Source: Phallusia mammillata (lineage: Eukaryota). From it: a DNA stretch of 64,000 nucleotides. A model generated the notes under the pieces. The model did not search any database, was not told the DNA's origin, and saw only the letters and a list, made by a program, of their open reading frames with translations. The position numbers and the translations under genes were made by a program. The stretch is taken from NCBI GenBank assembly GCA_965637545.1, contig OZ281496.1, positions 7,316,001 through 7,380,000 of the forward strand, in the 5' to 3' direction. Below, piece after piece: positions 1 through 64,000 of this stretch. Within the stretch, counting starts at the first letter, position 1. Each line of letters begins with the position of its first letter.

Positions 1-1
1 T

Positions 2-130
2 GTTGGAACTTTGAAAAGACACATGTTGCCTCACACTAAAGAGAAACCTCATCGATGTGATGTTTGTGAGAAACGGTTTTCCCAAAGTTGCAGTTTAAAA
101 AGACATATATCAGTTCACACTAAGGAGTAA
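2..130 (+). CDS. 3' end of a C2H2 zinc-finger gene (ZF1) starting before the window
   Basis: Frame reads ...[39 protein letters not shown]-stop; paralogous to 11462-12316 and 41460-41984. Confidence 0.85.
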
Positions 131-942
131 TCTCATGGATGTGATGTTTGTGTAAAAAAGTTTTCTCGTAGTGGAGATTTGAAAATCCTCATGTTGGTTT
201 ACTCTAACCCCATCACGGAGAAGCCCCATTGGCGTGTTGATCAAGTTTGATAGACACTTGTTGACTCACAATAAACAGTAACTCAACCGTGGAAAGACTT
301 GTTTGGGCTGAAATTTCACCTTATTCTTCGAGTTTTATTTTTACCAATTGAAAAAAAACATGTATCACACAGAGTAACAATGAAAACAGTTACTTTTTGT
401 GCAGTAACACTGTTCACTAAACCATTCAAGTCCAAACTAAATTATGTAACACAATATGTTCCGGTCGATGAGATATTATGAGATAAATTTAGGTCGACTT
501 CATCAGGGTATGAGATGCATTTCAGTTCGCCTTCACCAGGGTAAATAACACTAAATGCGCGTAGTAAATTGCACGAAAAACAAAGGTAAAACCAATTGAA
601 CGCAAGTACGTCACATCGCAACGAAAACACTGCGCGAAAACAAATGATTGGGCCTCTAATATATGAGCATCAGTTTGTAACAAGCTGAAAGGATCAAGTC
701 TGTTTTAATGTTAATTGTGTTGCCCCGTTGTTGAATATCCCACGACTCATGAAATAGTCTTTTGCTGTTTACATTACTCCTCACACATTCTTTCTTAAGT
801 TAGAAATTGTCGTGGATGGGCAATATCTAAACCTCCAACAGCCGCCATGCATACCGACGATAACTGTGCAAATTGTTAAAAGACTCGAAATTTGAGAGGA
901 CTGTCTCAACTGCCAACAGAATCAGTCAGTAAATTAGAAAGT

Positions 943-983
943 AGGAATATATATTTCGCCTAATAATGGCATCATCAGTTCCT
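943..983 (-). ncRNA. Minimal type I hammerhead ribozyme in the sense (3') pLTR
   Basis: Exact reverse complement of 3277-3317. Confidence 0.85.
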
Positions 984-1342
984 GAAAAACGCAATAGATC
1001 AACACCAAAATATCAAGAATGTAAAACAAACACAATGTTCTAAGCAACTCAACAACGCGAGTGTCGCCAAACACAAAATCGTTAAACACCTTGCAACGCC
1101 TGGAAAACCTAAAGGTAACACCTGTGAAAACCTGACAAGACCTACACCGTGGACAGATGTAAAGAGAAAAAGGGGGGTGGGAACCAAGGCGTTCGCAACT
1201 AAAAGCCGATAAAACGATAAAAAAGATAAAATGAAGATAAAATTAAAAAATTAAACTGCCGTAAACCGTACCCAAAGGCCGTGAAATTACTAACCACAGA
1301 CACACACAAGTCACACACAAGTATGAAACACGATCACGAAAA

Positions 1343-2864
1343 TTATCGAATCTTGGGCAGCAACATCTTTTCAATATTAAGCCCGCCGCCAGTAAGTTTC
1401 AGCCATTTCGCTTCGCAGTGATCCAAACGATCAACATTGGGTTGCTCCACAAGGGTGACCGTAAAACATTCCGCGATATCTGGTCTCTTCATAAATATAT
1501 CGTGGTGGTGGATGGCGAAGTGATGGCCCAGCGAGGCGTTGTCATTGTCACCGCTGGTTTTAAACGTGTTCCACACTGTTCTATGGCCAGACCAACGGGT
1601 AGAAAATTTGTTTTTAGTTTGGCCCATGTATCTGCTGTTACAAATCCTGCGAGTGGCCACATAGATGCCAAAATTGCTGCAATCCAGGGACTGCCTCAGA
1701 GCAATTGTTCTATCGTCTATGCAAAGTTTGTGTTCAGTAGACACCATATATGTATGTGCACCGTAATGTCCGCATAAAGCACATCTTCCGCAGGGAGCCG
1801 ATTTAGCAATGACCTCCTGGCTATAATGTGCCAGGCGCCTGTAATTAAGTAAATAGTTGCCCAACGTAGGTGGCTTCTTGTAGACAACTCTTGCCTCAGG
1901 CTTTAGTGTTTGTTCTTTTTTGGTCAAGCGAAGGAACCTGGGAAACGACGTTGCCCAGGGGACCACTTCCGTGCTGCGGGTTTTCGATGGAGGTTTGAAC
2001 CTGTCTTTCCAGCTTTTTGCAGTTTCTATGCAAATACTGATGATGGGGTCTGGAAACGCGGATTTCTTGCATTTAACCGCGAGCCGCAGCAGACTCGCTT
2101 TGAAATCGTCATCCTTTTCGTTAAGCCTTCTTAGGCGAGACGCTTCTCCCAAAATAACAGCGCGGTAGATATGCCTGGGGTGGTGTGAAGTGCCATGTAG
2201 AAAACATCTGTCTGTCGCCGTTGCCTTCACGTGGTCCTGTGTTACAAACCCACAGGGTGACGATGACGAATGCACGTGGTCTACATCTAAAAACTCGACT
2301 CTTCCATTGTCATTTCTCGGGTCGAGAACGCGGAAGGTAAGATTGAGGCCTTCCCTAGCAAAGGCGTACTGCAACTTTGAACTGATGTGGGATGTGGTTT
2401 TGATCCCTGATGAGACCCAAATGATGTCGTCGATATAACGTTTAAACACCTCGGCCCGCTTCAAGGTAGCCGCGATGGACTTAATGATAAAATGCATTGC
2501 GATATTGGCAATAGAGACTGAGTGGTTGTCACCTGCAATGATGCCCTTTTGTTGACGGTAAAGGGCATCGCCATATTGGACAACAACAGCATCGAGAGTG
2601 TACATTGTGAAATCAACCAGGCACTTGCGATCGTTGTCGTCAAAATCGGATTGTCCCTGTAATGCATCGGTAATAGAACGCTGGATAAGATCTTTGCCGA
2701 CGCTTGGGTACAATGCAACCACGTCGGCTGCTACAACATACAATTCTGATGAGTTTTTCGAACCAGATTGTGCTATACATTTTTGCCATTTGATCAATTC
2801 TTTTAAATAATGTTGGCTGTCTTGGCAGAACTCGTTTACTTTGCACGAGCAGTATCTTTGGCTG
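1343..2864 (-). CDS. Penelope-type reverse transcriptase + GIY-YIG endonuclease (N-terminus missing)
   Basis: RT motifs ADVVALYPS, QKGIIAGDNHSVSIAN, RYIDDI; linker CGRCALC; GIYVAT...RYMGQT endonuclease motif; frame stays open upstream of the tracked start at 2797 to the inversion junction. Confidence 0.9.
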
Positions 2865-3276
2865 ATGGCTGAAACTTACTGGCGCCACACTTAATATTCA
2901 AAAGATGTTGCTGCCCAAGATTCGATAATTTTTGTGATCGTGTTTCATACTTGTGTGTGTCTGTGGTTAGTAATTGCACGGCCTTTGGGTACGGTTTACG
3001 GCAGTTTAATTTTTTAATTTTATCTTAATTTTATCGTTTTATCGGCTTTTAGTTGCGAGCGCCTTGGTTTCTTTTTCCCACCCCCCTTTTTCTCTTTACA
3101 TTTGTCCACGGTGTAGGTCTTGTCAGGTTTTCACAGGTGTTACCTTTAGGTTTTCCAGGCGTTTTGCAAGGTTTTTAACGATTTTGTGTTTGGCGACACT
3201 CGCGTTGTTGAGTTGCTTAGAACATTGTGTTTGTTTTACATTCTTGATATTTTGGTGTTGATCTATTGCGTTTTTC

Positions 3277-3317
3277 AGGAACTGATGATGCCATTATTAG
3301 GCGAAATATATATTCCT
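3277..3317 (+). ncRNA. Minimal type I hammerhead ribozyme in the inverted pLTR
   Basis: AGGAA-CUGAUGA-U-GCC(AUUAUUA)GGC-GAAA-UAUA-UA-UUCCU: stem I AGGAA/UUCCU, intact core, stem II GCC/GGC, one-bp stem III with palindromic loop. Confidence 0.85.
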
Positions 3318-4089
3318 ACTTTCTAATTTACTGACTGATTCTGTTGGCAGTTGAGACAGTCCTCTCAAATTTCGAGTCTTTCTTAAGTTTTACATCAAAT
3401 TGTGGAATAACTGGATTGTCTCGTTACCCAGTCGAAATTTTTCTTGTGCTTTTCCCCGGCTTGGGAACAGCTTTATTCTGCATTTCTGTCGAAAATCTAC
3501 CTTCTGCCATTGTTACATAACACGGAAATGCGAGATATATCTGTATTGTGCAGTGACATCGGCCAAGCGTGCAAAAGCCAAACTTGGCACAAACAAAAAC
3601 GCCAGATATGGCTGGTAGATAGCGACATGCGCTGTCGCTTGTTTGTCGACATTTGGCATTAAATCATCATCAGCACACACAAAAAGGCGTGTTACAAAAT
3701 ATCCTTTTTGTGATAAACTTGACGAATAAAAACTGGTAGGTTGCTACTTGTCATTGTTTTTTTTAATTATGCGAGATTCCATTCTGTGCTCAAAAAGAGA
3801 CATTGATTTTAATGATCAAGTTCGCTTGGTTTTAATGATCAACGGAATTGCAATAAAACCTGGCACCTCGACGGCGGGCTTATTTTCAGGCGTTCTCCGC
3901 CTACCAAGAATAAAAATGAAACAAACAAACAGCGTGAGAAAGTAACAAAACCGTGAGGCATTGTGATGCAAACGCACCAACCAATCAACCCTAACCTCAA
4001 AGTTTCAAACAAATTTCAATTGTGACGTTGTCCAATCACAGCAAAGTTCCAATTCGGGATAACCAAAATGTCGGTCGTTATGTCTGGAG

Positions 4090-4532
4090 CAGTGCTCTTC
4101 AACCGGGGTTCCGTACAACCCTTACAGGGGTTCCGTGAACTTTGAGTTGCACAGGGGTTCACAGCAGTTTGGTGTAGCAATTCAAACACGAATGATTCAT
4201 AATGTCATTGTTGTGAACAGCAATGCTCGCCTGTACGATCCAGTTAACCTTGGTTACACCATTGATCAACTGTGACGTAATAAACACAGTCTTGATACAC
4301 TTTGGCTAAGTTGCGATTTGCGACATAAATGTAGAAACGACCGATGCAAGTAACATGGCAATGCGTTTCAGTGAATCGTTAATTGAAGTCAACTTTTGCG
4401 CTTGGGGTGTGCAAAATGCATGTTTTTTTCTATGATACTTGTATTACATTAAATTTATTTTATGGTGGGTTCCGCAAAGTTTGACAAAACACATTGAGGG
4501 TTCCGTGCCACTAAAAAGGTTGAAGAGCACTG
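4090..4532. mobile_element. hAT (Charlie-like) MITE nested in the EnSpm element
   Basis: Perfect 15-bp TIR CAGTGCTCTTCAACC; perfect 8-bp TSD GTCTGGAG at 4082-4089 and 4533-4540. Confidence 0.9.
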
Positions 4533-4700
4533 GTCTGGAGACACACTGCATGGCGTGGTGTAGAAAGATGCGTGGTTAAAATCGGTTGTAGAGGTAGTGA
4601 ATACTAGTAAATTTTCCATAATTGTTTCCCGAAATTGTGTGTCAACAACTGGTAGTAATCTGAAATTAGTTCTGTTGGATCTAGCCTAGCTTTTGCTGAA

Positions 4701-6390
4701 ATGCCGCGTTACAAAAGCCAAAGAACCGCGTACAAACCGTATGATACTGTAAGTAGGCAGCAAAAGTGGTCACGAAACAAGTTGGCCACAGACGATCACA
4801 TTGTTACACCTGAGTTATCCGACAGCACAGAAAGTGAAACAACTCCATGTTGGCAAGATTGCTCTGAATCAAGCGAAGACAATCTCTGTACAACATTTGA
4901 TAATAACTGTACCGAAAGACCAGCACTTACGTTGCAGCAGGTTTTAACGAACTGGGTATTAACAAGTAATGTACCAAAATTGGCTGTAACCCGACTTTTG
5001 AAAAGTCTGCACCAATTTCATGACAATTTGCCGAAATCCTACAAGACATTGCTTCCAACTCCAGCATTAAACTATCAACAAATGGGTCAAGGTGAATATG
5101 TTCACTTTTATAATTGGATAAGCACTCTCAAAGATGTGCTGTGCACATATGCCTGCTATCAACGTGGGAATGTCAGTTACATGTTAATTATCAATATTGA
5201 TGGGTTGCCATTATTTGTTCATTCGCCGGACTACAAATTATACCCGATTCTAGCAACAGTGTATGGAATTAAAATGCGACCGATCTGCATTGGTATATAC
5301 TGCAGCAACAAGTCTTTGAACAGGGAAATGTCCTCACCAGATATCTTTCTGAAGGATTTTTTTGTTGATAATGACTTTCTTAACAGGAACCTTCTTACAT
5401 CTGACAAAAACAGATTTTATTTGTCTAATCATGTTGCATTCATTTGTGATGCTCCTGCTAGATCCACTTTAAAATGTATAAAAACTCACACTGGGTACTC
5501 TGCTTGTGAAAGATGTGAAATAGTGGGGTGATTATTGTCATAGAAGAGTTTGCTTGCCTTATAAAAGTTCCAAAAAAGAACTAATCAATCTTTTGTGGCA
5601 CAAACAGACAATGAACACCATAAGGGAACATCTGTTCTGGTACATCACGGAATCAAAATGGTTTCCAACTTTATACTTGATTACATGCATCTCACTTGTC
5701 TTGGTGTCATGAAGCGCTTGCTAAGCTGGTGGAAAGGTGTCTCCCTAGGTGCGAAAGATGTCCCTCAGTTCTTCAGCCGCATTTGTTTAATAAATAGTTA
5801 TATATATCTGTTGTGTTTCAGACAGTTCCTGGGTAAATTGTCTCCTGGAGCTGTGTGTTCTAAACGAAGCAATTTCAGAAGTAAAAGAAAACATTCCTGT
5901 TGAACTTAAAAGAAAGATGAGAAACCTTCGTGATTTAGCGTACTCGAAAGCATCTCAGCTTAGGTTATTTATGCTTTACATTGGGATTGTAATCCTTAAA
6001 AACAAAAAGATCATGTCTCGTAAAATGTATTGTCATTTTTTACAGTTTTCATTGCCAATGCGATATTTGTTAAAAACTAACTGTACAGATGAGGAGTTGT
6101 TTTTTTGTAATGAACAACTCTTTAGTTTGTTTTAAATTGGAATGACATTTATGGCAAAGCTTTTGTATCTTATAACGTTCATAGGATTACTAACTTGCCA
6201 GGTGACTATAACCTTTATGGTTCTCTCGAACTTGTTAATTGCTTTGTATTCGAAAGCTATTTGGGACTGTCAAAAGCATGTGTACGTTCTGGATTTAAAC
6301 CTTTGCAACAAATTGCAAATCGTGTTTATCATGAAAATCAAAATGTAGTTGGTACAAAATTGAATTTTAATCTGCTAATGCAGAATTACT
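4701..6390 (+). pseudogene. EnSpm/CACTA-family transposase pseudogene
   Basis: Motifs INIDGLPLF, ICDAPARS..K..THTGYSACERC, LDYMHLTCLGVMKRL, KASQLRLFMLYIG, YGSL...NCFVFESYLG spread over several frames with frameshifts near 5528 and 5575. Confidence 0.8.
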
Positions 6391-6419
6391 AATAGAGTGT
6401 CCTAAGAAACGAGTAAATT

Positions 6420-7307
6420 GACAGCTGCCCATTGCAGCTGAAGATGAAGAAGAGCTTGCAGCAGCTATGAAAACAATGCCAGTAAGTAAGAAATTGTGAC
6501 ATTTAAATAATGCGTTTCCAGTATGGTTGAGATTAGTGAGTAATTCACATCATGTTTCAGAGTTCAGTCACAAGGTGACAGTTTTACTGACACATTTAAA
6601 AATTGTTTGTAAGAAAAAGTTACTGGGAACTTACTGTATTCTTTATTGACACAGGACATTGCAATTATTGCAGCACATGTAGAGAGAGCAACGCTTCGAG
6701 CTTCTGTCAGAGAATTTATTAAAGTTTTCATGAAAAAATCTTTAGCGCTACAATATTCCTGGAGTGGCCTTGGTGAAAAAAGAATTAGATTGAAAAAAGC
6801 AATTAGGGAGCACGAACTGTAGCAAGTTCTAACCATTAAGTGGCACTTACAATTTTTATGAGTATTTGTTTAACTTTTTGAATGAAGTTAACACTACTTT
6901 TGAAAAGGAAAAGACAGTTTAGGTTGCAGTTAGACGAGATATAATATCGCTAAATCAAATGTTATAATATTTCTAAACTTATGATTCAAGTGATAGTGAA
7001 ATTTATAAACATTATGGTTCTGTTTTCCATGCAATCAACTCGAGATGTTTAAAGGCTCATAAACTATGTAATAAAAAGTAATTTAGAGTTTTGGACCGAT
7101 GCAAGCTTGGCTCTAATGTCAAATCGTATTTCATGCTTTCTCACAATTCACAATTTTTCTCACAAAGTAATGCAACTTTTTGTAGGTGTGATCAGGGAGA
7201 CAAAATATGCTGGTGCATCATATATCATATTGGCAGATGCGGTGCAGCGGGTGTTTGCTGGGGTGTCACACTGGGATGGAGGACGAGATGCACGGAAATC
7301 GGTTTAA
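6420..7307 (+). pseudogene. Second, probably spliced, ORF remnant of the EnSpm element (DUF4806-like)
   Basis: Peptides KKSLALQYSWSGLGEKRIRL (~6735-6795) and VFAGVSHWDGGRDARK (~7250-7300) resemble the DUF4806-type accessory protein; recalled pattern only. Confidence 0.4.
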
Positions 7308-8061
7308 CCACACCTATTTTTTTCACATGTGTTATGGCCAGGTGGTTTCGAAACAATAAGCTAATTCACAATCCTGTCTATGGCACATGGGGTAGTAAAT
7401 CTTGGTTGATACATTTTCTTTTGTGTTTTGGGTTGCTTTACAGATAAAAACCTTTGAAACTACAACATTACGACATTTAGCAGTTGTTAATTATATCGTT
7501 TAAGTCTACTGTGCTATTTTCAATGTCATATATTTGCTGAAAGTTGCTATTCATATCATGATTTGTTGTATAAAAATTAAACGAGTAACTGGACCACAAC
7601 TGGAGTATTGCTTTTATTGGAAAGGTCAGTGGTACAAACAAAGAGCAAATATGTATTGCTTACCATGGTTAATTGGGTGAACAATATCGGTAAATCGGAG
7701 AAGGCCCGTAGAATAACAGAGAAAAGGCGGTAAAGGTCCGAAGATAATTCATAGAAAAGTTTTATCCATTATTTATCTGTGGTCCGGCGTCAAGTTTCGT
7801 GGCAAGTTAGGTAGATATAGGTTCGGGGTAGCTCTGGCTCAGTATCAACTTTTCATCCAACGTTTTCTTCGGGTTTCCATGTCGGGGGAAAAACCATGGA
7901 TGGCAAAGGATAATTTTTCTGACTGGGTGTATTCTGTTTGCAAGCCGGTGAATTGTTTAGAAAACATTATAATGCCCCAAAGAATATGTATGTAGGGTTT
8001 GCAAAATTGTTTAAACAGTAAAAATTGAGTGTTGGGATTGAGGGAAGTAATGTCTAGTAGG

Positions 8062-8329
8062 TGTTACGGACCGTTGCTTGTGTTCACAAACAGACCATTT
8101 CTTGCCTTTGGGGCGCTTGGCTCCGTGCAAAAAGGGTGCGTGTAATCAGCGCGCCTTGTTTATGTGGCACTTCTGTTGCGCTTTACACTGCGTGCGCCTT
8201 GCTTGGTGTTACGTTGTGCGATGCGAAATCTGCACTTGTGCGGAATCTGTATGTAGACGCTGTCATATCATTAACGTATTACTTTTTATTGTTTCTATTT
8301 AAATATAGGATTGAGCACCAACGGTAACA
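8062..8329. mobile_element. Possible solo LTR
   Basis: TG...CA ends with TGTTACGG / rc TGTTACCG inverted termini; no target duplication found. Confidence 0.3.
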
Positions 8330-8535
8330 TTTGTAAGGAAATCTGATCCGTTACGTAATTGCATTTTTGGATTTGAATTTGGATTCATGTTCGATATAAT
8401 GTGTGGAAAAGAATAAAAGAATGCAAAACGGATCTGATATTCCATAGACCTGACTGTCGAGAGTTGACCAATACAAGTTTGGAGGCATAATGTATGAAGA
8501 AATTGTTGGCTCTTCCAGCAGTATTTATTATAATA

Positions 8536-8579
8536 TACCGACGTTTCGATGTCCCACACGAGACACCTTCATTAGGGTA
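8536..8579 (-). ncRNA. Decayed hammerhead ribozyme (core CUAAUGA)
   Basis: rc reads UACC-CUAAUGA-A-GGUGUCUC(GUGU)GGGACAUC-GAAACGUC-GGUA. Confidence 0.65.
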
Positions 8580-8614
8580 ATGACATAAATTGGGAACACA
8601 AAGTTGTTACATAG

Positions 8615-9148
8615 CAGAGGTGGCCAACTTGTTAGACGTTAAGATCAACGAAAATTTACTCAATTGTACACGATCGACTGATCTGTAGTATTTTTGGCTG
8701 CCACTAACATAAAGCAATAACGCAAATTTCTCAATGAGATTTGGTTGACAATTACCACATATTTATATATTTATCATGAGTTTTCTTGTCAAGCATCACC
8801 TAGTTCTTACAACAATATAACGTCGCATATGTACATATTTTTCATCAAAGTAATCAGATGGAACTTTTAAATCTCCCCAATTAATTGCAACTGCTTCGGA
8901 AACACCCAAGTTGTGACGACAAACATCGTAGTTGTTATGACATAATGTGGTGCCAAAGTAACAATTGTTACGCAACAAAGAAAGTGACATTTGCATAATT
9001 ATTGTCTCATTGCAATTTGTGCGATGTGTTAAAATGTTAGAAGTGCTGTTTTATATTTTTAATTTGTTTTTAATAAGCTTTTGATTAGTAGTAGAGAATT
9101 TAGTGCGATCGACCAGACAAAAGCAGACGATCGACGTGGCCACACCTG
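8615..9148. mobile_element. hAT-like MITE inserted in the left pLTR arm
   Basis: Termini CAGAGGTGGCCAAC / rc CAGGTGTGGCCACG; flanks rejoin to match the other pLTR arm; no TSD visible. Confidence 0.55.
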
Positions 9149-9520
9149 CAACAAGGGCGGTAAAACACACACAATACGCGGTGGGAAAAAACGCAGTCTG
9201 CACCAATGATCGAGTGATAACACCCAGCTGAATGCTGCAAAAGCGACGGATAATTACTACTGTCCACAATTAAACCATTAGTCTTTCTGCTGCCAAGGTG
9301 TTAGCGAGGGAAACTGATTTACACAAGCGAGGTTTCCTAGAGTCGTGGAACAAACATTTTCACACCAACACGATAAACGTTAAAACGGACGTTCTAATGC
9401 CGATAACTTATCGGTCGCTTTTGCGCCACTTGACCATTGATGCGCACTGCGTTTTTTTTACTACCGCGTTTTGTGTTTGTTTTACCGCCCTTGTTGCTAT
9501 ATAACAACTTTTAGTTGATA

Positions 9521-10723
9521 ACACAGGGCAACAAAAAAATATTTTTTTACTGGTGTCAGTAATGTTTTAATTGATTTTGACTAATTTTAGTGCCCTGATT
9601 TCAAAAATGCAATCGGTTTATCTGTATCACGTCTAGTTTTCATGTTATGGTACATCCACGTTTGAAAAACAATCTATATGTATACACTATAGTGAAACTG
9701 GTTTTGAGTATTTTATGTGGAATTACCGTTATTGCAAGAACAAAGTTTCGATTTAATTTTAAATGTAACAGGTAGACACTCCTAACAAACAAAATTCCAC
9801 ACAAAAAACAAAAAAAGGTTTCGAATTTGTAAGTTGTCAGGTATATCGGATATAGGCCAACCCTACACATGTACTTCTGTAACTTTTGGAAATGACTGGC
9901 AGCAATATCGTCCCGTTTAATTTACCAACAGTAATTAGCCAGGACCACATTATTCCTTCTTCCCCGACACGTTTCGTTTCACTGATATCCTGTTGGAACC
10001 TTTCAGCTTAATTCTCATCATTTATATCCCCTACGTTTTAAGGGAAGTGTAGCTTTATACTCATTTTCGTTCCGAATTTTTCAGACCGCTTAATAACTTA
10101 GTTTTGTACTATGTCTAGTAATGTTAGTATCTTTCTACTGTTTTTGTCCATTACTGCAATATTCCAATCAACATTAGGTAAGTGGAGCCCATTGCTTGTC
10201 CTAAACCCCCAAAGTCACATCGAAGTGTGCAAGATATGAACATTTGATACAGATCTTTTTTTTCTTTTTAGTTGTGTTGTATGGGTATTCACCAGTATTG
10301 TAGAATAAAACATCTTGGTAATTCATGCAACACCTTATAGATGACCTAGCCACTATTAATTTTAGTTTTACCACCTTGCTTTACTAGTCTGAAATCACTC
10401 CATAAAACACGTATAGTTTAAAGTTACCACTAGCCTACACCAACCATTTTTAGACAGAGCATAAGCATAGAACACATGTTTATGCTATAAAACCGACTGC
10501 ACTGTAGAAAATTGATGTGTTTAATGTAACAAAACTTTAACAAACATATAAAAGCGTGATTTTAAAGTCATTGAACCAATATGGTCATAAATTTTGGTTT
10601 TGTAAATAACTTAAAAAGTTGACCTGATTGAAGAAAACCGTAATGATTTTTGAAATCAGCACCCCAAAATTAGTCAATATCAGTTTTAACATTAAAGACA
10701 CCAAAAATTGTGTTGGCCAGTGT
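9521..10723. mobile_element. Non-autonomous TIR element inserted in the right pLTR arm
   Basis: Imperfect long inverted repeats, ~9521-9640 vs ~10620-10723 (shared TTGACTAATTTT...CTGATTTCAAAAAT). Confidence 0.5.
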
Positions 10724-10735
10724 AATTTATGTCAT

Positions 10736-10779
10736 TGCCCTGATGAAGGTGACTCGTATGGGACATCGGTACGTCGGCA
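10736..10779 (+). ncRNA. Decayed hammerhead ribozyme (GAAA changed to GGUA)
   Basis: UGCC-CUGAUGA-A-GGUGACUC(GUAU)GGGACAUC-GGUA-CGUC-GGCA. Confidence 0.65.
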
Positions 10780-11030
10780 TACTTTTCTAAAAACTGCTGG
10801 AGGAGCTAAAAATTTGTTAATGTGTAGTATGTTTCACCTTAGCACGCAAGTTGTTGGAAATTTTTAGTATGAAGTAAATATATTTATGCTTCTACGTTCC
10901 GAAAGGTGACAAATTTGTGTCAAAGATTTCAACGAAATCCATTTTGCTAGGTCTTTTTGGTGTTCCTTCAGGCGCGCGTTCATTGATCTGTTCTCTGATA
11001 TAAAGGCTTTGGTTTAACGGGTGGTGGGAC

Positions 11031-11184
11031 TTCAACTGTAGGTACCTGAATGTGCTGGTTTGTTTGTAGACAAATACGAGAATATTTTATTCCTGTATAC
11101 AGAAATTTCGACACCCCTGAATGGTGCAGTTTGTTTAAGCGCGCATCACAAACCAACCAGCATTACAAGGTACCTACAGTTCAA
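11031..11184. repeat. Small foldback inverted repeat upstream of ZF2
   Basis: TTCAACTGTAGGTACCT...GCTGGTT pairs with AACCAGC...AGGTACCTACAGTTCAA. Confidence 0.55.
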
Positions 11185-11461
11185 GATGAATATAAAAACA
11201 GATGTTCTAATGCCGATTAGCTGATTTACAACACTTATCTACGATTCACGTTATTATCTTCGTTTTCACTCCAAGGGTGCTAACGCCTATGTTGGGTAGC
11301 TGACATTACCCTGATATAGACACCCTGTATAACGCCCGACGACATATTTACATTTGCCAATCAACAAAAAAATTCTATGTTGTTTCAGCTCATAACATAT
11401 TCATCGCAAATCAGTTCAACCATTTTCTGTATAATACCCTGAATAACTAATTTTAGGAGAG

Positions 11462-12316
11462 ATGACATCAAAGGATTTTGACTGTGATCAAAGGTTTCTA
11501 GAAGGTGGAAATGTAAAACGACATATGCTGAAACACAGCATTAAAAAACTATGTCAATGTGATGTTTGTAAAAAAACATTTGCCCAAAGTTGGATTTTGA
11601 AAAGACACATGTTGACTCACACCAAAGAGAAACTGCATCGATGTGATGTTTGTGAAAAAACATTCGCCCAAAGTTGGATTTTGAAACAACACATGTTGAC
11701 CCACACCAAAGAAAAATCTTATCAGTGTACCGTTTGTAGAAAGACATTCACTCTGCTTGGAGTATTAAAAAAACATATGGTGACACACACCAATGAAAAA
11801 CCTCACCGATGTGACGTTTGTGAAAAAGTGTTTGCTCGTAAAGGTGATTTGAAAGAGCACATGCTGACACACACCAATGAAAAGCCTCACCGATGTGGTG
11901 TTTGTGAAAAACGATTCGCTCGTGGTGGAGATTTGAAAAAGCACATGTTGGTTCACACAGATGAGAAACCTTTTCGGTGTGATCTTTGTGATACACGATT
12001 TACACAGAGTGGACATTTGAAAAGACACTTGTTGACTCACACTAAAGAGAAACCTTATCAATGTTTTGTTTGTAAGAAACGGTTTGCCCGTGGTAGTGAT
12101 TTAAAGACACACATGTTGATTCACACTGACGAGAAATCTCATCGATGTGATGTATGTGAGAAACGGTTTGCTCGTGGTATAGATTTGAAAAGGCATATGT
12201 TGACTCACACTAAAGAAAAACCTCATCAATGTGATGTTTGTAAGAAACGGTTTGCTCGTGGTAGTACTTTGAAATCACACGTATTGATTCACACTAAGGA
12301 GAACTCTCATCGATAA
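11462..12316 (+). CDS. Tandem C2H2 zinc-finger protein (ZF2), 9 complete fingers plus a degenerate N-terminal one
   Basis: 284-aa ORF with nine CxxC-x12-HxxxH units and TxEKP-type linkers; no KRAB/BTB domain in the ORF. Confidence 0.92.
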   Translation: MTSKDFDCDQRFLEGGNVKRHMLKHSIKKLCQCDVCKKTFAQSWILKRHMLTHTKEKLHRCDVCEKTFAQSWILKQHMLTHTKEKSYQCTVCRKTFTLLGVLKKHMVTHTNEKPHRCDVCEKVFARKGDLKEHMLTHTNEKPHRCGVCEKRFARGGDLKKHMLVHTDEKPFRCDLCDTRFTQSGHLKRHLLTHTKEKPYQCFVCKKRFARGSDLKTHMLIHTDEKSHRCDVCEKRFARGIDLKRHMLTHTKEKPHQCDVCKKRFARGSTLKSHVLIHTKENSHR

Positions 12317-13221
12317 TATGTGTTAAAAAGTTTGCTTGTAGTGGAGATTGAAATTTAACATGTTGACTCACTCTAAACCACTAATGAGAAGCCCCATTGA
12401 TGTGTTACGATTTGTTGTCATTTAATGTTGAACCGACACTTATTGACTCGCAATAGGCAGTGACTTTACCGATATGATGTTAGTGAAAGAACATGTTTTG
12501 GCTGAAATATCACCGTTTTCTCCGACTTTTATTTCTACCAATGTAAATAAAACATGTATCACAATAAAAACGGTTACGTTTTGTACAGTTAACGCTGTTC
12601 ACCGAACCATTCAAATCCACTGCAAATTTTGTGAACAATTAGGTGCCAGTCGTTATGAGATACATCCTATTGCTGTACAAATTGATATGTTTAAAATCAT
12701 ATCATCCGCAGCAAAATTAACATCTCGTAAATGTTGCACAGCGAACCTTTTAGCAAACTAGACATCAAAATTGACGTGCATCGGGTTGTTTGACGAGGTG
12801 ATAAAATCCACAAATTTATGACCGTTTGAACAACAATGTTTGATATAGTTCACTTTCTGTTTGAGTTTTTCCATGTTGGTCGCGGGTGCAATGGATGAAA
12901 ATTCAGAAGTCAGTCAAAGTACTAGCCAGGTTTCGTATCCAATTGCATTGTAAGCTAACAGTTGCAAAAGTTTTTGTTGAATGAATCTTAAAAAAAATTT
13001 GTTGAGATACAAATAGTTGAAAACAATTACCTACAAACAAGCGTGCGAAAGTTGACTTTCTTACTTTGCAGAAAATATAAATAACACAATGGTCTCAAGA
13101 CAGGGTTGCAACACCGTCCTTGTTTCTAAGATTTCTCCTCTTTTTAAGGGTATGTTTCAGAAATGGCCTTCAAAAACCACTCAAAACTCATTTCCCTAAA
13201 TCACGTTTTTATTCTATTTAG

Positions 13222-13986
13222 GTTTACTGTGACATGATAGCTGCTGGTGGTGGATGTATTCTCGCGGCCGCATTCAACGATTTGTTACGTCGTCAAACAA
13301 CAACGAAAATGTTATGGGTGAAAAGATTATTTTCTCCACTAGAAAATTGTTCTTACGTGTTTTCTCAATTCCAGATGATCAAAAATGGATGAAAATGAAT
13401 ACATTCGGAATATTCGATACTTGCACAAGATCAGATTTCAAAAGTCAAACATATTATGAATATCAGGCAAATATTTTGTTGTATAGTGCATTGAATTTTT
13501 TAATCAACGGCTAGTTTTTGGAGAAAAAAAACATTATGTTATGTCATGCTCAAACTAACCACCACTGGAGGCCAGCAGAGAGCAGAGTAATTTGCAATAT
13601 TAAGCAGAGAATGGATTTATGCAAATATATTGAGGAAATTGGTAAGACAAACACTTGACAAAGTGTTTTTGCAAATAATTTTATCCAATGAATGATTGAA
13701 TAGTTTCTCTGGTTTATTACTAGTAATGCAAACTTAACTACCAAATGGAATGTTTGTGAAAAGTGACCGGTTGAACCTTTTCAATGTAGCAACATGTAAA
13801 GTTATTTAGAATTAAAACACCATATTTTTAGTTTTTTATCCCGACGTGAAATCGATGTTGGATCGACGTTATGCAAAATCAACAGAAATCACAAATTTAG
13901 TCACGGATTTCTATCCCTACGACTATGGTACTCACCCTTTCAAGCTGCAGGATAATAATTTGTTTGGAAACGATTACCGAATCGAG
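13222..13986 (+). pseudogene. Intelectin-like receptor fragment A (four internal exons)
   Basis: VYCDMIAAGGG, WMKMNTFGIFDTCTRSDFKSQTYYEYQ and SMLDRRYAKSTEITNL exons with deletions and stops; cut off by the repeat at 14050. Confidence 0.8.
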
Positions 13987-14049
13987 GTAAGTATAATAAA
14001 ACTTAGTGTTATTATATGGTGGAATGATCAACAACGTGTGTTAATCAGA

Positions 14050-15053
14050 CAGGGGGCAATTCGTATTCGAATGCATTCGAATTGTTGTAGGTCCCCGCCA
14101 ACCTAAGAATTTGCAAATTCGAATACACGATAATATTTTACGAATACAATTCGAATTGTTGCCAGCCTTGGGCAACGTAACAATTCGTGAAATCGAATGC
14201 ATGACTACATTTTTACGAATACAATTCGAATTGTCGTTTTCCTCCAGACTAGGAGAAGCCTAGAATATGTTGCCACATAGTTTTGCCAAATAGATTCGAA
14301 TACAATTCGATTTGGCAGTGAGTGTGACCTGACTCGACAAGTGTTTGATGTTACAAAACAATGGCACATACAACTTTGATTGTGACGTTACATAAATGCA
14401 ATTGTGTTATAAAACTTGCAACACTATGTTGTTCTCAGCACATGACAGGTGAAGCATGTTTGGGAAGCATCTCATGTAAATTTGGATAAATTTATATAAC
14501 GGAGATTTAAATCAGTCAAGCTATTGTGTCAAAACAAAGCTTGTTGGTTTACATTTTTACCAATTAATTTGCAATTCATAAACCCAAACGTTACTTTTTG
14601 TTCGAATACTCTTAAGTATTCCTGAATATGAATACATGCTTGGGTTTATTCGAATAGTATTCGAATTGCACGTTGTTGTTTTTTGTCAACTATTCATGAA
14701 TACAAATACTTCACACGTTTCATTCGAATATAATTCGAATTTATGTCACTTAACATTATGAAACAATTCGTGAATACGAATATTTGACTCGCATTATTCG
14801 AATACAATTCGAATTGCTGGACTTTACACAGTGCGTAAGTACTCGTGAATACGAAAACATGCTTTGGTTTATTCGAATAGTATTCGAATTAGATGTCATT
14901 GTATTTTGGTCAACTATTCACGAATACATATACTTGACTTGTGTTATTCGAATTGCTGTCATTCAAAAATTACCAAAGTATTCATGAATTCGAATACAAT
15001 CATGCAGGTATTCGAAAGTGTTCGAATACAGGACGCGTGTATTCGACCCCATG
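14050..15053. mobile_element. Probable non-autonomous DNA transposon rich in TTCGAA(T) motifs
   Basis: Very dense ATTCGAAT/CGAATAC motifs in both orientations; ends CAGGGGG / rc CATGGGG; no TSD. Confidence 0.45.
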
Positions 15054-17421
15054 TCTGGTCTTCATATATATATGCTGCCATATCATTATTTGGACTACTG
15101 GGTTTCAGATCAAAAGGATTTAATGTGTTTAAAATCATATAATCTGTCACACTACGAAACTTTTAGCAAACATACGATCGTTATTTATTTACACCGTGGT
15201 GGTTTGCGAGTTGATAAAATTCCCAAATTTACGAATGTTCAAACAAAAGGAGTATGATATAACTCACTTTCTGTTTGAGTTTGTGCGTTTTAGCTGGTAC
15301 AGTGGATGAAATGTAAGCAGTTAGTCAAAGTATTTGTCCGGTTTCATATCCAATTGCCTTTTAAGATGTTGGATGAATCCTTGAAAGGAAGTTGTTAAGA
15401 TACAAACATCTGCATTTGAACACAATTACTTGGGGACAATACCCACAAACAATTCAGAAGGTGGCGTTTAGTCTGGTATTGATGCGCAGGCAAGTCGAAG
15501 ATAATTTAATTTTAAATCAAATGTTTTTGACAGCACAGCCAGAATCTAAGCAAGTCCAATCTAACGCAAATCTATTCAAACGCCAGTTAGAATTTGTCAC
15601 AGTTAGAAGAAAACGTGTTTTTAATCGATTTGAATCAGATGCATGTTAGGACTGATTTGCAGCTAGGTTTGTGCAACAGACCATCACACTTCTTACAATG
15701 TTTCCCTAAGTGTTAGGTCAATTTATCGATATTGCTGGATTGTGTCTTTAGGGGCAGTAAAACGAACAATGAGTGACAATTAAATATTAGTATTTGTCCC
15801 ACATGACGATTTCTGCAGGAACGTATGTCTGGAATCTTTGTATTTACGTAAACATTTATTGCCCCAATCACTTCCTTATAGGTTCGTATTAAAAACAACT
15901 TCATGAAGACCACTTACTTAGTTGTACCGCATTTAACCATGATGCCTTAAAACACAAATGCTCCAATCATCGATTATTGCTAAAAATAATTTATGCATAT
16001 GTGACATTTCTGTGTCTTTTTGTGCATTTCTCATTTCTGTGTCATAACATGTGTTACCCTATTATTATTTTTGTGAAAGCTTTCAAATTAAAAGCAATTT
16101 CATCTTAATGTGTTCGAAAAATGTTATATCATCTCATACATTTTGCACTCGAAGCGATTTAGAAAACATCACATCGTTATTAATGTGTGTTGCAACAACC
16201 ATGGTTAACGAGGTTATAAAATCCACCAGTTTACGACCGATCAGAAAATAGGCGTTAAATATAAATTACTTCCAGTTTGAATTTGGCAAGGTTGGTGGCT
16301 CGAAGACGGATTGTCAGCAGTCTGGCAAAGTATTCGTCTGGTTTGGTATCCGATTTTACTTGCAAGATAACAATTTCAAGAAAATTTGGTAAAGATGGGC
16401 AAACCACAATTTTTGTAAGTTATATATCTGTGACATTGTGAAAGTTGTTAAGATGCAAAAAATTGTAACACTAGAAACAGGTGTTTTTGTGGTTTCGTGG
16501 GTACGTCTTTAATCAATTACCTGTTAATATTTTTTTTGATCAAATTATAAGTGTATTGAGCGGTGGAACATCAACCGAATCAAAAGTTCAAGAACGACCA
16601 AAGCTCTCTATGACAATACTGTATCCAAAAATATATAGGCGAACGGAACGTTTATGTGACTAACTTTGCACAAACGTTATAAGGACATTTTTGGTCTGGT
16701 CATCGCCCGATTTAGGTAAGTCTAAAATAAATTGAGGCACAGTGATGAAAATTTAGATGAATACGCAAAACAAAATTTTCTTGTCGTGATACGATTGTAC
16801 ACAAGAGTCTCGTCAGTGCACAATAGGACATTTTTATTGCGGTTACCTAGCAATGTTTTGCTCGTATTACAACATGATAGTTGTCATTTAAATCTAGCGT
16901 TTCAGTAACGCATAACAGCGTGGGTTGAAACTAATGTTGATCATTGGTGTTAACGAGGCTTCAAATGTCGCCATGTTTACGACCATTCAAACAATGAGCA
17001 CATGGTGTATAACACTTTCAGTTTTGGCTGATACATGTCAACGCTATTGCTTTGTTGAGAGATTTATTTGTTCCGGTTATCCACGCAATGTATTGCCCAT
17101 ATTGCAACATGATAGGTGTCACCTACAAATCTAGCGTTTCAAAACGTGGGTTAAAATCATAGTGTATTGTTGGTGTTAACGAGGTATTAAATGTCACCAA
17201 CTTTACGACCGTTCAACGATAAGCATATGATGTGTATCACTTTCTGTTCAGGCTGAGCAGAGTACTTATAATGCAAGAAACAAAATCAAATACGTTGTTG
17301 TATGCGTTCAACCAGTTGGTGCAACTGCATTAGTTTTCTAATGAACAAGTTGAAAATGATCATCTAAAACGTCAATCATGTGTAAGGTTTCTACGTTTTG
17401 CAGATTTTATAGAAATTAAAC

Positions 17422-20400
17422 ATGAATCATATTTATGTCAATAAAGACCCCGATGCTTACGAAACCATCGAGTTTAAAAAAGGACAAACTGTAAACAAGG
17501 TAGAAATTGTCTGTTAGAATGCTTTGTTAACCTTGAAGAATAGTGATTAAAATCAATGTTTTTGTCTGTAAGGAATTCAAAATCAGGAGATCCTCTCCAT
17601 TGTGTATGCAGGATCGCCAACTGACGCATATGATGAATCTATCGAAACAGTAAGAAGTTGTGGTGAGTTGTTCATTGGACGGGTCTCACAACACATTTGT
17701 GTCTTCTTGTATTTAATCACGAATGACTGGGGACTAAACTAACAATGGCATTTTTTTCTGTCTACCAAATATATATTAACTTGGATGGTAAATTGTTACC
17801 CATTCTTACGGCCGATTTGATTGTTTCGATTTCATTTATTTCAAATCTTGCTGTTATTCTGTCTTTTGCCCAAGAAACGTTTTATTTCCTTTTCAGGATA
17901 GCGATAATCGTACAACATTCTCTATTTGCACAGAAACTAAAAAATCGGCTGACAAACGTCGCAATATTGCTTCAAACAAACAACACACATCAATTTTGCT
18001 TGTAGTTTTGGTTTTCGCAGTTGGTATTCTGGCTGCTTTGGGGCTAGTTTTTGGAATACTCAATTTCAGAGAAAATCAGGTTCGTGATAAATTTGTGTGG
18101 CATACGCATTTTCAGTTGTTTGTATATTTGCATGTTATGTTGTTTCAGAACGGAAAAGAAGAAAGCTATCAAAGTAAGTCTTGTGCTATCAAATCCGCTG
18201 TTTGACGTTTTAAAAACCCAATTGCAAAAGTTTAAATAACTAAAAGTAATATCCATGCTCTTTGCAGTCACGTGCACTGCAACATTTTAATGCATGCACA
18301 GTACTGTAGTATATGTGTGATGAAACAATCTCCAAAAATGCAACTACACTTTGTTAAAAGCAGTTTGCTTGGAACCCACTTGAAGTAACAACAACAGCAA
18401 CATGAAAAAATAAGCCTTGTTTTTAGCAAAACCACCGCTTGGTACTTTCCCCAATCCTGCCCGTTCATGTGTTGAACTGAGAGATGCTGGGTTTAAAGAT
18501 GGAATTTACGTCATACAACCGTCACTCAAACCGTTTGAGGTATTATAAATTAATTTCTTTATTATTTCATTGAAAATATGCGATGTTATGACAACTTTTA
18601 CAATTGATTGGGTTGTGAGATTTCTGCGGGTTAAACAGTTTGGCTAAAAATGTTTTTTCTCTCGATTTTTATGTTTTATTTCAACATGTTTTTAAACACT
18701 CGTTAGAATTTGTAATTTATAATCTGTTCTAAAAATTTAGCTGTCGGCAATTTAAACGTTTTTTAAAATGTTTTACACATCAGTGCAGATGGTGACGTGA
18801 GATAGGTCATATTCGCAAGAGTAGCCATCCAACGGCATTCCAGTTTGTTAGCAGTAACATGCAAAAAAGCCACGTCTAACCTATTCTGTTTACTGCCACA
18901 ACTTTAGGCATAGACCACAGAGTGAACTGACTCACAACGGCCAAGCAACTTGTTGGGAACCTAAGTAAACTCGACCTTAAGTGAACAAGGGTCACAGTAT
19001 CAATTTAAAGCATCCAGCAAATTAATGACAAGCTGCGGGCAGTACACACTGTTTCGACCTACTAGGTCTTGTAGGTGCAGCTGGTGACGACAGATAGGTC
19101 GCATTGGCTACTAAAGTCAGCCAGTTTGTTGGGAGTTACAGTTCACTCTGTGGACAATGCCCAGCTCTGGCATGGACCAAAATAGGTGAGGCTTTATAGG
19201 TCGAAACAGTGTGCCCTGTCTGCTTTCAGAAGTTTCTTTGATTGATAAAAAACATTTATTTATTGGGCTGGGTGCATGTTGTACTACAGTTGTCTAAACG
19301 TGTTCGGCATTTGGGACAAATGTTTGGTGTTTAGGAATATTTTGCGATTTCATAAGAGTTTGTTTTATTTTTAGTTACGTTTATTAACTTCCTTATACGA
19401 CTTCTCTTCGTTTGATTCAAGGCGCATGCAAATTTAAAAACTTAAAAATTGGCTAATTTCGTACATATATTTCTAATTAATCCATGGGTTAAGTACAAAA
19501 ACAATAAATAAACACTTTAAACTATTTGTTTTGTATTACCTGTATTAATATTACCAAGTTTTACCAGCTAACCCACTTTTTTACTTAGGTTTATTGTGAC
19601 ATGATAGCTGCTGGTGGTGGATGGATTCTCGCGGCAACTATCAATGACAACAATTTCAACATGACAGAAGCTCATGGTGGATCGTGGTTTCTTACGTCGT
19701 CAAGCAATCAGGATGATGTTTTTGGTACTAGGTTGTTCTACTGTTTCAGAAAATTATTTTTGAATGCATTTTTAATTCTAGACTACCAAAGTTGGATGAA
19801 CACACATTCGTTCGGAACATTTGATACTTGCACAAGATCGGATTTTAAAAGCCAAGCTTATTATGAATACCAGGCAAATATTTTGCTGTATAATGCTTTA
19901 TATATATATATATATGTATATAAATGGTAGTTTTTAGGGAAAAGACATTATGTTACGTCACGTATTAAACCAAACACCACTGGAGGCCACCAGAGAGCAG
20001 AGTATTTTGCAATATCAAACTGTAAACCAATTTATGAAAACATATGGAGGAAATTTACATCAAATGTTTAACTCTCGATATCAACTAAAACCAGAAAATG
20101 GTAAGACACTTGATATATTGTTTTTGCAAATAATTTAATCCAATCAATTACTGAATACTTTCTCTGTTTTTTTACTGGTATTGCAAATTTAACTGCCAAT
20201 GGAATGTTTGTTATCTGCGATCGTTTTAATCTTTTTAACGTAGTTCCATGTAAAGGTATTTGGCATTAAACCACCGTTTTTTCAGTTTTTTATCCCGATG
20301 TGAAGTCGATGTTGGATCGACTTGAGGCAAAATCTACTGAAATCACAAATTTAGTCACTGATTTCTATCCTTACGTTTATGGCACTCAACCTTCCACACT

Positions 20401-22123
20401 GGAGGATAATAATTTGTTTGGAAACGATTACGGAATGCAGGTAAGTTTAATAAACTTTTATGTTTTTTTTTGAATAATCAACAAAGTGTTTTATTGTAGA
20501 TTTACTTTAACCCAGATCAAAATTGTTATCCATACGAATATGAAGCAAATTGTCCAAGTGATTATGTGGATTATGGTTTGGATTTCGGGTAAACCAGAGA
20601 ATTTTATTTTTCTCCTGTTCTTAAGTGTTAAGTTTATATTCACCTGTAAAGATGCGACCTAGGCAACATGATGCGATCAAGTCGGAAAATGCATCCATTC
20701 TTTGCTTTGTTTGCGGTGGGAAACTTCGATCAATGCGTTGACCATTTCTTCTGTCGAGTAAACAAATATTGAATTAGTACATTGTCGACGGTATTGTATT
20801 TTATTCATATTTGTTGTTTTAAGGTAAGATCGTATCGACCAAATACAGACTTAACAGTTTCATACAAAAGAAATCACACTCTCAACAATTTCTTCTTACA
20901 TTATGAAGCACAATGTAGATATGGGTCATCGTATGCCAGCTTGTGTGATGTTTGGTTTTATGTCAATAATGCGGAGGTACGTTGGGTTATTTAGCGCAGA
21001 ATTTTTGTGGCACTTTTAGGGTTAATGAATTAAGTCGAATTGAAATCTGAAACCTACCTTCGAAACTGCGTTATTTCTTTGTTTCAACAATTAGTGCGTC
21101 AGACACAAGTACTGCTATAAAAGCTGAAAAAATATTAACTTGACTACACTTTGCTGTTTACCGCATAGAAATGGAAATCATCCGAAATACCAGCAAAACA
21201 ATCATACAACTCTACATCCACATTATACTATTTTTTTGGATGGCAAATTGATGAAGCTGCATCTAACATACTTTTCGGTTACACGATGGTTTCAAGGTAA
21301 ACTGACGTAAACTGCAAGTATTGTAACATTACTCAGAAACATCAGAATATTTGATGTTCCGAAACCACTTTTACTTTGCAGAAGAAAGGGTGTTTTGATA
21401 CCTAACACAGAGATCAGCGCTCTTATGTACAAAGTTTTGGAAATTGTTTCAGAAACTGACATTTTATGTAAGTAAAATACTTCAGTTTCTGTGAACATCG
21501 AAGTTTTTCGTAGACACCAATTTTAAGACGAAACAACACAATTCCTGCCTTGATTGAATGTTCAAAAACTATTCTTTCAGTTTTTAATTTTATTATTTCA
21601 GGTCCGGATTGTTATTATAGTGATGACGTACTTTCAGTACCAGTTCAATTTTCCATCGGAAACGACTCAGTGGTTAACTCCATGCTGCCACCAAGTGTAA
21701 AACCTCTACCGACCGGTTTTGTTCAGTTTCGTGCTTATGGAAGAACAGGGAGCGTCTACGCAATGTGTCCTGCTGTCAAGTAAGAAATGGCTAAACTTCT
21801 GTAAAGTTGTTTCAAACATACTTATTTAAATACCTTTGATCTGTTTAGAGTAAACGATTGGCGAAGTGAATATGTTTGTATCGGAGGAATAAACAATCCA
21901 GACTCACCCCGCTTTGATGACTGCAACGATTTTACAAGTAATTTTTTTTTATTTTATCCCTTTTTTGAGAATAAATATTTGCTAGCTATTTTTTGAAATA
22001 AAATTGTAAATAACAATAGATTGGGACGGATTTCTAGAAACTACGTTAAACAAAACAACACCAGTCGATTATACTCATTCTCAGAGAGATTTGGATTCTA
22101 CAATTATGATATTTTATCGATAA
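17422..22123 (+). CDS. Type II transmembrane intelectin-like protein, copy B, apparently intact (~646 aa, 17 exons)
   Basis: Exons 17422-17499, 17587-17649, 17897-18079 (TM), 18149-18173, 18427-18539, 19589-19724, 19782-19873, 19938-20100, 20286-20440, 20500-20588, 20652-20757, 20824-20976, 21169-21296, 21382-21467, 21602-21779, 21849-21937, 22020-22123 join in one frame. Intelectin motifs SCVEL..DGIY, YCDM..GGGW, WMN..SFG, DFKS..YY, GFVQFR, CIGG, C.DF, final IFYR-stop. The first three exons are less certain. Confidence 0.8.
18900..19220. mobile_element. Penelope-like pLTR remnants in inverted orientation inside an intron of copy B
   Basis: CACACTGTTTCGACCT (19046) and AGGTCGAAACAGTGTG (19198) are reverse complements and carry the GGTC-GAAAC half of a hammerhead; 18905-18940 is rc-similar to 19125-19165. 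Confidence 0.4.
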
Positions 22124-22527
22124 ATATGATAATCTGACAAGCTGAAAAAATTTTTTATCGCCTAATTCATTTCAAGTATTACTGTTTTATAATCTCAGAA
22201 TTAATACATTTTAACTCGCATTCCCTTACTGATACTGACTTTCGGTATTGATTTGTCACATTGCGTGAAATATTATTGGATAATTGCTAATTTATTGATA
22301 AAATCGGTCCGAAAATGTTACTCAAAATATCAGCATTTCGAGTAATATAAATTACTTTCCGTTTTCTTGAACGTATGTGATTGTATATGAGTATGCTAAC
22401 CTTTTTGAACGCATTTTAACTAATTTTGTCAACTGAATATTATCTTCTGTTCTGTGGTAAATATTACTTCGCTCCAATATTTGAGTTTGTTTGTATTTGT
22501 TGCGACATATTATCTTCTAGCTATCTT

Positions 22528-22655
22528 CTGACTGATTCTGTTGGCAATTGAGACACTCCTCTCAAATTTCGAGTCTTTTAACAATTTGCACAGTTATCGT
22601 CGGTATGCATGGCGGCTGTTGGAGGTTCAGATATTGCCAATCCACGACATTTTCT
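22528..22655 (+). mobile_element. Distal pLTR fragment of the Penelope family at 802-3381
   Basis: Near-identical to the reverse complement of ~802-930. Confidence 0.85.
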
Positions 22656-23578
22656 GATTTACCCATATAAGTTAGTGTTGTTTTATTATAAGTTATAATC
22701 TTGTTTTATTATAACACTGCTGTCTGTGTCTAGAAATAGTATAATAAGTATTTTAAGAAATTAATTTTCGTCAGCAGCAAATTGATTAGTATTATATTAG
22801 CATAACCTTGAGGCAGGGATGGCGTTCCTCTCCATTAAACCCCCGCTACACGTTTAGGCGATTTGTCGTCCACGTTTCTTATGTAGTCAGGACGTTAATT
22901 GGCAGTTGGGGTATATGGTTATTACCATGCGCAGGAAATGTAGCCCTAAATTATACATAACTGTAGCGGCCTCCCATGTGCGCAAATTTCGTTTCCAAAC
23001 TGCAATGCCGTTTCAATACTTTTGCAAAATTAAACACATTAAATTTGTTTAACCCTTTAACTGCCTGGTTCTAAACAGCAATAAAAATCGTATTAGTGCG
23101 GATATATTTTACAACTGGGGTGCGTTTGAAAGCTTATGCATATTAGCTCCAATTTATTCGAAAAAAATGATATGTTAGTATCTGAAAAAAATTAATTACA
23201 CTCACAAGCCTCGCTTGCGTTTTGTTCGTTATGTTACCATTAGAATTATGCTACATCTTACGGATAAACAACACTACCAAGCACGAGATACACTTTTTTC
23301 TGTCACTAACCAGTGTACGCTGCAGCGATTGCATCACAAAAGTATTGTGACATCATAACTCCACAACTAGATAGACTGTTTGTGACGTGACGTTCACAGG
23401 TGTTACATCCATGTTAAGCAAGGTATGCCAATATCCGCGAAAGCTTTTACGAACGTTAACGTGTAACTTAGTATGGTTGGCAATCATGGTGCGCCAAGCC
23501 TATTGAAGGCGTTACACCAAATTAGCCGGTCAACAAGCATTCACCACCATGTGGCAAGGTGTAGGTTAGAAAAATCTA

Positions 23579-23646
23579 GCCTTCGTTGGGATTCGAACCC
23601 ACGAGTCTTTGCGGAACAGGCGCTCTACCAACTGAGCTACACAGGC
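23579..23646 (-). pseudogene. tRNA pseudogene or tRNA-derived SINE head
   Basis: A box TAGCTCAGTTGG, B box GGTTCGAATCC, partial acceptor stem, T5 run downstream; anticodon arm does not fold. Confidence 0.6.
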
Positions 23647-25922
23647 TCAGTGGGGAAATCCGCCGAAAGTTGAATCACCAGCACCGTTGCCCGCATGTCA
23701 GCTTTGTAGTAGGGGATCGCCAGATCGACCAGTATCAGTTAAGACATAGATCAATATGCTGACCAGCGATCACGGTACACTTATATAGAAATTTTAGTGG
23801 CGTATGATTTCAATTTGTCTTATGATATTGCCAACGCGCAATGTGCCGAGAACTGCTCCCTCTGACAAGACATGCTTTGCCAGTAAATTACCGAATCACA
23901 CTTTCTCATGCGAAACTGTCGTTTGTAAATTTCAATCTATTCTGAAATTTTCTGCTCGTGGGTTGATTTTTTGGTTCATGCGGCATACCATGCAAGTATC
24001 AAAAAAACATCCAAAATCTACTCGATTGCATTTCGCAAATAGTGTATTAATTATGTAACCAAACAGAAATTACCATCTGATTTCTCCTCTTAATGTTTTA
24101 AGTTGATTTTCACTTTGTATTTTTATTGACTTTCCATACGTTTATATTTAACATTGTTTTTACTTCAAAAAATTTTTTAAAATGCACACTTCGTCTGTAT
24201 TTAACTTAATATATGTTTGCATTTGCGTTTCGCCTTATTTTTTGACGATACGTTCTAACGTACCGCTAGATGTGTCTGCTTGTTTAATTACTGTCTCGCA
24301 CTAATGATTTGGACGTCGACGTGTCGAGCGTGGACAATTGTGAGATCATGTAAGACGCTGCTCCCATGTGAGACAAGAGGCAGTTCTCGCTTGGATCTCG
24401 TGGTGTTTGGAGTGTAGTTGACAAACGTGGCGGTGTGTCCCGTTGTTTCGTACCGGAAGCAGGGCTGCTCTAAAATGCGCAATCTGCTTCTAAATCTAGT
24501 GAACATGTTGACGGTTAAGCTATTAGGGTCAGGCCACGTAATGCAAATAACTTTATAATTCAATCTCAGATACTCTTTTGCACCTACATTTCTTACAAGT
24601 GTAAACACGCAGTACCATAAGGTGTTTAGTGCCACCCTCAACACAAAGAACACTAGGCCAAAAATGGGTGTCTAAAATTAAATTATAGTGTTATTGTTGT
24701 TATAAACTCTTACCCAGACCCTAAAAGCCCTAACCGTAGATTGCGTATTTTAGTGGAGTCCTTGGAAGCCGCACATTCGCAAGCCTTTAGAGCAGGGAAT
24801 CTTGGTAATTACCAAGTTAGGGGCGGTGATCCTGCTATAATCTTGGATAGGTATACGTATATTATTTAGTAACAGTTAACGACGTCGCCTTTTCCAAAAA
24901 TCACAGACCTAATTCAACATCAACTAACTAATTTCGGTTTCCGTTATTGTTACTTGGACAAGTTGAAATTTACAATTTGATCAACTTGTAAGAATACTGA
25001 GAGCTAAACATCCAGTCCGTTATTGCTACTTAGTCTGCTACTTAGTAAGTCCTAATTTCCAACTTGATTACTTTCTAAGTATACCGAGTGGTAAAATATT
25101 ACTAATTTAGAAACAAATCTAATGCACTTTTGAGTGATACAATTGTAATAACACCAGCCCATAGTCAGTGCCGAATGCCTCATTTTTCGTCTGGAAATCG
25201 TGCAATATCTTTTACTAAAACTATGTTGGTAATAATGCATTTGGGATCACGTCACTCATTAATTTATTATTTAGAAATGCACATTAATAAAACAACGAGG
25301 TTGTTATCAATATTTATCGTTGGTGATAACAGGGCTTTAAATCTCGCCATATTTACTTACATAAAAGAGCATGTAAAACACTTTCTGTTTAGGCTGCCAT
25401 CTGGCAATACATTCGTTTTATTGGTTTACCATATAATACACAATGTAATTAAGGGAGAAAGGAAATTAACGGATCTGTTATGTTGGCTGAACTGGAAAAC
25501 GAAACTGTCCCAAAATTACAACAAATGCACATAGTATAAAGTGTAGAAAGGAATGTTAGATGTCATTGATGTACCTTGGCTTCACCTGTTTTATTGACAG
25601 AAAATTACCAGAAGAGATGAACGGGACAATTGGCGAATCATGATTAAACGCGTCTATATATAGCTCACTTGATGTACAGCACTTTCAGTTTAGGCTGACA
25701 CATGTCAATAAACTCGTTTGTAGTAAGGGAATGGAGAAAATGAACTGAGCAAGGTGTCGGTAAGTTGTACATCCAAATGTCATGTAGTGTATATTAGTCT
25801 GATATGTGCGTGTTTGCATGTGCATGTTTTTACGGGTGTGTAGGTGTGTGAGAATTAATTTGATTTTTATGATTTCAACTGTTATATCCTGCATTAATGG
25901 TCCAAAGTTGTGTGTTTTATAG

Positions 25923-28900
25923 AACCTGACAAAGGGCTTCCGGGAGAGAAGAGTAAAAATTCATCTAAGAAACAAGAAACGTCAACTTTGACTGTGGTTT
26001 TAATTTCCGCAGTGGGTATTCTGGCTGCTTTGGGACTATGTTTTGGAGTCCTCAATTTCTTAGACACACAGGTGAGTGATATTTGCTAAAAAATATACTC
26101 AAAATTACCAAATCTTGTGTTAATTCTTTTGTTTTAGAATCAAAATGAAGAAATCTATCCAAGTAAGCCCAAGACCAAAAAATTTCAAAAAAAGAATTTT
26201 GATTTGCTGTTTTGCATGTTACCTTAGAAGTAAATTCTGGTTGAAACTTTGTAAAACTCACTGATTATGTTTAATCTTTAGTTAAATATTTTAATTTGGC
26301 AAAGAAACAGGTGCATGAACAAACGACTCGCAAATATACAATTACTGTCTATTAAATAAAGTTCGTTTGACAACTCCTGAAAGCACAGCAACATTATGAA
26401 AGTCCTAATTATGAATATTATTAATATCTTTTACTCCATAGCAATACATACAATTGGTGAAACTTTTTTTAACGCAACTGATTCTGTTGCAACAAAACCA
26501 CCACTTGGTACTTTCCCCAATCCTTCCCGTTCATGTGTTGAACTAAGAGATGCTGGCTTCAAAGATGGAATCTATGTCCTACAACCGTCACTCAAATCGT
26601 TTGAGGTTTTAAAACGAAATTTGGAGAAACTTATTTTTGAAGAAACTTATTTTTTGTAAAATACAGTTAGCAAAACAAGTTTATGTCTAAGCAATATTTG
26701 CAAATTTTTAGAAAGACAATAACCGTTCTTTTCTTTTTTCCAGGTTTACTGCGACATGATAGCTGCTGGTGGTGGATGGATTCTCGCGGCCACTGTCAAC
26801 AACATTATGCCTGAATCTGATGATCAATCATGGTTTCTTACGACGAATGATAATCACCAGAACAACTTTGGTCAAAAGTTTAATTTGTCTACATCTTGAC
26901 TATTTGATTGTTAGCCTACATGTTGTTCAATTGCAGATCACCAAAACTGGATGAACACAAATAACATATGAAAATTGCACAAGATCAGATTTCAAAAATC
27001 AAGCTTATTTTGAATATCAGGCAAACTATGTATTTAATTAGGATCTTAAGTTTATTTTACACCGGGGTATTTTTTAGGGGAAAGACATTATGTTACGTCA
27101 TGTCCCAAATCAAACACCAGTTGAGGCCAGTAGAGAGCAAAGTTTTCTGCAATATCAAACTGAAAACAGTTTTATGGGATACTATGGAGGAAACTTGCAT
27201 AGAATTTTCAACTTTCATTACCCATTGAAACAAGCTAATGGTAAGATCAAAAAGTTATGGTTTAAAAATTCGGCAGATCAATACCGTATGAATATCTGTT
27301 GCATCATCAAGTATGTCGAAGCTTTAAGTGAAATTTGTACGCAGGACATAAGCTTAACAAACCCAGCAAGTTTCAAACCTAACTTTTTGATTTGATTTTT
27401 CATAAGCATACCAATGATTAATCTTTTTTGTGCTTAAAGTTTTGTATCCTGATGTAGGTTCAATGTTGGATCGACTTGCTGCAAAATCCAAAGAAATTAC
27501 AGACTTAATTTCTGATTTCTATTTTTACGAATATGGTCCTAGCTCATATTTGCTCCATGATGAAGGACTGTTTGGAACCGAACACGGAATGAGGGTAGGT
27601 CAGAATCGTTTTCTTATTCTTGTGATAAAAGGTGTTTGTGTAGATTTTATCCAGCGCCGGTCAAAGATGCAATATAGACAACTGTCCAAATGACTATGTT
27701 GAGTATGGGTTGTATGATGGGTAGGTCAAACCTACATCAGTTATCGTTTACACTTTAGTTTTACTTTTTACTTTAAAACTAAAGATGCGGAAATGGGAAC
27801 CTGATGCAATCAAGCAGAAAGATTCATCCCTTCATTGTTTTGTTTGCTGTGTCAAACACGGAAAACTGTTTGGACGATTTCCTTTTTAAAGTACGAAAAT
27901 GTTACGGTAAAAAGTTTCAAAAATAAAAATCAAACTTTATCATTTACTACTACAGCTGTACGGTCGACGACCAGACACCGATAAAACAGTTAAATATACC
28001 GGAGACCAACGTCACAACAATTTCTCTTTATATTATGAAGCGGGTTGCAGATATGGTTTGCCTTATGCCAGCTTGTGTGATGTTTGGTTTTATGTCATCA
28101 ATAAAAAGGTCCATTGCGTTTGTTGCAAAATATATTTTTAGTTTGGCTTGTTTTTAATTTACCTAAATTTTAATTTTTGTTTTGTAGGATTGGAAATCAT
28201 CAGACTCTCTTAATGTTAAGTTTACAAATTCTTCATCCAGTAAAACCTATACTTTTGGTTGGAAAATTATACAACCAGTATCGAACACACTGTTTGGTTA
28301 CACAATGGTTTCAAGGTGAATTGATATTTGTGTGAATAAGGCAAAATAAAAGCAATGAAGTTGTGTCAACAAAATTGTTTCATTAGGAAAAATGGAAGTT
28401 TAATTAACCAAACAGAGATAAACGCAGTCACCAACAAAATGCTGGAAATCATTTCAGAGTTTGACAATTTGTGTACGTTAATCGGTTATTACTCTTGGTA
28501 CATGCAGTTCTTTCAAACTTTAATCGGTTGTTGTTTCAGATCCGGACTGCACTTATGATGATGACGTACTTTCAGTACCAGTTCAATTTTCCATAGGAAA
28601 CAATTCAGTGGTTAACTCGATGCTGCCACCAAGTGTAAAACCTTTACCGACCGGTTTTGTTCAGTTTCGTGCTTATGGAAGAACTGGGAGCGTCTACGCA
28701 ATGTGTCCTGCCATTAAGTAAGTAAGACTGGTGTATATATAATGATTTGTACTAAGATAGAGCAGGAGTACAGAAAACCTTGTTCGCTCTGTAATGTCTT
28801 TGTAACAGCTATTGTTTATTGTTTTCGTAGGGTAAACCATTGGCGAAGCGAATACGTGTGTATTGGAGGAATGAAAAACCCAGACTTTCGATATTATGAT

Positions 28901-29093
28901 GACTGCAGTGATTTTACAAGTAATTATACAAGTTATTTTTTTTGGACATATTTACGTACTAGTTTGTAAAACATTTTTGTATTAAACAGACTGGGACGGA
29001 TTGTCGAAAACCTTGTTGCACGAAACAACTCCAGTTGATTATGCTCATTCTCAGAGAGATTTGGATTCAACAATTATGATATTTTATCGCTAA
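25923..29093 (+). pseudogene. Intelectin-like receptor copy C (TM exon to stop), frameshifted
   Basis: All exons from TM (TLTVVLISAVGILAALGLCFGVLNF) to IMIFYR-stop present; 8-nt deletion near 26962 gives TGA at 26969. Confidence 0.8.
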
Positions 29094-31233
29094 ATTTTGT
29101 CAAATTGAAGTAACACATTTGTTCAAAATATTAGTTTTAAGGATTTTATTGAAATAACTGTATATTTTGGTTATAATTTATAATTCCTGCTTATGTGTTG
29201 GATAATCTCGTAGAATTCATTGTTAACTCATATCTTTGTTTGTAGATATATTGTAATAATAATTACAAGATTATCTAATCAGTTAATTTGTTCATATGTA
29301 TCTGATAATCTTTTAGAAATCATTTTGACTCTTGTAGCGGTCACGTGCTTCTTTTGTAGGTGCATTGTAATCACAAATACAAGACAATAAAATCCATGTA
29401 GGCTAACCACAAAAATATGAATTTTGTTTGAGATACCTAGAATGAAATGTTTTAGGGTGGAATTCAGCAAGTTGGATTAAACCTAGATTAATTATGGGAT
29501 AATCCCTGAAAGTGGTATTTACCAACATAGATTAATCTGGGATTAAGTAAGCAAAATTTTAATCCTGCCCTACCCCAGGTTTAAGGAAGGATTAAGTTGA
29601 ATTCTGGGTTGTTTTGGGTATTTATCATTACAAAACGTCGGTTTTGTGTTTAAATTAAGCTATATTTTCATTTGTTATCCGAAAATCACAAAAAAATAAT
29701 ACTTAATAAAAAAATCGAATTAGACAAGGATATTATTGGTCGGGGCTTAATGATGCAGTAGTCGCCTTTTGTCGGTCGTGTACGGTTTGTCAATCCAGAA
29801 ATCGACCCATGAAGCTGTAAATAAAATGTGACCAATCAAATTGTTCAAATTAAATTCATGTGAAACTTGCAAAAGGCAACTTTCCTATACAACTTGAGCA
29901 AATGTCATTCTGTATAGCAATAAGCATTTGCAACTTTGTGAATTAGGAAACTATCACCATGCAATTAATCAGCCTGTAAATCAAGTTTCTTTGTCTGGGC
30001 AATTTATTGTCAGTATGCAATGAAATACATTTATCAACAGCTGGCCATAACACAAATAAAACTAAGAAAAAAAACTGACAGTTATTTTATTGCTGTATTA
30101 TTTGCCAACAGTTTTTCCGGCGCTGAGATAGGGTTCGACAATCAGTTAGTTTTAAACATTTTGTTTCCGCTGTATTTTACTGCAAGTTTTGCAACAAATC
30201 GTAGATGTTACTGATTTCATAATATTGTTACAAATGGTTAAAGCTTCACTTGCGACTTGATCATAATTTTTGGTTTACAAGAAAATGTAGCAACAAGCTT
30301 AATTCACACAGTTTTGTTATATTTTGCATTATATGCACTGTGCTGTGATTTTGATAAACCAAAAATAAGATTTTCAAAACTAAACATTCCGAGTCTTGTT
30401 GATATTCTTTCTTGAATTATCTAAAACAACAACAATATTGACGAGAGATTCACGACACCAATGCATTACATCTTATTACCTTCTGCTTCCCTCCCTCACA
30501 GTTTCGTCAGAACTTCTTGGTGTGTCTAAAGCTACGTTTCTGCATTGGAAATATATAGCAACGTATCGAATGAAGTGTTAGGGTTATATGTTATAAAAAG
30601 GGTTATAAAAAAACAACAAAGCTATAAAAAAACAAAGCCCCTGTTTTGACTTTAACTGTTACCTTGTGTTGCACAGTTTAACATTCTTACGAAACAACCA
30701 ACTACAAATCTGAAAGTTATTGGTTCAAATCTCAGTGTAGTTTTGTGTTTAGTCAAATCAAATAAAAACGTCAATGTTAAAGAAAAATTGGGTCAAGTCA
30801 GTCGAGAGAAAGCAGTAGTGATCAAATACAACAAAACAACTGATTTGTTTCGAACCTGTCGACAGTTTTGTTATCTGTGCAGCGAAGCGTTAAAGCATTT
30901 GTTCGGTAAAGAGATTTATTTCCTTGTACAATGTAGCTACAAATACGACAAATGATAGCATATGTTATGTCAAGAAACTCTGATATCATGAATTATGTCT
31001 CACAGAAAACAAAACAAGAAAATATATTTCGCTTTAAGCCATTGCATCTGTGAATTTGTTGAAAAGTTACTAAAATGCAAACTAACTTCCACCCGATTTC
31101 CATTTCTCCCATTTCTCTTTCCCTGCAACCAGTGGCAAAACAAGGGAAATCAGTAACATTATACTAATTTGTCTAAATTAGATAAGTTTGTTGCCCTATT
31201 TGCCACCGAAAGAAAACAACTTACACACTTACA

Positions 31234-31396
31234 NNNNNNNNNNNNNNNNNNNNNNNNNNNNNNNNNNNNNNNNNNNNNNNNNNNNNNNNNNNNNNNNNNN
31301 NNNNNNNNNNNNNNNNNNNNNNNNNNNNNNNNNNNNNNNNNNNNNNNNNNNNNNNNNNNNNNNNNNNNNNNNNNNNNNNNNNNNNNNNNNNNNNNN
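31234..31396. other. Assembly gap
   Basis: Run of N. Confidence 0.99.
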
Positions 31397-32669
31397 TTTT
31401 TGATTTGTTGCGACGATTCTTTATTGTTTATAACACACAGGTTTCATATTTTACAAGCGGTTTGTCGAAGTTAAGTTGAGGGTGTTATACAACTACAGTT
31501 GTAAATAAAGCGAAGGTTAATAATATTTTCCACAAAAGGTAATAAAATCGGCGTAAAAGTATTAAAACTGTGATTTCAAAAGCGTTGACTACATTACCAA
31601 TTTATTTTTGTAAGGGTATTACAGAAAACGTGAAAAATACAACTGTATGCTTGCAAAGCGCCAAAATCGGAAACTAAAGTTTTGAAACAGGAATACGTTT
31701 TAGTGAGAATATTTAGTTTAAAGTAAAAACAACTGAAAGAAACCCTGCAAAATAGAACGCAAATAGTATAGAACACACATCTTAATGACATACAGCATTT
31801 AGTTGTACTATTAATGTAAAACAGATTCTAAGATTTTAGGAAGATACGAGCGACCTAAAGAAACTGGAATAGTTGCAGAAACAAAGAGCCACCGCCCAGT
31901 TCATGTATGCAGCGAAGCGTTAAAGCCCTGCACAAACACCTAATATGGTTGTGTCCATCGCCGGGACGGTGCTTAAAATTTTCCATTACGAATCGCGAGA
32001 GAAGCAGTTTTGCCTTCAAAATAAATGTTTGAATAAAAGCGCTGTAAGGCCAACTTGACCCAACTCATGGCTTAAAACATTCCGATTTTAAGGACTTAAG
32101 TGACTCAATTTTAACCTTAATGTTATGACGTCATTCAATTGCCATTTCGACATGAATGCCTTGTTACGATGTGTAACAGTGGAGTGGAGCTGCCTGTAAA
32201 AATATTAGCAGAAAGTGATCTATCTGATCAAATAACTACCAGAGACCGCAAGTGGTTTTGTTACTTTACAAACACACTCTGAAACTCGTGTTGCTCTCAT
32301 CCATACCAATGAACGTAGGTCCTAAAAATGTTTCAAAACTGATGTACTAATAAATTGCAACAGACAAGCGGTGGCGCTACAGAGTACATCAGACGAGGTC
32401 GCAGTTACCATAGTTGAGTTGGAGCAAAAGTGTTTACAGAACTCCATCGAGTTAAAGAAAAAGGCGTTGTTTAGCAACCAGCCGTGGCGCGAGAAACAAA
32501 ATGGCGGTTTGTAGTTTGCTACAAATTTGGCTGCAAGTGCTTGATGTCAATTGAAGATGCACGAACAAGTAGTCGAGTAAAGAAATCGTGATGAAGACAA
32601 GATACGAAGTAAGTGTTTTTTTTTGTACGTATATGTGCTGGGGGCAAGTTAACAAATTGTTAGCATCGA

Positions 32670-32724
32670 AGGCCGAAAATCAACTTAGTTTGCGGCGAGG
32701 CCGAAAATCAACTTAGTTTGCGGC
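32670..32724. repeat. Two-copy 28-bp tandem repeat
   Basis: AGGCCGAAAATCAACTTAGTTTGCGGC twice. Confidence 0.9.
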
Positions 32725-35189
32725 ATGTGTGATTTAGTTGTTACTGTAATTATTGTTGTTCTTTCATTGCTGCATGGATCACCAAAAGATCATTAGTTGC
32801 ACATTTTCGCTTAATGACAGCATAAACGAGTTGCATAAAATTCCGTGTCAATGTTTGTGTTATTAAATCGGACCGTTAGGGTTGGTTTATAAAAAAAATA
32901 CACTTGGTATTTGTTTAAACCTTATGACATTGACAAGAGCGCGGTTACCTAAATTTCGCAACATTGACCATAACGCACAAAACGCAAAATTGTTAGGAAA
33001 AAAAGTGGTTTTAGTTTTGGGTTAATACCTTTTCTCGACATTTCGTTATGAGAACAAAACTAATGCTTGTTATTTGTTTAGTTAAGTAATTCAAAGCGAT
33101 GTTTTAAACTTTGCTTATGACGTTTTTTATGTTGAATCATGCTTGTTTAGGGCTGTGTTGAATATTTTCTGCTTATTGGCATTTAATTTTACCCGAATCA
33201 AGGCAAGATCACGCCAAAATTATTACCAAGCTTATCTACGGAAAAAAAACTTTCCCGCATTTGTCTACAAGTTATAAAGAATGCTGTTCGTAATGTCGTA
33301 ACAATTGCGTTTATTTAAACGGTGGATTAAGATGACTTGCCCTGATTCGTTCGCGAAATATTAATTGCAACTAACAAGACCTTATCCAGGTTTCACAGTC
33401 AATTTAATTTTATGCAAACTAATAATCTCGGTTGTACATGCAAGTGATTATTTACACTCAAACACAGATCAATGTTTCCAAAACGTCTATGTACGTTTGA
33501 AAAGCCAGTAAAAAACATTTACCATCAGCTTTGTAAAGTCGGGCAGGTTTATAAAACCTCTCGTCAGGTCGGTGTGTTTGTGTTTTTCCGCGTCCATAAG
33601 CACAAAACTGCGACAGGTAACATGAGACGAATAAATAAAAAAGGTATGGTAGATCGCTTTAACGCTTTTTTGTGCGTAAAGTTAAAAGTTTCTGCTTTTC
33701 GAATGCAGCTTTGAACTCATACTTTGTTTACCACACTGGAAAAACTTGTTTTCATCTAGGTTTCAAAAATTACGATCTAACTTGTTGATTCCCAATTTTA
33801 ACAAAAATCCAAAACTCCCTGCAGCCTGAATTCCACATTGCCCCACTACTTTGACACACTAAGAGTTCAAAAAACCTATGTTGACAATCACTGAAATAAA
33901 AATATGGTAATGTATGTGTTTGAGTTAGTAAATATTTTTTTTATAAAACCAACTCACACAAATCGCCTCGCAACACACACTAGTACACGAAAATATGGTA
34001 ATGGTTAAAACAGCGTTTCTCTTTGTACTTAGTTTTGCGGCTCTCGACAGTAAAAACCTTGACATTTTTGATCACCTTGGTTGTTTTGGCTTCGTTACTA
34101 CTGTTTTAAAACTTTCATGGTGGTAACGGAATTTGATTAGTAACAGAATTACTGACATCATAAATTTTGCAGATAAGAAAGTATAACTTATATTATCTTG
34201 ATGCTGATCTCCACGACAACAACTACGGCAGGATAAGAGACCCAAGCCACGTGTAAAGCACTCGAATACATACGCACTGTGTTGGAGATTAACCGATGAC
34301 TAAGGGTTTCTGTGCACGAACTTGATACAATGCGGAAAATCAAGGTATTTATTATCTCTGCGGGACCTGTGTAGTTGTGTTTGGGCTTAATGTGAAACTA
34401 TTTTTACTCTCTTTTGTGAATGGATGGATTTACAAACTTGTGTTGGAATGTCCCTCATGGAAATCCCCTTGTGTATTAAGCACACTAAAACCGCTTCACA
34501 ATATCAAATACAAAATTCCGTATCAAGTCAAGTCAAAATTTTATTTGCATTGTCACTAAATCAATTGTCATTGATGAACATTTTAGTAAAAACAGCAAGG
34601 ACACCGAAAAAAACCGTTGGTTATCGAGTCAAGTGTCCCGTTATTTGAATGATGCTTGAAGTATTGTGGGTTTTGTTCTGCCGTAGGATCGCAACCGACC
34701 GCACGAACCTGGCGGGGTACGTCCGGTTGCATAAGACGGTGGTTGAACCCGCGGGTTCTGCTGGCCAAATGAAACCCGCCTAAACGGAAACACCAGCTCG
34801 GTTCCTCGGAACGTTTCCTGAGATCCCGTAGGCAGACCCGGGTGTCCCAAAGACAGTTCGTTGCGATGGAAGTTGGTTCTGAAGTGTCCGTCGCTTATCT
34901 CCTCTGCTTCCTAGGTTTCGTAGGATCGATGGCGGGGATCTCCGATGTTGAACGGTGTGGAAGTAGAAGGTGATGACTGTTCTCGTCCCAGGTGGCAGAT
35001 CTGAAAAAGTCAAATCCTACGGCAGTACTTTGCCCTTTTATGTGTGACTACGTAATGTTGTTTATGCACAAAATAAACAAATATTAAAAAGCGATAACAA
35101 AAAAATAACACTGGAATAAAACTGTGGGAAAGGAAATAAAAACAAAAAATCAGAGTATGTGGAGAAGGAAAAGGAAACAAGGCTATAAA

Positions 35190-38100
35190 TTAATTGTTTA
35201 GGGGGGGCTGGGGGCCTGGACTTCGAGATGTATTAGTTCGAGATTGATGGTATTGCATCAGTAGATGCGAACGGTATTTTTTCCTAAAGGAGGAGCGTGT
35301 GAGCGACTTTGTGACGTGTGGTATTTCTTCCCATACTTTTGGACCTCGATAGCAAATTGACCTTGAGCCAACGGCGGTGTTTGCGCGGGGATAAAAATAA
35401 TTCTGACTGTCGGCCCTTCTGGTGTTGTGAGCATGGACTGACGAAATAGGTGTAAACAGGGTGTTGTATGTGGAAGGTAGTGCACCAGAATGAAACGCGT
35501 GAACCAGTTTGGCTAATTCTAGTTTATAGATGTCTCTAATTTTCAGAAGGCGCATATGGTAGTATATGGGGGTGGCGCGACATCGGTAGGTACTCCGAGT
35601 AATAGCTCGCAAGATTTTATTGTGTTTAATGTTGAGGTTATGCAGTGATGCGGTGCAGCCACTGCCCCAAGCGGCGACGGCATATTGCAGATGGGAGTAT
35701 GCAAATGAGTAATAAATAATTCGGAGAAACTTTTCTCCAAGGTAATCGCGAAGCTTATACACTATACCGCAAGCTTGAGCCAATTTTCTTTCGACATACG
35801 TTATATGGTGTTTCCAATTTAACTGATCGTCGATGTATACTCCCAGGTATTTTGTTTTCGTCGATCGCTGTACTTGTTGCGATCCCATGAATATGGAAAA
35901 CTTGTCGGAAAAAGAACGCTTGCTAGGACGAAACAGTAGGTACGTTGTTTTACTGGTGTTTAGTGATAATTTGTTGTGTCGCATCCAATTGTCCACGTGT
36001 GTGAGTTCCTTGTTTACGTTTTCCTGCAGATCAGTTAAAGACTCTGATGACATGCAAAGGCACGTGTCATCCGCAAATAATTTGGTTGTGAATTGGGATG
36101 CAGTGGGGAGGTCATTAATATAAAGGGAAAACAGAAGAGGAGCCAAGGAGGAACCTTGAGGACAACCGCACGTAACGTATTGAAATTGTGATGTTACATG
36201 TGATATGCGTGTGCATTGCCTGCGGTTACGTAAGTAGCTACATAGTAATTGTAAGGGGCCTCCCCGTATTCCATACAGGTGCTCCAACTTCCACAACAAA
36301 ACCTTGTGATCGACGGTGTCAAACGCTTTTGATAAGTCCAGGAAAATAGCGCATGTATATTTCTTCTGGTCAAGGGCGGCTAACACTCTTTCGTGGATGT
36401 CGTAAATTGCCAGGGAGGTGGACCGATTGCATCGAAAACCATACTGGTGAGTTGTAAACATTCCATTTTTTTCAACGTAGTCATACAAACGTTGATACAT
36501 AATTTTTTCAAATATCTTAGCAAATGGGGATAGCAGTGAAACTGGCCTGTAGTTAGTGCATTCAACTTGTGAACCTGATTTATAAATTGGTATCACTTCC
36601 GCAACTTTAAGTTCATCGGGGTATTCCCCATTTTGTATACACCAGTTAAAAATCTCTGAGAGCATAGGTGAAATAATGCTTTTAACCATTTTAATGTATT
36701 TAATAGGAATTTCATAACTTGGCACAGATTTTTGACTGTCAAGTGTGGATATATACATTTCCACCTCATCTGGGGTAGTGTCAAAGAAGAAGAAGGATGA
36801 TGGCTGTGCGGTGTAGGCACTGGTCGGTGGTGGCATTACTGGTTGTGGAATAGACGAAGCCATATTTGCTCCGATGTTAGCAAAGAACTGATTAAAGTTG
36901 CTGGCAATTGTAACTGGGTCTGTGGTGCAATGTGCTACACCATCTAGTTTAAGTTCTGCTGGGGCATTGTGTGGAGTTTGTTTTCGTGACAACAATCTAT
37001 TGACTATTTTCCACATTCCCCCTATATCATTTCTATGATCGGTTAATTGCTTTTCAATGTATTTATGTTTAGCTTCTCTCAGAATGTGGTTTAGCTTGTT
37101 CCGATACTGTTTATATTGGTTATGTTTACTTGTACTTGCAAACCCCGACCTACATAAAGCATGATACATTTTGTTTTTCGTTTTGATTGACTTATAAATA
37201 CCCTTGCTTATCCAAGGTTTTTTGGCCAATTTCCTTCTTCTTCTAGTCATTGTGGTAAGTGGTGCATGTTGCTGGAGTATCTTGTGAAAATAATGGTTGA
37301 GTAAAGTGAATTTGTGCAATATAGATTCAGTAGATAGAGGTATGTTGCTAACAGCACCTTTTATGTCAGAAATAAATTTTTCGCGATGAAACATGGTCTC
37401 ATTTCTACTTAGCATTTTTTCTGTTTTATCATAGCAAGTTGAATGCAATAACACAAAAGTTGGCAGATGGTCAGAAATGTCTGCAGATAGTATTCCTGAT
37501 TTGCAGGAAATATTTACATTGTTTGTGTAAAAATGGTCAATAAGAGTTTGGCTGTGGTTAGTTAAACGAGTTGGTTGACATATTAAGGGTGATAGACCAT
37601 AAATTTGAATAGAATCTAAAAAGTTTTGAATACTTTTAATTTCCTTGTGTTGCATGAGATCTATGTTGAAATCACCACATATATAAACAGTCTGGTTGGT
37701 ATCACTCAGTTTATGCAATACTGATGATAGTGCATCCTGAAACTTTTCAAATGAGTGTTTAGGATGCCTGTATATTACTCCCAATATTACATTTTTTTGT
37801 TTCAATTTAAGTTGTAACCAAAGACTTTCAGTATCTGGGGCAGTAAGTGTAATATCAGATCTTATGCTATATGCAAAGTGTGATTTTATATATACTCCAA
37901 CTCCTCCAGCACTATGGGGAGTATCAACATGATAGAAGTTATATCCCATTATATCAGTAGCAGTGGTTATGCCCTTGAGAGTTATTCTAGTCTCAGTTAC
38001 CATAATAATGTCAGGGGATCTAAACATATCAGATAGCCATTGTTCTAAAGCCAGTTTGTTTTTCCTTAGACTTCGAATGTTAATGTGCATTATATAAATA

Positions 38101-38330
38101 TCTTTGTTACACAGTTTTTTTAGGGCATAGTTTAAGGATGCACTGTCATAGTAATCGGAATGGGTATGATCACTGTTTGCTAGTAAACAGGGTTTACCAG
38201 GTGTTTCTATGGGTACAATGGCATTTCTTAGCTCTAAGTTGCTGATATTGCAAAAGGGTAACATGGTCAATATGCATCTGGTACAAAAGTATGGGGTGTT
38301 TTTGTTGACACTACATTTGTTACATTTCAT
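35190..38330 (-). CDS. LINE ORF2 (APE endonuclease + reverse transcriptase), CR1/L2 group, Crack-like
   Basis: 1046 aa without stops; MHINIRSL, ETRI, GVIYRHP, CGDFNID, TLIDH, SDHLP; RT NYRPVSLL, FLDLSKAFDTV, GCPQGS, LFADDT. Confidence 0.95.
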   Translation of the reverse strand: MKCNKCSVNKNTPYFCTRCILTMLPFCNISNLELRNAIVPIETPGKPCLLANSDHTHSDYYDSASLNYALKKLCNKDIYIMHINIRSLRKNKLALEQWLSDMFRSPDIIMVTETRITLKGITTATDIMGYNFYHVDTPHSAGGVGVYIKSHFAYSIRSDITLTAPDTESLWLQLKLKQKNVILGVIYRHPKHSFEKFQDALSSVLHKLSDTNQTVYICGDFNIDLMQHKEIKSIQNFLDSIQIYGLSPLICQPTRLTNHSQTLIDHFYTNNVNISCKSGILSADISDHLPTFVLLHSTCYDKTEKMLSRNETMFHREKFISDIKGAVSNIPLSTESILHKFTLLNHYFHKILQQHAPLTTMTRRRRKLAKKPWISKGIYKSIKTKNKMYHALCRSGFASTSKHNQYKQYRNKLNHILREAKHKYIEKQLTDHRNDIGGMWKIVNRLLSRKQTPHNAPAELKLDGVAHCTTDPVTIASNFNQFFANIGANMASSIPQPVMPPPTSAYTAQPSSFFFFDTTPDEVEMYISTLDSQKSVPSYEIPIKYIKMVKSIISPMLSEIFNWCIQNGEYPDELKVAEVIPIYKSGSQVECTNYRPVSLLSPFAKIFEKIMYQRLYDYVEKNGMFTTHQYGFRCNRSTSLAIYDIHERVLAALDQKKYTCAIFLDLSKAFDTVDHKVLLWKLEHLYGIRGGPLQLLCSYLRNRRQCTRISHVTSQFQYVTCGCPQGSSLAPLLFSLYINDLPTASQFTTKLFADDTCLCMSSESLTDLQENVNKELTHVDNWMRHNKLSLNTSKTTYLLFRPSKRSFSDKFSIFMGSQQVQRSTKTKYLGVYIDDQLNWKHHITYVERKLAQACGIVYKLRDYLGEKFLRIIYYSFAYSHLQYAVAAWGSGCTASLHNLNIKHNKILRAITRSTYRCRATPIYYHMRLLKIRDIYKLELAKLVHAFHSGALPSTYNTLFTPISSVHAHNTRRADSQNYFYPRANTAVGSRSICYRGPKVWEEIPHVTKSLTRSSFRKKYRSHLLMQYHQSRTNTSRSPGPQPPLNN

Positions 38331-38361
38331 GTGGAAGAAGGGTGTTTAACTTTATTTGGGT

Positions 38362-39072
38362 TTAGGTATTAATCTTATGCCTTACTAAATCTTTGTCGCT
38401 CCGGATGGCAATGATGTTACTGTTGTCATCCTTTTTTAGAAATGTTGCTCCATTTCTGGTCCAGATATGATGGTACTGATGCTCCTTCTTGAACCGGAGA
38501 CAGCTATTAAATCTCTCACGGTTCTTCTTGGTCAGGCTCTCATTAATAAAAATTTGATTGACCGGGGATACACCTCTGTTAGATTGTTTAAGTTTATACC
38601 GGTTTGAATATATTGCATCTCTCACTTTACGGCTCATAAATTTTGCAATAATTGCCGAGCGTGGGTGGTCTTTTGATGGTCTCCGAAGTCGGTGCGAGAT
38701 GCTGATGTCAGGTTTACTAATAGTGATCCCCAACTTTTTCACAGCCGAGATCACCAGAGTGTCTGTGCACTCATTTTCAGAATAGGGAAGGCCCTTGAAT
38801 TCCAAGCAGGGTCTGCGACCATACTGCTCGAGGTCATTTAAGTCCTCAGAAGTGGAGATGGTCACTGCTTGTAACTCCTTCACAGCCTTCTTTAGTTCCC
38901 TATTTTCTGTTCTTAAAGTTTTTAATTCAATCTCATTGTTTGCTACCTTGGATTTTACCTCCTCATATTGTTCCTGTAAAAATGTCTGGCTCTTCCGGAT
39001 CTCTTTTAGTTCATTTATCAGCTCTTTTAAGGTTGAGTCGGTAGAGGTTTTGCTCTCCCGAACTTCTTCCCT
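38362..39072 (-). CDS. LINE ORF1 (coiled coil + RRM/CTD type), 5' end lost in gap
   Basis: Coiled coil then LEQYGRR..LEFKGLP, DISISHRL, IFINESLT, IWTRNG; directly upstream of ORF2 on the same strand. Confidence 0.88.
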   Translation of the reverse strand, partial: REEVRESKTSTDSTLKELINELKEIRKSQTFLQEQYEEVKSKVANNEIELKTLRTENRELKKAVKELQAVTISTSEDLNDLEQYGRRPCLEFKGLPYSENECTDTLVISAVKKLGITISKPDISISHRLRRPSKDHPRSAIIAKFMSRKVRDAIYSNRYKLKQSNRGVSPVNQIFINESLTKKNRERFNSCLRFKKEHQYHHIWTRNGATFLKKDDNSNIIAIRSDKDLVRHKINT

Positions 39073-39073
39073 C

Positions 39074-39273
39074 NNNNNNNNNNNNNNNNNNNNNNNNNNN
39101 NNNNNNNNNNNNNNNNNNNNNNNNNNNNNNNNNNNNNNNNNNNNNNNNNNNNNNNNNNNNNNNNNNNNNNNNNNNNNNNNNNNNNNNNNNNNNNNNNNNN
39201 NNNNNNNNNNNNNNNNNNNNNNNNNNNNNNNNNNNNNNNNNNNNNNNNNNNNNNNNNNNNNNNNNNNNNNNNN
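39074..39273. other. Assembly gap
   Basis: Run of N. Confidence 0.99.
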
Positions 39274-41459
39274 GTGTTTGCAGTGGCAACATGCTCTATC
39301 AAAGCATCCAGGGAGTTGTTGAATCCGTGGAGTAGCTCAAACTTCTTGTGGAACAAATCAGTTGATTCTGTACATGATGGAATATTCAAATTGTGAGGAA
39401 TACAGGAAAGCTTCCGTCGATAATACGTAAACAGCTTGTCGCTAACAGAAAAAAAAGTGGAAGCGAGGAGAATTTTAACATAAAAAATCATAGTTGGTAA
39501 CGTAGTTCTGCGGTGTAAATAAATTTTTCTACTTCTATTGGTTGCACATTTTCGTGCTGATAAGTCATTATGTTGAAACAGTAATCAAGTTTGTATTGTC
39601 AACCGATTCAAAGAGTGTCTGTCTTGACGCTTGTTTTATATTCAATCTTGTTACAGCCGTGTTTTTTTGCCACCGTGATTAATTGTTTGCATACTCGTTT
39701 TAGACGCCACCCACCCTTTCCCACTCGACCAGCCCAACACGTTTGAGACGCGACGCGGTTAAATTTAGCTTCCAGTGAGCACACGCATAGTTATTAATAC
39801 ATTATTGCACAAACAACAAAACTAAGCGATTACTTGGATTAGCAATAAATGCCAGAAAAAAATATTATACCTGTCAATATGGCAATAAGTACATCTGTAG
39901 TGTTCGGTTTATCTTAATGGTGGCAAATGAGTCTCAAGGCTACAAATTAAAGAGGCATGCCACCGTCTTTGACCTCCCAATCCCCTGAGCTAGTCAGGAA
40001 CGAGAACTCCACACAAATGTCCTGCACTTCAGTTCGTTTGTTTATTGCAAGAGAAAGAAGAGATAGATCGAAATGAACGAGTGCTGTTTTACATATACCC
40101 CGGATGAAGGCGTTAAATTGGATACGTGTGCTCTTGCACAATTACCACACAAAGCAGCGTCCGATCACAGCACCGGATAAAGCACAAAGTTAAATTGCGT
40201 AAACACCAGATTACAAAGTCGCATCTACATCCTAAATAACTCCAACAGGAAATATTTCATAGTTCAAAACACGATTTTGCAATCCTGTTGAATAAAACCG
40301 TTGCCGCTTTTACTTCCTTGCGAGCTTTGAGCTAACAAGTTAAAACGATTTAATTACGTTAGCTAATATGTCGAAATTTGCACCAATTATATCGCAACCG
40401 CTACCCATCTTTGATGACCATAGAATAGCGACGAAAAAAAATGTCAAATCAAGTTACGTACTGTTGCTTGTATTACAACAGTGCTAAAATGTTTAGGCAT
40501 ATATTTGCTTAGCAATTTTTTATCAGTGAAATTTTTAACTTATGTATATGGCTCGTTCCTTAAGAATAGGAGGTGAGATGAAAAGGGAACTTCCGTAAAC
40601 TAGCAAGTTTTTGCGCTAGATCAAACGTTTCGACACAATCGTTTTAGAATCAATCTGCAACTCTGGAACAACATGTTGTTTGTACAGATGTAGCATTCCC
40701 AATATAACTCCTTTACTGTTTGTAAATCTTTCACTGTAACACTTCACGAAGGCTTGGAATGCTTATAATAGTAGGAAAATATGCTTTGCTCGTTTGTGGT
40801 CATTATGCAGTTTGAATTCTTCCATGTATTGTTTGTCAAGGTTTACTATAAAAACCTGAAGCAACTCATGAATCACGTCAGATATTCTTTGATGTCGGGC
40901 AATGAGTTTAGCTTTGTAAATATTTTAGTTTAATCAGCAGTAAGGCAGAATACAGAGCTTGTGTCGCTTTACCTCATATGGAAGGTGGAAAACTGTTTTA
41001 AATGCAACAAATTCGTGAAACCGATTTTGTAAGAGTGTTTACACGCATTTGAGTTTACTTTTCTTGCATTTAAGGTAATGGCGGTATACAATCTTAACAA
41101 CTAATGTTGAAAATGGAAATTTTCGCATGTGATGTCACGTGTGTTAGCATCACGTTTTTTACTAGTTTTTTATAGGTAGTTCATCGCATTATTGTTAGTT
41201 TCGTTTATTTTAATCTCATTACACCAGGATAGTATTTTTAAGTATGCTTTGCCTTTGCACACATGTTGTTGGAAATTTGTAGCATAACTTAAATACAGGT
41301 CTTTTTCTACGTTCCGGGACGTATAATGTTTGTTTAACTAAATTTGTGTCAAAAGTTTTAAACATAACATTTCGTGATTTCAAGCAGATGAACACAAAGC
41401 TAACATCTTGTTTCAGCTCATAGTACTCTTAATAATAATTGAACAACTAAATTGACGAG

Positions 41460-41984
41460 ATGGAATTTCAGGATTTTAACTTCGAGCAAAGTGATGTTTT
41501 TGATCAGAGGTTTATTGAACGTGGAAATGTAAGACGACATAAGCTAAAACACAGTATTCGGAAACTTTATCGATGTGATGTTTGTGAAAAAACTTTTGTC
41601 CGAAGTGGAACTTTGAAAATACATATGTTGAATCACACTGGAGTTAAACCACATCGATGTGTTGTTTGTGAAAAAGGGTTTGCTCGTGGTGGAGATTTGA
41701 AAACACACATGATGACCCACACTAAAGAGAAACCAACTCGGTGTGATGTTTGTGGAAAGAGTTTCATTTTTAGTTCAAATTTGAAAAGACACATATTGAC
41801 CCACACGAAAGTTAAACTTCATCGATGTGATGTTTGTAATAAAACATTTGCCAGGTCTGACAATTTGAAAGTACACATTATGACTCACACTAAAAAGAAG
41901 GTCCATCAATGTGAGGTTTGTGAAAAGCCATTCAATGGCTTTTCAAGTTTGAAAATACACTTGTTGACTCACAACAAGAAGTAA
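41460..41984 (+). CDS. C2H2 zinc-finger protein (ZF3), 5 complete fingers plus a degenerate N-terminal one
   Basis: 174-aa ORF; N-terminus DQRFIERGNVRRHKLKHSIRK matches ZF2 DQRFLEGGNVKRHMLKHSIKK. Confidence 0.9.
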   Translation: MEFQDFNFEQSDVFDQRFIERGNVRRHKLKHSIRKLYRCDVCEKTFVRSGTLKIHMLNHTGVKPHRCVVCEKGFARGGDLKTHMMTHTKEKPTRCDVCGKSFIFSSNLKRHILTHTKVKLHRCDVCNKTFARSDNLKVHIMTHTKKKVHQCEVCEKPFNGFSSLKIHLLTHNKK

Positions 41985-43599
41985 CTTTAGCGGCATGATG
42001 TTGATTAATGGGTTTACTTGGACTGAAAAAATGCCTTTTTGTACGTTTGTTTCACAACAGTGTAAAAAAACTTGTGTCACACAGAGTAACCACAAAACGG
42101 TAACTCTACAGTGCCGGCAAAAAAAATCTTTTCATTCGGTGGGCAAAAAAAACTTTACATGTAAATTCTGCATAAGTTCTTAGCTTACTGTTTTCATCAA
42201 AAGCATTGTGTTACAAAAACGCTTATAGTTATTTCATCACCTACTGTCTGGCTACACTTCACTGCAAAGCCATTGCTCTGCGTGCCTAGTGTTGCTTTAC
42301 AGCTTCGTGAATAGTAAGGTCGTGAAATCACACAATATTTTGTATTTTCTTAAAGTTTCGAGGTCTTGTAAAAAAATTTTAAACACGAAAATGGGTCAAA
42401 AGAAGATGCAAATGGAAGAACAATCTTGTGCCTTGACTTTGCTAGAGAATAGAGATTCTGTGATTGCTGTTGCCAGAGATATTGGGGCTCTCAAGAAAGG
42501 TAATTTATCGAGTAAAAGGTCAGCGGCGTAATTGCCAAACAGGATGGCTCCGAAGAGGAAATCAGGTTCTGGCGCCAAGTTTCATTTTCTCTAATACGAA
42601 ACATTATTAAGCAATTTCTGCTTCTATAAAATATAACGAGCCACGATGTCTAGATAATATAAGTTTAGTAAAGTTTTCGTATTGTAAAAGTGACTTTGGT
42701 TTGTCATAGTTCAGTTCACTCGCATTAACAACACAAAGGTTCAGCTGAAAACATCCATAAGAAAGGGGGTTTTAGGTTCGGTCTGATTCGGCCAAATTTT
42801 CGGTTTCGGCCCGATCCTTTTTGGATGGGTTCGGTTCATCACTAGTTGTAAACAATGCAAAAGAGAAAGAAGCACGAAACAAAGCCAAAAACTATCAATT
42901 TTTTATTTCTGATGTGTCCGATTAAAAAGTTAAGCGCAGACCACGTTTTTTGGTCAGGTAAGCAGGTGTTGCAAAAAACTGTTTCTCTCGAGTTTTACCT
43001 CGTCGCATTTGTCCCACAGGTTGGGTTGGTCGTTTGTTGCGAAAGGGGGCGAAAAGCATTCATTTTTTTGAGAGCGGAAATATTGGGCAATTACAACTGT
43101 TCCACATTCTCAGCTGCTCATAAAAGTTAATCTTTAGACTTTTTATCATAACGTTTTTAACCGTCGCATCGCTGGGAATAAACCTAAGCCAGTTACGAGC
43201 TTTTATGTCACAGTTTTGGCGAGGGGAATGTTGGTTAGTATGGAAAAACAATTTAGGAAACCCTCTAACATGCAGTCGCGCTATTCCTGTTTGCGTAAGA
43301 CGGCACTGCTCATGTTTTTGCACTAGCTCTGCAAACTTTAGTCAAAGTTTTGGATTCATTGAGTAGTTGAACTTCATGTTTCGTCAACCATATTTTCAAG
43401 CGTATGAATGGGAGGCAAATTTATTTTCTGACTTAAACTTTCGCTGGCATTTGTTAATTGTCGCTGTCCGGCCATCAATCTGCAGTTGTGTTTTTATCAA
43501 GTCTTCTTTCAGGGACCTGTCAAAGTAACCACGAAATGAACAGGAACATGTGCTGCTAAGAAATTAAGTTCAATCCTTAATCATCCAGTCTCGTCTAGC

Positions 43600-44130
43600 G
43601 CTGTAAGAACTACCTTTGAACTTTCACCCAGTCCCGTCTTTTAGTCATATTAAAAAAAAACGCTTTTCCGTAGTGCAGTCTAATTACGCAAAGAAACTGC
43701 GTGTCGACTTCACCCAGTCTCGTCTTATAGTCATGTCTAACAAATGCTTTTGCGTAGTTCCGTCTAGCTTTATAAGAACTATAAGTAAACTTTCGCCCAG
43801 TCCCGTCTTTTAGTGTCATATCCAACAAACGCTTTCCCGTAGTCCCGTCTAACGTTATAAGAACTATAAGTGAACATTCACCCAGGCCCGTCTTGTAGTC
43901 ATATCTAACAAATGCTTTTCCGTAGTCCCGTCTAACGCTATAAGAACTGTGTGTGAACTTTCACCTAGTCCCGTCTTTTAGTCATATTGAATATGCGCTT
44001 TCCCGTTGTCCCGCCTCTCCCGTCTTTTAGTTTGGCACTTTTCCCGTCTGTCCCGTAACCCCATCTCTCCCTTCTTTTAGACCTCGATTTCCGTATTCCC
44101 GTCGTCCCGTATTCCCGTCTTTTAGACATG
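43600..44130. repeat. ~85-bp minisatellite (about 5 diverged copies) ending in TCCCGT motif cluster
   Basis: Recurring AAGAACT...CCCAGTCCCGTCTTTTAGTCAT...TTTCCGTAGTCCCGTCT. Confidence 0.8.
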
Positions 44131-44911
44131 CCCTTCTGCCTCTTGGGGTTCAACCAAATTTTGTTTCAAAGTATCCTTTACTTCAAAAGCCCTTACTTTG
44201 AAAAACATAGAGATTGTGTTTCTGTCATACAACACATCTTTTACATTATGGGGTCGACACCTTTTTTTGCACTGCGGACCGTTTTTATGATTTTAACACG
44301 CACCAGCCTTCAAAAAACTACGTATGTTTAGTAAAAAAAAACGCCTAAAATTATCACAACAAAAATGATTTAATGTGTTTACCCTGAAAAGTACACGGCT
44401 GACATCGAACTTCTCGCGGACCGGCACCGGGGCGAACCTTGATTGTAATTTGTGAATTGGTAAGCTTTGTAAAATATGATTTTCTAATCTCGTTGTTTTC
44501 GTTGTATTTACGTTATCTCTGGTTCCAAAACTCTCATCATCAGATATTTATTAACGAAATAACGGATTTTTTCCCTATTAGTTACTTACAGACTATTGGG
44601 TCAGACATGTAGTGAGAAGTAATAAAAATGAAATAATTGTTGCCTTAGGCGCATGCGGCCCCAATTACCGCAACCACGAACGAGAGAGACGAGGATTTCT
44701 AATTAAGTAGACAAGTAGATTATTATTAGACCGTATCAAGCATAAAGGTGACATTTCCCAGTAAAAATTATAGTTATGACATGTACAGTTGCTGCATTTT
44801 AAGATTAGCAATCGCAAGGTAGAGATTAAAAGTAAGGGGAGTAGGCAATGTCGTAGTAAGGTAATCAAATTCGTCCGTAAACAAAAGTCAATCAATAATT
44901 ATACTTCCCTG

Positions 44912-45766
44912 CTATCCGATTCTCAGATCGCCCGCGGATCTAAACAATCCGGCCTTTCGTCTGACGAGTTGCTGGAATCGGCACGCGTCGACAATGACAC
45001 TTTTATTGCCGGCGACAATTGTGTCCTTTTCAGCCACCTTAAATGATTGAAAGTTCGTTGGTTCGCTAAACGATGCGATTTCATACGCGTTTTCAGCCAA
45101 TGCGTCAATGGACAAACCGTAATCAGGCGCCAAAAACGACTGATTCAACAACTTTTCGGCGACCGGCACTGGATCTTGGTTATCGCCCGGAGGAACCAAA
45201 TTATCAACAGAGACACTAGGGCGCTTACTTTCCAACGTAACATCGGGAAGCGACTCATTTACCTTAGCAACAGGGTTAACGCCAAAAGCCTTTATCAGAG
45301 CCTGTTTTAGATCGTCATACGAAAGACAACCACCAACAGCACCTAAAATGACGTGGCTGACCTTTTGCGCTTGTGCCTGGTTCAACACAGAGACAATTAA
45401 ACAGAATTTCTCAGCGTCGGACGTTACCTGGTGGCTTTGGAAAATGTTTTCCACCGTTGTAAACCAAAATTTTACCGTATCCGTCCACAGGGGAGGTAAA
45501 TTAAGTTCACCAAACCCAACAGGCGCAGAATTAATTTGATAGCGGGGTGTAGAATACTGTGCATCACACGGTGCCTGGCTACGTGGCAAAAACGGCGATG
45601 CTGCCTGGTTTCTATCTGAAAACTTGACAGAATAATCTGGGCGTATCTCAGTCTCAGAGTAATACAATACCGTTGGTGCAGTCCATGCAGGCTGGACAGG
45701 CGTATCATAACAATGCGTCGCAGCGCTTACAGAAACGGGAACGAAACTAGCAATTGTCTGCATCAT
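44912..45766 (-). CDS. Gypsy-type gag-like ORF without pol
   Basis: LPPLWTDTVKFWFTTVENIF...ITSD-like VTSDAEKF...YDDLKQALIKAF and LSIDALAENAYEI match the Gypsy gag N-terminal domain pattern. Confidence 0.7.
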   Translation of the reverse strand: MMQTIASFVPVSVSAATHCYDTPVQPAWTAPTVLYYSETEIRPDYSVKFSDRNQAASPFLPRSQAPCDAQYSTPRYQINSAPVGFGELNLPPLWTDTVKFWFTTVENIFQSHQVTSDAEKFCLIVSVLNQAQAQKVSHVILGAVGGCLSYDDLKQALIKAFGVNPVAKVNESLPDVTLESKRPSVSVDNLVPPGDNQDPVPVAEKLLNQSFLAPDYGLSIDALAENAYEIASFSEPTNFQSFKVAEKDTIVAGNKSVIVDACRFQQLVRRKAGLFRSAGDLRIG

Positions 45767-46057
45767 TAATTTAGGCGTTATTAACAGCGATTTTATCAGA
45801 AGGTTAAATGCGCGACAATCAATTTTAGTTTATTGTACTGACCCAGTGGGTAGACAATTAAACACTCCGTGTATCTGACTCTAATAAACAAACAAACTAT
45901 CACTGTCGAAACAAACCTAAAAAGACGCAAACTGATTTAACGTTCCCACATTATATTTCAATAAAGCATGCCAAGAAAGCGCCTCTTGCGGCTAAACACG
46001 CAACACAAAAGTCGCCGCGCACGAATCAACTGTGAGACATCAATTCTAATGCGTACT

Positions 46058-46136
46058 CTAGTCACTAGTCACTAGTCACTAGTCACTAGTCACTAGTCAC
46101 TAGTCACTAGTCACTAGTCACTAGTCACTAGTCACT
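46058..46136. repeat. (CTAGTCA)n heptamer microsatellite, ~11 copies
   Basis: Perfect 7-bp period. Confidence 0.97.
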
Positions 46137-47632
46137 GGACAATGATGTTTCACTTTCACTTTTGGGAACTATAAATCTTAAGGAAAAACTTAGTGAGGCG
46201 TATATAGACTTTCAATTATTGAACACAACAAAAAAGTGGAAAAAAATCGTGATATTTTGTCCAAAATAATAGACTGCATTTTGTTCTGTGGAAATTTTGA
46301 AACTCCCTTACGTGGACATGATGAAAAAGATGAGTATTGATATAATGGACATGTACTGTTTGTCTAAACAGTAGCTGCTAAATTGCTTCACAGGAAGTGT
46401 TTCTTAAGAATGAACATTCTACAGACAAGATAGTAGTGACCACCAAGCACATCCTATTGTTGACAAATAAATACTAGTTACTGAAATGAAAATGTTTCTG
46501 TAGATCTGATGTTCATGATTACTTTGAAAATAATCTAGATGATGTTTTGACAAGTGAAATTACTAGGATGAAAAATCCTTTTTGCTGTTTCCATGAGTCC
46601 TTTGAAGGCAAAGGCAAAACAGTTTGGATACAAACCTTTGTTAGGAACACCATTATTTCCAAAAGATTTGCACTTGCAGTGCTAGTACTACTAAATAGAA
46701 AAACAGTTTCTCAGTTGTCATTTGGAATGAAGGAATAAGCTATCAATTATCATGCCCAAACTGTAACTTTATGATTCATTTTGGTTGTAAAAAGGAAGCA
46801 CAAGGTTTAATAATATGGTTTAAATGTAAGTGAGAGTGTTGTAAATTTTAAAGCTTGAAGGAGTTTTGCACTTAAAAAAAGCAATTATAAGCTATTTGCC
46901 AGCAAATAAAGCAGCAATTATAGCAGTTAAAAATCTGAAAGACAAATAATAGTCTGTACACAAAAATTCAAAAAAGATGTTAAAATAAACAAGTTCTGAC
47001 ACAAATGTAAAGTGGTTGTTAAATTTGTCAGTTATGATACCAATAAACAGCTGTATGGCTAGTTTTTTTGTGTGACAATTATAATCTGTGAAGTGTCATA
47101 TAATATGTTGAAAACGCTGACTGTGACCATAAGGTTACTTAAATGAAACATGACCATTTTTTTAAATGTTGTCGAACTGAAATACTTCGACCTTTTTCCA
47201 ATCATCACTTTTTTTCTATATTCTTGTTGTGTTTTACCGTATTTACAACCGCTTAGTTTCGAGTCTGTGTCACGTGTGTTTTTGTTCCACATTATTACTG
47301 CATGTTATGGTGTTTAGCCGTCGCTGTGCAAGTAAACAAAATACACAAATGATATCGTCTGATATTTACACTCGTGTACATTATTGCGTAACAAAACTTA
47401 CGTCACAATGGAGTTTCTAATTAAGGTTTGTATTACTTGTTTTTCTACACAAAACAATGGCTAGAAAACTATAAATGTAGGTTTTCTATATATTGCCAAG
47501 TAATATATGTTCAATAATGGCTAAAATTTTGAGCAGCACCCCCACAAATTTTAGGCACGAGCCGCCACTGGTTATTATCTACTGTATTGCAAAATAGTAA
47601 TTTGCAATAAATATAGTGTAATTAGCAGTCTG

Positions 47633-47858
47633 TTTCGTTGTTGGTGTTGCAAGAACTAGGCGGGCAGTTTTGATCAGCAACTTGTTTGTCAGTTGATTTG
47701 AAGTCGTACGTCAGCGTTTTGGTTCACATTAGATAAAACAAACCATTTCGTTGTTGGTGTTGCAAGAACTAGGGAAGCAGTTTTGATCAGCAACTTGTTT
47801 GTCAGTTGATTTGAAGTCGTACGTCAGCGTTTTGGTTCACATTAGATAAAACAAACCA
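47633..47858. repeat. 113-bp tandem duplication
   Basis: Two copies differing only at TAGGCGGGCAG vs TAGGGAAGCAG. Confidence 0.92.
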
Positions 47859-48133
47859 GTAGGCCGCAGTAAGTAAACAAGTTTTTATGGTATAACAAAA
47901 TAAATCACACTACACTTGGAAACAACCAGCAACTCCTGCTAAACATGTTGTTCGAAATGTTGTATTGATTAATAGACGGGGGTTGTTTTTTTTGCTTCCC
48001 ACAGTAGAAGTAACAACCTTTAAACAACATCCTCACTGTTTGCTGGTTGTTGGAGACTGTGTGCATTTAAATAAAACTCTAGTGGGCAAGTTATGCACAT
48101 ACTTATGTTTTTCATTTTCTGTAATAAACGCAA

Positions 48134-48163
48134 ACTGGGACGGATTGCCATAAACCTTGCTGG
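48134..48163 (+). pseudogene. Tiny remnant G of the intelectin-like last exon
   Basis: ACTGGGACGGATTGCCATAAACCTTGCTG resembles copy C ACTGGGACGGATTGTCGAAAACCTTGTTG. Confidence 0.4.
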
Positions 48164-49468
48164 ACTATTATATTGTGCTTTCAAGTTTGAAAAACACCTC
48201 CTGCCATCAATGTTCTGCTCCTATTTTGATCTCACCGCTAACATTCATTCTCAGTACAAACGTGTGAGTGCGTGTATATGTGTAAATTTTGGTGTAAGAA
48301 GGGGTAGCTGACACGGTGACCACAGAGTCTTTCGCTACCCCGCACATTTCTCTTTTTCAATTTTTTTCGTATTTTTCTTTTGTTCGGATATTTCGTGCGA
48401 AATAAACTTACTTACTTACTTACTTGCATCGATAGTGAAACAATTTTTCTAACCACGCAAAAACTGATCTTGATTATATAAAACAATGAAAAACTGTACG
48501 TTCAAACTTGAAAAAAAAGCTGAGTAAAAAATGAAAAAAAGCTGAGTAGCAAGTTACAAAATTATTCCGGAAATTGATATCTGACCTTGTGATATTTCCA
48601 ACATTGTTGAGTTGAGTTTATTTCGCTCGGTAAAACAATTGCACTGAATTATTCACCTTGCCGGAGATAGCTGCGCAACGTTGAGACGTTAAAAAGCGCG
48701 ACAAAGTGGAGGACACAGTTGGTGGAGAGATGAGAAACGCGCTGCAGCTACACCGTAAGTTATACCTACGCCCCCAGGGCAAACAGCGGAAAAAAGGCTC
48801 CAGCAAACACACAAAACATCGCATATCTCCAGTTCTAGTACAGGTAGAAAGGTGAAATTTCACACCTGTACTAAGTCGAACATGCAGAATTTAAAAATGC
48901 AAAAAAATTTTTTTGCCACAAAATTAAAAAAATTTTGGGCCGAAATATCCCGATTTTGGTAACTCAAACTAAAACGGGAAAAATAAAATATTGCTCATTT
49001 TTTTTGGAAAAGCTTTACGTTCCTGAAAATCTAAGTGATATGCGCCAAACTTCGGGGCGGCTGGTTAAAAAAATGCAATTTATTTGAAAAATTTTAGGAC
49101 GTAAAAAGGTGGCAGTTTAGGTTTGGCGCTCAAATTTTGGGGTCAAATCTCAACAGATTTGAATGAAACTTGCAGGAAATGCAAAAAATGGTCATTACTT
49201 TGCACAGAAAAAATATCTACTTAAAAATACCTAATGGTAAAAATTGATAACCGATTAAATGTTATTACTGCCAAATTACATTTTGGAATAAGTACGATCT
49301 TCAGTTTATCTTTAAAAAACGCAAGAAATTGACACTTAAATGCAATGAATCACACACATATGCAATTATGAGGTATTTAGGCTACTATATTGTAAAAATC
49401 AAAAGAAAACATTGATTCTGAGCGAAATATTATTATATGTATATTTGTATTAGCTGTTTCTTTTTTAG

Positions 49469-49723
49469 GGTGAATGATTGGCGAAGCGAGTTTGTTTGTA
49501 TTGAAGGCATAAAGAGCCCCGAATCTCTCTACTTGGATGACTGCAATGACTTTACTAGTAAATTATCTGTGTGTGTTTTTACATTTTTTTGGTTCAAAAA
49601 TGTTTTGGCACCAAACGCAGATTGGGACGGTTTGCGTACACCTCGTTAAGTGGAACGACTCCAGTTGATTATGCTCATTCTAGGAGAGATTTGGATTCAA
49701 CAATTATGATATTTTATCGATAA
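49469..49723 (+). pseudogene. Intelectin-like fragment F (last two exons)
   Basis: VNDWRSEFVCIEG..DDCNDFT exon and WDG...DYAHSRRDLDSTIMIFYR exon with a 1-nt frameshift. Confidence 0.82.
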
Positions 49724-51537
49724 AGTTTATCAAAATTGTGATATTTTGTGCAAAAAAGGTCAGAAACAAATGTGTAACCCATAGGACTGAATGTGTTTTC
49801 TTTAAATACTTTACTTCCGCTTTAAATTTCTTTTATCGTGGTTGATGATTATGTTGTATTACATTATTACTAATTTCATATTTTAAACATAAAATTTCGT
49901 TGACAAATAAAGTCTTAATTGCTTTTTTATTAAATCTACAATTTACTTTCATTACATCTTAAATTGCCATTGTAATCAAACACAAACACGTTTTTGTTGG
50001 TAGATATTGTACTTACTTGCTTCATTGCAAATTAGTCATTTCACAAAATTTAAGCTCGAAATTTCTGCCATTGTTAACATGTTAAATTGTGTTGCTGATA
50101 ACAGAAGTCACGTGACTGAACTGAGCTTGAATCTGTAAATAAAGAATATTTGAATTATTTTGATATGCGGTAGTACGTCGTTGGTTTAAACCACGTTTGA
50201 CAGTTATCGATTTGTGGGGTGAAAATTTGCAATGCCTCGTATTGTATGACATGTTGCAAGATTCAACGCATTGACAAAAACCTAACAATTCTGTAATTTA
50301 ATCTGTTCAAATCATGCTGGTTGTGTGGATATACGAATTTAATCATCCTTTTTTATCAAGATTTTATTCATTGGTCCCAACTGGACCTGACTAGCGAAAC
50401 AGTGCAATTTAAGTGTATAAAACAGGACACGCTCATCATTTGTTTATTATTATTTGATAAAAAAAACTAATGTAAAATATATTTAAACAGTAGAAGAACT
50501 GGTTAGAAATATTTATTTCAGTGGTTTGCAGTCAAGTGACAAACCAAAAATCCAAATGTTAAAAAATGTGATTGAATGAAATATCATAATCATGTGCATT
50601 AGGGGAAAGAAGCACACTTGGACTCAGCAAATTATATGTTGTGTTTACTATAATGTTTTATTATGGCAACATCGACAGTTTTCTCTTGTGGTTTGTTATT
50701 CGAATTAAATTCTGCTTGTTTAAACAATCAGATAACTTAAATAATACAAACTTAGCCACAGTGGTCAAACTTTTTATAACGCCCGCTTTATAATGTACAT
50801 GCAGAAAATATCTTGCATCTGTTACAAACAAATCTCCTGCAGTTAAAATAGCATCGTTGCGTTTAGGCAACACACAGAAACACCCCCCCCCCAAAAAAAA
50901 ATAAAAAGTAAAATCAACTTGCATCGTTAGACCGTTCCTCCCAATGAAGGTGATACGAGCAATGACTTACTGGTCAAGCTCTCCGATTGTGATCATCACC
51001 CTTCTTCGGGAGCATCCCACTTCCTCTATTAGTTTACGAAGATACCTAAGAGCTACCCGTAATCGCAAAATTCGACAACTTGAGCTCCTGTACTCTCAGA
51101 ATCACATTACTAGTGCGGGCACTGGCTTTATCTCACATAAATCTTGATTTTGGGGATTAGTGCAGAATGCTCAAATCTTTTTAGGCTCACTGCAAATCTC
51201 AAATCACCACATATAGGCTACTGGTAAACTGCATTTACAGCCCACACTTCTACCAGTCCTTGGCAGATTGAAACTAAGCTATTTGAACAATCGCTAATTT
51301 TCAACTTTGCTGTTGATATAATCAAAATTCATAACTTTTTTCTGTGTACGGTTTTAAAGATTATAGACTCCCAAATACCATCGCGTAATTGAAATGCTTC
51401 TTTTTCTCTGTTCTTACGTTCTTTTACTATCATTTCTTGGAACTACTAGCTACTAGCAGTCGGTCGCTGCGGAAACCACACAGTTGTGAATTATGACAAA
51501 ATAAAGTGCGTTATTACCCCAAATGTATATATTACAC

Positions 51538-52030
51538 CAGTGGTTCTCAAACATTTTTGACCGCGACCCAAATCTGAGTTTTATGATCATCTCACGACCC
51601 AAGCTTCAAACATCAAAAAATCTATTTTTTTCTGATATGCATGAAATAGAAAAAAATCCCAAATCTAAAAATGTTTCCTTTTACGAATACTTACTCATCC
51701 CAATGGTTTATAATCTCTTTGCTCATCCTTAAATGCTAACTGTTACATCTCCACAGTTTCGCATGATTAACTTGTCCTATTATTTGCCGTGCTATGACGT
51801 TACAATCGCCATGTGCGTAACGGTAAGGTTTGAAGACTATTGTCTGTATGTGGTAGTGGTTGGTTTATTTTAATGTACAACGTGGTCGAGTGAGGTGACT
51901 TTACTACTACTACATAAAGTAAATTTGTTTGTGTTTACTTAATGCAGTAATAGTTTGTGTGGGCAGAATTGAATCACCATAGCGCGACCCATTTTTTGAC
52001 CCTGCGCGACCCATACTTTGAGAACCACTG
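51538..52030. mobile_element. hAT (Charlie-like) MITE
   Basis: TIR CAGTGGTTCTCAAA; perfect 8-bp TSD TATTACAC at 51530-51537 and 52031-52038. Confidence 0.92.
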
Positions 52031-52549
52031 TATTACACCTTACGCAAGGTTCACTTGAGCACGATAACAGTATGTAATAAAACGATTATATAACTCTGAT
52101 AATTTGTGCTCTGGCCAAATTCGATAAAAATCCGTAGAAATGTAAACACTGATCAAAATGATAAATTGTCTGGATGGTGTAATGGTCAAATTTTCAAAAA
52201 AAATTTGCATCCGGCCGAAAGGGCAGAGTGAACCCCACCTTGACCCCCCCTAACCGAAAACCTGCGGACGCCCTAGTATAGAATTACTTCAACCTTTTCG
52301 CGGTTCCCGTAAAATTGCTTCACGGGCTTCAAGGACCGCTGACCCCAGTTTTAGAACCGCTGCACTAGAGTGACCACTATTAACACTTTCGATCACTTTG
52401 TATGCAACCCTGTTGCCAGAAGACAAATGATTCTCTTAAATGGTGTTGTACTATAAGCAACTAATGTGTAAAAAAGAACTTTTCGCATGTGTGTTGTGGG
52501 AGGAAATACACATTCATACGTTTTTTCCAGATTTTGACAGAATTTAATC

Positions 52550-55500
52550 ATGGATGATGGTGATGTAGATATTGGTGCTAATGCATATGAAACTATTGAA
52601 GAAAGACATTTTCGTCATGCTCCACCTAATATAAGACACTCAAGTAAAGACATTTTATGAAAGTTTATGGTTAGTTTACGAACTGCAACATTATCAATGC
52701 ATATAAAATAAGTTTTATTGTAGTTATCGAAATGTACAAAACAGAAAAAAGATAAACAAATTAAATTGGCTTTAAGTATATTGAGAAAAAGTTAAATCTG
52801 CATTATACCTTTATTTTGATAATCACTTCTTCCACTTAAATGTAAAATATTTTTCGTATCTAATCATATATCATGCGTTTATGAAAAAGAATTTCCGAAG
52901 ACATTCTCAAATGAGTATGAAAATCCCTTACCAAAGTTTCATAGAGAAAATGGAAATACATTGAGTCCAACAGATGCGTCTGTGCAAAAAAATGGTAAGG
53001 GCGTTTTAGAAAAAGTTTATCAAAGGTGAAATTAGTTAAACTTTTCTGTTTCAACTTAGAAAATGTCAAAGTTCAATCCAAAAAAAGTGAAAAAAAGTGT
53101 GTGCAAAAACAGAGCTTCTCGAAACTGAACATAATCTTGGTGTGTGTGATTGTAATTCTGGCTGCTTCGGCGCTAGGTTTCGGAATACTTTACTTCACGA
53201 AAGACCAGGTGTGTAATATTTTTTTTGTAAAAGCTATGCAATGTTTCTATGCAACAAGATTCTTTTGCTTTAGGACGAAACGGAAGAACTTTATGAAAGT
53301 AAGTCAAATATTCGAAAACATATTTGGGTCAACTAAATAGATTTAAAAGTTATATCAATGCTAAATGTCAGAAACATGATCGTACAATTTTTGAAAAACT
53401 GTCCAAGAAATCAATATTTTAGTTTTGTTTGAAAACTCTCTATAGGTAATTATTTATTACTTTCTCATACGTTTACAAATACAAATGATATTTGTATAGC
53501 ACCACTGACAAATGGACAAGCAGCTTTAAACACAGCTGAATATGTGACAACAACCCCCAAACTTGGTAATGATGTATAGTTGTTGTTCCAGTGTTGCTAA
53601 ATTATTTCTTTAGCACTGCAGACAACTGGACAAATCAACTTTAACACAACTGGATCAGTAGCAACAACACCACCGCTTGGTACTTTCCGCAACCCTGCAA
53701 GTTCATGTGTTGAACTGAGAGATGCTGGTTTTAAAGATGGAATCTACGTCATACAACCGTCACTCATATCGTTTGAGGTATTTACCAAATCATTTTACTC
53801 ACATTATCGATGTATTTGGAAGGAAAATAATAATCAATGCATAAATGTATTTAGACAGTGGAAATATTGAAATATATAAAAATTTAAGAAATACAAATGC
53901 ATTTAGGTTTACTGTGACATGATAGCAGCTGGTGGTGGATGGATGGATTCTCGTGGCCACAATAAACAACAATAATTTCAATATGACAGAAGCCTATGGT
54001 GGATCGTGGTTTCTTACGACGTCAAACAATCACCAAAATTACTTGAGTAAATTTGGCAATGTAACACAAATTGCTACAGCTCATTTTTACTATTCAATTC
54101 CAGATTATCAAAATTGAATGAACACAAATTCATTCGGAACATTTGACAATTGCACAAAATCAGATTTCAAAAGTCAAGCTTATTACGAATATCAGGTAAA
54201 TATTGTGTGTTGTAAAAAGTGGAACATTTTTTGCGACTACAATTTTTCAGGGAAAAGACATTATGTTACGTCATGTTCCAAACCAAACTCCACTGGGTGT
54301 CAGCAAAGAGCAAGGTTTTCTGCAATATCAAACAGAGAACGGTTTTTTGAAAAATCATGGAGGAAATTTGCTTAATTTGTTTACTACTCATTATCCATTA
54401 AAATCTACAAGTGGTAATGTACTTAACTTTGCGATATTTCGTTTTTGACAGTGGTAACACTATATTTTTTGTTCTTGAAAATTATGTAAATTTGGTGTGT
54501 GCTAACAATCATTTTTGTAAGGGTGATTTATTCGATGCCAGTTCTGGATGATTTTAATTGATTAATTTTATATCCAAGCTTTCTTTCCTGATGTAAAATC
54601 GATGTTGGATCGACTTGCTGCTAAATCCAAAGAAATTACAAAGCATATTTCTGATTTCTATTTTTATGATTATGATACTGGTTCAATCTCGCTACGCGAT
54701 AACAACGTTTATTCCTCTGGTGGAATGCTGGTAATATATCCACATGGCGGTATTTTTGAGGAACCATAAATAAAAAGTGTTTGCACAGGCAAACATTGGA
54801 ACAAGCCAATCTTGCTATCCCAGCTCACATAAAGCAAATTGTCAAGACGGCTATATACATTATGGTTTGGATTATAAGTAAGTTAATTTTTTTAGTTTTA
54901 CTGGTTTTACGTAAACTTCTACTGTTTTGCTTAACAATATAGATGTGATCTTGGAAACATGATGCAATCGAGTCGAAAAACGCATCCTTTTTTTGCCTTG
55001 TTTGCGGTGGGAAATTTTGATAATTGCTTTTCCAGCATGAGCTTTTGGGTAAAGGAATAACGCATTAACAATTTATCTGAAGTCATTCCATTGTTTTATG
55101 ATTGATATGTATAGGTTCGTTCTTTCCGACCAAATACAGAAACCATAGTTTTGTACGAAAGAAATCACACTCTCAACAATTTCCTTTTACATTATGAAGC
55201 ACAATGTAGAAATGGGACTTTGTATGCCAGCTTGTGTGATGTTTGGTTTCATGTCATAAACACTGAGGTAAGCTGGATTCGAAGCCTGTTTGTGGTCAGT
55301 GTTTCTTCTTCTTTGCAAATGCACAACTCAATCCATTTTCTAACCAATTCGGTAATATATGAAAATTTTCATCAATTTTACCCAAATACGCTCGAGTTAT
55401 ACAAGAACGAAACTAAGTGAACTCTTTAGCTATTTGATCGACATCTAATATTTATCACTAAAACCAAAACTGTAATTATAACTGAGAAATAAATTCAAAT

Positions 55501-56566
55501 TAACGTGTTATTTGTTGTTTGTCACCTAGAATTGGAATTCATCTGCAGCGCCAACTACAGAACCGTACAAAATAACATATTTATCACACTATTATTTTGG
55601 ATGGAGAATTCGTGAAGCTGTATCTAACACACTTTTCGGTTACACAATGGTTGCAAGGTAAACTGTTGTTCACTGCTGAGTGTAAAGTGATATTACTATA
55701 TAATAGTGATCTTCATGTTGTTGTTATATTTGACTTTCCTGCATAGAAAAAATGCTACTTTGATATCTGAAACAGAGATCGACGCTGTTACCTACAAAAT
55801 ATTGGAAATTATTTCAGAAACTGACAACTTCTGTGAGTAAAGTGTATTTTAGCAACAATCAATCACAATGCAGTTTGTTTTGTTAAGAAATGTTTGTTTT
55901 ATCTTACAATCAATTTGAAACATTTACTAGTGAAAGTAGTTTGTTTTGTAAGGAGATGTTTATGCAACCAGGTTTGAATAATTTGCCATTCATGCAATTT
56001 TAACTATTCCAAATCAATCGTCTGCTTCTTGCATTACTTTTTAGTCTAATGATTATTTTAAACTTGGTTCGATTCCGTGGTTAACTCGATGCTGCCACCA
56101 AGTGTAAAACCTCTACCGACCGGTTTTGTTCAGTTTCGTGCTTATGGAAGAAGTGGGGGAGTCTACGCAATGTGTCCTGCTGTTAAGTAAGTCCCTCTTC
56201 AGGTACATCAAACTGTACAAAAATACAACTGTAAATAAAGTTGATTTAAAGTAAACATTAAAAAGTTAATGGGCTCTTATTGGAGCCTAACGTACGCGAA
56301 ATCTGAATTGTTTAGAGTGAACGATTGGAGAAGTGAATTTGTGTGTATTGGAGGAATGAAGAATCCAGACTCTCTCTACTTGGATGACTGCAATGATTTC
56401 ACAAGTACATAACTTTTTCTTTTCCATTTGGGTTTTTCAATGAAACATATTTGATAAAATAGATTGGAATGGATTACCAAACACCGTGATGCTAGGAACA
56501 ACTCCAGTCGATTATGCTCATTCTTAGAGAGATTTGGATTCAACAATTATGATATTTTATCGATAA
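52550..56566 (+). pseudogene. Intelectin-like receptor copy D, full length but disabled
   Basis: ATG 52550, TM exon ending 53208; GGAT duplication at 53937-53948 (+4), TGG to TGA at 54115, CAG to TAG at 56525, 5' half of the PVQF exon deleted near 56065. Confidence 0.85.
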
Positions 56567-57124
56567 GTATGTTCTGAATCATTGCATTAACTATCTTTAT
56601 GATGAAAATGTAGTGCTAGTTATTGTACATTTCTAATGAATTAATGTGATTTCTTTCTTACGCTTTTAGTAACCTTGTACTATTCGCGTTTAACATGCTT
56701 TTGTCCAGTATTAATAACAACTTTCTGCGCTATAAATGATTTTGTCATTGTTAATTAAATAATTTGTGCAAATGCAACAACGGCATGGCAGTCAAAACTT
56801 ACTTCTGCAGTGAGGCTGTGTAAATGCGAAGGCAATACACTGTAGCGATTGCGATATAGTTTGTGCAAACTTTGCAATAATTGTTTACCAAAGTAGCTCG
56901 TTTTTGACTCGCTAGCTCAAAGGCTACGAGGAAGTTAAAATGCATAGCAACCAAATCCCACTGTATTGACAAATCGTGTTCGGACTGCTGTACCCTAGCC
57001 AAACCACAGGAGTGCATTTTTTTGTCTTACTTGTTGCCTATCAAAAATAAAATAAAAATGAACAAAATATAAATATTGGCGACAGATTTTCGCGAATGCT
57101 TACCAACTCTGGCATTATGCCAGC

Positions 57125-57487
57125 CAGAAGTGCACACTTTACTTATCCTTTGCATTCGATAATATCACACGGGTCGCAATGCCATGTGCCAACACGTAGG
57201 CAACGTTGAGCACGAATTGCGGCTAATTAGATCCCTTCAAATAGTACGTCATGCGTTCGCTCTGTGTGCAACCGATAGGAATGATCGCCCTACGACAGTA
57301 ACAGAAGTGCACACTTTACTTATCCTTTGCATTCGATAATATCACACGGGTCGCAATGCCATGTGCCAACACGTAGGCAACGTTGAGCACGAATTGCGGC
57401 TAATTAGATCCCTTCAAATAGTACGTCATGCGTTCGCTCTGTGTGCAACCGATAGGAATGATCGCCCTACGACAGTAACAGAAGTGC
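57125..57487. repeat. 177-bp essentially perfect tandem duplication
   Basis: Unit starts CAGAAGTGC at 57125, 57302 and (partial) 57479. Confidence 0.92.
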
Positions 57488-58755
57488 GCATACAAATGAA
57501 GGGAACAATCTAACGATATGTGATTTTCCTGGGACACTATACAATGTCAAAATTTTTCTGCGCCCAGGAAATGAAATAAACAAATATTTAAAAAAATATC
57601 TTATCTTATTATAGTACGAAACTTTACAGAAATTATATCTGTCGCCCAAATATCATTACAAATATGACAGATAATAATAAAACAGGCAGCTCGTCGGTGG
57701 ACTAACGCATTCAGGCGTTGCCCGTCCACCGAGTATAAAAACAAAACATAAACGTTTTTGAGTCTTTTCGTAATTAATGTGTTGCTCGAACCGGTCATTT
57801 GTTTCATGGTTCAAATTAAGTTACTGTTTGTAAAAGCGACGAAAAACCGTTTTTCGGAGTCACTGCCCGGTTCAATTTCTCCTGCTTCAAGTACAATGTA
57901 ATAATGTAGTAATCTTTTCACCAATCATTTCACTACAGGTTTGCCACAACAAATATGGCAAAATTTCAACCGAAAGACTGTTTTTCTAGCACATTTCTAA
58001 CGCATTATTTCTGAGATTTTGCACACTGTTTCTACTTTTGAACTAGAACATATCAAACATTATGTCAGAACAGTTTCTATTGTTTTAATTTAATACTTTG
58101 CTGGTTGGTTGTTTGTATCATTTTGGTCTTCGGTAGCCGATAGCGACCAAATCGCTAGCACACAAATGCAATAAACTTATGCAGTTGAGCAGATATGTTT
58201 ACTGCGCGTTTAATGCACGTTGATAACATATGGTATTGTTATATGCGCCCAAGCAGCATATTTCCGCTTTGAATCAAATCCATTGTTTCAAGCGACTGGT
58301 AACTGATCACATGAACAGCGTACGTTCCAATGCATATGAGTAAACCTATGTAAAACATACAAAGCGTTTTAACCGCAAAGTAGGATTGTAAAACTGACAA
58401 CCTTAAAAGATATTGAACCACCGAGTTGAATTTTTTGTTACATTTCTATGATTGAAACCAGCGTTAACCGAATTAAAAAAGTATTAGTAATCAGCAGTCC
58501 AGCGTTTGTAATAAATATGGTAAAAACTTACAGTTGATGTACAACCTTAAATGAAAATATTTAGAAGTATCTCAGTTAAAACTTTTGTTCTTACAATAAA
58601 TCGTATGAGAACCTCATTAAAAACATTGCATTGTTTCGAACCCTGCGTTGCTGCAGTGCGCTTGCTTTGATTTTGCTGCATATGTGTGACGTAATATTTG
58701 TAATATTAAAACATGAAGGTCAGATCGGCGCTGAATGTTGACGTCAGATGCATAT

Positions 58756-58794
58756 AGAGTCTATGTTATACAACCGTCACTGACCATGTTTAAG
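58756..58794 (+). pseudogene. Remnant H of the fibrinogen-like first exon
   Basis: Reads RVYVIQPSLTMFK followed by a GT donor, cf. GIYVIQPSLKPFE. Confidence 0.55.
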
Positions 58795-59034
58795 GTACCA
58801 AGCAAAACAAGTCACGTTTTGTTATTTTATTAAATTCGTTTCACAACTTCGCTTTTGCAAATCTTCATTCAAGATAATTGTTAGTAAAGTTGTCCCTTTC
58901 ATATCAAGATGTAAATGCTCCAAATGTTTTGCATTGATTTGTTTTGTACATTTTTTCTAGCGCTTTTATTGGTAGTAAAGACAAAATTTGTGACATTTAA
59001 TTTGACTTCTATCACTCTACTAAACCCGAAGGTC

Positions 59035-59105
59035 CAGGGGGTGATCAAACTACGGCTAGCGGGCCGCATGCAGCCCGGAAAAGGAGTTTATGCGGCCCGC
59101 CAAAC
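59035..59105. mobile_element. Terminus of a hAT-like MITE
   Basis: CAGGGGGTGATCAAAC followed by GCGGGCCGCATG/GCGGCCCG subterminal motifs; matching end not firmly found. Confidence 0.35.
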
Positions 59106-60892
59106 GTTAGTAAATTCAAAAGAAAAAGTTACCGAGCAACGCTAAATAGTATTATGAGCATAGGCGTAGAGTTTTGAAAGATACCGAGTGCCACATGCCA
59201 ATACCTACACCATTTGCAGTTTCTGGATCCGTACCATACTTTGGGACAAAACACAGATTCTTGTTCATGCTTTAGTCTGTTGTTTCTGTCACGTTATTTT
59301 GCAAACCGTCACTTGACACCATTTCTGCTTTCGGTAAACGTAACCAAAAGTAAAAGCGATTAATGTTTTCAAATACTGTGCACTGTTGACGCCAAAACTT
59401 TGGTCACTTCCGATCAACTTGAGGTCGTTGCAGTACCTTGCAAACGGACATCAAACATTGGAATCGTAAAACAAACCCCTACAACACCTAATGACGGATA
59501 CCCAACTAAAATACTAAAATCGACCCCTTATTGGTTACTGTTGGCGCAAGGAATTTATTAACAAAAAGACGTTGTATAGCCTATGTTGCAACAAATTTCT
59601 GTTTTTTTTTTATAAACAAATTGTTTAGTTTTGACCAATGTTTGTGATATCAATGAAGTGACAACAAACGTATTTGTTTTTAGTTGGAAACGTATGATTT
59701 AAATATATTATGCGACACAAAAAATGAGGACTTTTGAATGCGGCCCTGGCACTGAAAACAACGTGCCATGCCCCCCCCCCCCCCCCTCAAGAAATTTTGA
59801 CTGGCTGTTTTAGTATTGAATCTTGCAATTTCAGACAAAACTGTAAATAGCAATGTGCGTAACGCATGGATGCTCGTCACACATCTCAATAAACAATGGC
59901 AATCTAGGCCACTTGGCGTCCAACTACGCGTATGACGTCACAATGGATTTTATAATAGCTTTGTTATGTCACACTCATTCAAGTGAAGATAATTCACAAT
60001 ATGATTAAGACTGTTAGAAACAACTGTGTCGAGTGTTAAAAAGTGTTACATGTATACGATCGAATCGTGACTATACGTTCGTTACTTACAGCAAGAGTAA
60101 GGGCTTCACAGGGCCTTAGACTAACCAGCATTTAGTTGATATTGCGAGTTTAGTAGGCACAACAGGTGCTAACAGAGAGGTCTACACAGTCTACCGCCAG
60201 ATGAGGCTATTTCTACCGCAATGTTGCGCATTTTCCGCCACAAGATGGCGGAAAATATTTTGTATTATTAAACTCTAAATTCATTAATAAAACTCTAAAT
60301 TCTGTATATTTTATTCAGCATTTTTGTGCAAAAATAATGGTATAAGATTGGCATTGTAATCACGGAGTAACTAATCCTGCTTGTAACTTTATATCCAGTC
60401 GAAACTTCCTTCAACATTCGACCACGCTGTTTGTCATTCGTTTGCTTGTAAAAAAAAGCATCCCATTGTACCAACTAAACGTGTTTGTGAATACGCGGTT
60501 AAACTAAGATCCAATTCAACACGTGAATAGCTATTATTACACTATTGCACAAACAACAGAACTGAGAGTGGAACTCTGAAACAACATGTAGTTTGTGTTG
60601 GTTTGACTAATAGGCGGGGGTTGCTTCTCTTTTCACAATAGACGTAACGTCCTCAATGTAACTCATTCACTGTTTGTCAATCCATCACTAATGTTGGAAT
60701 GAGTAAGATAATAAGAACATGTTCTTTGTTCGTCTGTGGTCACGATGCAGTTTGCTTTGTTCCATGACAAATTTCATAAGGTTTACTGCGGCAACATATC
60801 AATATTTAACATAATAAAATACTGATTTATGTCAGGCAAGGAGTAAAAATTTGTAAACATGGTCCTTTTTTAAGATTTTCACTGAATTCAAC

Positions 60893-63800
60893 CAAGAATT
60901 ATGGTGATATTGGTGCTAATGCCTACGAAGCTGTTAAAATGCACGAAGGACAATTCATTCATGCTCCAGTTAATAGAGTGATACTATGTAAGTGTTACAT
61001 AAAGTTTATGGACTGCAAAAAAAATAATTTTATTGTATTTTTTGAAACTTACAAAACATAGACAAAACGCAACAAGATAAATTGGCAATAAGACCATTCA
61101 TCAGAACTTAAATATGCATCATAACTTTATTTGATGATCAGTTCTTAAACTTGAATGTAAAATATTTTTTGTATCTGACCAATCACAAATCTTGTATTTG
61201 TAAAGCAGAATTCCAGGAAACATCCTCAAATATGTATGAAAAACCAATACCAAGGTTCCATACAGAAAATGAGTCCCATAGGTGCATCTGTGCAAGAATA
61301 TGGTAAGAAAAAAGTGTTTCAGAAAAAGTTTATCAAAATCGTAATATCGTTAAACATTTTTGTTTCAACTTAGAAAATGCTAAAATTCATTTGAAAAGAA
61401 GTGAAAAAAGTGTGTGAAAGAACAAAGCTTCTCGAAACTAAATATTGTATTGGTGTGTACGATTGTAATCCTGGCTGCTTCGGCGCTAGGTTTTGGAATA
61501 CTTTACTTCACGAAAGACAAAGTGTGCGATGTTTGTTTTGTAAAATATATGCAATGTTTTTATGCAACAAGATTTTTTGCTTTAGAACGAAACGGAAGAA
61601 GTTGATAAAAGTAAGTCAAATATTCGAGAACTCACTTGGATTATTAATTTGCTTTAAAAGTACTAACATTGCTGAAACATGATCTGAAAATTGCGTACAT
61701 TTTGAGAAAAGTAGTAAAAAAATTACAAAGCTGTCCAAGGGATCACGTTAGGTTTACAAATTTGCTCGGAAATTCACGGTACAAAGGATAATAATTAATT
61801 ATTCTTTCATAAGTTTACAAATACAATTTGCATAGCACCTCTGACAATTGTACAAGCAGCATTAAACACAACTAAATATTTGACTATAAAAACAACCACT
61901 TGGCAAAAGTGTATAGTTGTTGTTTCGAAATTCATTTTAAATTAAGTGTTGCCCAATTATTTCTTTAGCACACCAGACAACTGGACAAATAAACTTCAAC
62001 AATAGTGAATCAGTGGCAACAGAATTACCGCTTGGTACTTTCCGCAACCCAGCGCATTCACGTATTCAACTGAGAGATGCAGGATTCAAGGATGGAATCT
62101 ACGTAATTAAAGCCACGCTCAAATCGTTTGAGGTATTGTACAATTCATTTTCCAAATAATTTTTTTCTTTTGTAATTGTTTAAACATGTTTATCAAACCT
62201 TAAATATTAAACTTATCAGATATTTGCAAAGAAAAGAAAGCTACTTACTAAAAAAGTTGCTTTTGGAGGAATCAATTATCATTATCAATGTATTGAGAAG
62301 GAAAATTATAGAAGTTTTGAAAATGCGTAGACTAATTTCTTTTAATTTTTCGAAAATGATTTAGTTTTGAGATGCATTTAGGTTTACTGTGACATGTCAG
62401 CTGATGGTGGTGGATGGATTCTCGCGGCTACTATCAACAACGATAATTTCAATATTAGTGAAGCTTACGCTGGATCGTGGTTTCTTACGACGTCAAACTA
62501 TCACCAAAATTACTTGAGTAAATTTGGCAATATGACACAAATTGCAACAGCTATTTTAATTTTTATAATTCCAGATTATCAAAACTGGATGAACACAAAT
62601 TCATTCGGAACATTTGACAATTGCACAAGATCAGATTTCAAAAGTCAAGCTTATTCTGATTATCAGGCAGATATTATGTGATGTAAAAAGTGGTATATTT
62701 ATAACAAGTACAATTTTCCAGGTGAAAGATATTATGTTACGTCATGTTCCTAACCGAACTCCACTGGGAGTCAGCAGAGAGCAAGGTTTTCTGCAATATC
62801 AAACAGATAACGGATTTATGAAATATTATGGTGGAAATTTGCACAATTTGTTTAATAATCATTTTCCATTGAAACCAACGAGTGGTAATATAATTAACGT
62901 TTCGATACGTTTTTCTTGACTCTGGTTACAACTTATAGATATTTTTTCTGTAAAAAAATGATTCAAATAACAAATGAAGCATACAAAGTAAAATAAATCG
63001 CCTTTGTTGCTTGTGGGTTTGTATGTTCACAACTCTCTTTGAAAAGATGATTCATTTAATTGCATTTCTGGAACCCTTTGTTTCATACATTCTAGTTTTG
63101 TTCTCTTTTCAGTTTTTACCCCAAAATAGATTTGATGTTGGATCGATTTGTTGCACAATCTTCAGAAATCACAAACCGTATTTCTGATTTCTATTTTTAC
63201 GGTTATAGTATTCATTCAAGTGGGCTTTTTGATAACAATGTTTATTCGTCTCACGGAATGGGGGTGAGTTACCAGCATGATCGTTCTGTAGTGTAATTAC
63301 AAATTAAAGTGTTTACACAGGTGTCTAGCACAACACACTCTTGCTATCCAAGCTCGTACAAAGCAAATTGTCCATCAGGGAGTTTGCGATATGGGTTGAA
63401 TTATAAGTAAGTCAAATATTGCCTTTAATTTTACGTTTTTACTGGTTTTACGTCAACACTTACTTTTCTTCGTAACCAAACAGATGCGACCTTGGCAATA
63501 CGATTCGATTAAGCAGAAAAACGCACCCCTTCTTTGCCTTGTTTGCTATGGGAAACTTGATCACTGCTTTTTCAACATGTTCTTAAGGGTAACAGAATAC
63601 GGCATTTACCGTAATAATTTTGATTTTTATGTTTGATAATTTCAGGTTCTTTCTTTTCGATCAAATACGGATTCGATAGTTGTATACAAAGGAAACCGCA
63701 CTTCTAACAATTTCTTTTTACATTATGAAGCACAATGTAGATATGGATCGTCATTAGCCAGCTTGTGTGATGTTTGGTTTTATGTCATTAACACCGAGGT

Positions 63801-64000
63801 AAGCTGCGTGCGACACCTTGCTTCTGGTTGGTGATTTTTGCAAAAGCGCTAACCGAATCATTTTCAAACCAATTTGCTAATATACAAACATTTTCACCAA
63901 TATCACCCCAATCTGCTCGAGTTGTATTAAGTACTAAAGATGATGAAGTCATGAACTATTTGATGCGACAATCGTTAATACATCTAATGTTTATCATTAA
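60893..64000 (+). pseudogene. Intelectin-like receptor copy E, runs off the window, probably disabled
   Basis: Exons parallel copy D; 11-nt deletion at 61270, A6 vs A7 at 61404, conserved Cys changed to Arg (HSRIQL), T5 vs T6 at 63113; no clear ATG. Confidence 0.7.

Follow-up and report, generated by a model that had tools for sequence, protein, structure and literature searches.

Do the intelectin-like exons at a locus of the ascidian Phallusia mammillata encode lectins that are held in the cell membrane? To our knowledge, all characterised intelectins are secreted via a cleaved signal peptide, and from tunicates to humans the family is regarded as innate-immune lectins that are soluble or at most GPI-linked. 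The window analyzed here is a 64,000-nucleotide stretch of contig OZ281496.1 (positions 7,316,001 to 7,380,000), and exons encoding intelectin-like sequence were found on its plus strand between 17.4 and 64 kb. An earlier note on this DNA had described a tandem family of type II transmembrane intelectin receptors. Several intelectin copies do lie in tandem, and four of them (A, B, D, and E) have an anchor exon encoding a hydrophobic helix of 20–29 residues with basic residues before it. However, most of the copies have decayed: an uninterrupted open reading frame was found only in copy A, while B, D, and E showed frameshifts, stops or missing exons. The locus is one intact transcribed gene with several decayed copies, not a family of working receptors within the window.

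Gene A, the sole intact copy, was resolved by spliced alignment into 17 exons (17422–22123) with an uninterrupted reading frame of 640 aa. Its protein comprises a tyrosine-rich tail of 66 aa, an uncharged anchor of 29 residues, and an intelectin head split by an insert of ~240 aa, with the following exons:

17422–17499, plus strand: exon 1, start codon and first tail motif, MNHIYVNKDPDAYETIEFKKGQTVNK
17590–17662, plus strand: exon 2, second part of the putative cytoplasmic tail, ILSIVYAGSPTDAYDESIETVRSC
17934–18079, plus strand: exon 3, basic juxtamembrane stretch and predicted signal-anchor helix (helix encoded at ~17981–18067)
18149–18182, plus strand: exon 4, 34 nt, NGKEESYQSKS, keeping the frame between anchor and head
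18427–20100, plus strand: exons 5–8 (18427–18539, 19589–19724, 19782–19873, and 19938–20100, from PDB matches and spliced alignment), N-terminal half of the intelectin domain (PARSC...YCDM..GGGW...GKDIMLRHV)
20286–21467, plus strand: exons 9–14, beta-rich domain of ~240 aa inserted inside the intelectin fold
21602–22123, plus strand: exons 15–17 (21602–21779, 21849–21937, and 22020–22123, stop included), C-terminal half of the intelectin domain (TGFVQFR, CIGG, CNDF, W, and terminal IFYR)

An in-frame stop lies four codons upstream of the first ATG, and exon 1 is homologous to the N-termini of the Phallusia database proteins P0001 and P0026 (MN...NAYETI...). Both 17587 and 17590 are possible acceptors for exon 2. 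In the spliced alignment exon 4 aligned with KEKEEVYQVPV of P0026, and exons 4 and 5 have a combined length that is a multiple of 3 nt. Exon 7 has a GC donor (a GC-AG intron, read from the sequence), and exons 9–14 are colinear with P0026 and P0001.

The remaining intelectin sequences of the window and its two assembly gaps are:

13220–13988, plus strand: fragment of exons 6–9 only, with exon 6 truncated and a 1-nt deletion
25947–29093, plus strand: copy B, with anchor exon, one Thr-rich stalk unit and head with insert; 5'-truncated and frameshifted, a probable pseudogene
31234–31396: first assembly gap, an intergenic run of N (the nearest intelectin exon ends at 29093)
39074–39273: second assembly gap, a run of N adjoining the 5' end of a minus-strand LINE element
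49467–49724, plus strand: fragment of the last two exons only (16–17), with a 1-nt deletion
52550–56566, plus strand: copy D, a pseudogene of full-length layout, with tail, anchor, two stalk units and head with insert
60897–64000, plus strand: copy E, probably a pseudogene, with tail, anchor, two stalk units and head to exon 12, truncated where the window stops

The fragment of exons 6–9 is located upstream of 17422, where the earlier note began its account. In copy B, no Met precedes the helix, 8 nt are deleted from exon 7 (~26963), and a lenient tblastn search of 22.2–25.9 kb found no homologue of exons 1 and 2. Copy D has a 4-nt insertion at ~53936 that breaks YCDM..GGGW, a TGA at 54115 and a TAG at 56525, and the first 63 nt of its exon 15 are absent. 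In copy E, the frame changes in exon 3 (~61400), one nucleotide is deleted in exon 11 (~63559), and the conserved Cys of ARSC is replaced by Arg. Thr-rich stalks had been assigned to copies B, C, D, and E; such units were present in B (one), D (two), and E (two), but a combined lenient tblastn and hydrophobic ORF-piece scan found neither an anchor nor a stalk that would belong to a copy C, the B–D interval containing only the fragment of exons 16–17. The damage in three of the four full-length copies suggests that the locus itself is under weak constraint. Both gaps lie in transposon-rich intergenic DNA (the LINE ORFs are at 35190–38330 and 38362–38883 on the minus strand), over 2 kb away from the nearest intelectin exon. 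They therefore interrupt no reading frame, and their effect is limited to an uncertain spacing between B and D.

Gene A is transcribed. An RNA contig from run X1 covered 17592–17661 with 0 mismatches and was spliced, with GT..AG ends, to 17933/4. This joint, 17662/17934, links the tail exon of gene A to its anchor exon with the frame open across the junction; it replaced an alternative in-frame exon 2/3 junction, 17649/17897, which had been the aligner's first choice and was rejected on the RNA. Four contigs, spliced ones included, matched gene A with 0 mismatches. Further GT..AG joints were found in exactly matching contigs at 20440/20500, 20588/20652, and 20757/20824, and one contig lay over 19936–20050 in the exon 5–8 region. 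A loose contig end read ...AVK/VNDWRSE over the exon 15/16 junction and originated from a near-copy. The RNA depth was very low (word depth 0.5–6, a single small run), and the contig cover leaves out exon 1 and the exon 4/5 junction. Runs X2 and X3 were rejected as transcript evidence: because their joints had non-canonical ends and short sides and introns were covered, we took them as genomic DNA with many paralogous contigs (745 and 414 contigs, respectively, placed on 5 kb).

The low RNA depth and the damage to B, D, and E would fit a locus in which gene A is non-functional too, with the RNA being noise or coming from paralogues elsewhere. We consider this extremely unlikely, as gene A retains 17 intact exons and canonical splice sites without a lesion, despite being only 54–57% identical to its neighbours D and E, and as the four contigs that match it without mismatch include spliced ones.

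The helix of gene A has 29 uncharged residues and a 19-residue Kyte-Doolittle mean of 3.17, with a net charge of +5 in the N-terminal flank and 0 in the C-terminal flank. No Met codon occurs in exon 2 or in exon 3 ahead of the helix; translation must therefore begin upstream, and the helix cannot be an N-terminal signal peptide. Across the family, the anchors have 21–29 uncharged residues, 19-residue means of 2.4–3.25 and, in most members, an N-flank of +2 to +5, while the signal peptides of canonical intelectins in the same comparison set had means of 1.9 or lower. The gene A protein has no N-terminal hydrophobic segment and lacks the cleaved N-terminal signal peptide of intelectins. Judged by its sequence, it has the features of a type II protein, namely a single helix near the N-terminus, the positive side N-terminal, and no cleavable signal peptide. 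All six N-glycosylation sequons are located after the helix and none in the tail, and in the AF2 model of the Ciona homologue P0028 the helix occupies residues 16–48. Tail, anchor and lectin head are on one mRNA, as indicated by the exon 2–3 RNA joint and by Phallusia database proteins spanning tail to head.

The hydrophobic segment could instead be a cleaved signal peptide of ordinary secreted intelectins, the upstream tail exons being 5' UTR or mis-joined, which would agree with the secretion of the intelectins studied, with the position of exon 1 outside the RNA cover, and with a Met inside the helix of P0001. This is very unlikely, since exon 2 is spliced in frame to the anchor exon with no Met from there to the helix, paralogues and database proteins conserve the tail ORF with its NAYETI motif, and helices of 21–29 residues with a Kyte-Doolittle mean of ~3.2 are far above the signal peptides of both canonical intelectins and secreted members of the same family. 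No transcripts beginning at the hydrophobic segment were seen. The RNA junction, the missing Met codons, the database proteins, and hydropathy and charge all agree with the earlier proposal of a hydrophobic helix following a basic, Tyr-containing N-terminus. The predicted architecture, in which a Tyr-containing cytoplasmic tail is followed by a type II membrane anchor and an X-type lectin head, is well supported.

The tail of the gene A protein contains two tyrosine motifs, YVNK and DPDAYETI. The latter fits YxxPhi and loosely resembles a hemITAM, but strictly it is neither a hemITAM nor an ITIM. D, P0001, and P0026 share NAYETI; E has YEAV in its place, and P0002 has lost it. A YE(T/G)x N-terminal motif recurs in Phallusia, in the long tails of Styela and in one Ciona protein, and is missing in the short-tailed Ciona and Clavelina members; tail length ranges from about 17 to 105 residues across the family relatives. 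If the type II precursor were cleaved in the stalk or linker, the working form would be a soluble lectin and the anchor would serve for delivery only. The linker/stalk after the helix is disordered in the AF2 model of P0028 (pLDDT <50, residues 49–70), and sister lineages within the same family are secreted proteins with a signal peptide and collagen-like repeats, both of which are in keeping with such a release. However, the linker of the gene A protein has no dibasic or other evident cleavage site, and cleavage would leave the conserved tyrosine motifs of the long tails without a role, so we regard it as unlikely.

The homology of the head to intelectins, claimed previously, was confirmed. 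PDB intelectin-1, XEEL, and lamprey serum lectin matched a single exon with E ~1e-6 (phmmer), and the fibrinogen-related N-terminal subdomain with its C..YCDM..GGGW core was recovered against the PDB intelectins. The intelectin-specific C-terminal half (GFVQFR, CxGG, CGDF, W, LxFYR) is encoded by exons 15–17 and aligns to residues 225–293 of human ITLN1 through P0028. The strings TGFVQFR, CIGG, CNDF, and IFYR are all present in the gene A model, as is the quoted string WMNTHSFGTFDTCTRSDFKSQAYYEYQ followed by GKDIMLRHV. Contrary to the earlier statement, the alignment with intelectin does not run through the whole head, because six exons (20286–21467) place ~240 aa between the two halves of the head. 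Among six family members, Pfam gave partial matches to Fibrinogen_C (first ~50 profile positions) and COLFI, and no match to the insert. The fold test and the whole-protein structure and database searches rest on relatives (P0026 and P0028) rather than on the gene A protein itself: the AF2 model of the complete P0028 had a pLDDT of 86.8 and a target-normalised TM of 0.88 on human intelectin-1, and Foldseek matched it to 4WMQ, 4WMO, and 7E1E with E 1.9e-21 and target-normalised TM of 0.88–0.89, showing an intelectin fold. In the Ciona homologue the insert was modelled as a separate beta-sandwich (pLDDT >90). It resembles phage tail-fibre-like proteins (E 3e-11) and also a protein annotated as an IgGFc-binding N-terminal domain protein; a PHROGs search with five insert segments gave nothing below E 0.2, and the ESM Atlas search with the insert gave no usable lead.

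We take the ligand-site residues of human ITLN1 to be N260, E262, H263, E274, W288, and Y297 (list after Wesener et al. 2015). The numbering was checked against the 6USC chain. In the gene A protein these six sites read R, E, Y, D, W, and Y. The family as a whole retains E262, an acidic side chain at 274, and W288, and varies at 260, 263, and 297. Since the calcium ligand N260 is replaced by Arg and H263 by Tyr, both at variable positions, the protein may bind in a way that differs from intelectins or may no longer bind in their way at all. The head could have lost calcium-dependent glycan binding of the intelectin type, and the family could serve in adhesion, in the tunic or in gamete interaction, or bind ligands through the insert, rather than act as an immune receptor; the similarity of the insert to two types of binding module points the same way. 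The retention of E262, acidic 274, and W288 and the intact intelectin fold argue against such a loss, which we consider rather improbable, though the least so of the alternatives weighed here.

Beyond the window, the Phallusia proteins P0001, P0002, and P0026 have tail, anchor, stalk, and intelectin on one chain, and predicted proteins of Ciona intestinalis, C. savignyi, Clavelina, and Styela show this layout too. The relatives include XP_002120751.1 (LOC100177669), XP_078486252.1 ('intelectin-2-like') and F6QVV8 ('cortical granule lectin-like') of Ciona, XP_039256397.1 of Styela, LOC143468938 of Clavelina, and CAB3262707.1, CAB3262769.1, and P0026 (UniRef A0A6F9DJZ..) of Phallusia; these database entries are predicted or transcript-derived and without described function. 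The gene A protein is 57–61% identical to the Phallusia proteins and ~30% identical to those of other genera over the head. In the tree, the insert-bearing family was separated from canonical intelectins (support 99/98), and the gene A protein grouped with long-tailed Styela members (96/95). When P0001 and a three-protein Phallusia alignment were used in word-indexed protein searches limited to 8000 candidates, low-complexity words probably dominated, and the matches listed comprised only the queries, which says little about relatives elsewhere. The open literature yielded no description of a membrane-anchored intelectin family, consistent with the earlier note, but the architecture is already in databases as unnamed or 'intelectin-like' predictions.

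Together, these results make it likely that the locus is a birth-and-death cluster of an ascidian-specific intelectin subfamily in which gene A encodes a type II membrane protein, a candidate glycan receptor that would couple to endocytosis or signalling. In such a receptor, the 66-residue cytosolic tail with its tyrosine motifs, the basic juxtamembrane stretch and the 29-residue signal-anchor helix would form a single-pass type II protein, followed by a short linker or, in paralogues, by a Thr-rich and probably O-glycosylated stalk. The head, an X-type lectin with a beta-sandwich domain of ~240 aa inserted in a surface loop, would bind glycan on the cell surface via its partly conserved calcium and aromatic site, and the YxxPhi or hemITAM-like motif would then couple binding to endocytosis or tyrosine-kinase signalling. 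We infer topology, glycan binding and tail function, and with them an endocytic or signalling role for the family, from these features.

If this is correct, X-type lectins have also been recruited as cell-surface receptors, in parallel to C-type lectin receptors and FIBCD1, and ascidian immunology would gain a candidate receptor family, rich in paralogues and with fast turnover of its genes, in which the domain inserted in the lectin fold would be a second, unexplained binding module. As a tentative extension, which we think doubtful, ascidians might possess a large, fast-evolving family of type II intelectin receptors with signalling or uptake tails, a germline-diversified system of pattern recognition or allorecognition with an X-type lectin and a phage-tail-fibre-like beta-sandwich united in each receptor head. 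Nothing equivalent to such a system would be on record for animals. Direct tests of the family are within reach, as Phallusia and Ciona are both laboratory models and have sequences of it in public databases.

Compared with known systems, the gene A family is closest in its head to the intelectins (human ITLN1, Xenopus XEEL and XCGL, lamprey serum lectin), with which it shares the fold, as modelled in a relative, and the hallmarks RSC, YCDM..GGGW, GFVQFR, CxGG, CxDF, W, and (I/L)FYR on both sides of the insert. It differs from them in that a predicted signal anchor and cytosolic tail take the place of the cleaved signal peptide, a domain of ~240 aa sits in the loop after 'YP(V/L)K', N260 and H263 are replaced, and some copies have a Thr-rich stalk. 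FIBCD1 of vertebrates is a type II membrane protein that has a fibrinogen-related domain and serves as an endocytic receptor for acetylated glycans, the kind of role proposed for the gene A family. Its short cytosolic N-terminal tail, single anchor helix and C-terminal fibrinogen-related lectin head resemble the layout of the gene A family, but its head is a canonical FReD, it also contains a coiled-coil and a polycationic region, and it has neither the intelectin-specific C-terminal half nor the insert; the likeness is one of architecture and does not imply orthology. Dectin-1 and CLEC-2 are type II C-type lectin receptors with a hemITAM (consensus DEDGYxxL), similar to the gene A family in their type II layout, stalk and lectin head, and in having acidic residues ahead of a YxxI close to the N-terminus (DPDAYETI in gene A). 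Their lectin fold is unrelated, and the gene A motif deviates from the DEDGYxxL consensus, varies among paralogues, and is absent in short-tailed members. By analogy with these receptors, gene A may be the intelectin counterpart of FIBCD1 or Dectin-1.

The intelectin-like sequence in the window includes one working gene, gene A, whose product (pA) is predicted to carry an intelectin head behind a type II membrane anchor. Among PDB entries, a single exon (19589-19927) matched human intelectin-1, Xenopus XEEL and lamprey serum lectin (E ~1e-6), bearing out the homology claimed in the earlier note, and a later exon matched XEEL around GFVQFR. The closest database proteins were all from the ascidian Phallusia mammillata. 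Three Phallusia proteins, obtained by an exhaustive HMMER search with exon 19589-19927, guided a protein-to-genome spliced aligner written for this analysis, which required GT/GC..AG introns and scored split codons exactly. The spliced alignment gave gene A 17 exons and a 640-codon ORF without interruption. The upstream ORF has its first ATG at 17422, after an in-frame stop, and the protein starts MN..., as do the database proteins P0001 and P0026 from Phallusia. The intron following the '...EYQ' exon has a GC donor (CAG|GCAAAT) in gene A (19874), copy B (27021) and copy E (62667), and a GT donor in copy D (54196). An RNA contig beginning at 19936 fits splicing from the GC donor in gene A. All intelectin-like pieces in the window lie on the + strand:

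13220-13988, +: fragment Z, exons 6-9, upstream of the region covered by the earlier note
17422-22123, +: gene A
25947-29093, +: copy B, with an 8-nt deletion in exon 7
49467-49724, +: fragment C, exons 16-17
52550-56566, +: copy D, full layout with lesions
60897 to window end, +: copy E, with frame changes in exon 3 and exon 11

Transcripts from the locus were represented in one small RNA run only (X1), whose contigs were identical to the gene A sequence and contained four GT..AG joints (17662|17934, 20440|20500, 20588|20652, and 20757|20824). Exon 1 and the exon 4/5 junction fell outside this RNA coverage. The joint 17662|17934 connects the second tail exon with the hydrophobic-helix exon, and the frame stays open through it (...DESIETVRSC|ETKKSADKRRNIASNKQHTSILLVV...). 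No Met codon lies between the start of exon 2 and the helix of gene A, and because of this and the RNA joint the helix cannot be the protein N-terminus. No transcript starting at the hydrophobic segment, which would make it a cleaved signal peptide, was seen in this run; exon 2 of gene A is spliced in frame to the helix exon. Introns were covered by two further runs, X2 and X3, which behave as genomic DNA. Within 17300-22300, hundreds of X2/X3 contigs with at least 95% identity stacked on a few conserved exons (e.g. 21642-21808 and 19137-19303), suggesting either many family paralogues in the genome or a repeat at 19137-19303.

For pA, the earlier description of a helix 40-90 residues in, after a basic, Tyr-containing N-terminus, can be set beside the following layout:

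pA residues 1-66: polar tail with four Tyr (HIYVNK, DPDAYETI, IVYAGS, DAYDESI) and 0 N-glycosylation sequons
pA residues 52-66: basic stretch, net charge +5
pA residues 67-95: uncharged helix, 19-residue Kyte-Doolittle mean 3.17; net charge of the next 15 residues 0
pA after residue 95: short linker, then intelectin head

Of the 16 Cys of pA, 15 follow the helix, as do all six sequons. In the same hydropathy analysis, canonical intelectins (lizard, shark, Ciona) had signal peptides scoring at most 1.9, and secreted members of the insert-bearing family described below had ones scoring 1.0-2.1. The length, hydropathy and position of the pA helix, together with the positive-inside rule, speak for an uncleaved signal anchor whose N-terminus is cytosolic. 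With the tail-to-anchor RNA joint, these helix properties uphold the central idea of an intelectin head on an anchor of probable type II topology.

The tandem family proposed earlier is present as four anchor-helix exons (A, B, D, and E), the only ones in the window, but it includes one working example rather than five. Exons 1-2 of copy B were not detectable, and there is no Met before its helix. Copy D has a 4-nt insertion disrupting YCDM..GGGW, a TGA at 54115 and a TAG at 56525, and its exon 15 lacks the first 63 nt. In copy E, Arg replaces the conserved Cys of ARSC. The Thr-rich stalk consists of units of ~22 residues (...TTGQ..NTTE..V.T..P), numbering 0 in A, 1 in B, 2 in D, 2 in E, 3 in P0001, and 0 in P0026; it had been assigned to B, C, D and E and was found in B, D and E, but C comprises only exons 16-17. 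The A, D and E proteins, the only copies for which a comparison was obtained, were 54-73% identical among themselves and are old duplicates. Only one gene of this birth-and-death array is working.

The animal DNA of the window is rich in AT (GC ~35%), and its introns often measure only ~60 nt. Two further elements were annotated on the minus strand:

35190-38883, minus: LINE-type retrotransposon, ORF2 at 35190-38330
44912-45766, minus: 284-aa ORF with a DUF7041 domain

LINE ORF2 (1046 aa, uninterrupted) encodes endonuclease and reverse transcriptase, and ORF1 (173 aa) matches Pfam Baculo_FP_2nd. The 5' side of the LINE adjoins the second of two assembly gaps (31234-31396 and 39074-39273), both within the transposon-rich interval from copy B to fragment C. 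The nearest intelectin exon is >2 kb from the first gap and ~10 kb from the second, and no reading frame crosses either. Paralogous multi-C2H2 zinc-finger ORFs lie on either side of the intelectin cluster (11447-12313 and 41451-41981, +; also 2-247), and the sequences just 3' of them are also alike (12447-12758 and 41968-42180). Tandem repeats, recognised as near-identical adjacent ORF pieces, occur at 57030-57546, 47582-47909, and 43607-43978, with periods of roughly 177, 110, and 90 nt, respectively. An element repeated in opposite orientations at 758-1400 and 2839-3520, with a partial copy at 22513-22705 just 3' of the gene A stop, looks like a dispersed transposon remnant.

The ectodomain had been said to align with intelectin end to end. 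Both halves are indeed intelectin, but the head is split by an extra domain that the earlier note did not mention. Exons 9-14 of gene A (20286-21467) add ~240 residues between '...YQLKPEN' and 'CYYSDDVLSVPVQFSIGND...', in the loop joining the two halves of the intelectin domain. The insert is part of the mRNA, since three of the RNA joints fall in it and P0001 and P0026 have it. As a stand-in for pA, we modelled its complete Ciona relative P0028 (XP_002120751.1) from a 31-sequence alignment (mean pLDDT 86.8). The model had a helix at 16-48 followed by a disordered linker, and its intelectin fold superposed on human intelectin-1 across the insert (target-normalised TM 0.88). The insert (residues ~236-470) was predicted with confidence as a well-ordered, beta-rich sandwich. 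In BFVD its best structural matches were phage proteins, either uncharacterised or tail-fibre-like (best E 3e-11, 246 columns, rmsd 3.0), and in AlphaFold DB its structure matched a cluster that bears the name 'IgGFc-binding protein N-terminal domain-containing protein' (E 1.6e-14). Nothing was found for the insert in Pfam, PHROGs, or ESM Atlas. An insert motif, DGGxDM(F/Y)DxGN, is common to Ciona, Clavelina and Styela members and degenerate in Phallusia.

The ligand-site residues of human ITLN1, as Wesener et al. reportedly gave them in 2015, were compared with pA and the family, numbering the 6USC chain as chain position + 34:

N260: Arg in pA; varies in the family
E262: Glu in pA; kept
H263: Tyr in pA; varies
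E274: Asp in pA; acidic residue kept
W288: Trp in pA; kept
Y297: Tyr in pA; varies

Glycan binding by the pA head is plausible from these residues, and its chemistry may differ from that of intelectins. Alongside the observed gene structure, tail-to-anchor splicing, homology and family range, a mechanism can be proposed in which pA would sit in the membrane with type II topology, its head at the cell surface binding glycan via the calcium and aromatic site, which is conserved in part. Binding would couple to endocytosis, as YETI fits YxxPhi, or alternatively to kinase signalling, as the acidic-YxxI sequence resembles a hemITAM and YVNK fits a YxN motif.

Near-N-terminal or internal anchors with an intelectin head and the same insert were found in predicted proteins of several other ascidians, a search of tunicate proteomes being one of the checks suggested earlier:

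Ciona intestinalis: XP_002120751.1, XP_078486252.1 'intelectin-2-like', F6QVV8 'cortical granule lectin-like'
C. savignyi: anchored, insert-bearing intelectin
Clavelina lepadiformis: anchored, insert-bearing intelectin
Styela clava: XP_039256396/7 'intelectin-1b-like'

The claim that no such family had been described stood for the open full-text literature, ascidian, tunicate and Ciona intelectins included, in which we found no description of a membrane-anchored intelectin. The sequences are already in public databases, only as uncharacterised or 'intelectin-like' entries, and the anchored family is ascidian-wide and unnamed there. The maximum-likelihood tree separated canonical intelectins from the insert-bearing family (99/98) and placed pA and the Phallusia proteins with long-tailed Styela members (96/95); short-tailed anchored Ciona and Clavelina forms clustered with secreted collagen-like forms. 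The tail motif YE(T/G)x occurs in Phallusia and Styela as well as in one Ciona protein, and is missing from short-tailed members; therefore, tail function may be restricted to one subfamily. An insert-bearing sister group from Styela, Clavelina and Ciona (P0042, P0043, P0044, and P0047) has a signal peptide, a Cys-rich stretch and collagen-like Gly-X-Y repeats, a layout like that of ficolins, but on a split intelectin head.

What the first reader, a model, noticed from the sequence alone, without database searches (positions are those of the whole stretch)
20286..21467. Six-exon, ~240-aa unknown domain inserted inside the intelectin fold as a phase 1-1 cassette
The insert (717 nt) is bounded by phase-1 introns on both sides. 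Joining 20100 directly to 21602 gives YQLKPENGPDCYYSDDVLSVPV, which lines up with human [20 protein letters not shown], so skipping restores a canonical intelectin in frame. This is the signature of exon shuffling and allows two isoforms. The insert has conserved Cys, HPFFALFAV, CRYG..YASLCDVWFYV and NxLFGYTMVSR motifs that I cannot assign to a known domain.
Basis: partly seen in the sequence, partly recalled or inferred. Interest (0 to 1): 0.78.

Follow-up and report, generated by a model that had tools for sequence, protein, structure and literature searches.

The report
Extra domain nested inside sea-squirt intelectin
A sea-squirt gene for a membrane-anchored relative of the sugar-binding protein intelectin has six transcribed exons that place a separate ~240-residue beta-sandwich domain inside one loop of the intelectin fold; the domain is a fixed, conserved part of a whole gene family, and no evidence was found that it is an optional cassette.

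Summary
Exons 20286-20440, 20500-20588, 20652-20757, 20824-20976, 21169-21296 and 21382-21467 have AG/GT borders and sum to 717 nt. Phase-1 introns flank them, and joining 20100 to 21602 stays in frame. Spliced RNA contigs confirm three of the internal junctions without a mismatch.

The "optional cassette" reading is not supported. Every paralog in the window carries the same insert. So do named Phallusia mammillata proteins and at least ten Ciona intestinalis "uncharacterized" proteins. A Ciona locus has the same exon lengths (153/128/86) and the same phases. The insert evolves under purifying selection (dN/dS 0.35-0.44). No skip junction was seen, but read coverage was thin.

The full gene has 17 exons and encodes 635 aa: a tyrosine-bearing N-terminal tail, one membrane segment, and an intelectin-like ectodomain with the nested domain.

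The insert has no Pfam, PDB-sequence or PHROG match. AlphaFold folds it confidently on its own (pLDDT 84, pTM 0.87). It forms a beta-sandwich most like unnamed phage proteins (TM 0.70) and, more weakly, the supersandwich domains of GH65-type enzymes (Z 8.7).

Origin by exon shuffling remains unproven, and function is inferred only. This scan already noted the same architecture on other DNA of this genome. I found no paper describing it.

The parts
17422..17490 (+). Exon 1: start codon and the first part of the cytoplasmic tail (motif AYETIE)
   Evidence: The ORF model gives an intact 635-aa protein. The tail resembles those of P0018 and P0001. The 3' end of this exon was not confirmed by RNA.
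17587..17662 (+). Exon 2: second part of the tail (motifs VYAG and AYDESI)
   Evidence: An RNA contig joins 17661/17662 to 17933/17934 with GT..AG ends. The acceptor at 17587 was chosen by reading frame.
17934..18079 (+). Exon 3: basic stretch followed by the single hydrophobic membrane segment (residues ~68-91)
   Evidence: RNA joint. The highest 19-residue Kyte-Doolittle mean is 3.17, at residue 69.
18149..18173 (+). Exon 4: short stalk exon (25 nt)
   Evidence: Placed by frame and splice sites only. Not confirmed by RNA.
18427..18539 (+). Exon 5: start of the fibrinogen-related/intelectin domain (..ARSCVELRDAGFKDGIYV..)
   Evidence: tblastn with P0001 and P0018 gives 77-87% identity. A paralog RNA contig lies at 18428-18490.
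19589..19724 (+). Exon 6: intelectin core (VYCDM..GGGW)
   Evidence: Weak Pfam Fibrinogen_C hit, E 0.0091, below the gathering score.
19782..19873 (+). Exon 7: intelectin core, followed by a GC-AG intron
   Evidence: The GC donor is also present in paralogs B and D.
19938..20100 (+). Exon 8: last intelectin exon before the insert; ends in phase 1
   Evidence: An RNA contig covers 19936-20050 with 0 mismatches.
20286..20440 (+). Insert exon e1: N-terminal helix and first strands of the nested domain
   Evidence: RNA contig 20298-20438, joined to 20498. Conserved in paralogs.
20500..20588 (+). Insert exon e2: variable two-Cys loop
   Evidence: RNA joints on both sides. Its length and sequence vary between paralogs, with pN/pS 0.44-0.84.
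20652..20757 (+). Insert exon e3 (SRKxHPF motif)
   Evidence: One RNA contig spans it completely, with 0 mismatches. The residues S, R, K, H, P and F of the motif are invariant between Ciona and Phallusia.
20824..20976 (+). Insert exon e4 (NFxLxYxAxCxYG....S.CDV motif); 153 nt, as in Ciona
   Evidence: RNA joint 20757/20824. Profile A1 of this exon finds only this family among 1.84 billion representatives. The Ciona exon is also 153 nt.
21169..21296 (+). Insert exon e5 (GYTMxSR motif); 128 nt, as in Ciona
   Evidence: No RNA contig was laid on it here.
21382..21467 (+). Insert exon e6: C-terminal helix of the nested domain; ends in phase 1; 86 nt, as in Ciona
   Evidence: A paralog RNA contig joins an e6-like end to the next exon (loose end in X13 at 21602).
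21602..21779 (+). Exon 15: the intelectin fold resumes (PDCYY..VPVQF..GFVQFRA..)
   Evidence: this part aligns to intelectin-1 chain positions 194 onward. RNA contigs are present in X1, X7 and X13.
21849..21937 (+). Exon 16: intelectin core (..YVCIGG..)
22020..22123 (+). Exon 17: C-terminal intelectin exon with the stop codon (..STIMIFYR*)
   Evidence: (RNA contigs at 22068-22128).

Best explanation
The six exons encode a constitutive, independently folding beta-sandwich domain of about 240 residues. It has an N-terminal and a C-terminal helix and is nested in one loop of an intelectin-like (X-type lectin) domain, equivalent to the ..VKYGEGKC.. loop of human intelectin-1.

The host gene (17422-22123, 17 exons, 635 aa) is one member of a tandemly expanded ascidian family. 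Its members appear to be type II membrane proteins, built as a cytoplasmic tail with Y-x-x-I/V-type tyrosine motifs, one membrane segment, a short stalk, and the split intelectin domain.

Proposed mechanism (inferred): the protein sits on the cell surface as a recognition receptor. The intelectin fold serves mainly as a scaffold, because several residues that hold the ligand calcium in human intelectin-1 are replaced. The nested sandwich, with its variable two-Cys loop (exon e2), provides or modifies the ligand-binding surface, probably for glycans. The tyrosine motifs couple binding to uptake or signalling.

Shown here: exon structure, transcription and splicing of e1-e4, conservation in paralogs and in Ciona, purifying selection, and confident autonomous folding. 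Inferred: membrane topology, ligand, and signalling.
For: Gene structure and transcription:
- Exon structure and in-frame model.
- Spliced RNA contigs covering e1-e2, e2-e3 and e3-e4 with 0 mismatches, and the tail/membrane-exon joint.

Conservation:
- Same insert in paralogs B, C and D.
- Same insert in the Phallusia mammillata proteins P0001 and P0018 and in 10 Ciona intestinalis proteins.
- A Ciona locus has matching exon lengths (153/128/86) and phases, with phase-1 introns flanking the insert.
- dN/dS is 0.35-0.44 for the insert and 0.25-0.32 for the lectin exons.

Position in the intelectin fold:
- The PDB sequence search splits the homolog into two halves that match intelectin-1 and XEEL (E 5e-46 to 5e-43) around a ~238-aa gap.

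Fold of the insert:
- AlphaFold of the insert alone gives pLDDT 84.2 and pTM 0.87.
- It also folds at pLDDT 80-96 inside the Ciona ectodomain model.
- Fold matches: BFVD A0A8S0HZG8 at TM 0.70, rmsd 3.4, E 8.7e-7. In the VIA-align list, most named rows are domains of glycoside hydrolases, glycan phosphorylases, polysaccharide lyases and mutarotase-like proteins, plus the YidC periplasmic domain. From my knowledge these share the supersandwich fold. The top is Z 8.7 over 180 residues.

Membrane anchoring:
- One strongly hydrophobic segment follows a basic stretch, and there is no signal peptide.
Against: - No ligand, localisation or signalling data exist.
- The fold assignment rests on middling Z values (8.7) and on predicted phage structures at 10-12% identity.
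- AlphaFold did not fold the intelectin part (pLDDT ~25), so the geometry of the nesting is not modelled.
- The outer junctions of the insert were not seen in RNA for this copy, and read depth was too low to exclude a minor skipped isoform.
- Two of the three other full-length copies in the window look damaged: B has an 8-nt deletion and C has stops. Part of the local array is therefore decaying.
- The aromatic pair W288/Y297 of intelectin-1 appears conserved, so the old sugar site may still work.
Confidence: 0.78

Rival explanations
1. Optional cassette. The six exons are skipped as a block in some transcripts, so the gene makes both a canonical intelectin-like ectodomain and an insert-bearing one.
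For: Both flanking introns are phase 1, and the 20100->21602 join is in frame and restores an intelectin-like loop sequence. NCBI lists several isoforms (X2) for some Ciona loci; their differences were not examined.
Against: No skip joint was seen in four RNA-type runs, although depth was low. Every homolog recovered contains the insert. The insert is conserved across the Ciona/Phallusia split with the same exon structure, and is under purifying selection. Skipping six exons as a block is unusual (general knowledge).
Confidence: 0.08
2. Spacer or oligomerisation module. The nested domain does not bind ligand. It spaces or multimerises the receptor, while the intelectin site does the recognition.
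For: The residues aligned with the aromatic box W288/Y297 of intelectin-1 are kept: W in ..NWDG.., and Y 17 residues from the C-terminus. Intelectins are oligomeric lectins (quotes this for human intelectin-1). The domain has terminal helices that could pack or pair.
Against: In the HMMER alignment of P0004, positions aligned with N243, E244, N260, E262, H263 and E274 read H, T, D, Q, Y, T. In the window gene they read R, T, R, E, Y, R by my hand alignment. So the calcium/ligand site is largely changed. The most variable part of the protein (e2) lies in the nested domain.
Confidence: 0.2
3. Not a real coding insert: chance open frames or a decayed pseudogene region inside a long intron.
For: None beyond the lack of any database domain name.
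Against: Spliced RNA contigs with exact junctions. Conservation in paralogs and in Ciona. dN/dS below 0.5. A confident fold.
Confidence: 0.01

Closest known systems
Intelectins / X-type lectins (human intelectin-1, PDB 4WMQ/4WMY; Xenopus XEEL, 4WMO)
   Same: Both halves of the fold align: E 5e-46 to 5e-43, with the N half on chain positions 14-185 and the C half on 177-306. The CDM..GGGW start, the ..CIGG.. core and the C-terminal ..FYR are kept. The aromatic residues aligned with W288/Y297 are kept.
   Different: Known intelectins are secreted proteins of about 300 aa. This protein has no signal peptide but has an N-terminal tail and a membrane segment. A ~240-aa domain is nested in one loop. 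Most residues aligned with the ligand-calcium site are replaced (the role of those residues is from my memory of Wesener et al. 2015, which is not held in the library).
Unnamed phage proteins in BFVD (A0A8S0HZG8; A0A6J5NIC1 and A0A6J5PYY2 of uncultured Caudovirales phages)
   Same: Predicted structures superpose on nearly the whole insert model: TM 0.70, 0.61 and 0.53; E 8.7e-7 to 3.1e-6.
   Different: Sequence identity is only 9-12%. No sequence link was found by tblastn against GenBank phages, by PHROG profiles or by an IMG/VR motif scan. The phage proteins have no known function. Shared fold does not show shared descent.
Supersandwich (galactose-mutarotase-like) beta domains: N-terminal domains of GH65, GH94, GH15 and GH63 enzymes, C-terminal domains of polysaccharide lyases, aldose-1-epimerase-like proteins, YidC periplasmic domain
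   Same: Most named rows of the VIA-align list are proteins of these kinds (by my knowledge of their folds). The top is 7fe3_A at Z 8.7, 180 residues, rmsd 4.5. GH65 is also the top Foldseek PDB hit.
   Different: Z values are in the range the tool calls common for unmatched models. TM is only 0.34 in Foldseek. The insert has about 11 strands plus two terminal helices, fewer than a full supersandwich. No sequence similarity was found.
Type II membrane lectin receptors of vertebrates (C-type lectin receptors such as Dectin-1 or the asialoglycoprotein receptor)
   Same: The layout is analogous: a short N-terminal cytoplasmic tail with tyrosine motifs, one membrane segment, a stalk and a C-terminal lectin-type domain (the comparison is from general knowledge).
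   Different: The lectin fold is unrelated (intelectin/fibrinogen-related, not C-type). Signalling or uptake is untested here.

Membership tests
Intelectin / X-type lectin | Sequence homology to solved intelectins over both halves of the fold | tested here: met
   P0004, 36% identical to the window protein, matches XEEL, intelectin-1 and lamprey serum lectin at E 5e-46 to 5e-43 in two stretches. Window exons align throughout.
Intelectin / X-type lectin | N-terminal fibrinogen-related segment | tested here: met
   Pfam Fibrinogen_C at 35.2 bits (cut-off 22) on P0004 residues 101-147. The hit on window exon 19589-19723 is weak.
Intelectin / X-type lectin | Ligand-calcium site residues of human intelectin-1 (N243, E244, N260, E262, H263, E274; roles from memory of Wesener et al. 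2015, numbering checked) | tested here: not met
   Aligned residues are H, T, D, Q, Y, T in Ciona P0004 (HMMER alignment) and R, T, R, E, Y, R in the window gene (my reading of the same columns). Alignment over this stretch has small gaps, so single positions may be off by one.
Intelectin / X-type lectin | Aromatic box W288/Y297 (PMC12800186) | tested here: met
   W is kept in ..NWDG.. (window) and ..DWNG.. (Ciona). Y lies 17 residues from the C-terminus, as in the human protein; it is F or Y in the Ciona paralogs.
Intelectin / X-type lectin | Secreted protein with a signal peptide | tested here: not met
   No N-terminal hydrophobic signal. There is a single internal hydrophobic segment at residues ~68-91, after a basic stretch. 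The Ciona and Phallusia homologs have the same layout.
Exon-shuffled mobile module | Symmetric intron phases (1-1) around the module | tested here: met
   Phase 1 on both sides in the window gene, in paralog B and in Ciona P0012.
Exon-shuffled mobile module | The same module present in unrelated protein contexts | tested here: not met
   The e4 profile against 1.84 billion representatives found only family members. The other four hits are TPR repeats, cadherin-like repeats and junk. Only one 51-residue exon profile could be searched, so remote homologs may have been missed.
Alternatively spliced cassette | A transcript junction that skips the exons | tested here: inconclusive
   No 20100->21602 joint in runs X1, X7, X8 or X13. 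However, only a few low-depth contigs lie on this gene.
Supersandwich / galactose-mutarotase-like fold | Structural superposition on solved members over most of the domain | tested here: inconclusive
   Z is 8.7-6.2 for 50 rows, which I recognise as mostly one fold class; 136-206 residues aligned at rmsd 3.3-5.7. Foldseek TM is at most 0.34. The tool's own note says a best Z of 7-8 is common for unmatched models.

The most novel reading that the evidence does not exclude
The nested domain was captured from a phage- or bacterium-type surface or glycan-handling protein into a phase-1 intron of an intelectin gene in an ancestor of Ciona and Phallusia. It was later split by introns. It now forms, with its variable two-Cys loop, the diversified recognition surface of a large, undescribed family of membrane-anchored pattern-recognition receptors in ascidians.
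Probability: 0.12. Interest if true: 0.8.

Novelty: new variant of a known kind. Interest (0 to 1): 0.6.

Why it matters
Intelectins are studied as small secreted lectins that read microbial sugars. Here the same fold carries a second complete domain in one of its loops and appears tethered to the membrane with a tyrosine-bearing tail. The family is large in the closest invertebrate relatives of vertebrates.

If the nested domain binds ligand, this would be a clear natural case of domain-in-domain insertion creating a new receptor class. It would also give the unnamed phage proteins of the same shape a functional lead.

The members are annotated only as "uncharacterized protein", and I found no paper on them.

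Tried and rejected
Searches of the insert that found nothing:
- Pfam on each insert exon and on five whole homologs.
- Word search with the e4 alignment: no candidate, because of the length window.
- PDB sequence-profile search with insert alignment A3: 0 hits at E<=10.
- PHROGs on all 28 rows of A3: nothing below E 0.07.
- tblastn of the insert against 50,697 phage records: no match.
- IMG/VR motif scan: 22 pattern matches, none confirmed.

Other tests:
- Internal duplication of the lectin halves is rejected. hhalign of the insert against the N or C half gives probability <=1.1%.
- The four non-family hits of the representative search (P0005, P0007, P0008, P0009) are TPR, cadherin-like or junk repeats matching a short motif.
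- The whole-ectodomain AlphaFold run did not fold the intelectin part, so it says nothing about how the two domains pack.
- The look-up of encoding contigs had no record for P0010.
- The Wesener 2015 paper is not held.

The N runs (31234-31396, 39074-39273) were left untouched.
Full report
**1. The observation**

- 20286-20440
- 20500-20588
- 20652-20757
- 20824-20976
- 21169-21296
- 21382-21467

All have AG acceptors and GT donors. They total 717 nt, have no stop, and are flanked by phase-1 introns. The upstream exon ends at 20100 and the downstream exon starts at 21602.

**2. Is it expressed and spliced as predicted?**

One run (X1) and three others of the same organism label were laid on 17400-22200. 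Their contigs carry GT..AG joints, so they derive from RNA.
- Joints at 20438/20498 (+2), 20587/20651 (+1) and 20757/20824 match the predicted e1/e2, e2/e3 and e3/e4 introns.
- One 207-nt contig runs e2-e3-e4 with no mismatch.
- A further joint, 17661/17933, links a tail exon to the membrane exon.
- A contig of a paralog (run X13) ends ..LEIISETGNF(C) directly before the exon that starts at 21602. That is the expected e6/next-exon junction in phase 1.
- No 20100->21602 joint was seen. Only a few low-depth contigs lie on this gene, so a rare skipped form is not excluded.

**3. The whole gene**

Using the RNA joint, reading frames and the Phallusia proteins as guides, the gene runs from 17422 to 22123 in 17 exons and encodes an intact 635-aa protein. 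Its parts, in order:
- An N-terminal tail of ~67 residues with the tyrosine motifs AYETIE, VYAG and AYDESI.
- A basic stretch, followed by one strongly hydrophobic segment (residues ~68-91).
- A short stalk.
- The intelectin-like domain, interrupted by the insert.

There is no signal peptide. I therefore infer a type II membrane protein from the sequence. This was not shown experimentally.

**4. The insert is a fixed family feature, not a peculiarity of one gene**

tblastn of the model against the window and exon-by-exon modelling show the same six exons in other copies:
- Copy B (26744-29093) has insert exons of 155/77/106/153/128/86 nt, again phase 1-1.
- Copy C (53907-56563).
- Copy D (62382 to the window end).
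- A fragment at 13222-13989 carries e1.

B has an 8-nt deletion in its second lectin exon, and C has in-frame stops. Part of the array is probably decaying.

Between copies, dN/dS is 0.35-0.44 for the insert and 0.25-0.32 for the lectin exons. The short e2 exon is the most variable in length and sequence (pN/pS 0.44-0.84, against 0.30-0.60 for e4).

**5. Relatives elsewhere**

A word search with an e4 alignment found nothing, as expected from its length window. The exhaustive profile search with that 51-residue alignment found nine proteins among 1.84 billion representatives.
- Five are real: P0001 and P0002 (closest to the window), and P0003, P0004 and P0006.
- The other four are TPR, cadherin-like or junk repeats.

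Word searches with the insert regions of P0004 and P0001 named the sources:
- Ten Ciona intestinalis "uncharacterized protein LOC..." entries of 432-699 aa.
- Two Phallusia mammillata UniRef entries (P0001, P0018).

The window protein is 58% identical to P0001 and about 36% to the Ciona proteins over their whole length. The window is therefore from Phallusia or a close relative. Earlier notes of this scan name P. mammillata.

The Ciona locus of P0012 (L001) was mapped exactly. Its exons of 153, 128 and 86 nt, and its phases (0, 0, 2, then 1), equal those of e4-e6 here. The insert again lies between phase-1 introns. The architecture therefore predates the Ciona/Phallusia split.

**6. Where in the fold**

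P0004 against all PDB sequences matches XEEL, human intelectin-1 and lamprey serum lectin (E 5e-46 to 5e-43) in two pieces. Residues 96-252 align to intelectin-1 chain positions 28-185, and residues 491-605 align to 194-306. The ~238 residues between them match nothing.

In the same HMMER alignment I examined the residues that, to my memory of Wesener et al. 2015, hold the ligand calcium: N243, E244, N260, E262, H263 and E274. The paper is not held; the numbering is consistent.
- In Ciona P0004 these positions are H, T, D, Q, Y, T.
- In the window gene they are R, T, R, E, Y, R.

The aromatic pair W288/Y297, called crucial in PMC12800186, appears conserved. The old sugar site is thus altered but not clearly destroyed.

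**7. What the insert is**

No named family or solved structure matches its sequence:
- No Pfam family.
- No PDB sequence, even with a 28-row profile at E<=10.
- No PHROG.
- It is not a duplicate of either lectin half (hhalign probability <=1.1%).

AlphaFold with the family alignment A3 folds P0018:295-540 with mean pLDDT 84.2 and pTM 0.87. The model has a short N-terminal helix pair, about eleven long beta strands and a 20-residue C-terminal helix. In a separate run on the Ciona ectodomain, the insert part again reaches pLDDT 80-96. The lectin part stays unfolded there for lack of alignment depth.

Fold searches gave three results:
- Foldseek against the PDB is weak. The best hit is the GH65 enzyme 7fe3_A (E 3.8e-4, TM 0.34).
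- The Foldseek-independent VIA-align search gives Z 8.7 (7fe3_A, 180 residues, rmsd 4.5). Most named rows of its 50-row list are glycoside hydrolases, glycan phosphorylases, polysaccharide lyases, aldose-1-epimerase-like proteins and the YidC periplasmic domain. From my own knowledge their matched domains share the supersandwich (galactose-mutarotase-like) fold. The tool warns that such Z values are common for unmatched models. I take this as a likely fold class, not as homology.
- Against predicted viral structures the match is much better. A0A8S0HZG8 gives TM 0.70, rmsd 3.4 and E 8.7e-7. Two proteins of uncultured tailed phages give TM 0.61 and 0.53.

This agrees at the level of shape with earlier notes of this scan that called the domain phage- or virus-like. 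I could not reproduce any sequence link.

**8. Interpretation**

"Allows two isoforms" is possible on paper only. All evidence found here points to constitutive inclusion.

"Signature of exon shuffling" is a fair but untested hypothesis.
- For it: the phases are symmetric and conserved, and the domain folds by itself.
- Against it: no second protein context was found. A module of prokaryotic or viral origin would have had to gain five introns afterwards.

My best account is a family of membrane-anchored intelectin-like receptors whose recognition surface has been rebuilt by a nested sandwich domain. Ligand binding by that domain, and tyrosine-motif-driven uptake or signalling, are inferences.

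**9. Novelty**

Paper searches on intelectin with transmembrane, invertebrate, Ciona or ascidian terms, and on the Ciona locus names, found no description. The placozoan and ascidian papers that mention intelectins describe them as soluble or cytosolic lectins and report no inserted domain.

The same architecture has already been noted several times by this scan on other DNA of this genome. Those notes are not independent evidence.

I class it as a new variant of a known kind.

Noticed in passing
window 26744-29093: Paralog B has the full 12-exon lectin+insert structure. Its second lectin exon (about 26935-27018) is 8 nt shorter than in gene A, which shifts the frame. It is probably a pseudogene, or this is an assembly error.
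   Followed up: partly
window 53907-56563: Paralog C carries in-frame stops (DYQN*MNT and AHS*RDLD), and part of the exon matching 21602-21779 is missing. It is probably a pseudogene.
   Followed up: partly
window 13222-13989 and 49455-49720: Two gene fragments of the same family. The first has lectin exons plus insert exon e1, with stops. The second has only the last two lectin exons.
   Followed up: no
window 62382-64000: Paralog D runs off the window end after insert exon e4. Its upstream tail and membrane exons seem to lie at about 60906-62135.
   Followed up: partly
window 19874-19937 (also 27019-27077 and 62667-62721): The intron after the 92-nt lectin exon uses a GC donor (CAG|GCAAAT) in gene A and in paralogs B and D. 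The Ciona P0012 gene has GT at the matching intron.
   Followed up: partly
window 20500-20588: Insert exon e2 (two-Cys loop) differs in length (77-89 nt) and strongly in sequence between copies. It has the lowest model confidence within the domain (pLDDT ~68-73), and pN/pS reaches 0.84. There is no sign of positive selection in this small sample.
   Followed up: partly
window 17422-17662: The cytoplasmic tail has tyrosine motifs (AYETIE, VYAG, AYDESI). Similar Y-x-x-I/V motifs occur in the tails of Phallusia and Ciona homologs. They could be sorting or ITAM/ITIM-like signals.
   Followed up: no
window 19171-19331 (intron between 18539 and 19589): RNA-type contigs of run X1 pile up here (depth 76) inside an intron that also holds a repeated element around 18800-19220. 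This is probably a transcribed repeat, not part of the gene.
   Followed up: no
window 35190-38883 (-) and 1343-2797 (-): There is a long open frame of 1046 aa plus an upstream 173-aa ORF, and a second ORF of 484 aa. By eye they look like non-LTR retrotransposon (reverse transcriptase/endonuclease) genes.
   Followed up: no
window 11462-12316 (+) and 41460-41984 (+): Two single-exon ORFs of tandem C2H2 zinc fingers (HTxEKP linkers) lie between the intelectin-like genes.
   Followed up: no
L001 1259-2607, 14680-15571, 16528-18406: The Ciona locus also holds tandem copies of the family. NCBI models there are short (176-183 aa) and seem to be partial gene calls.
   Followed up: no
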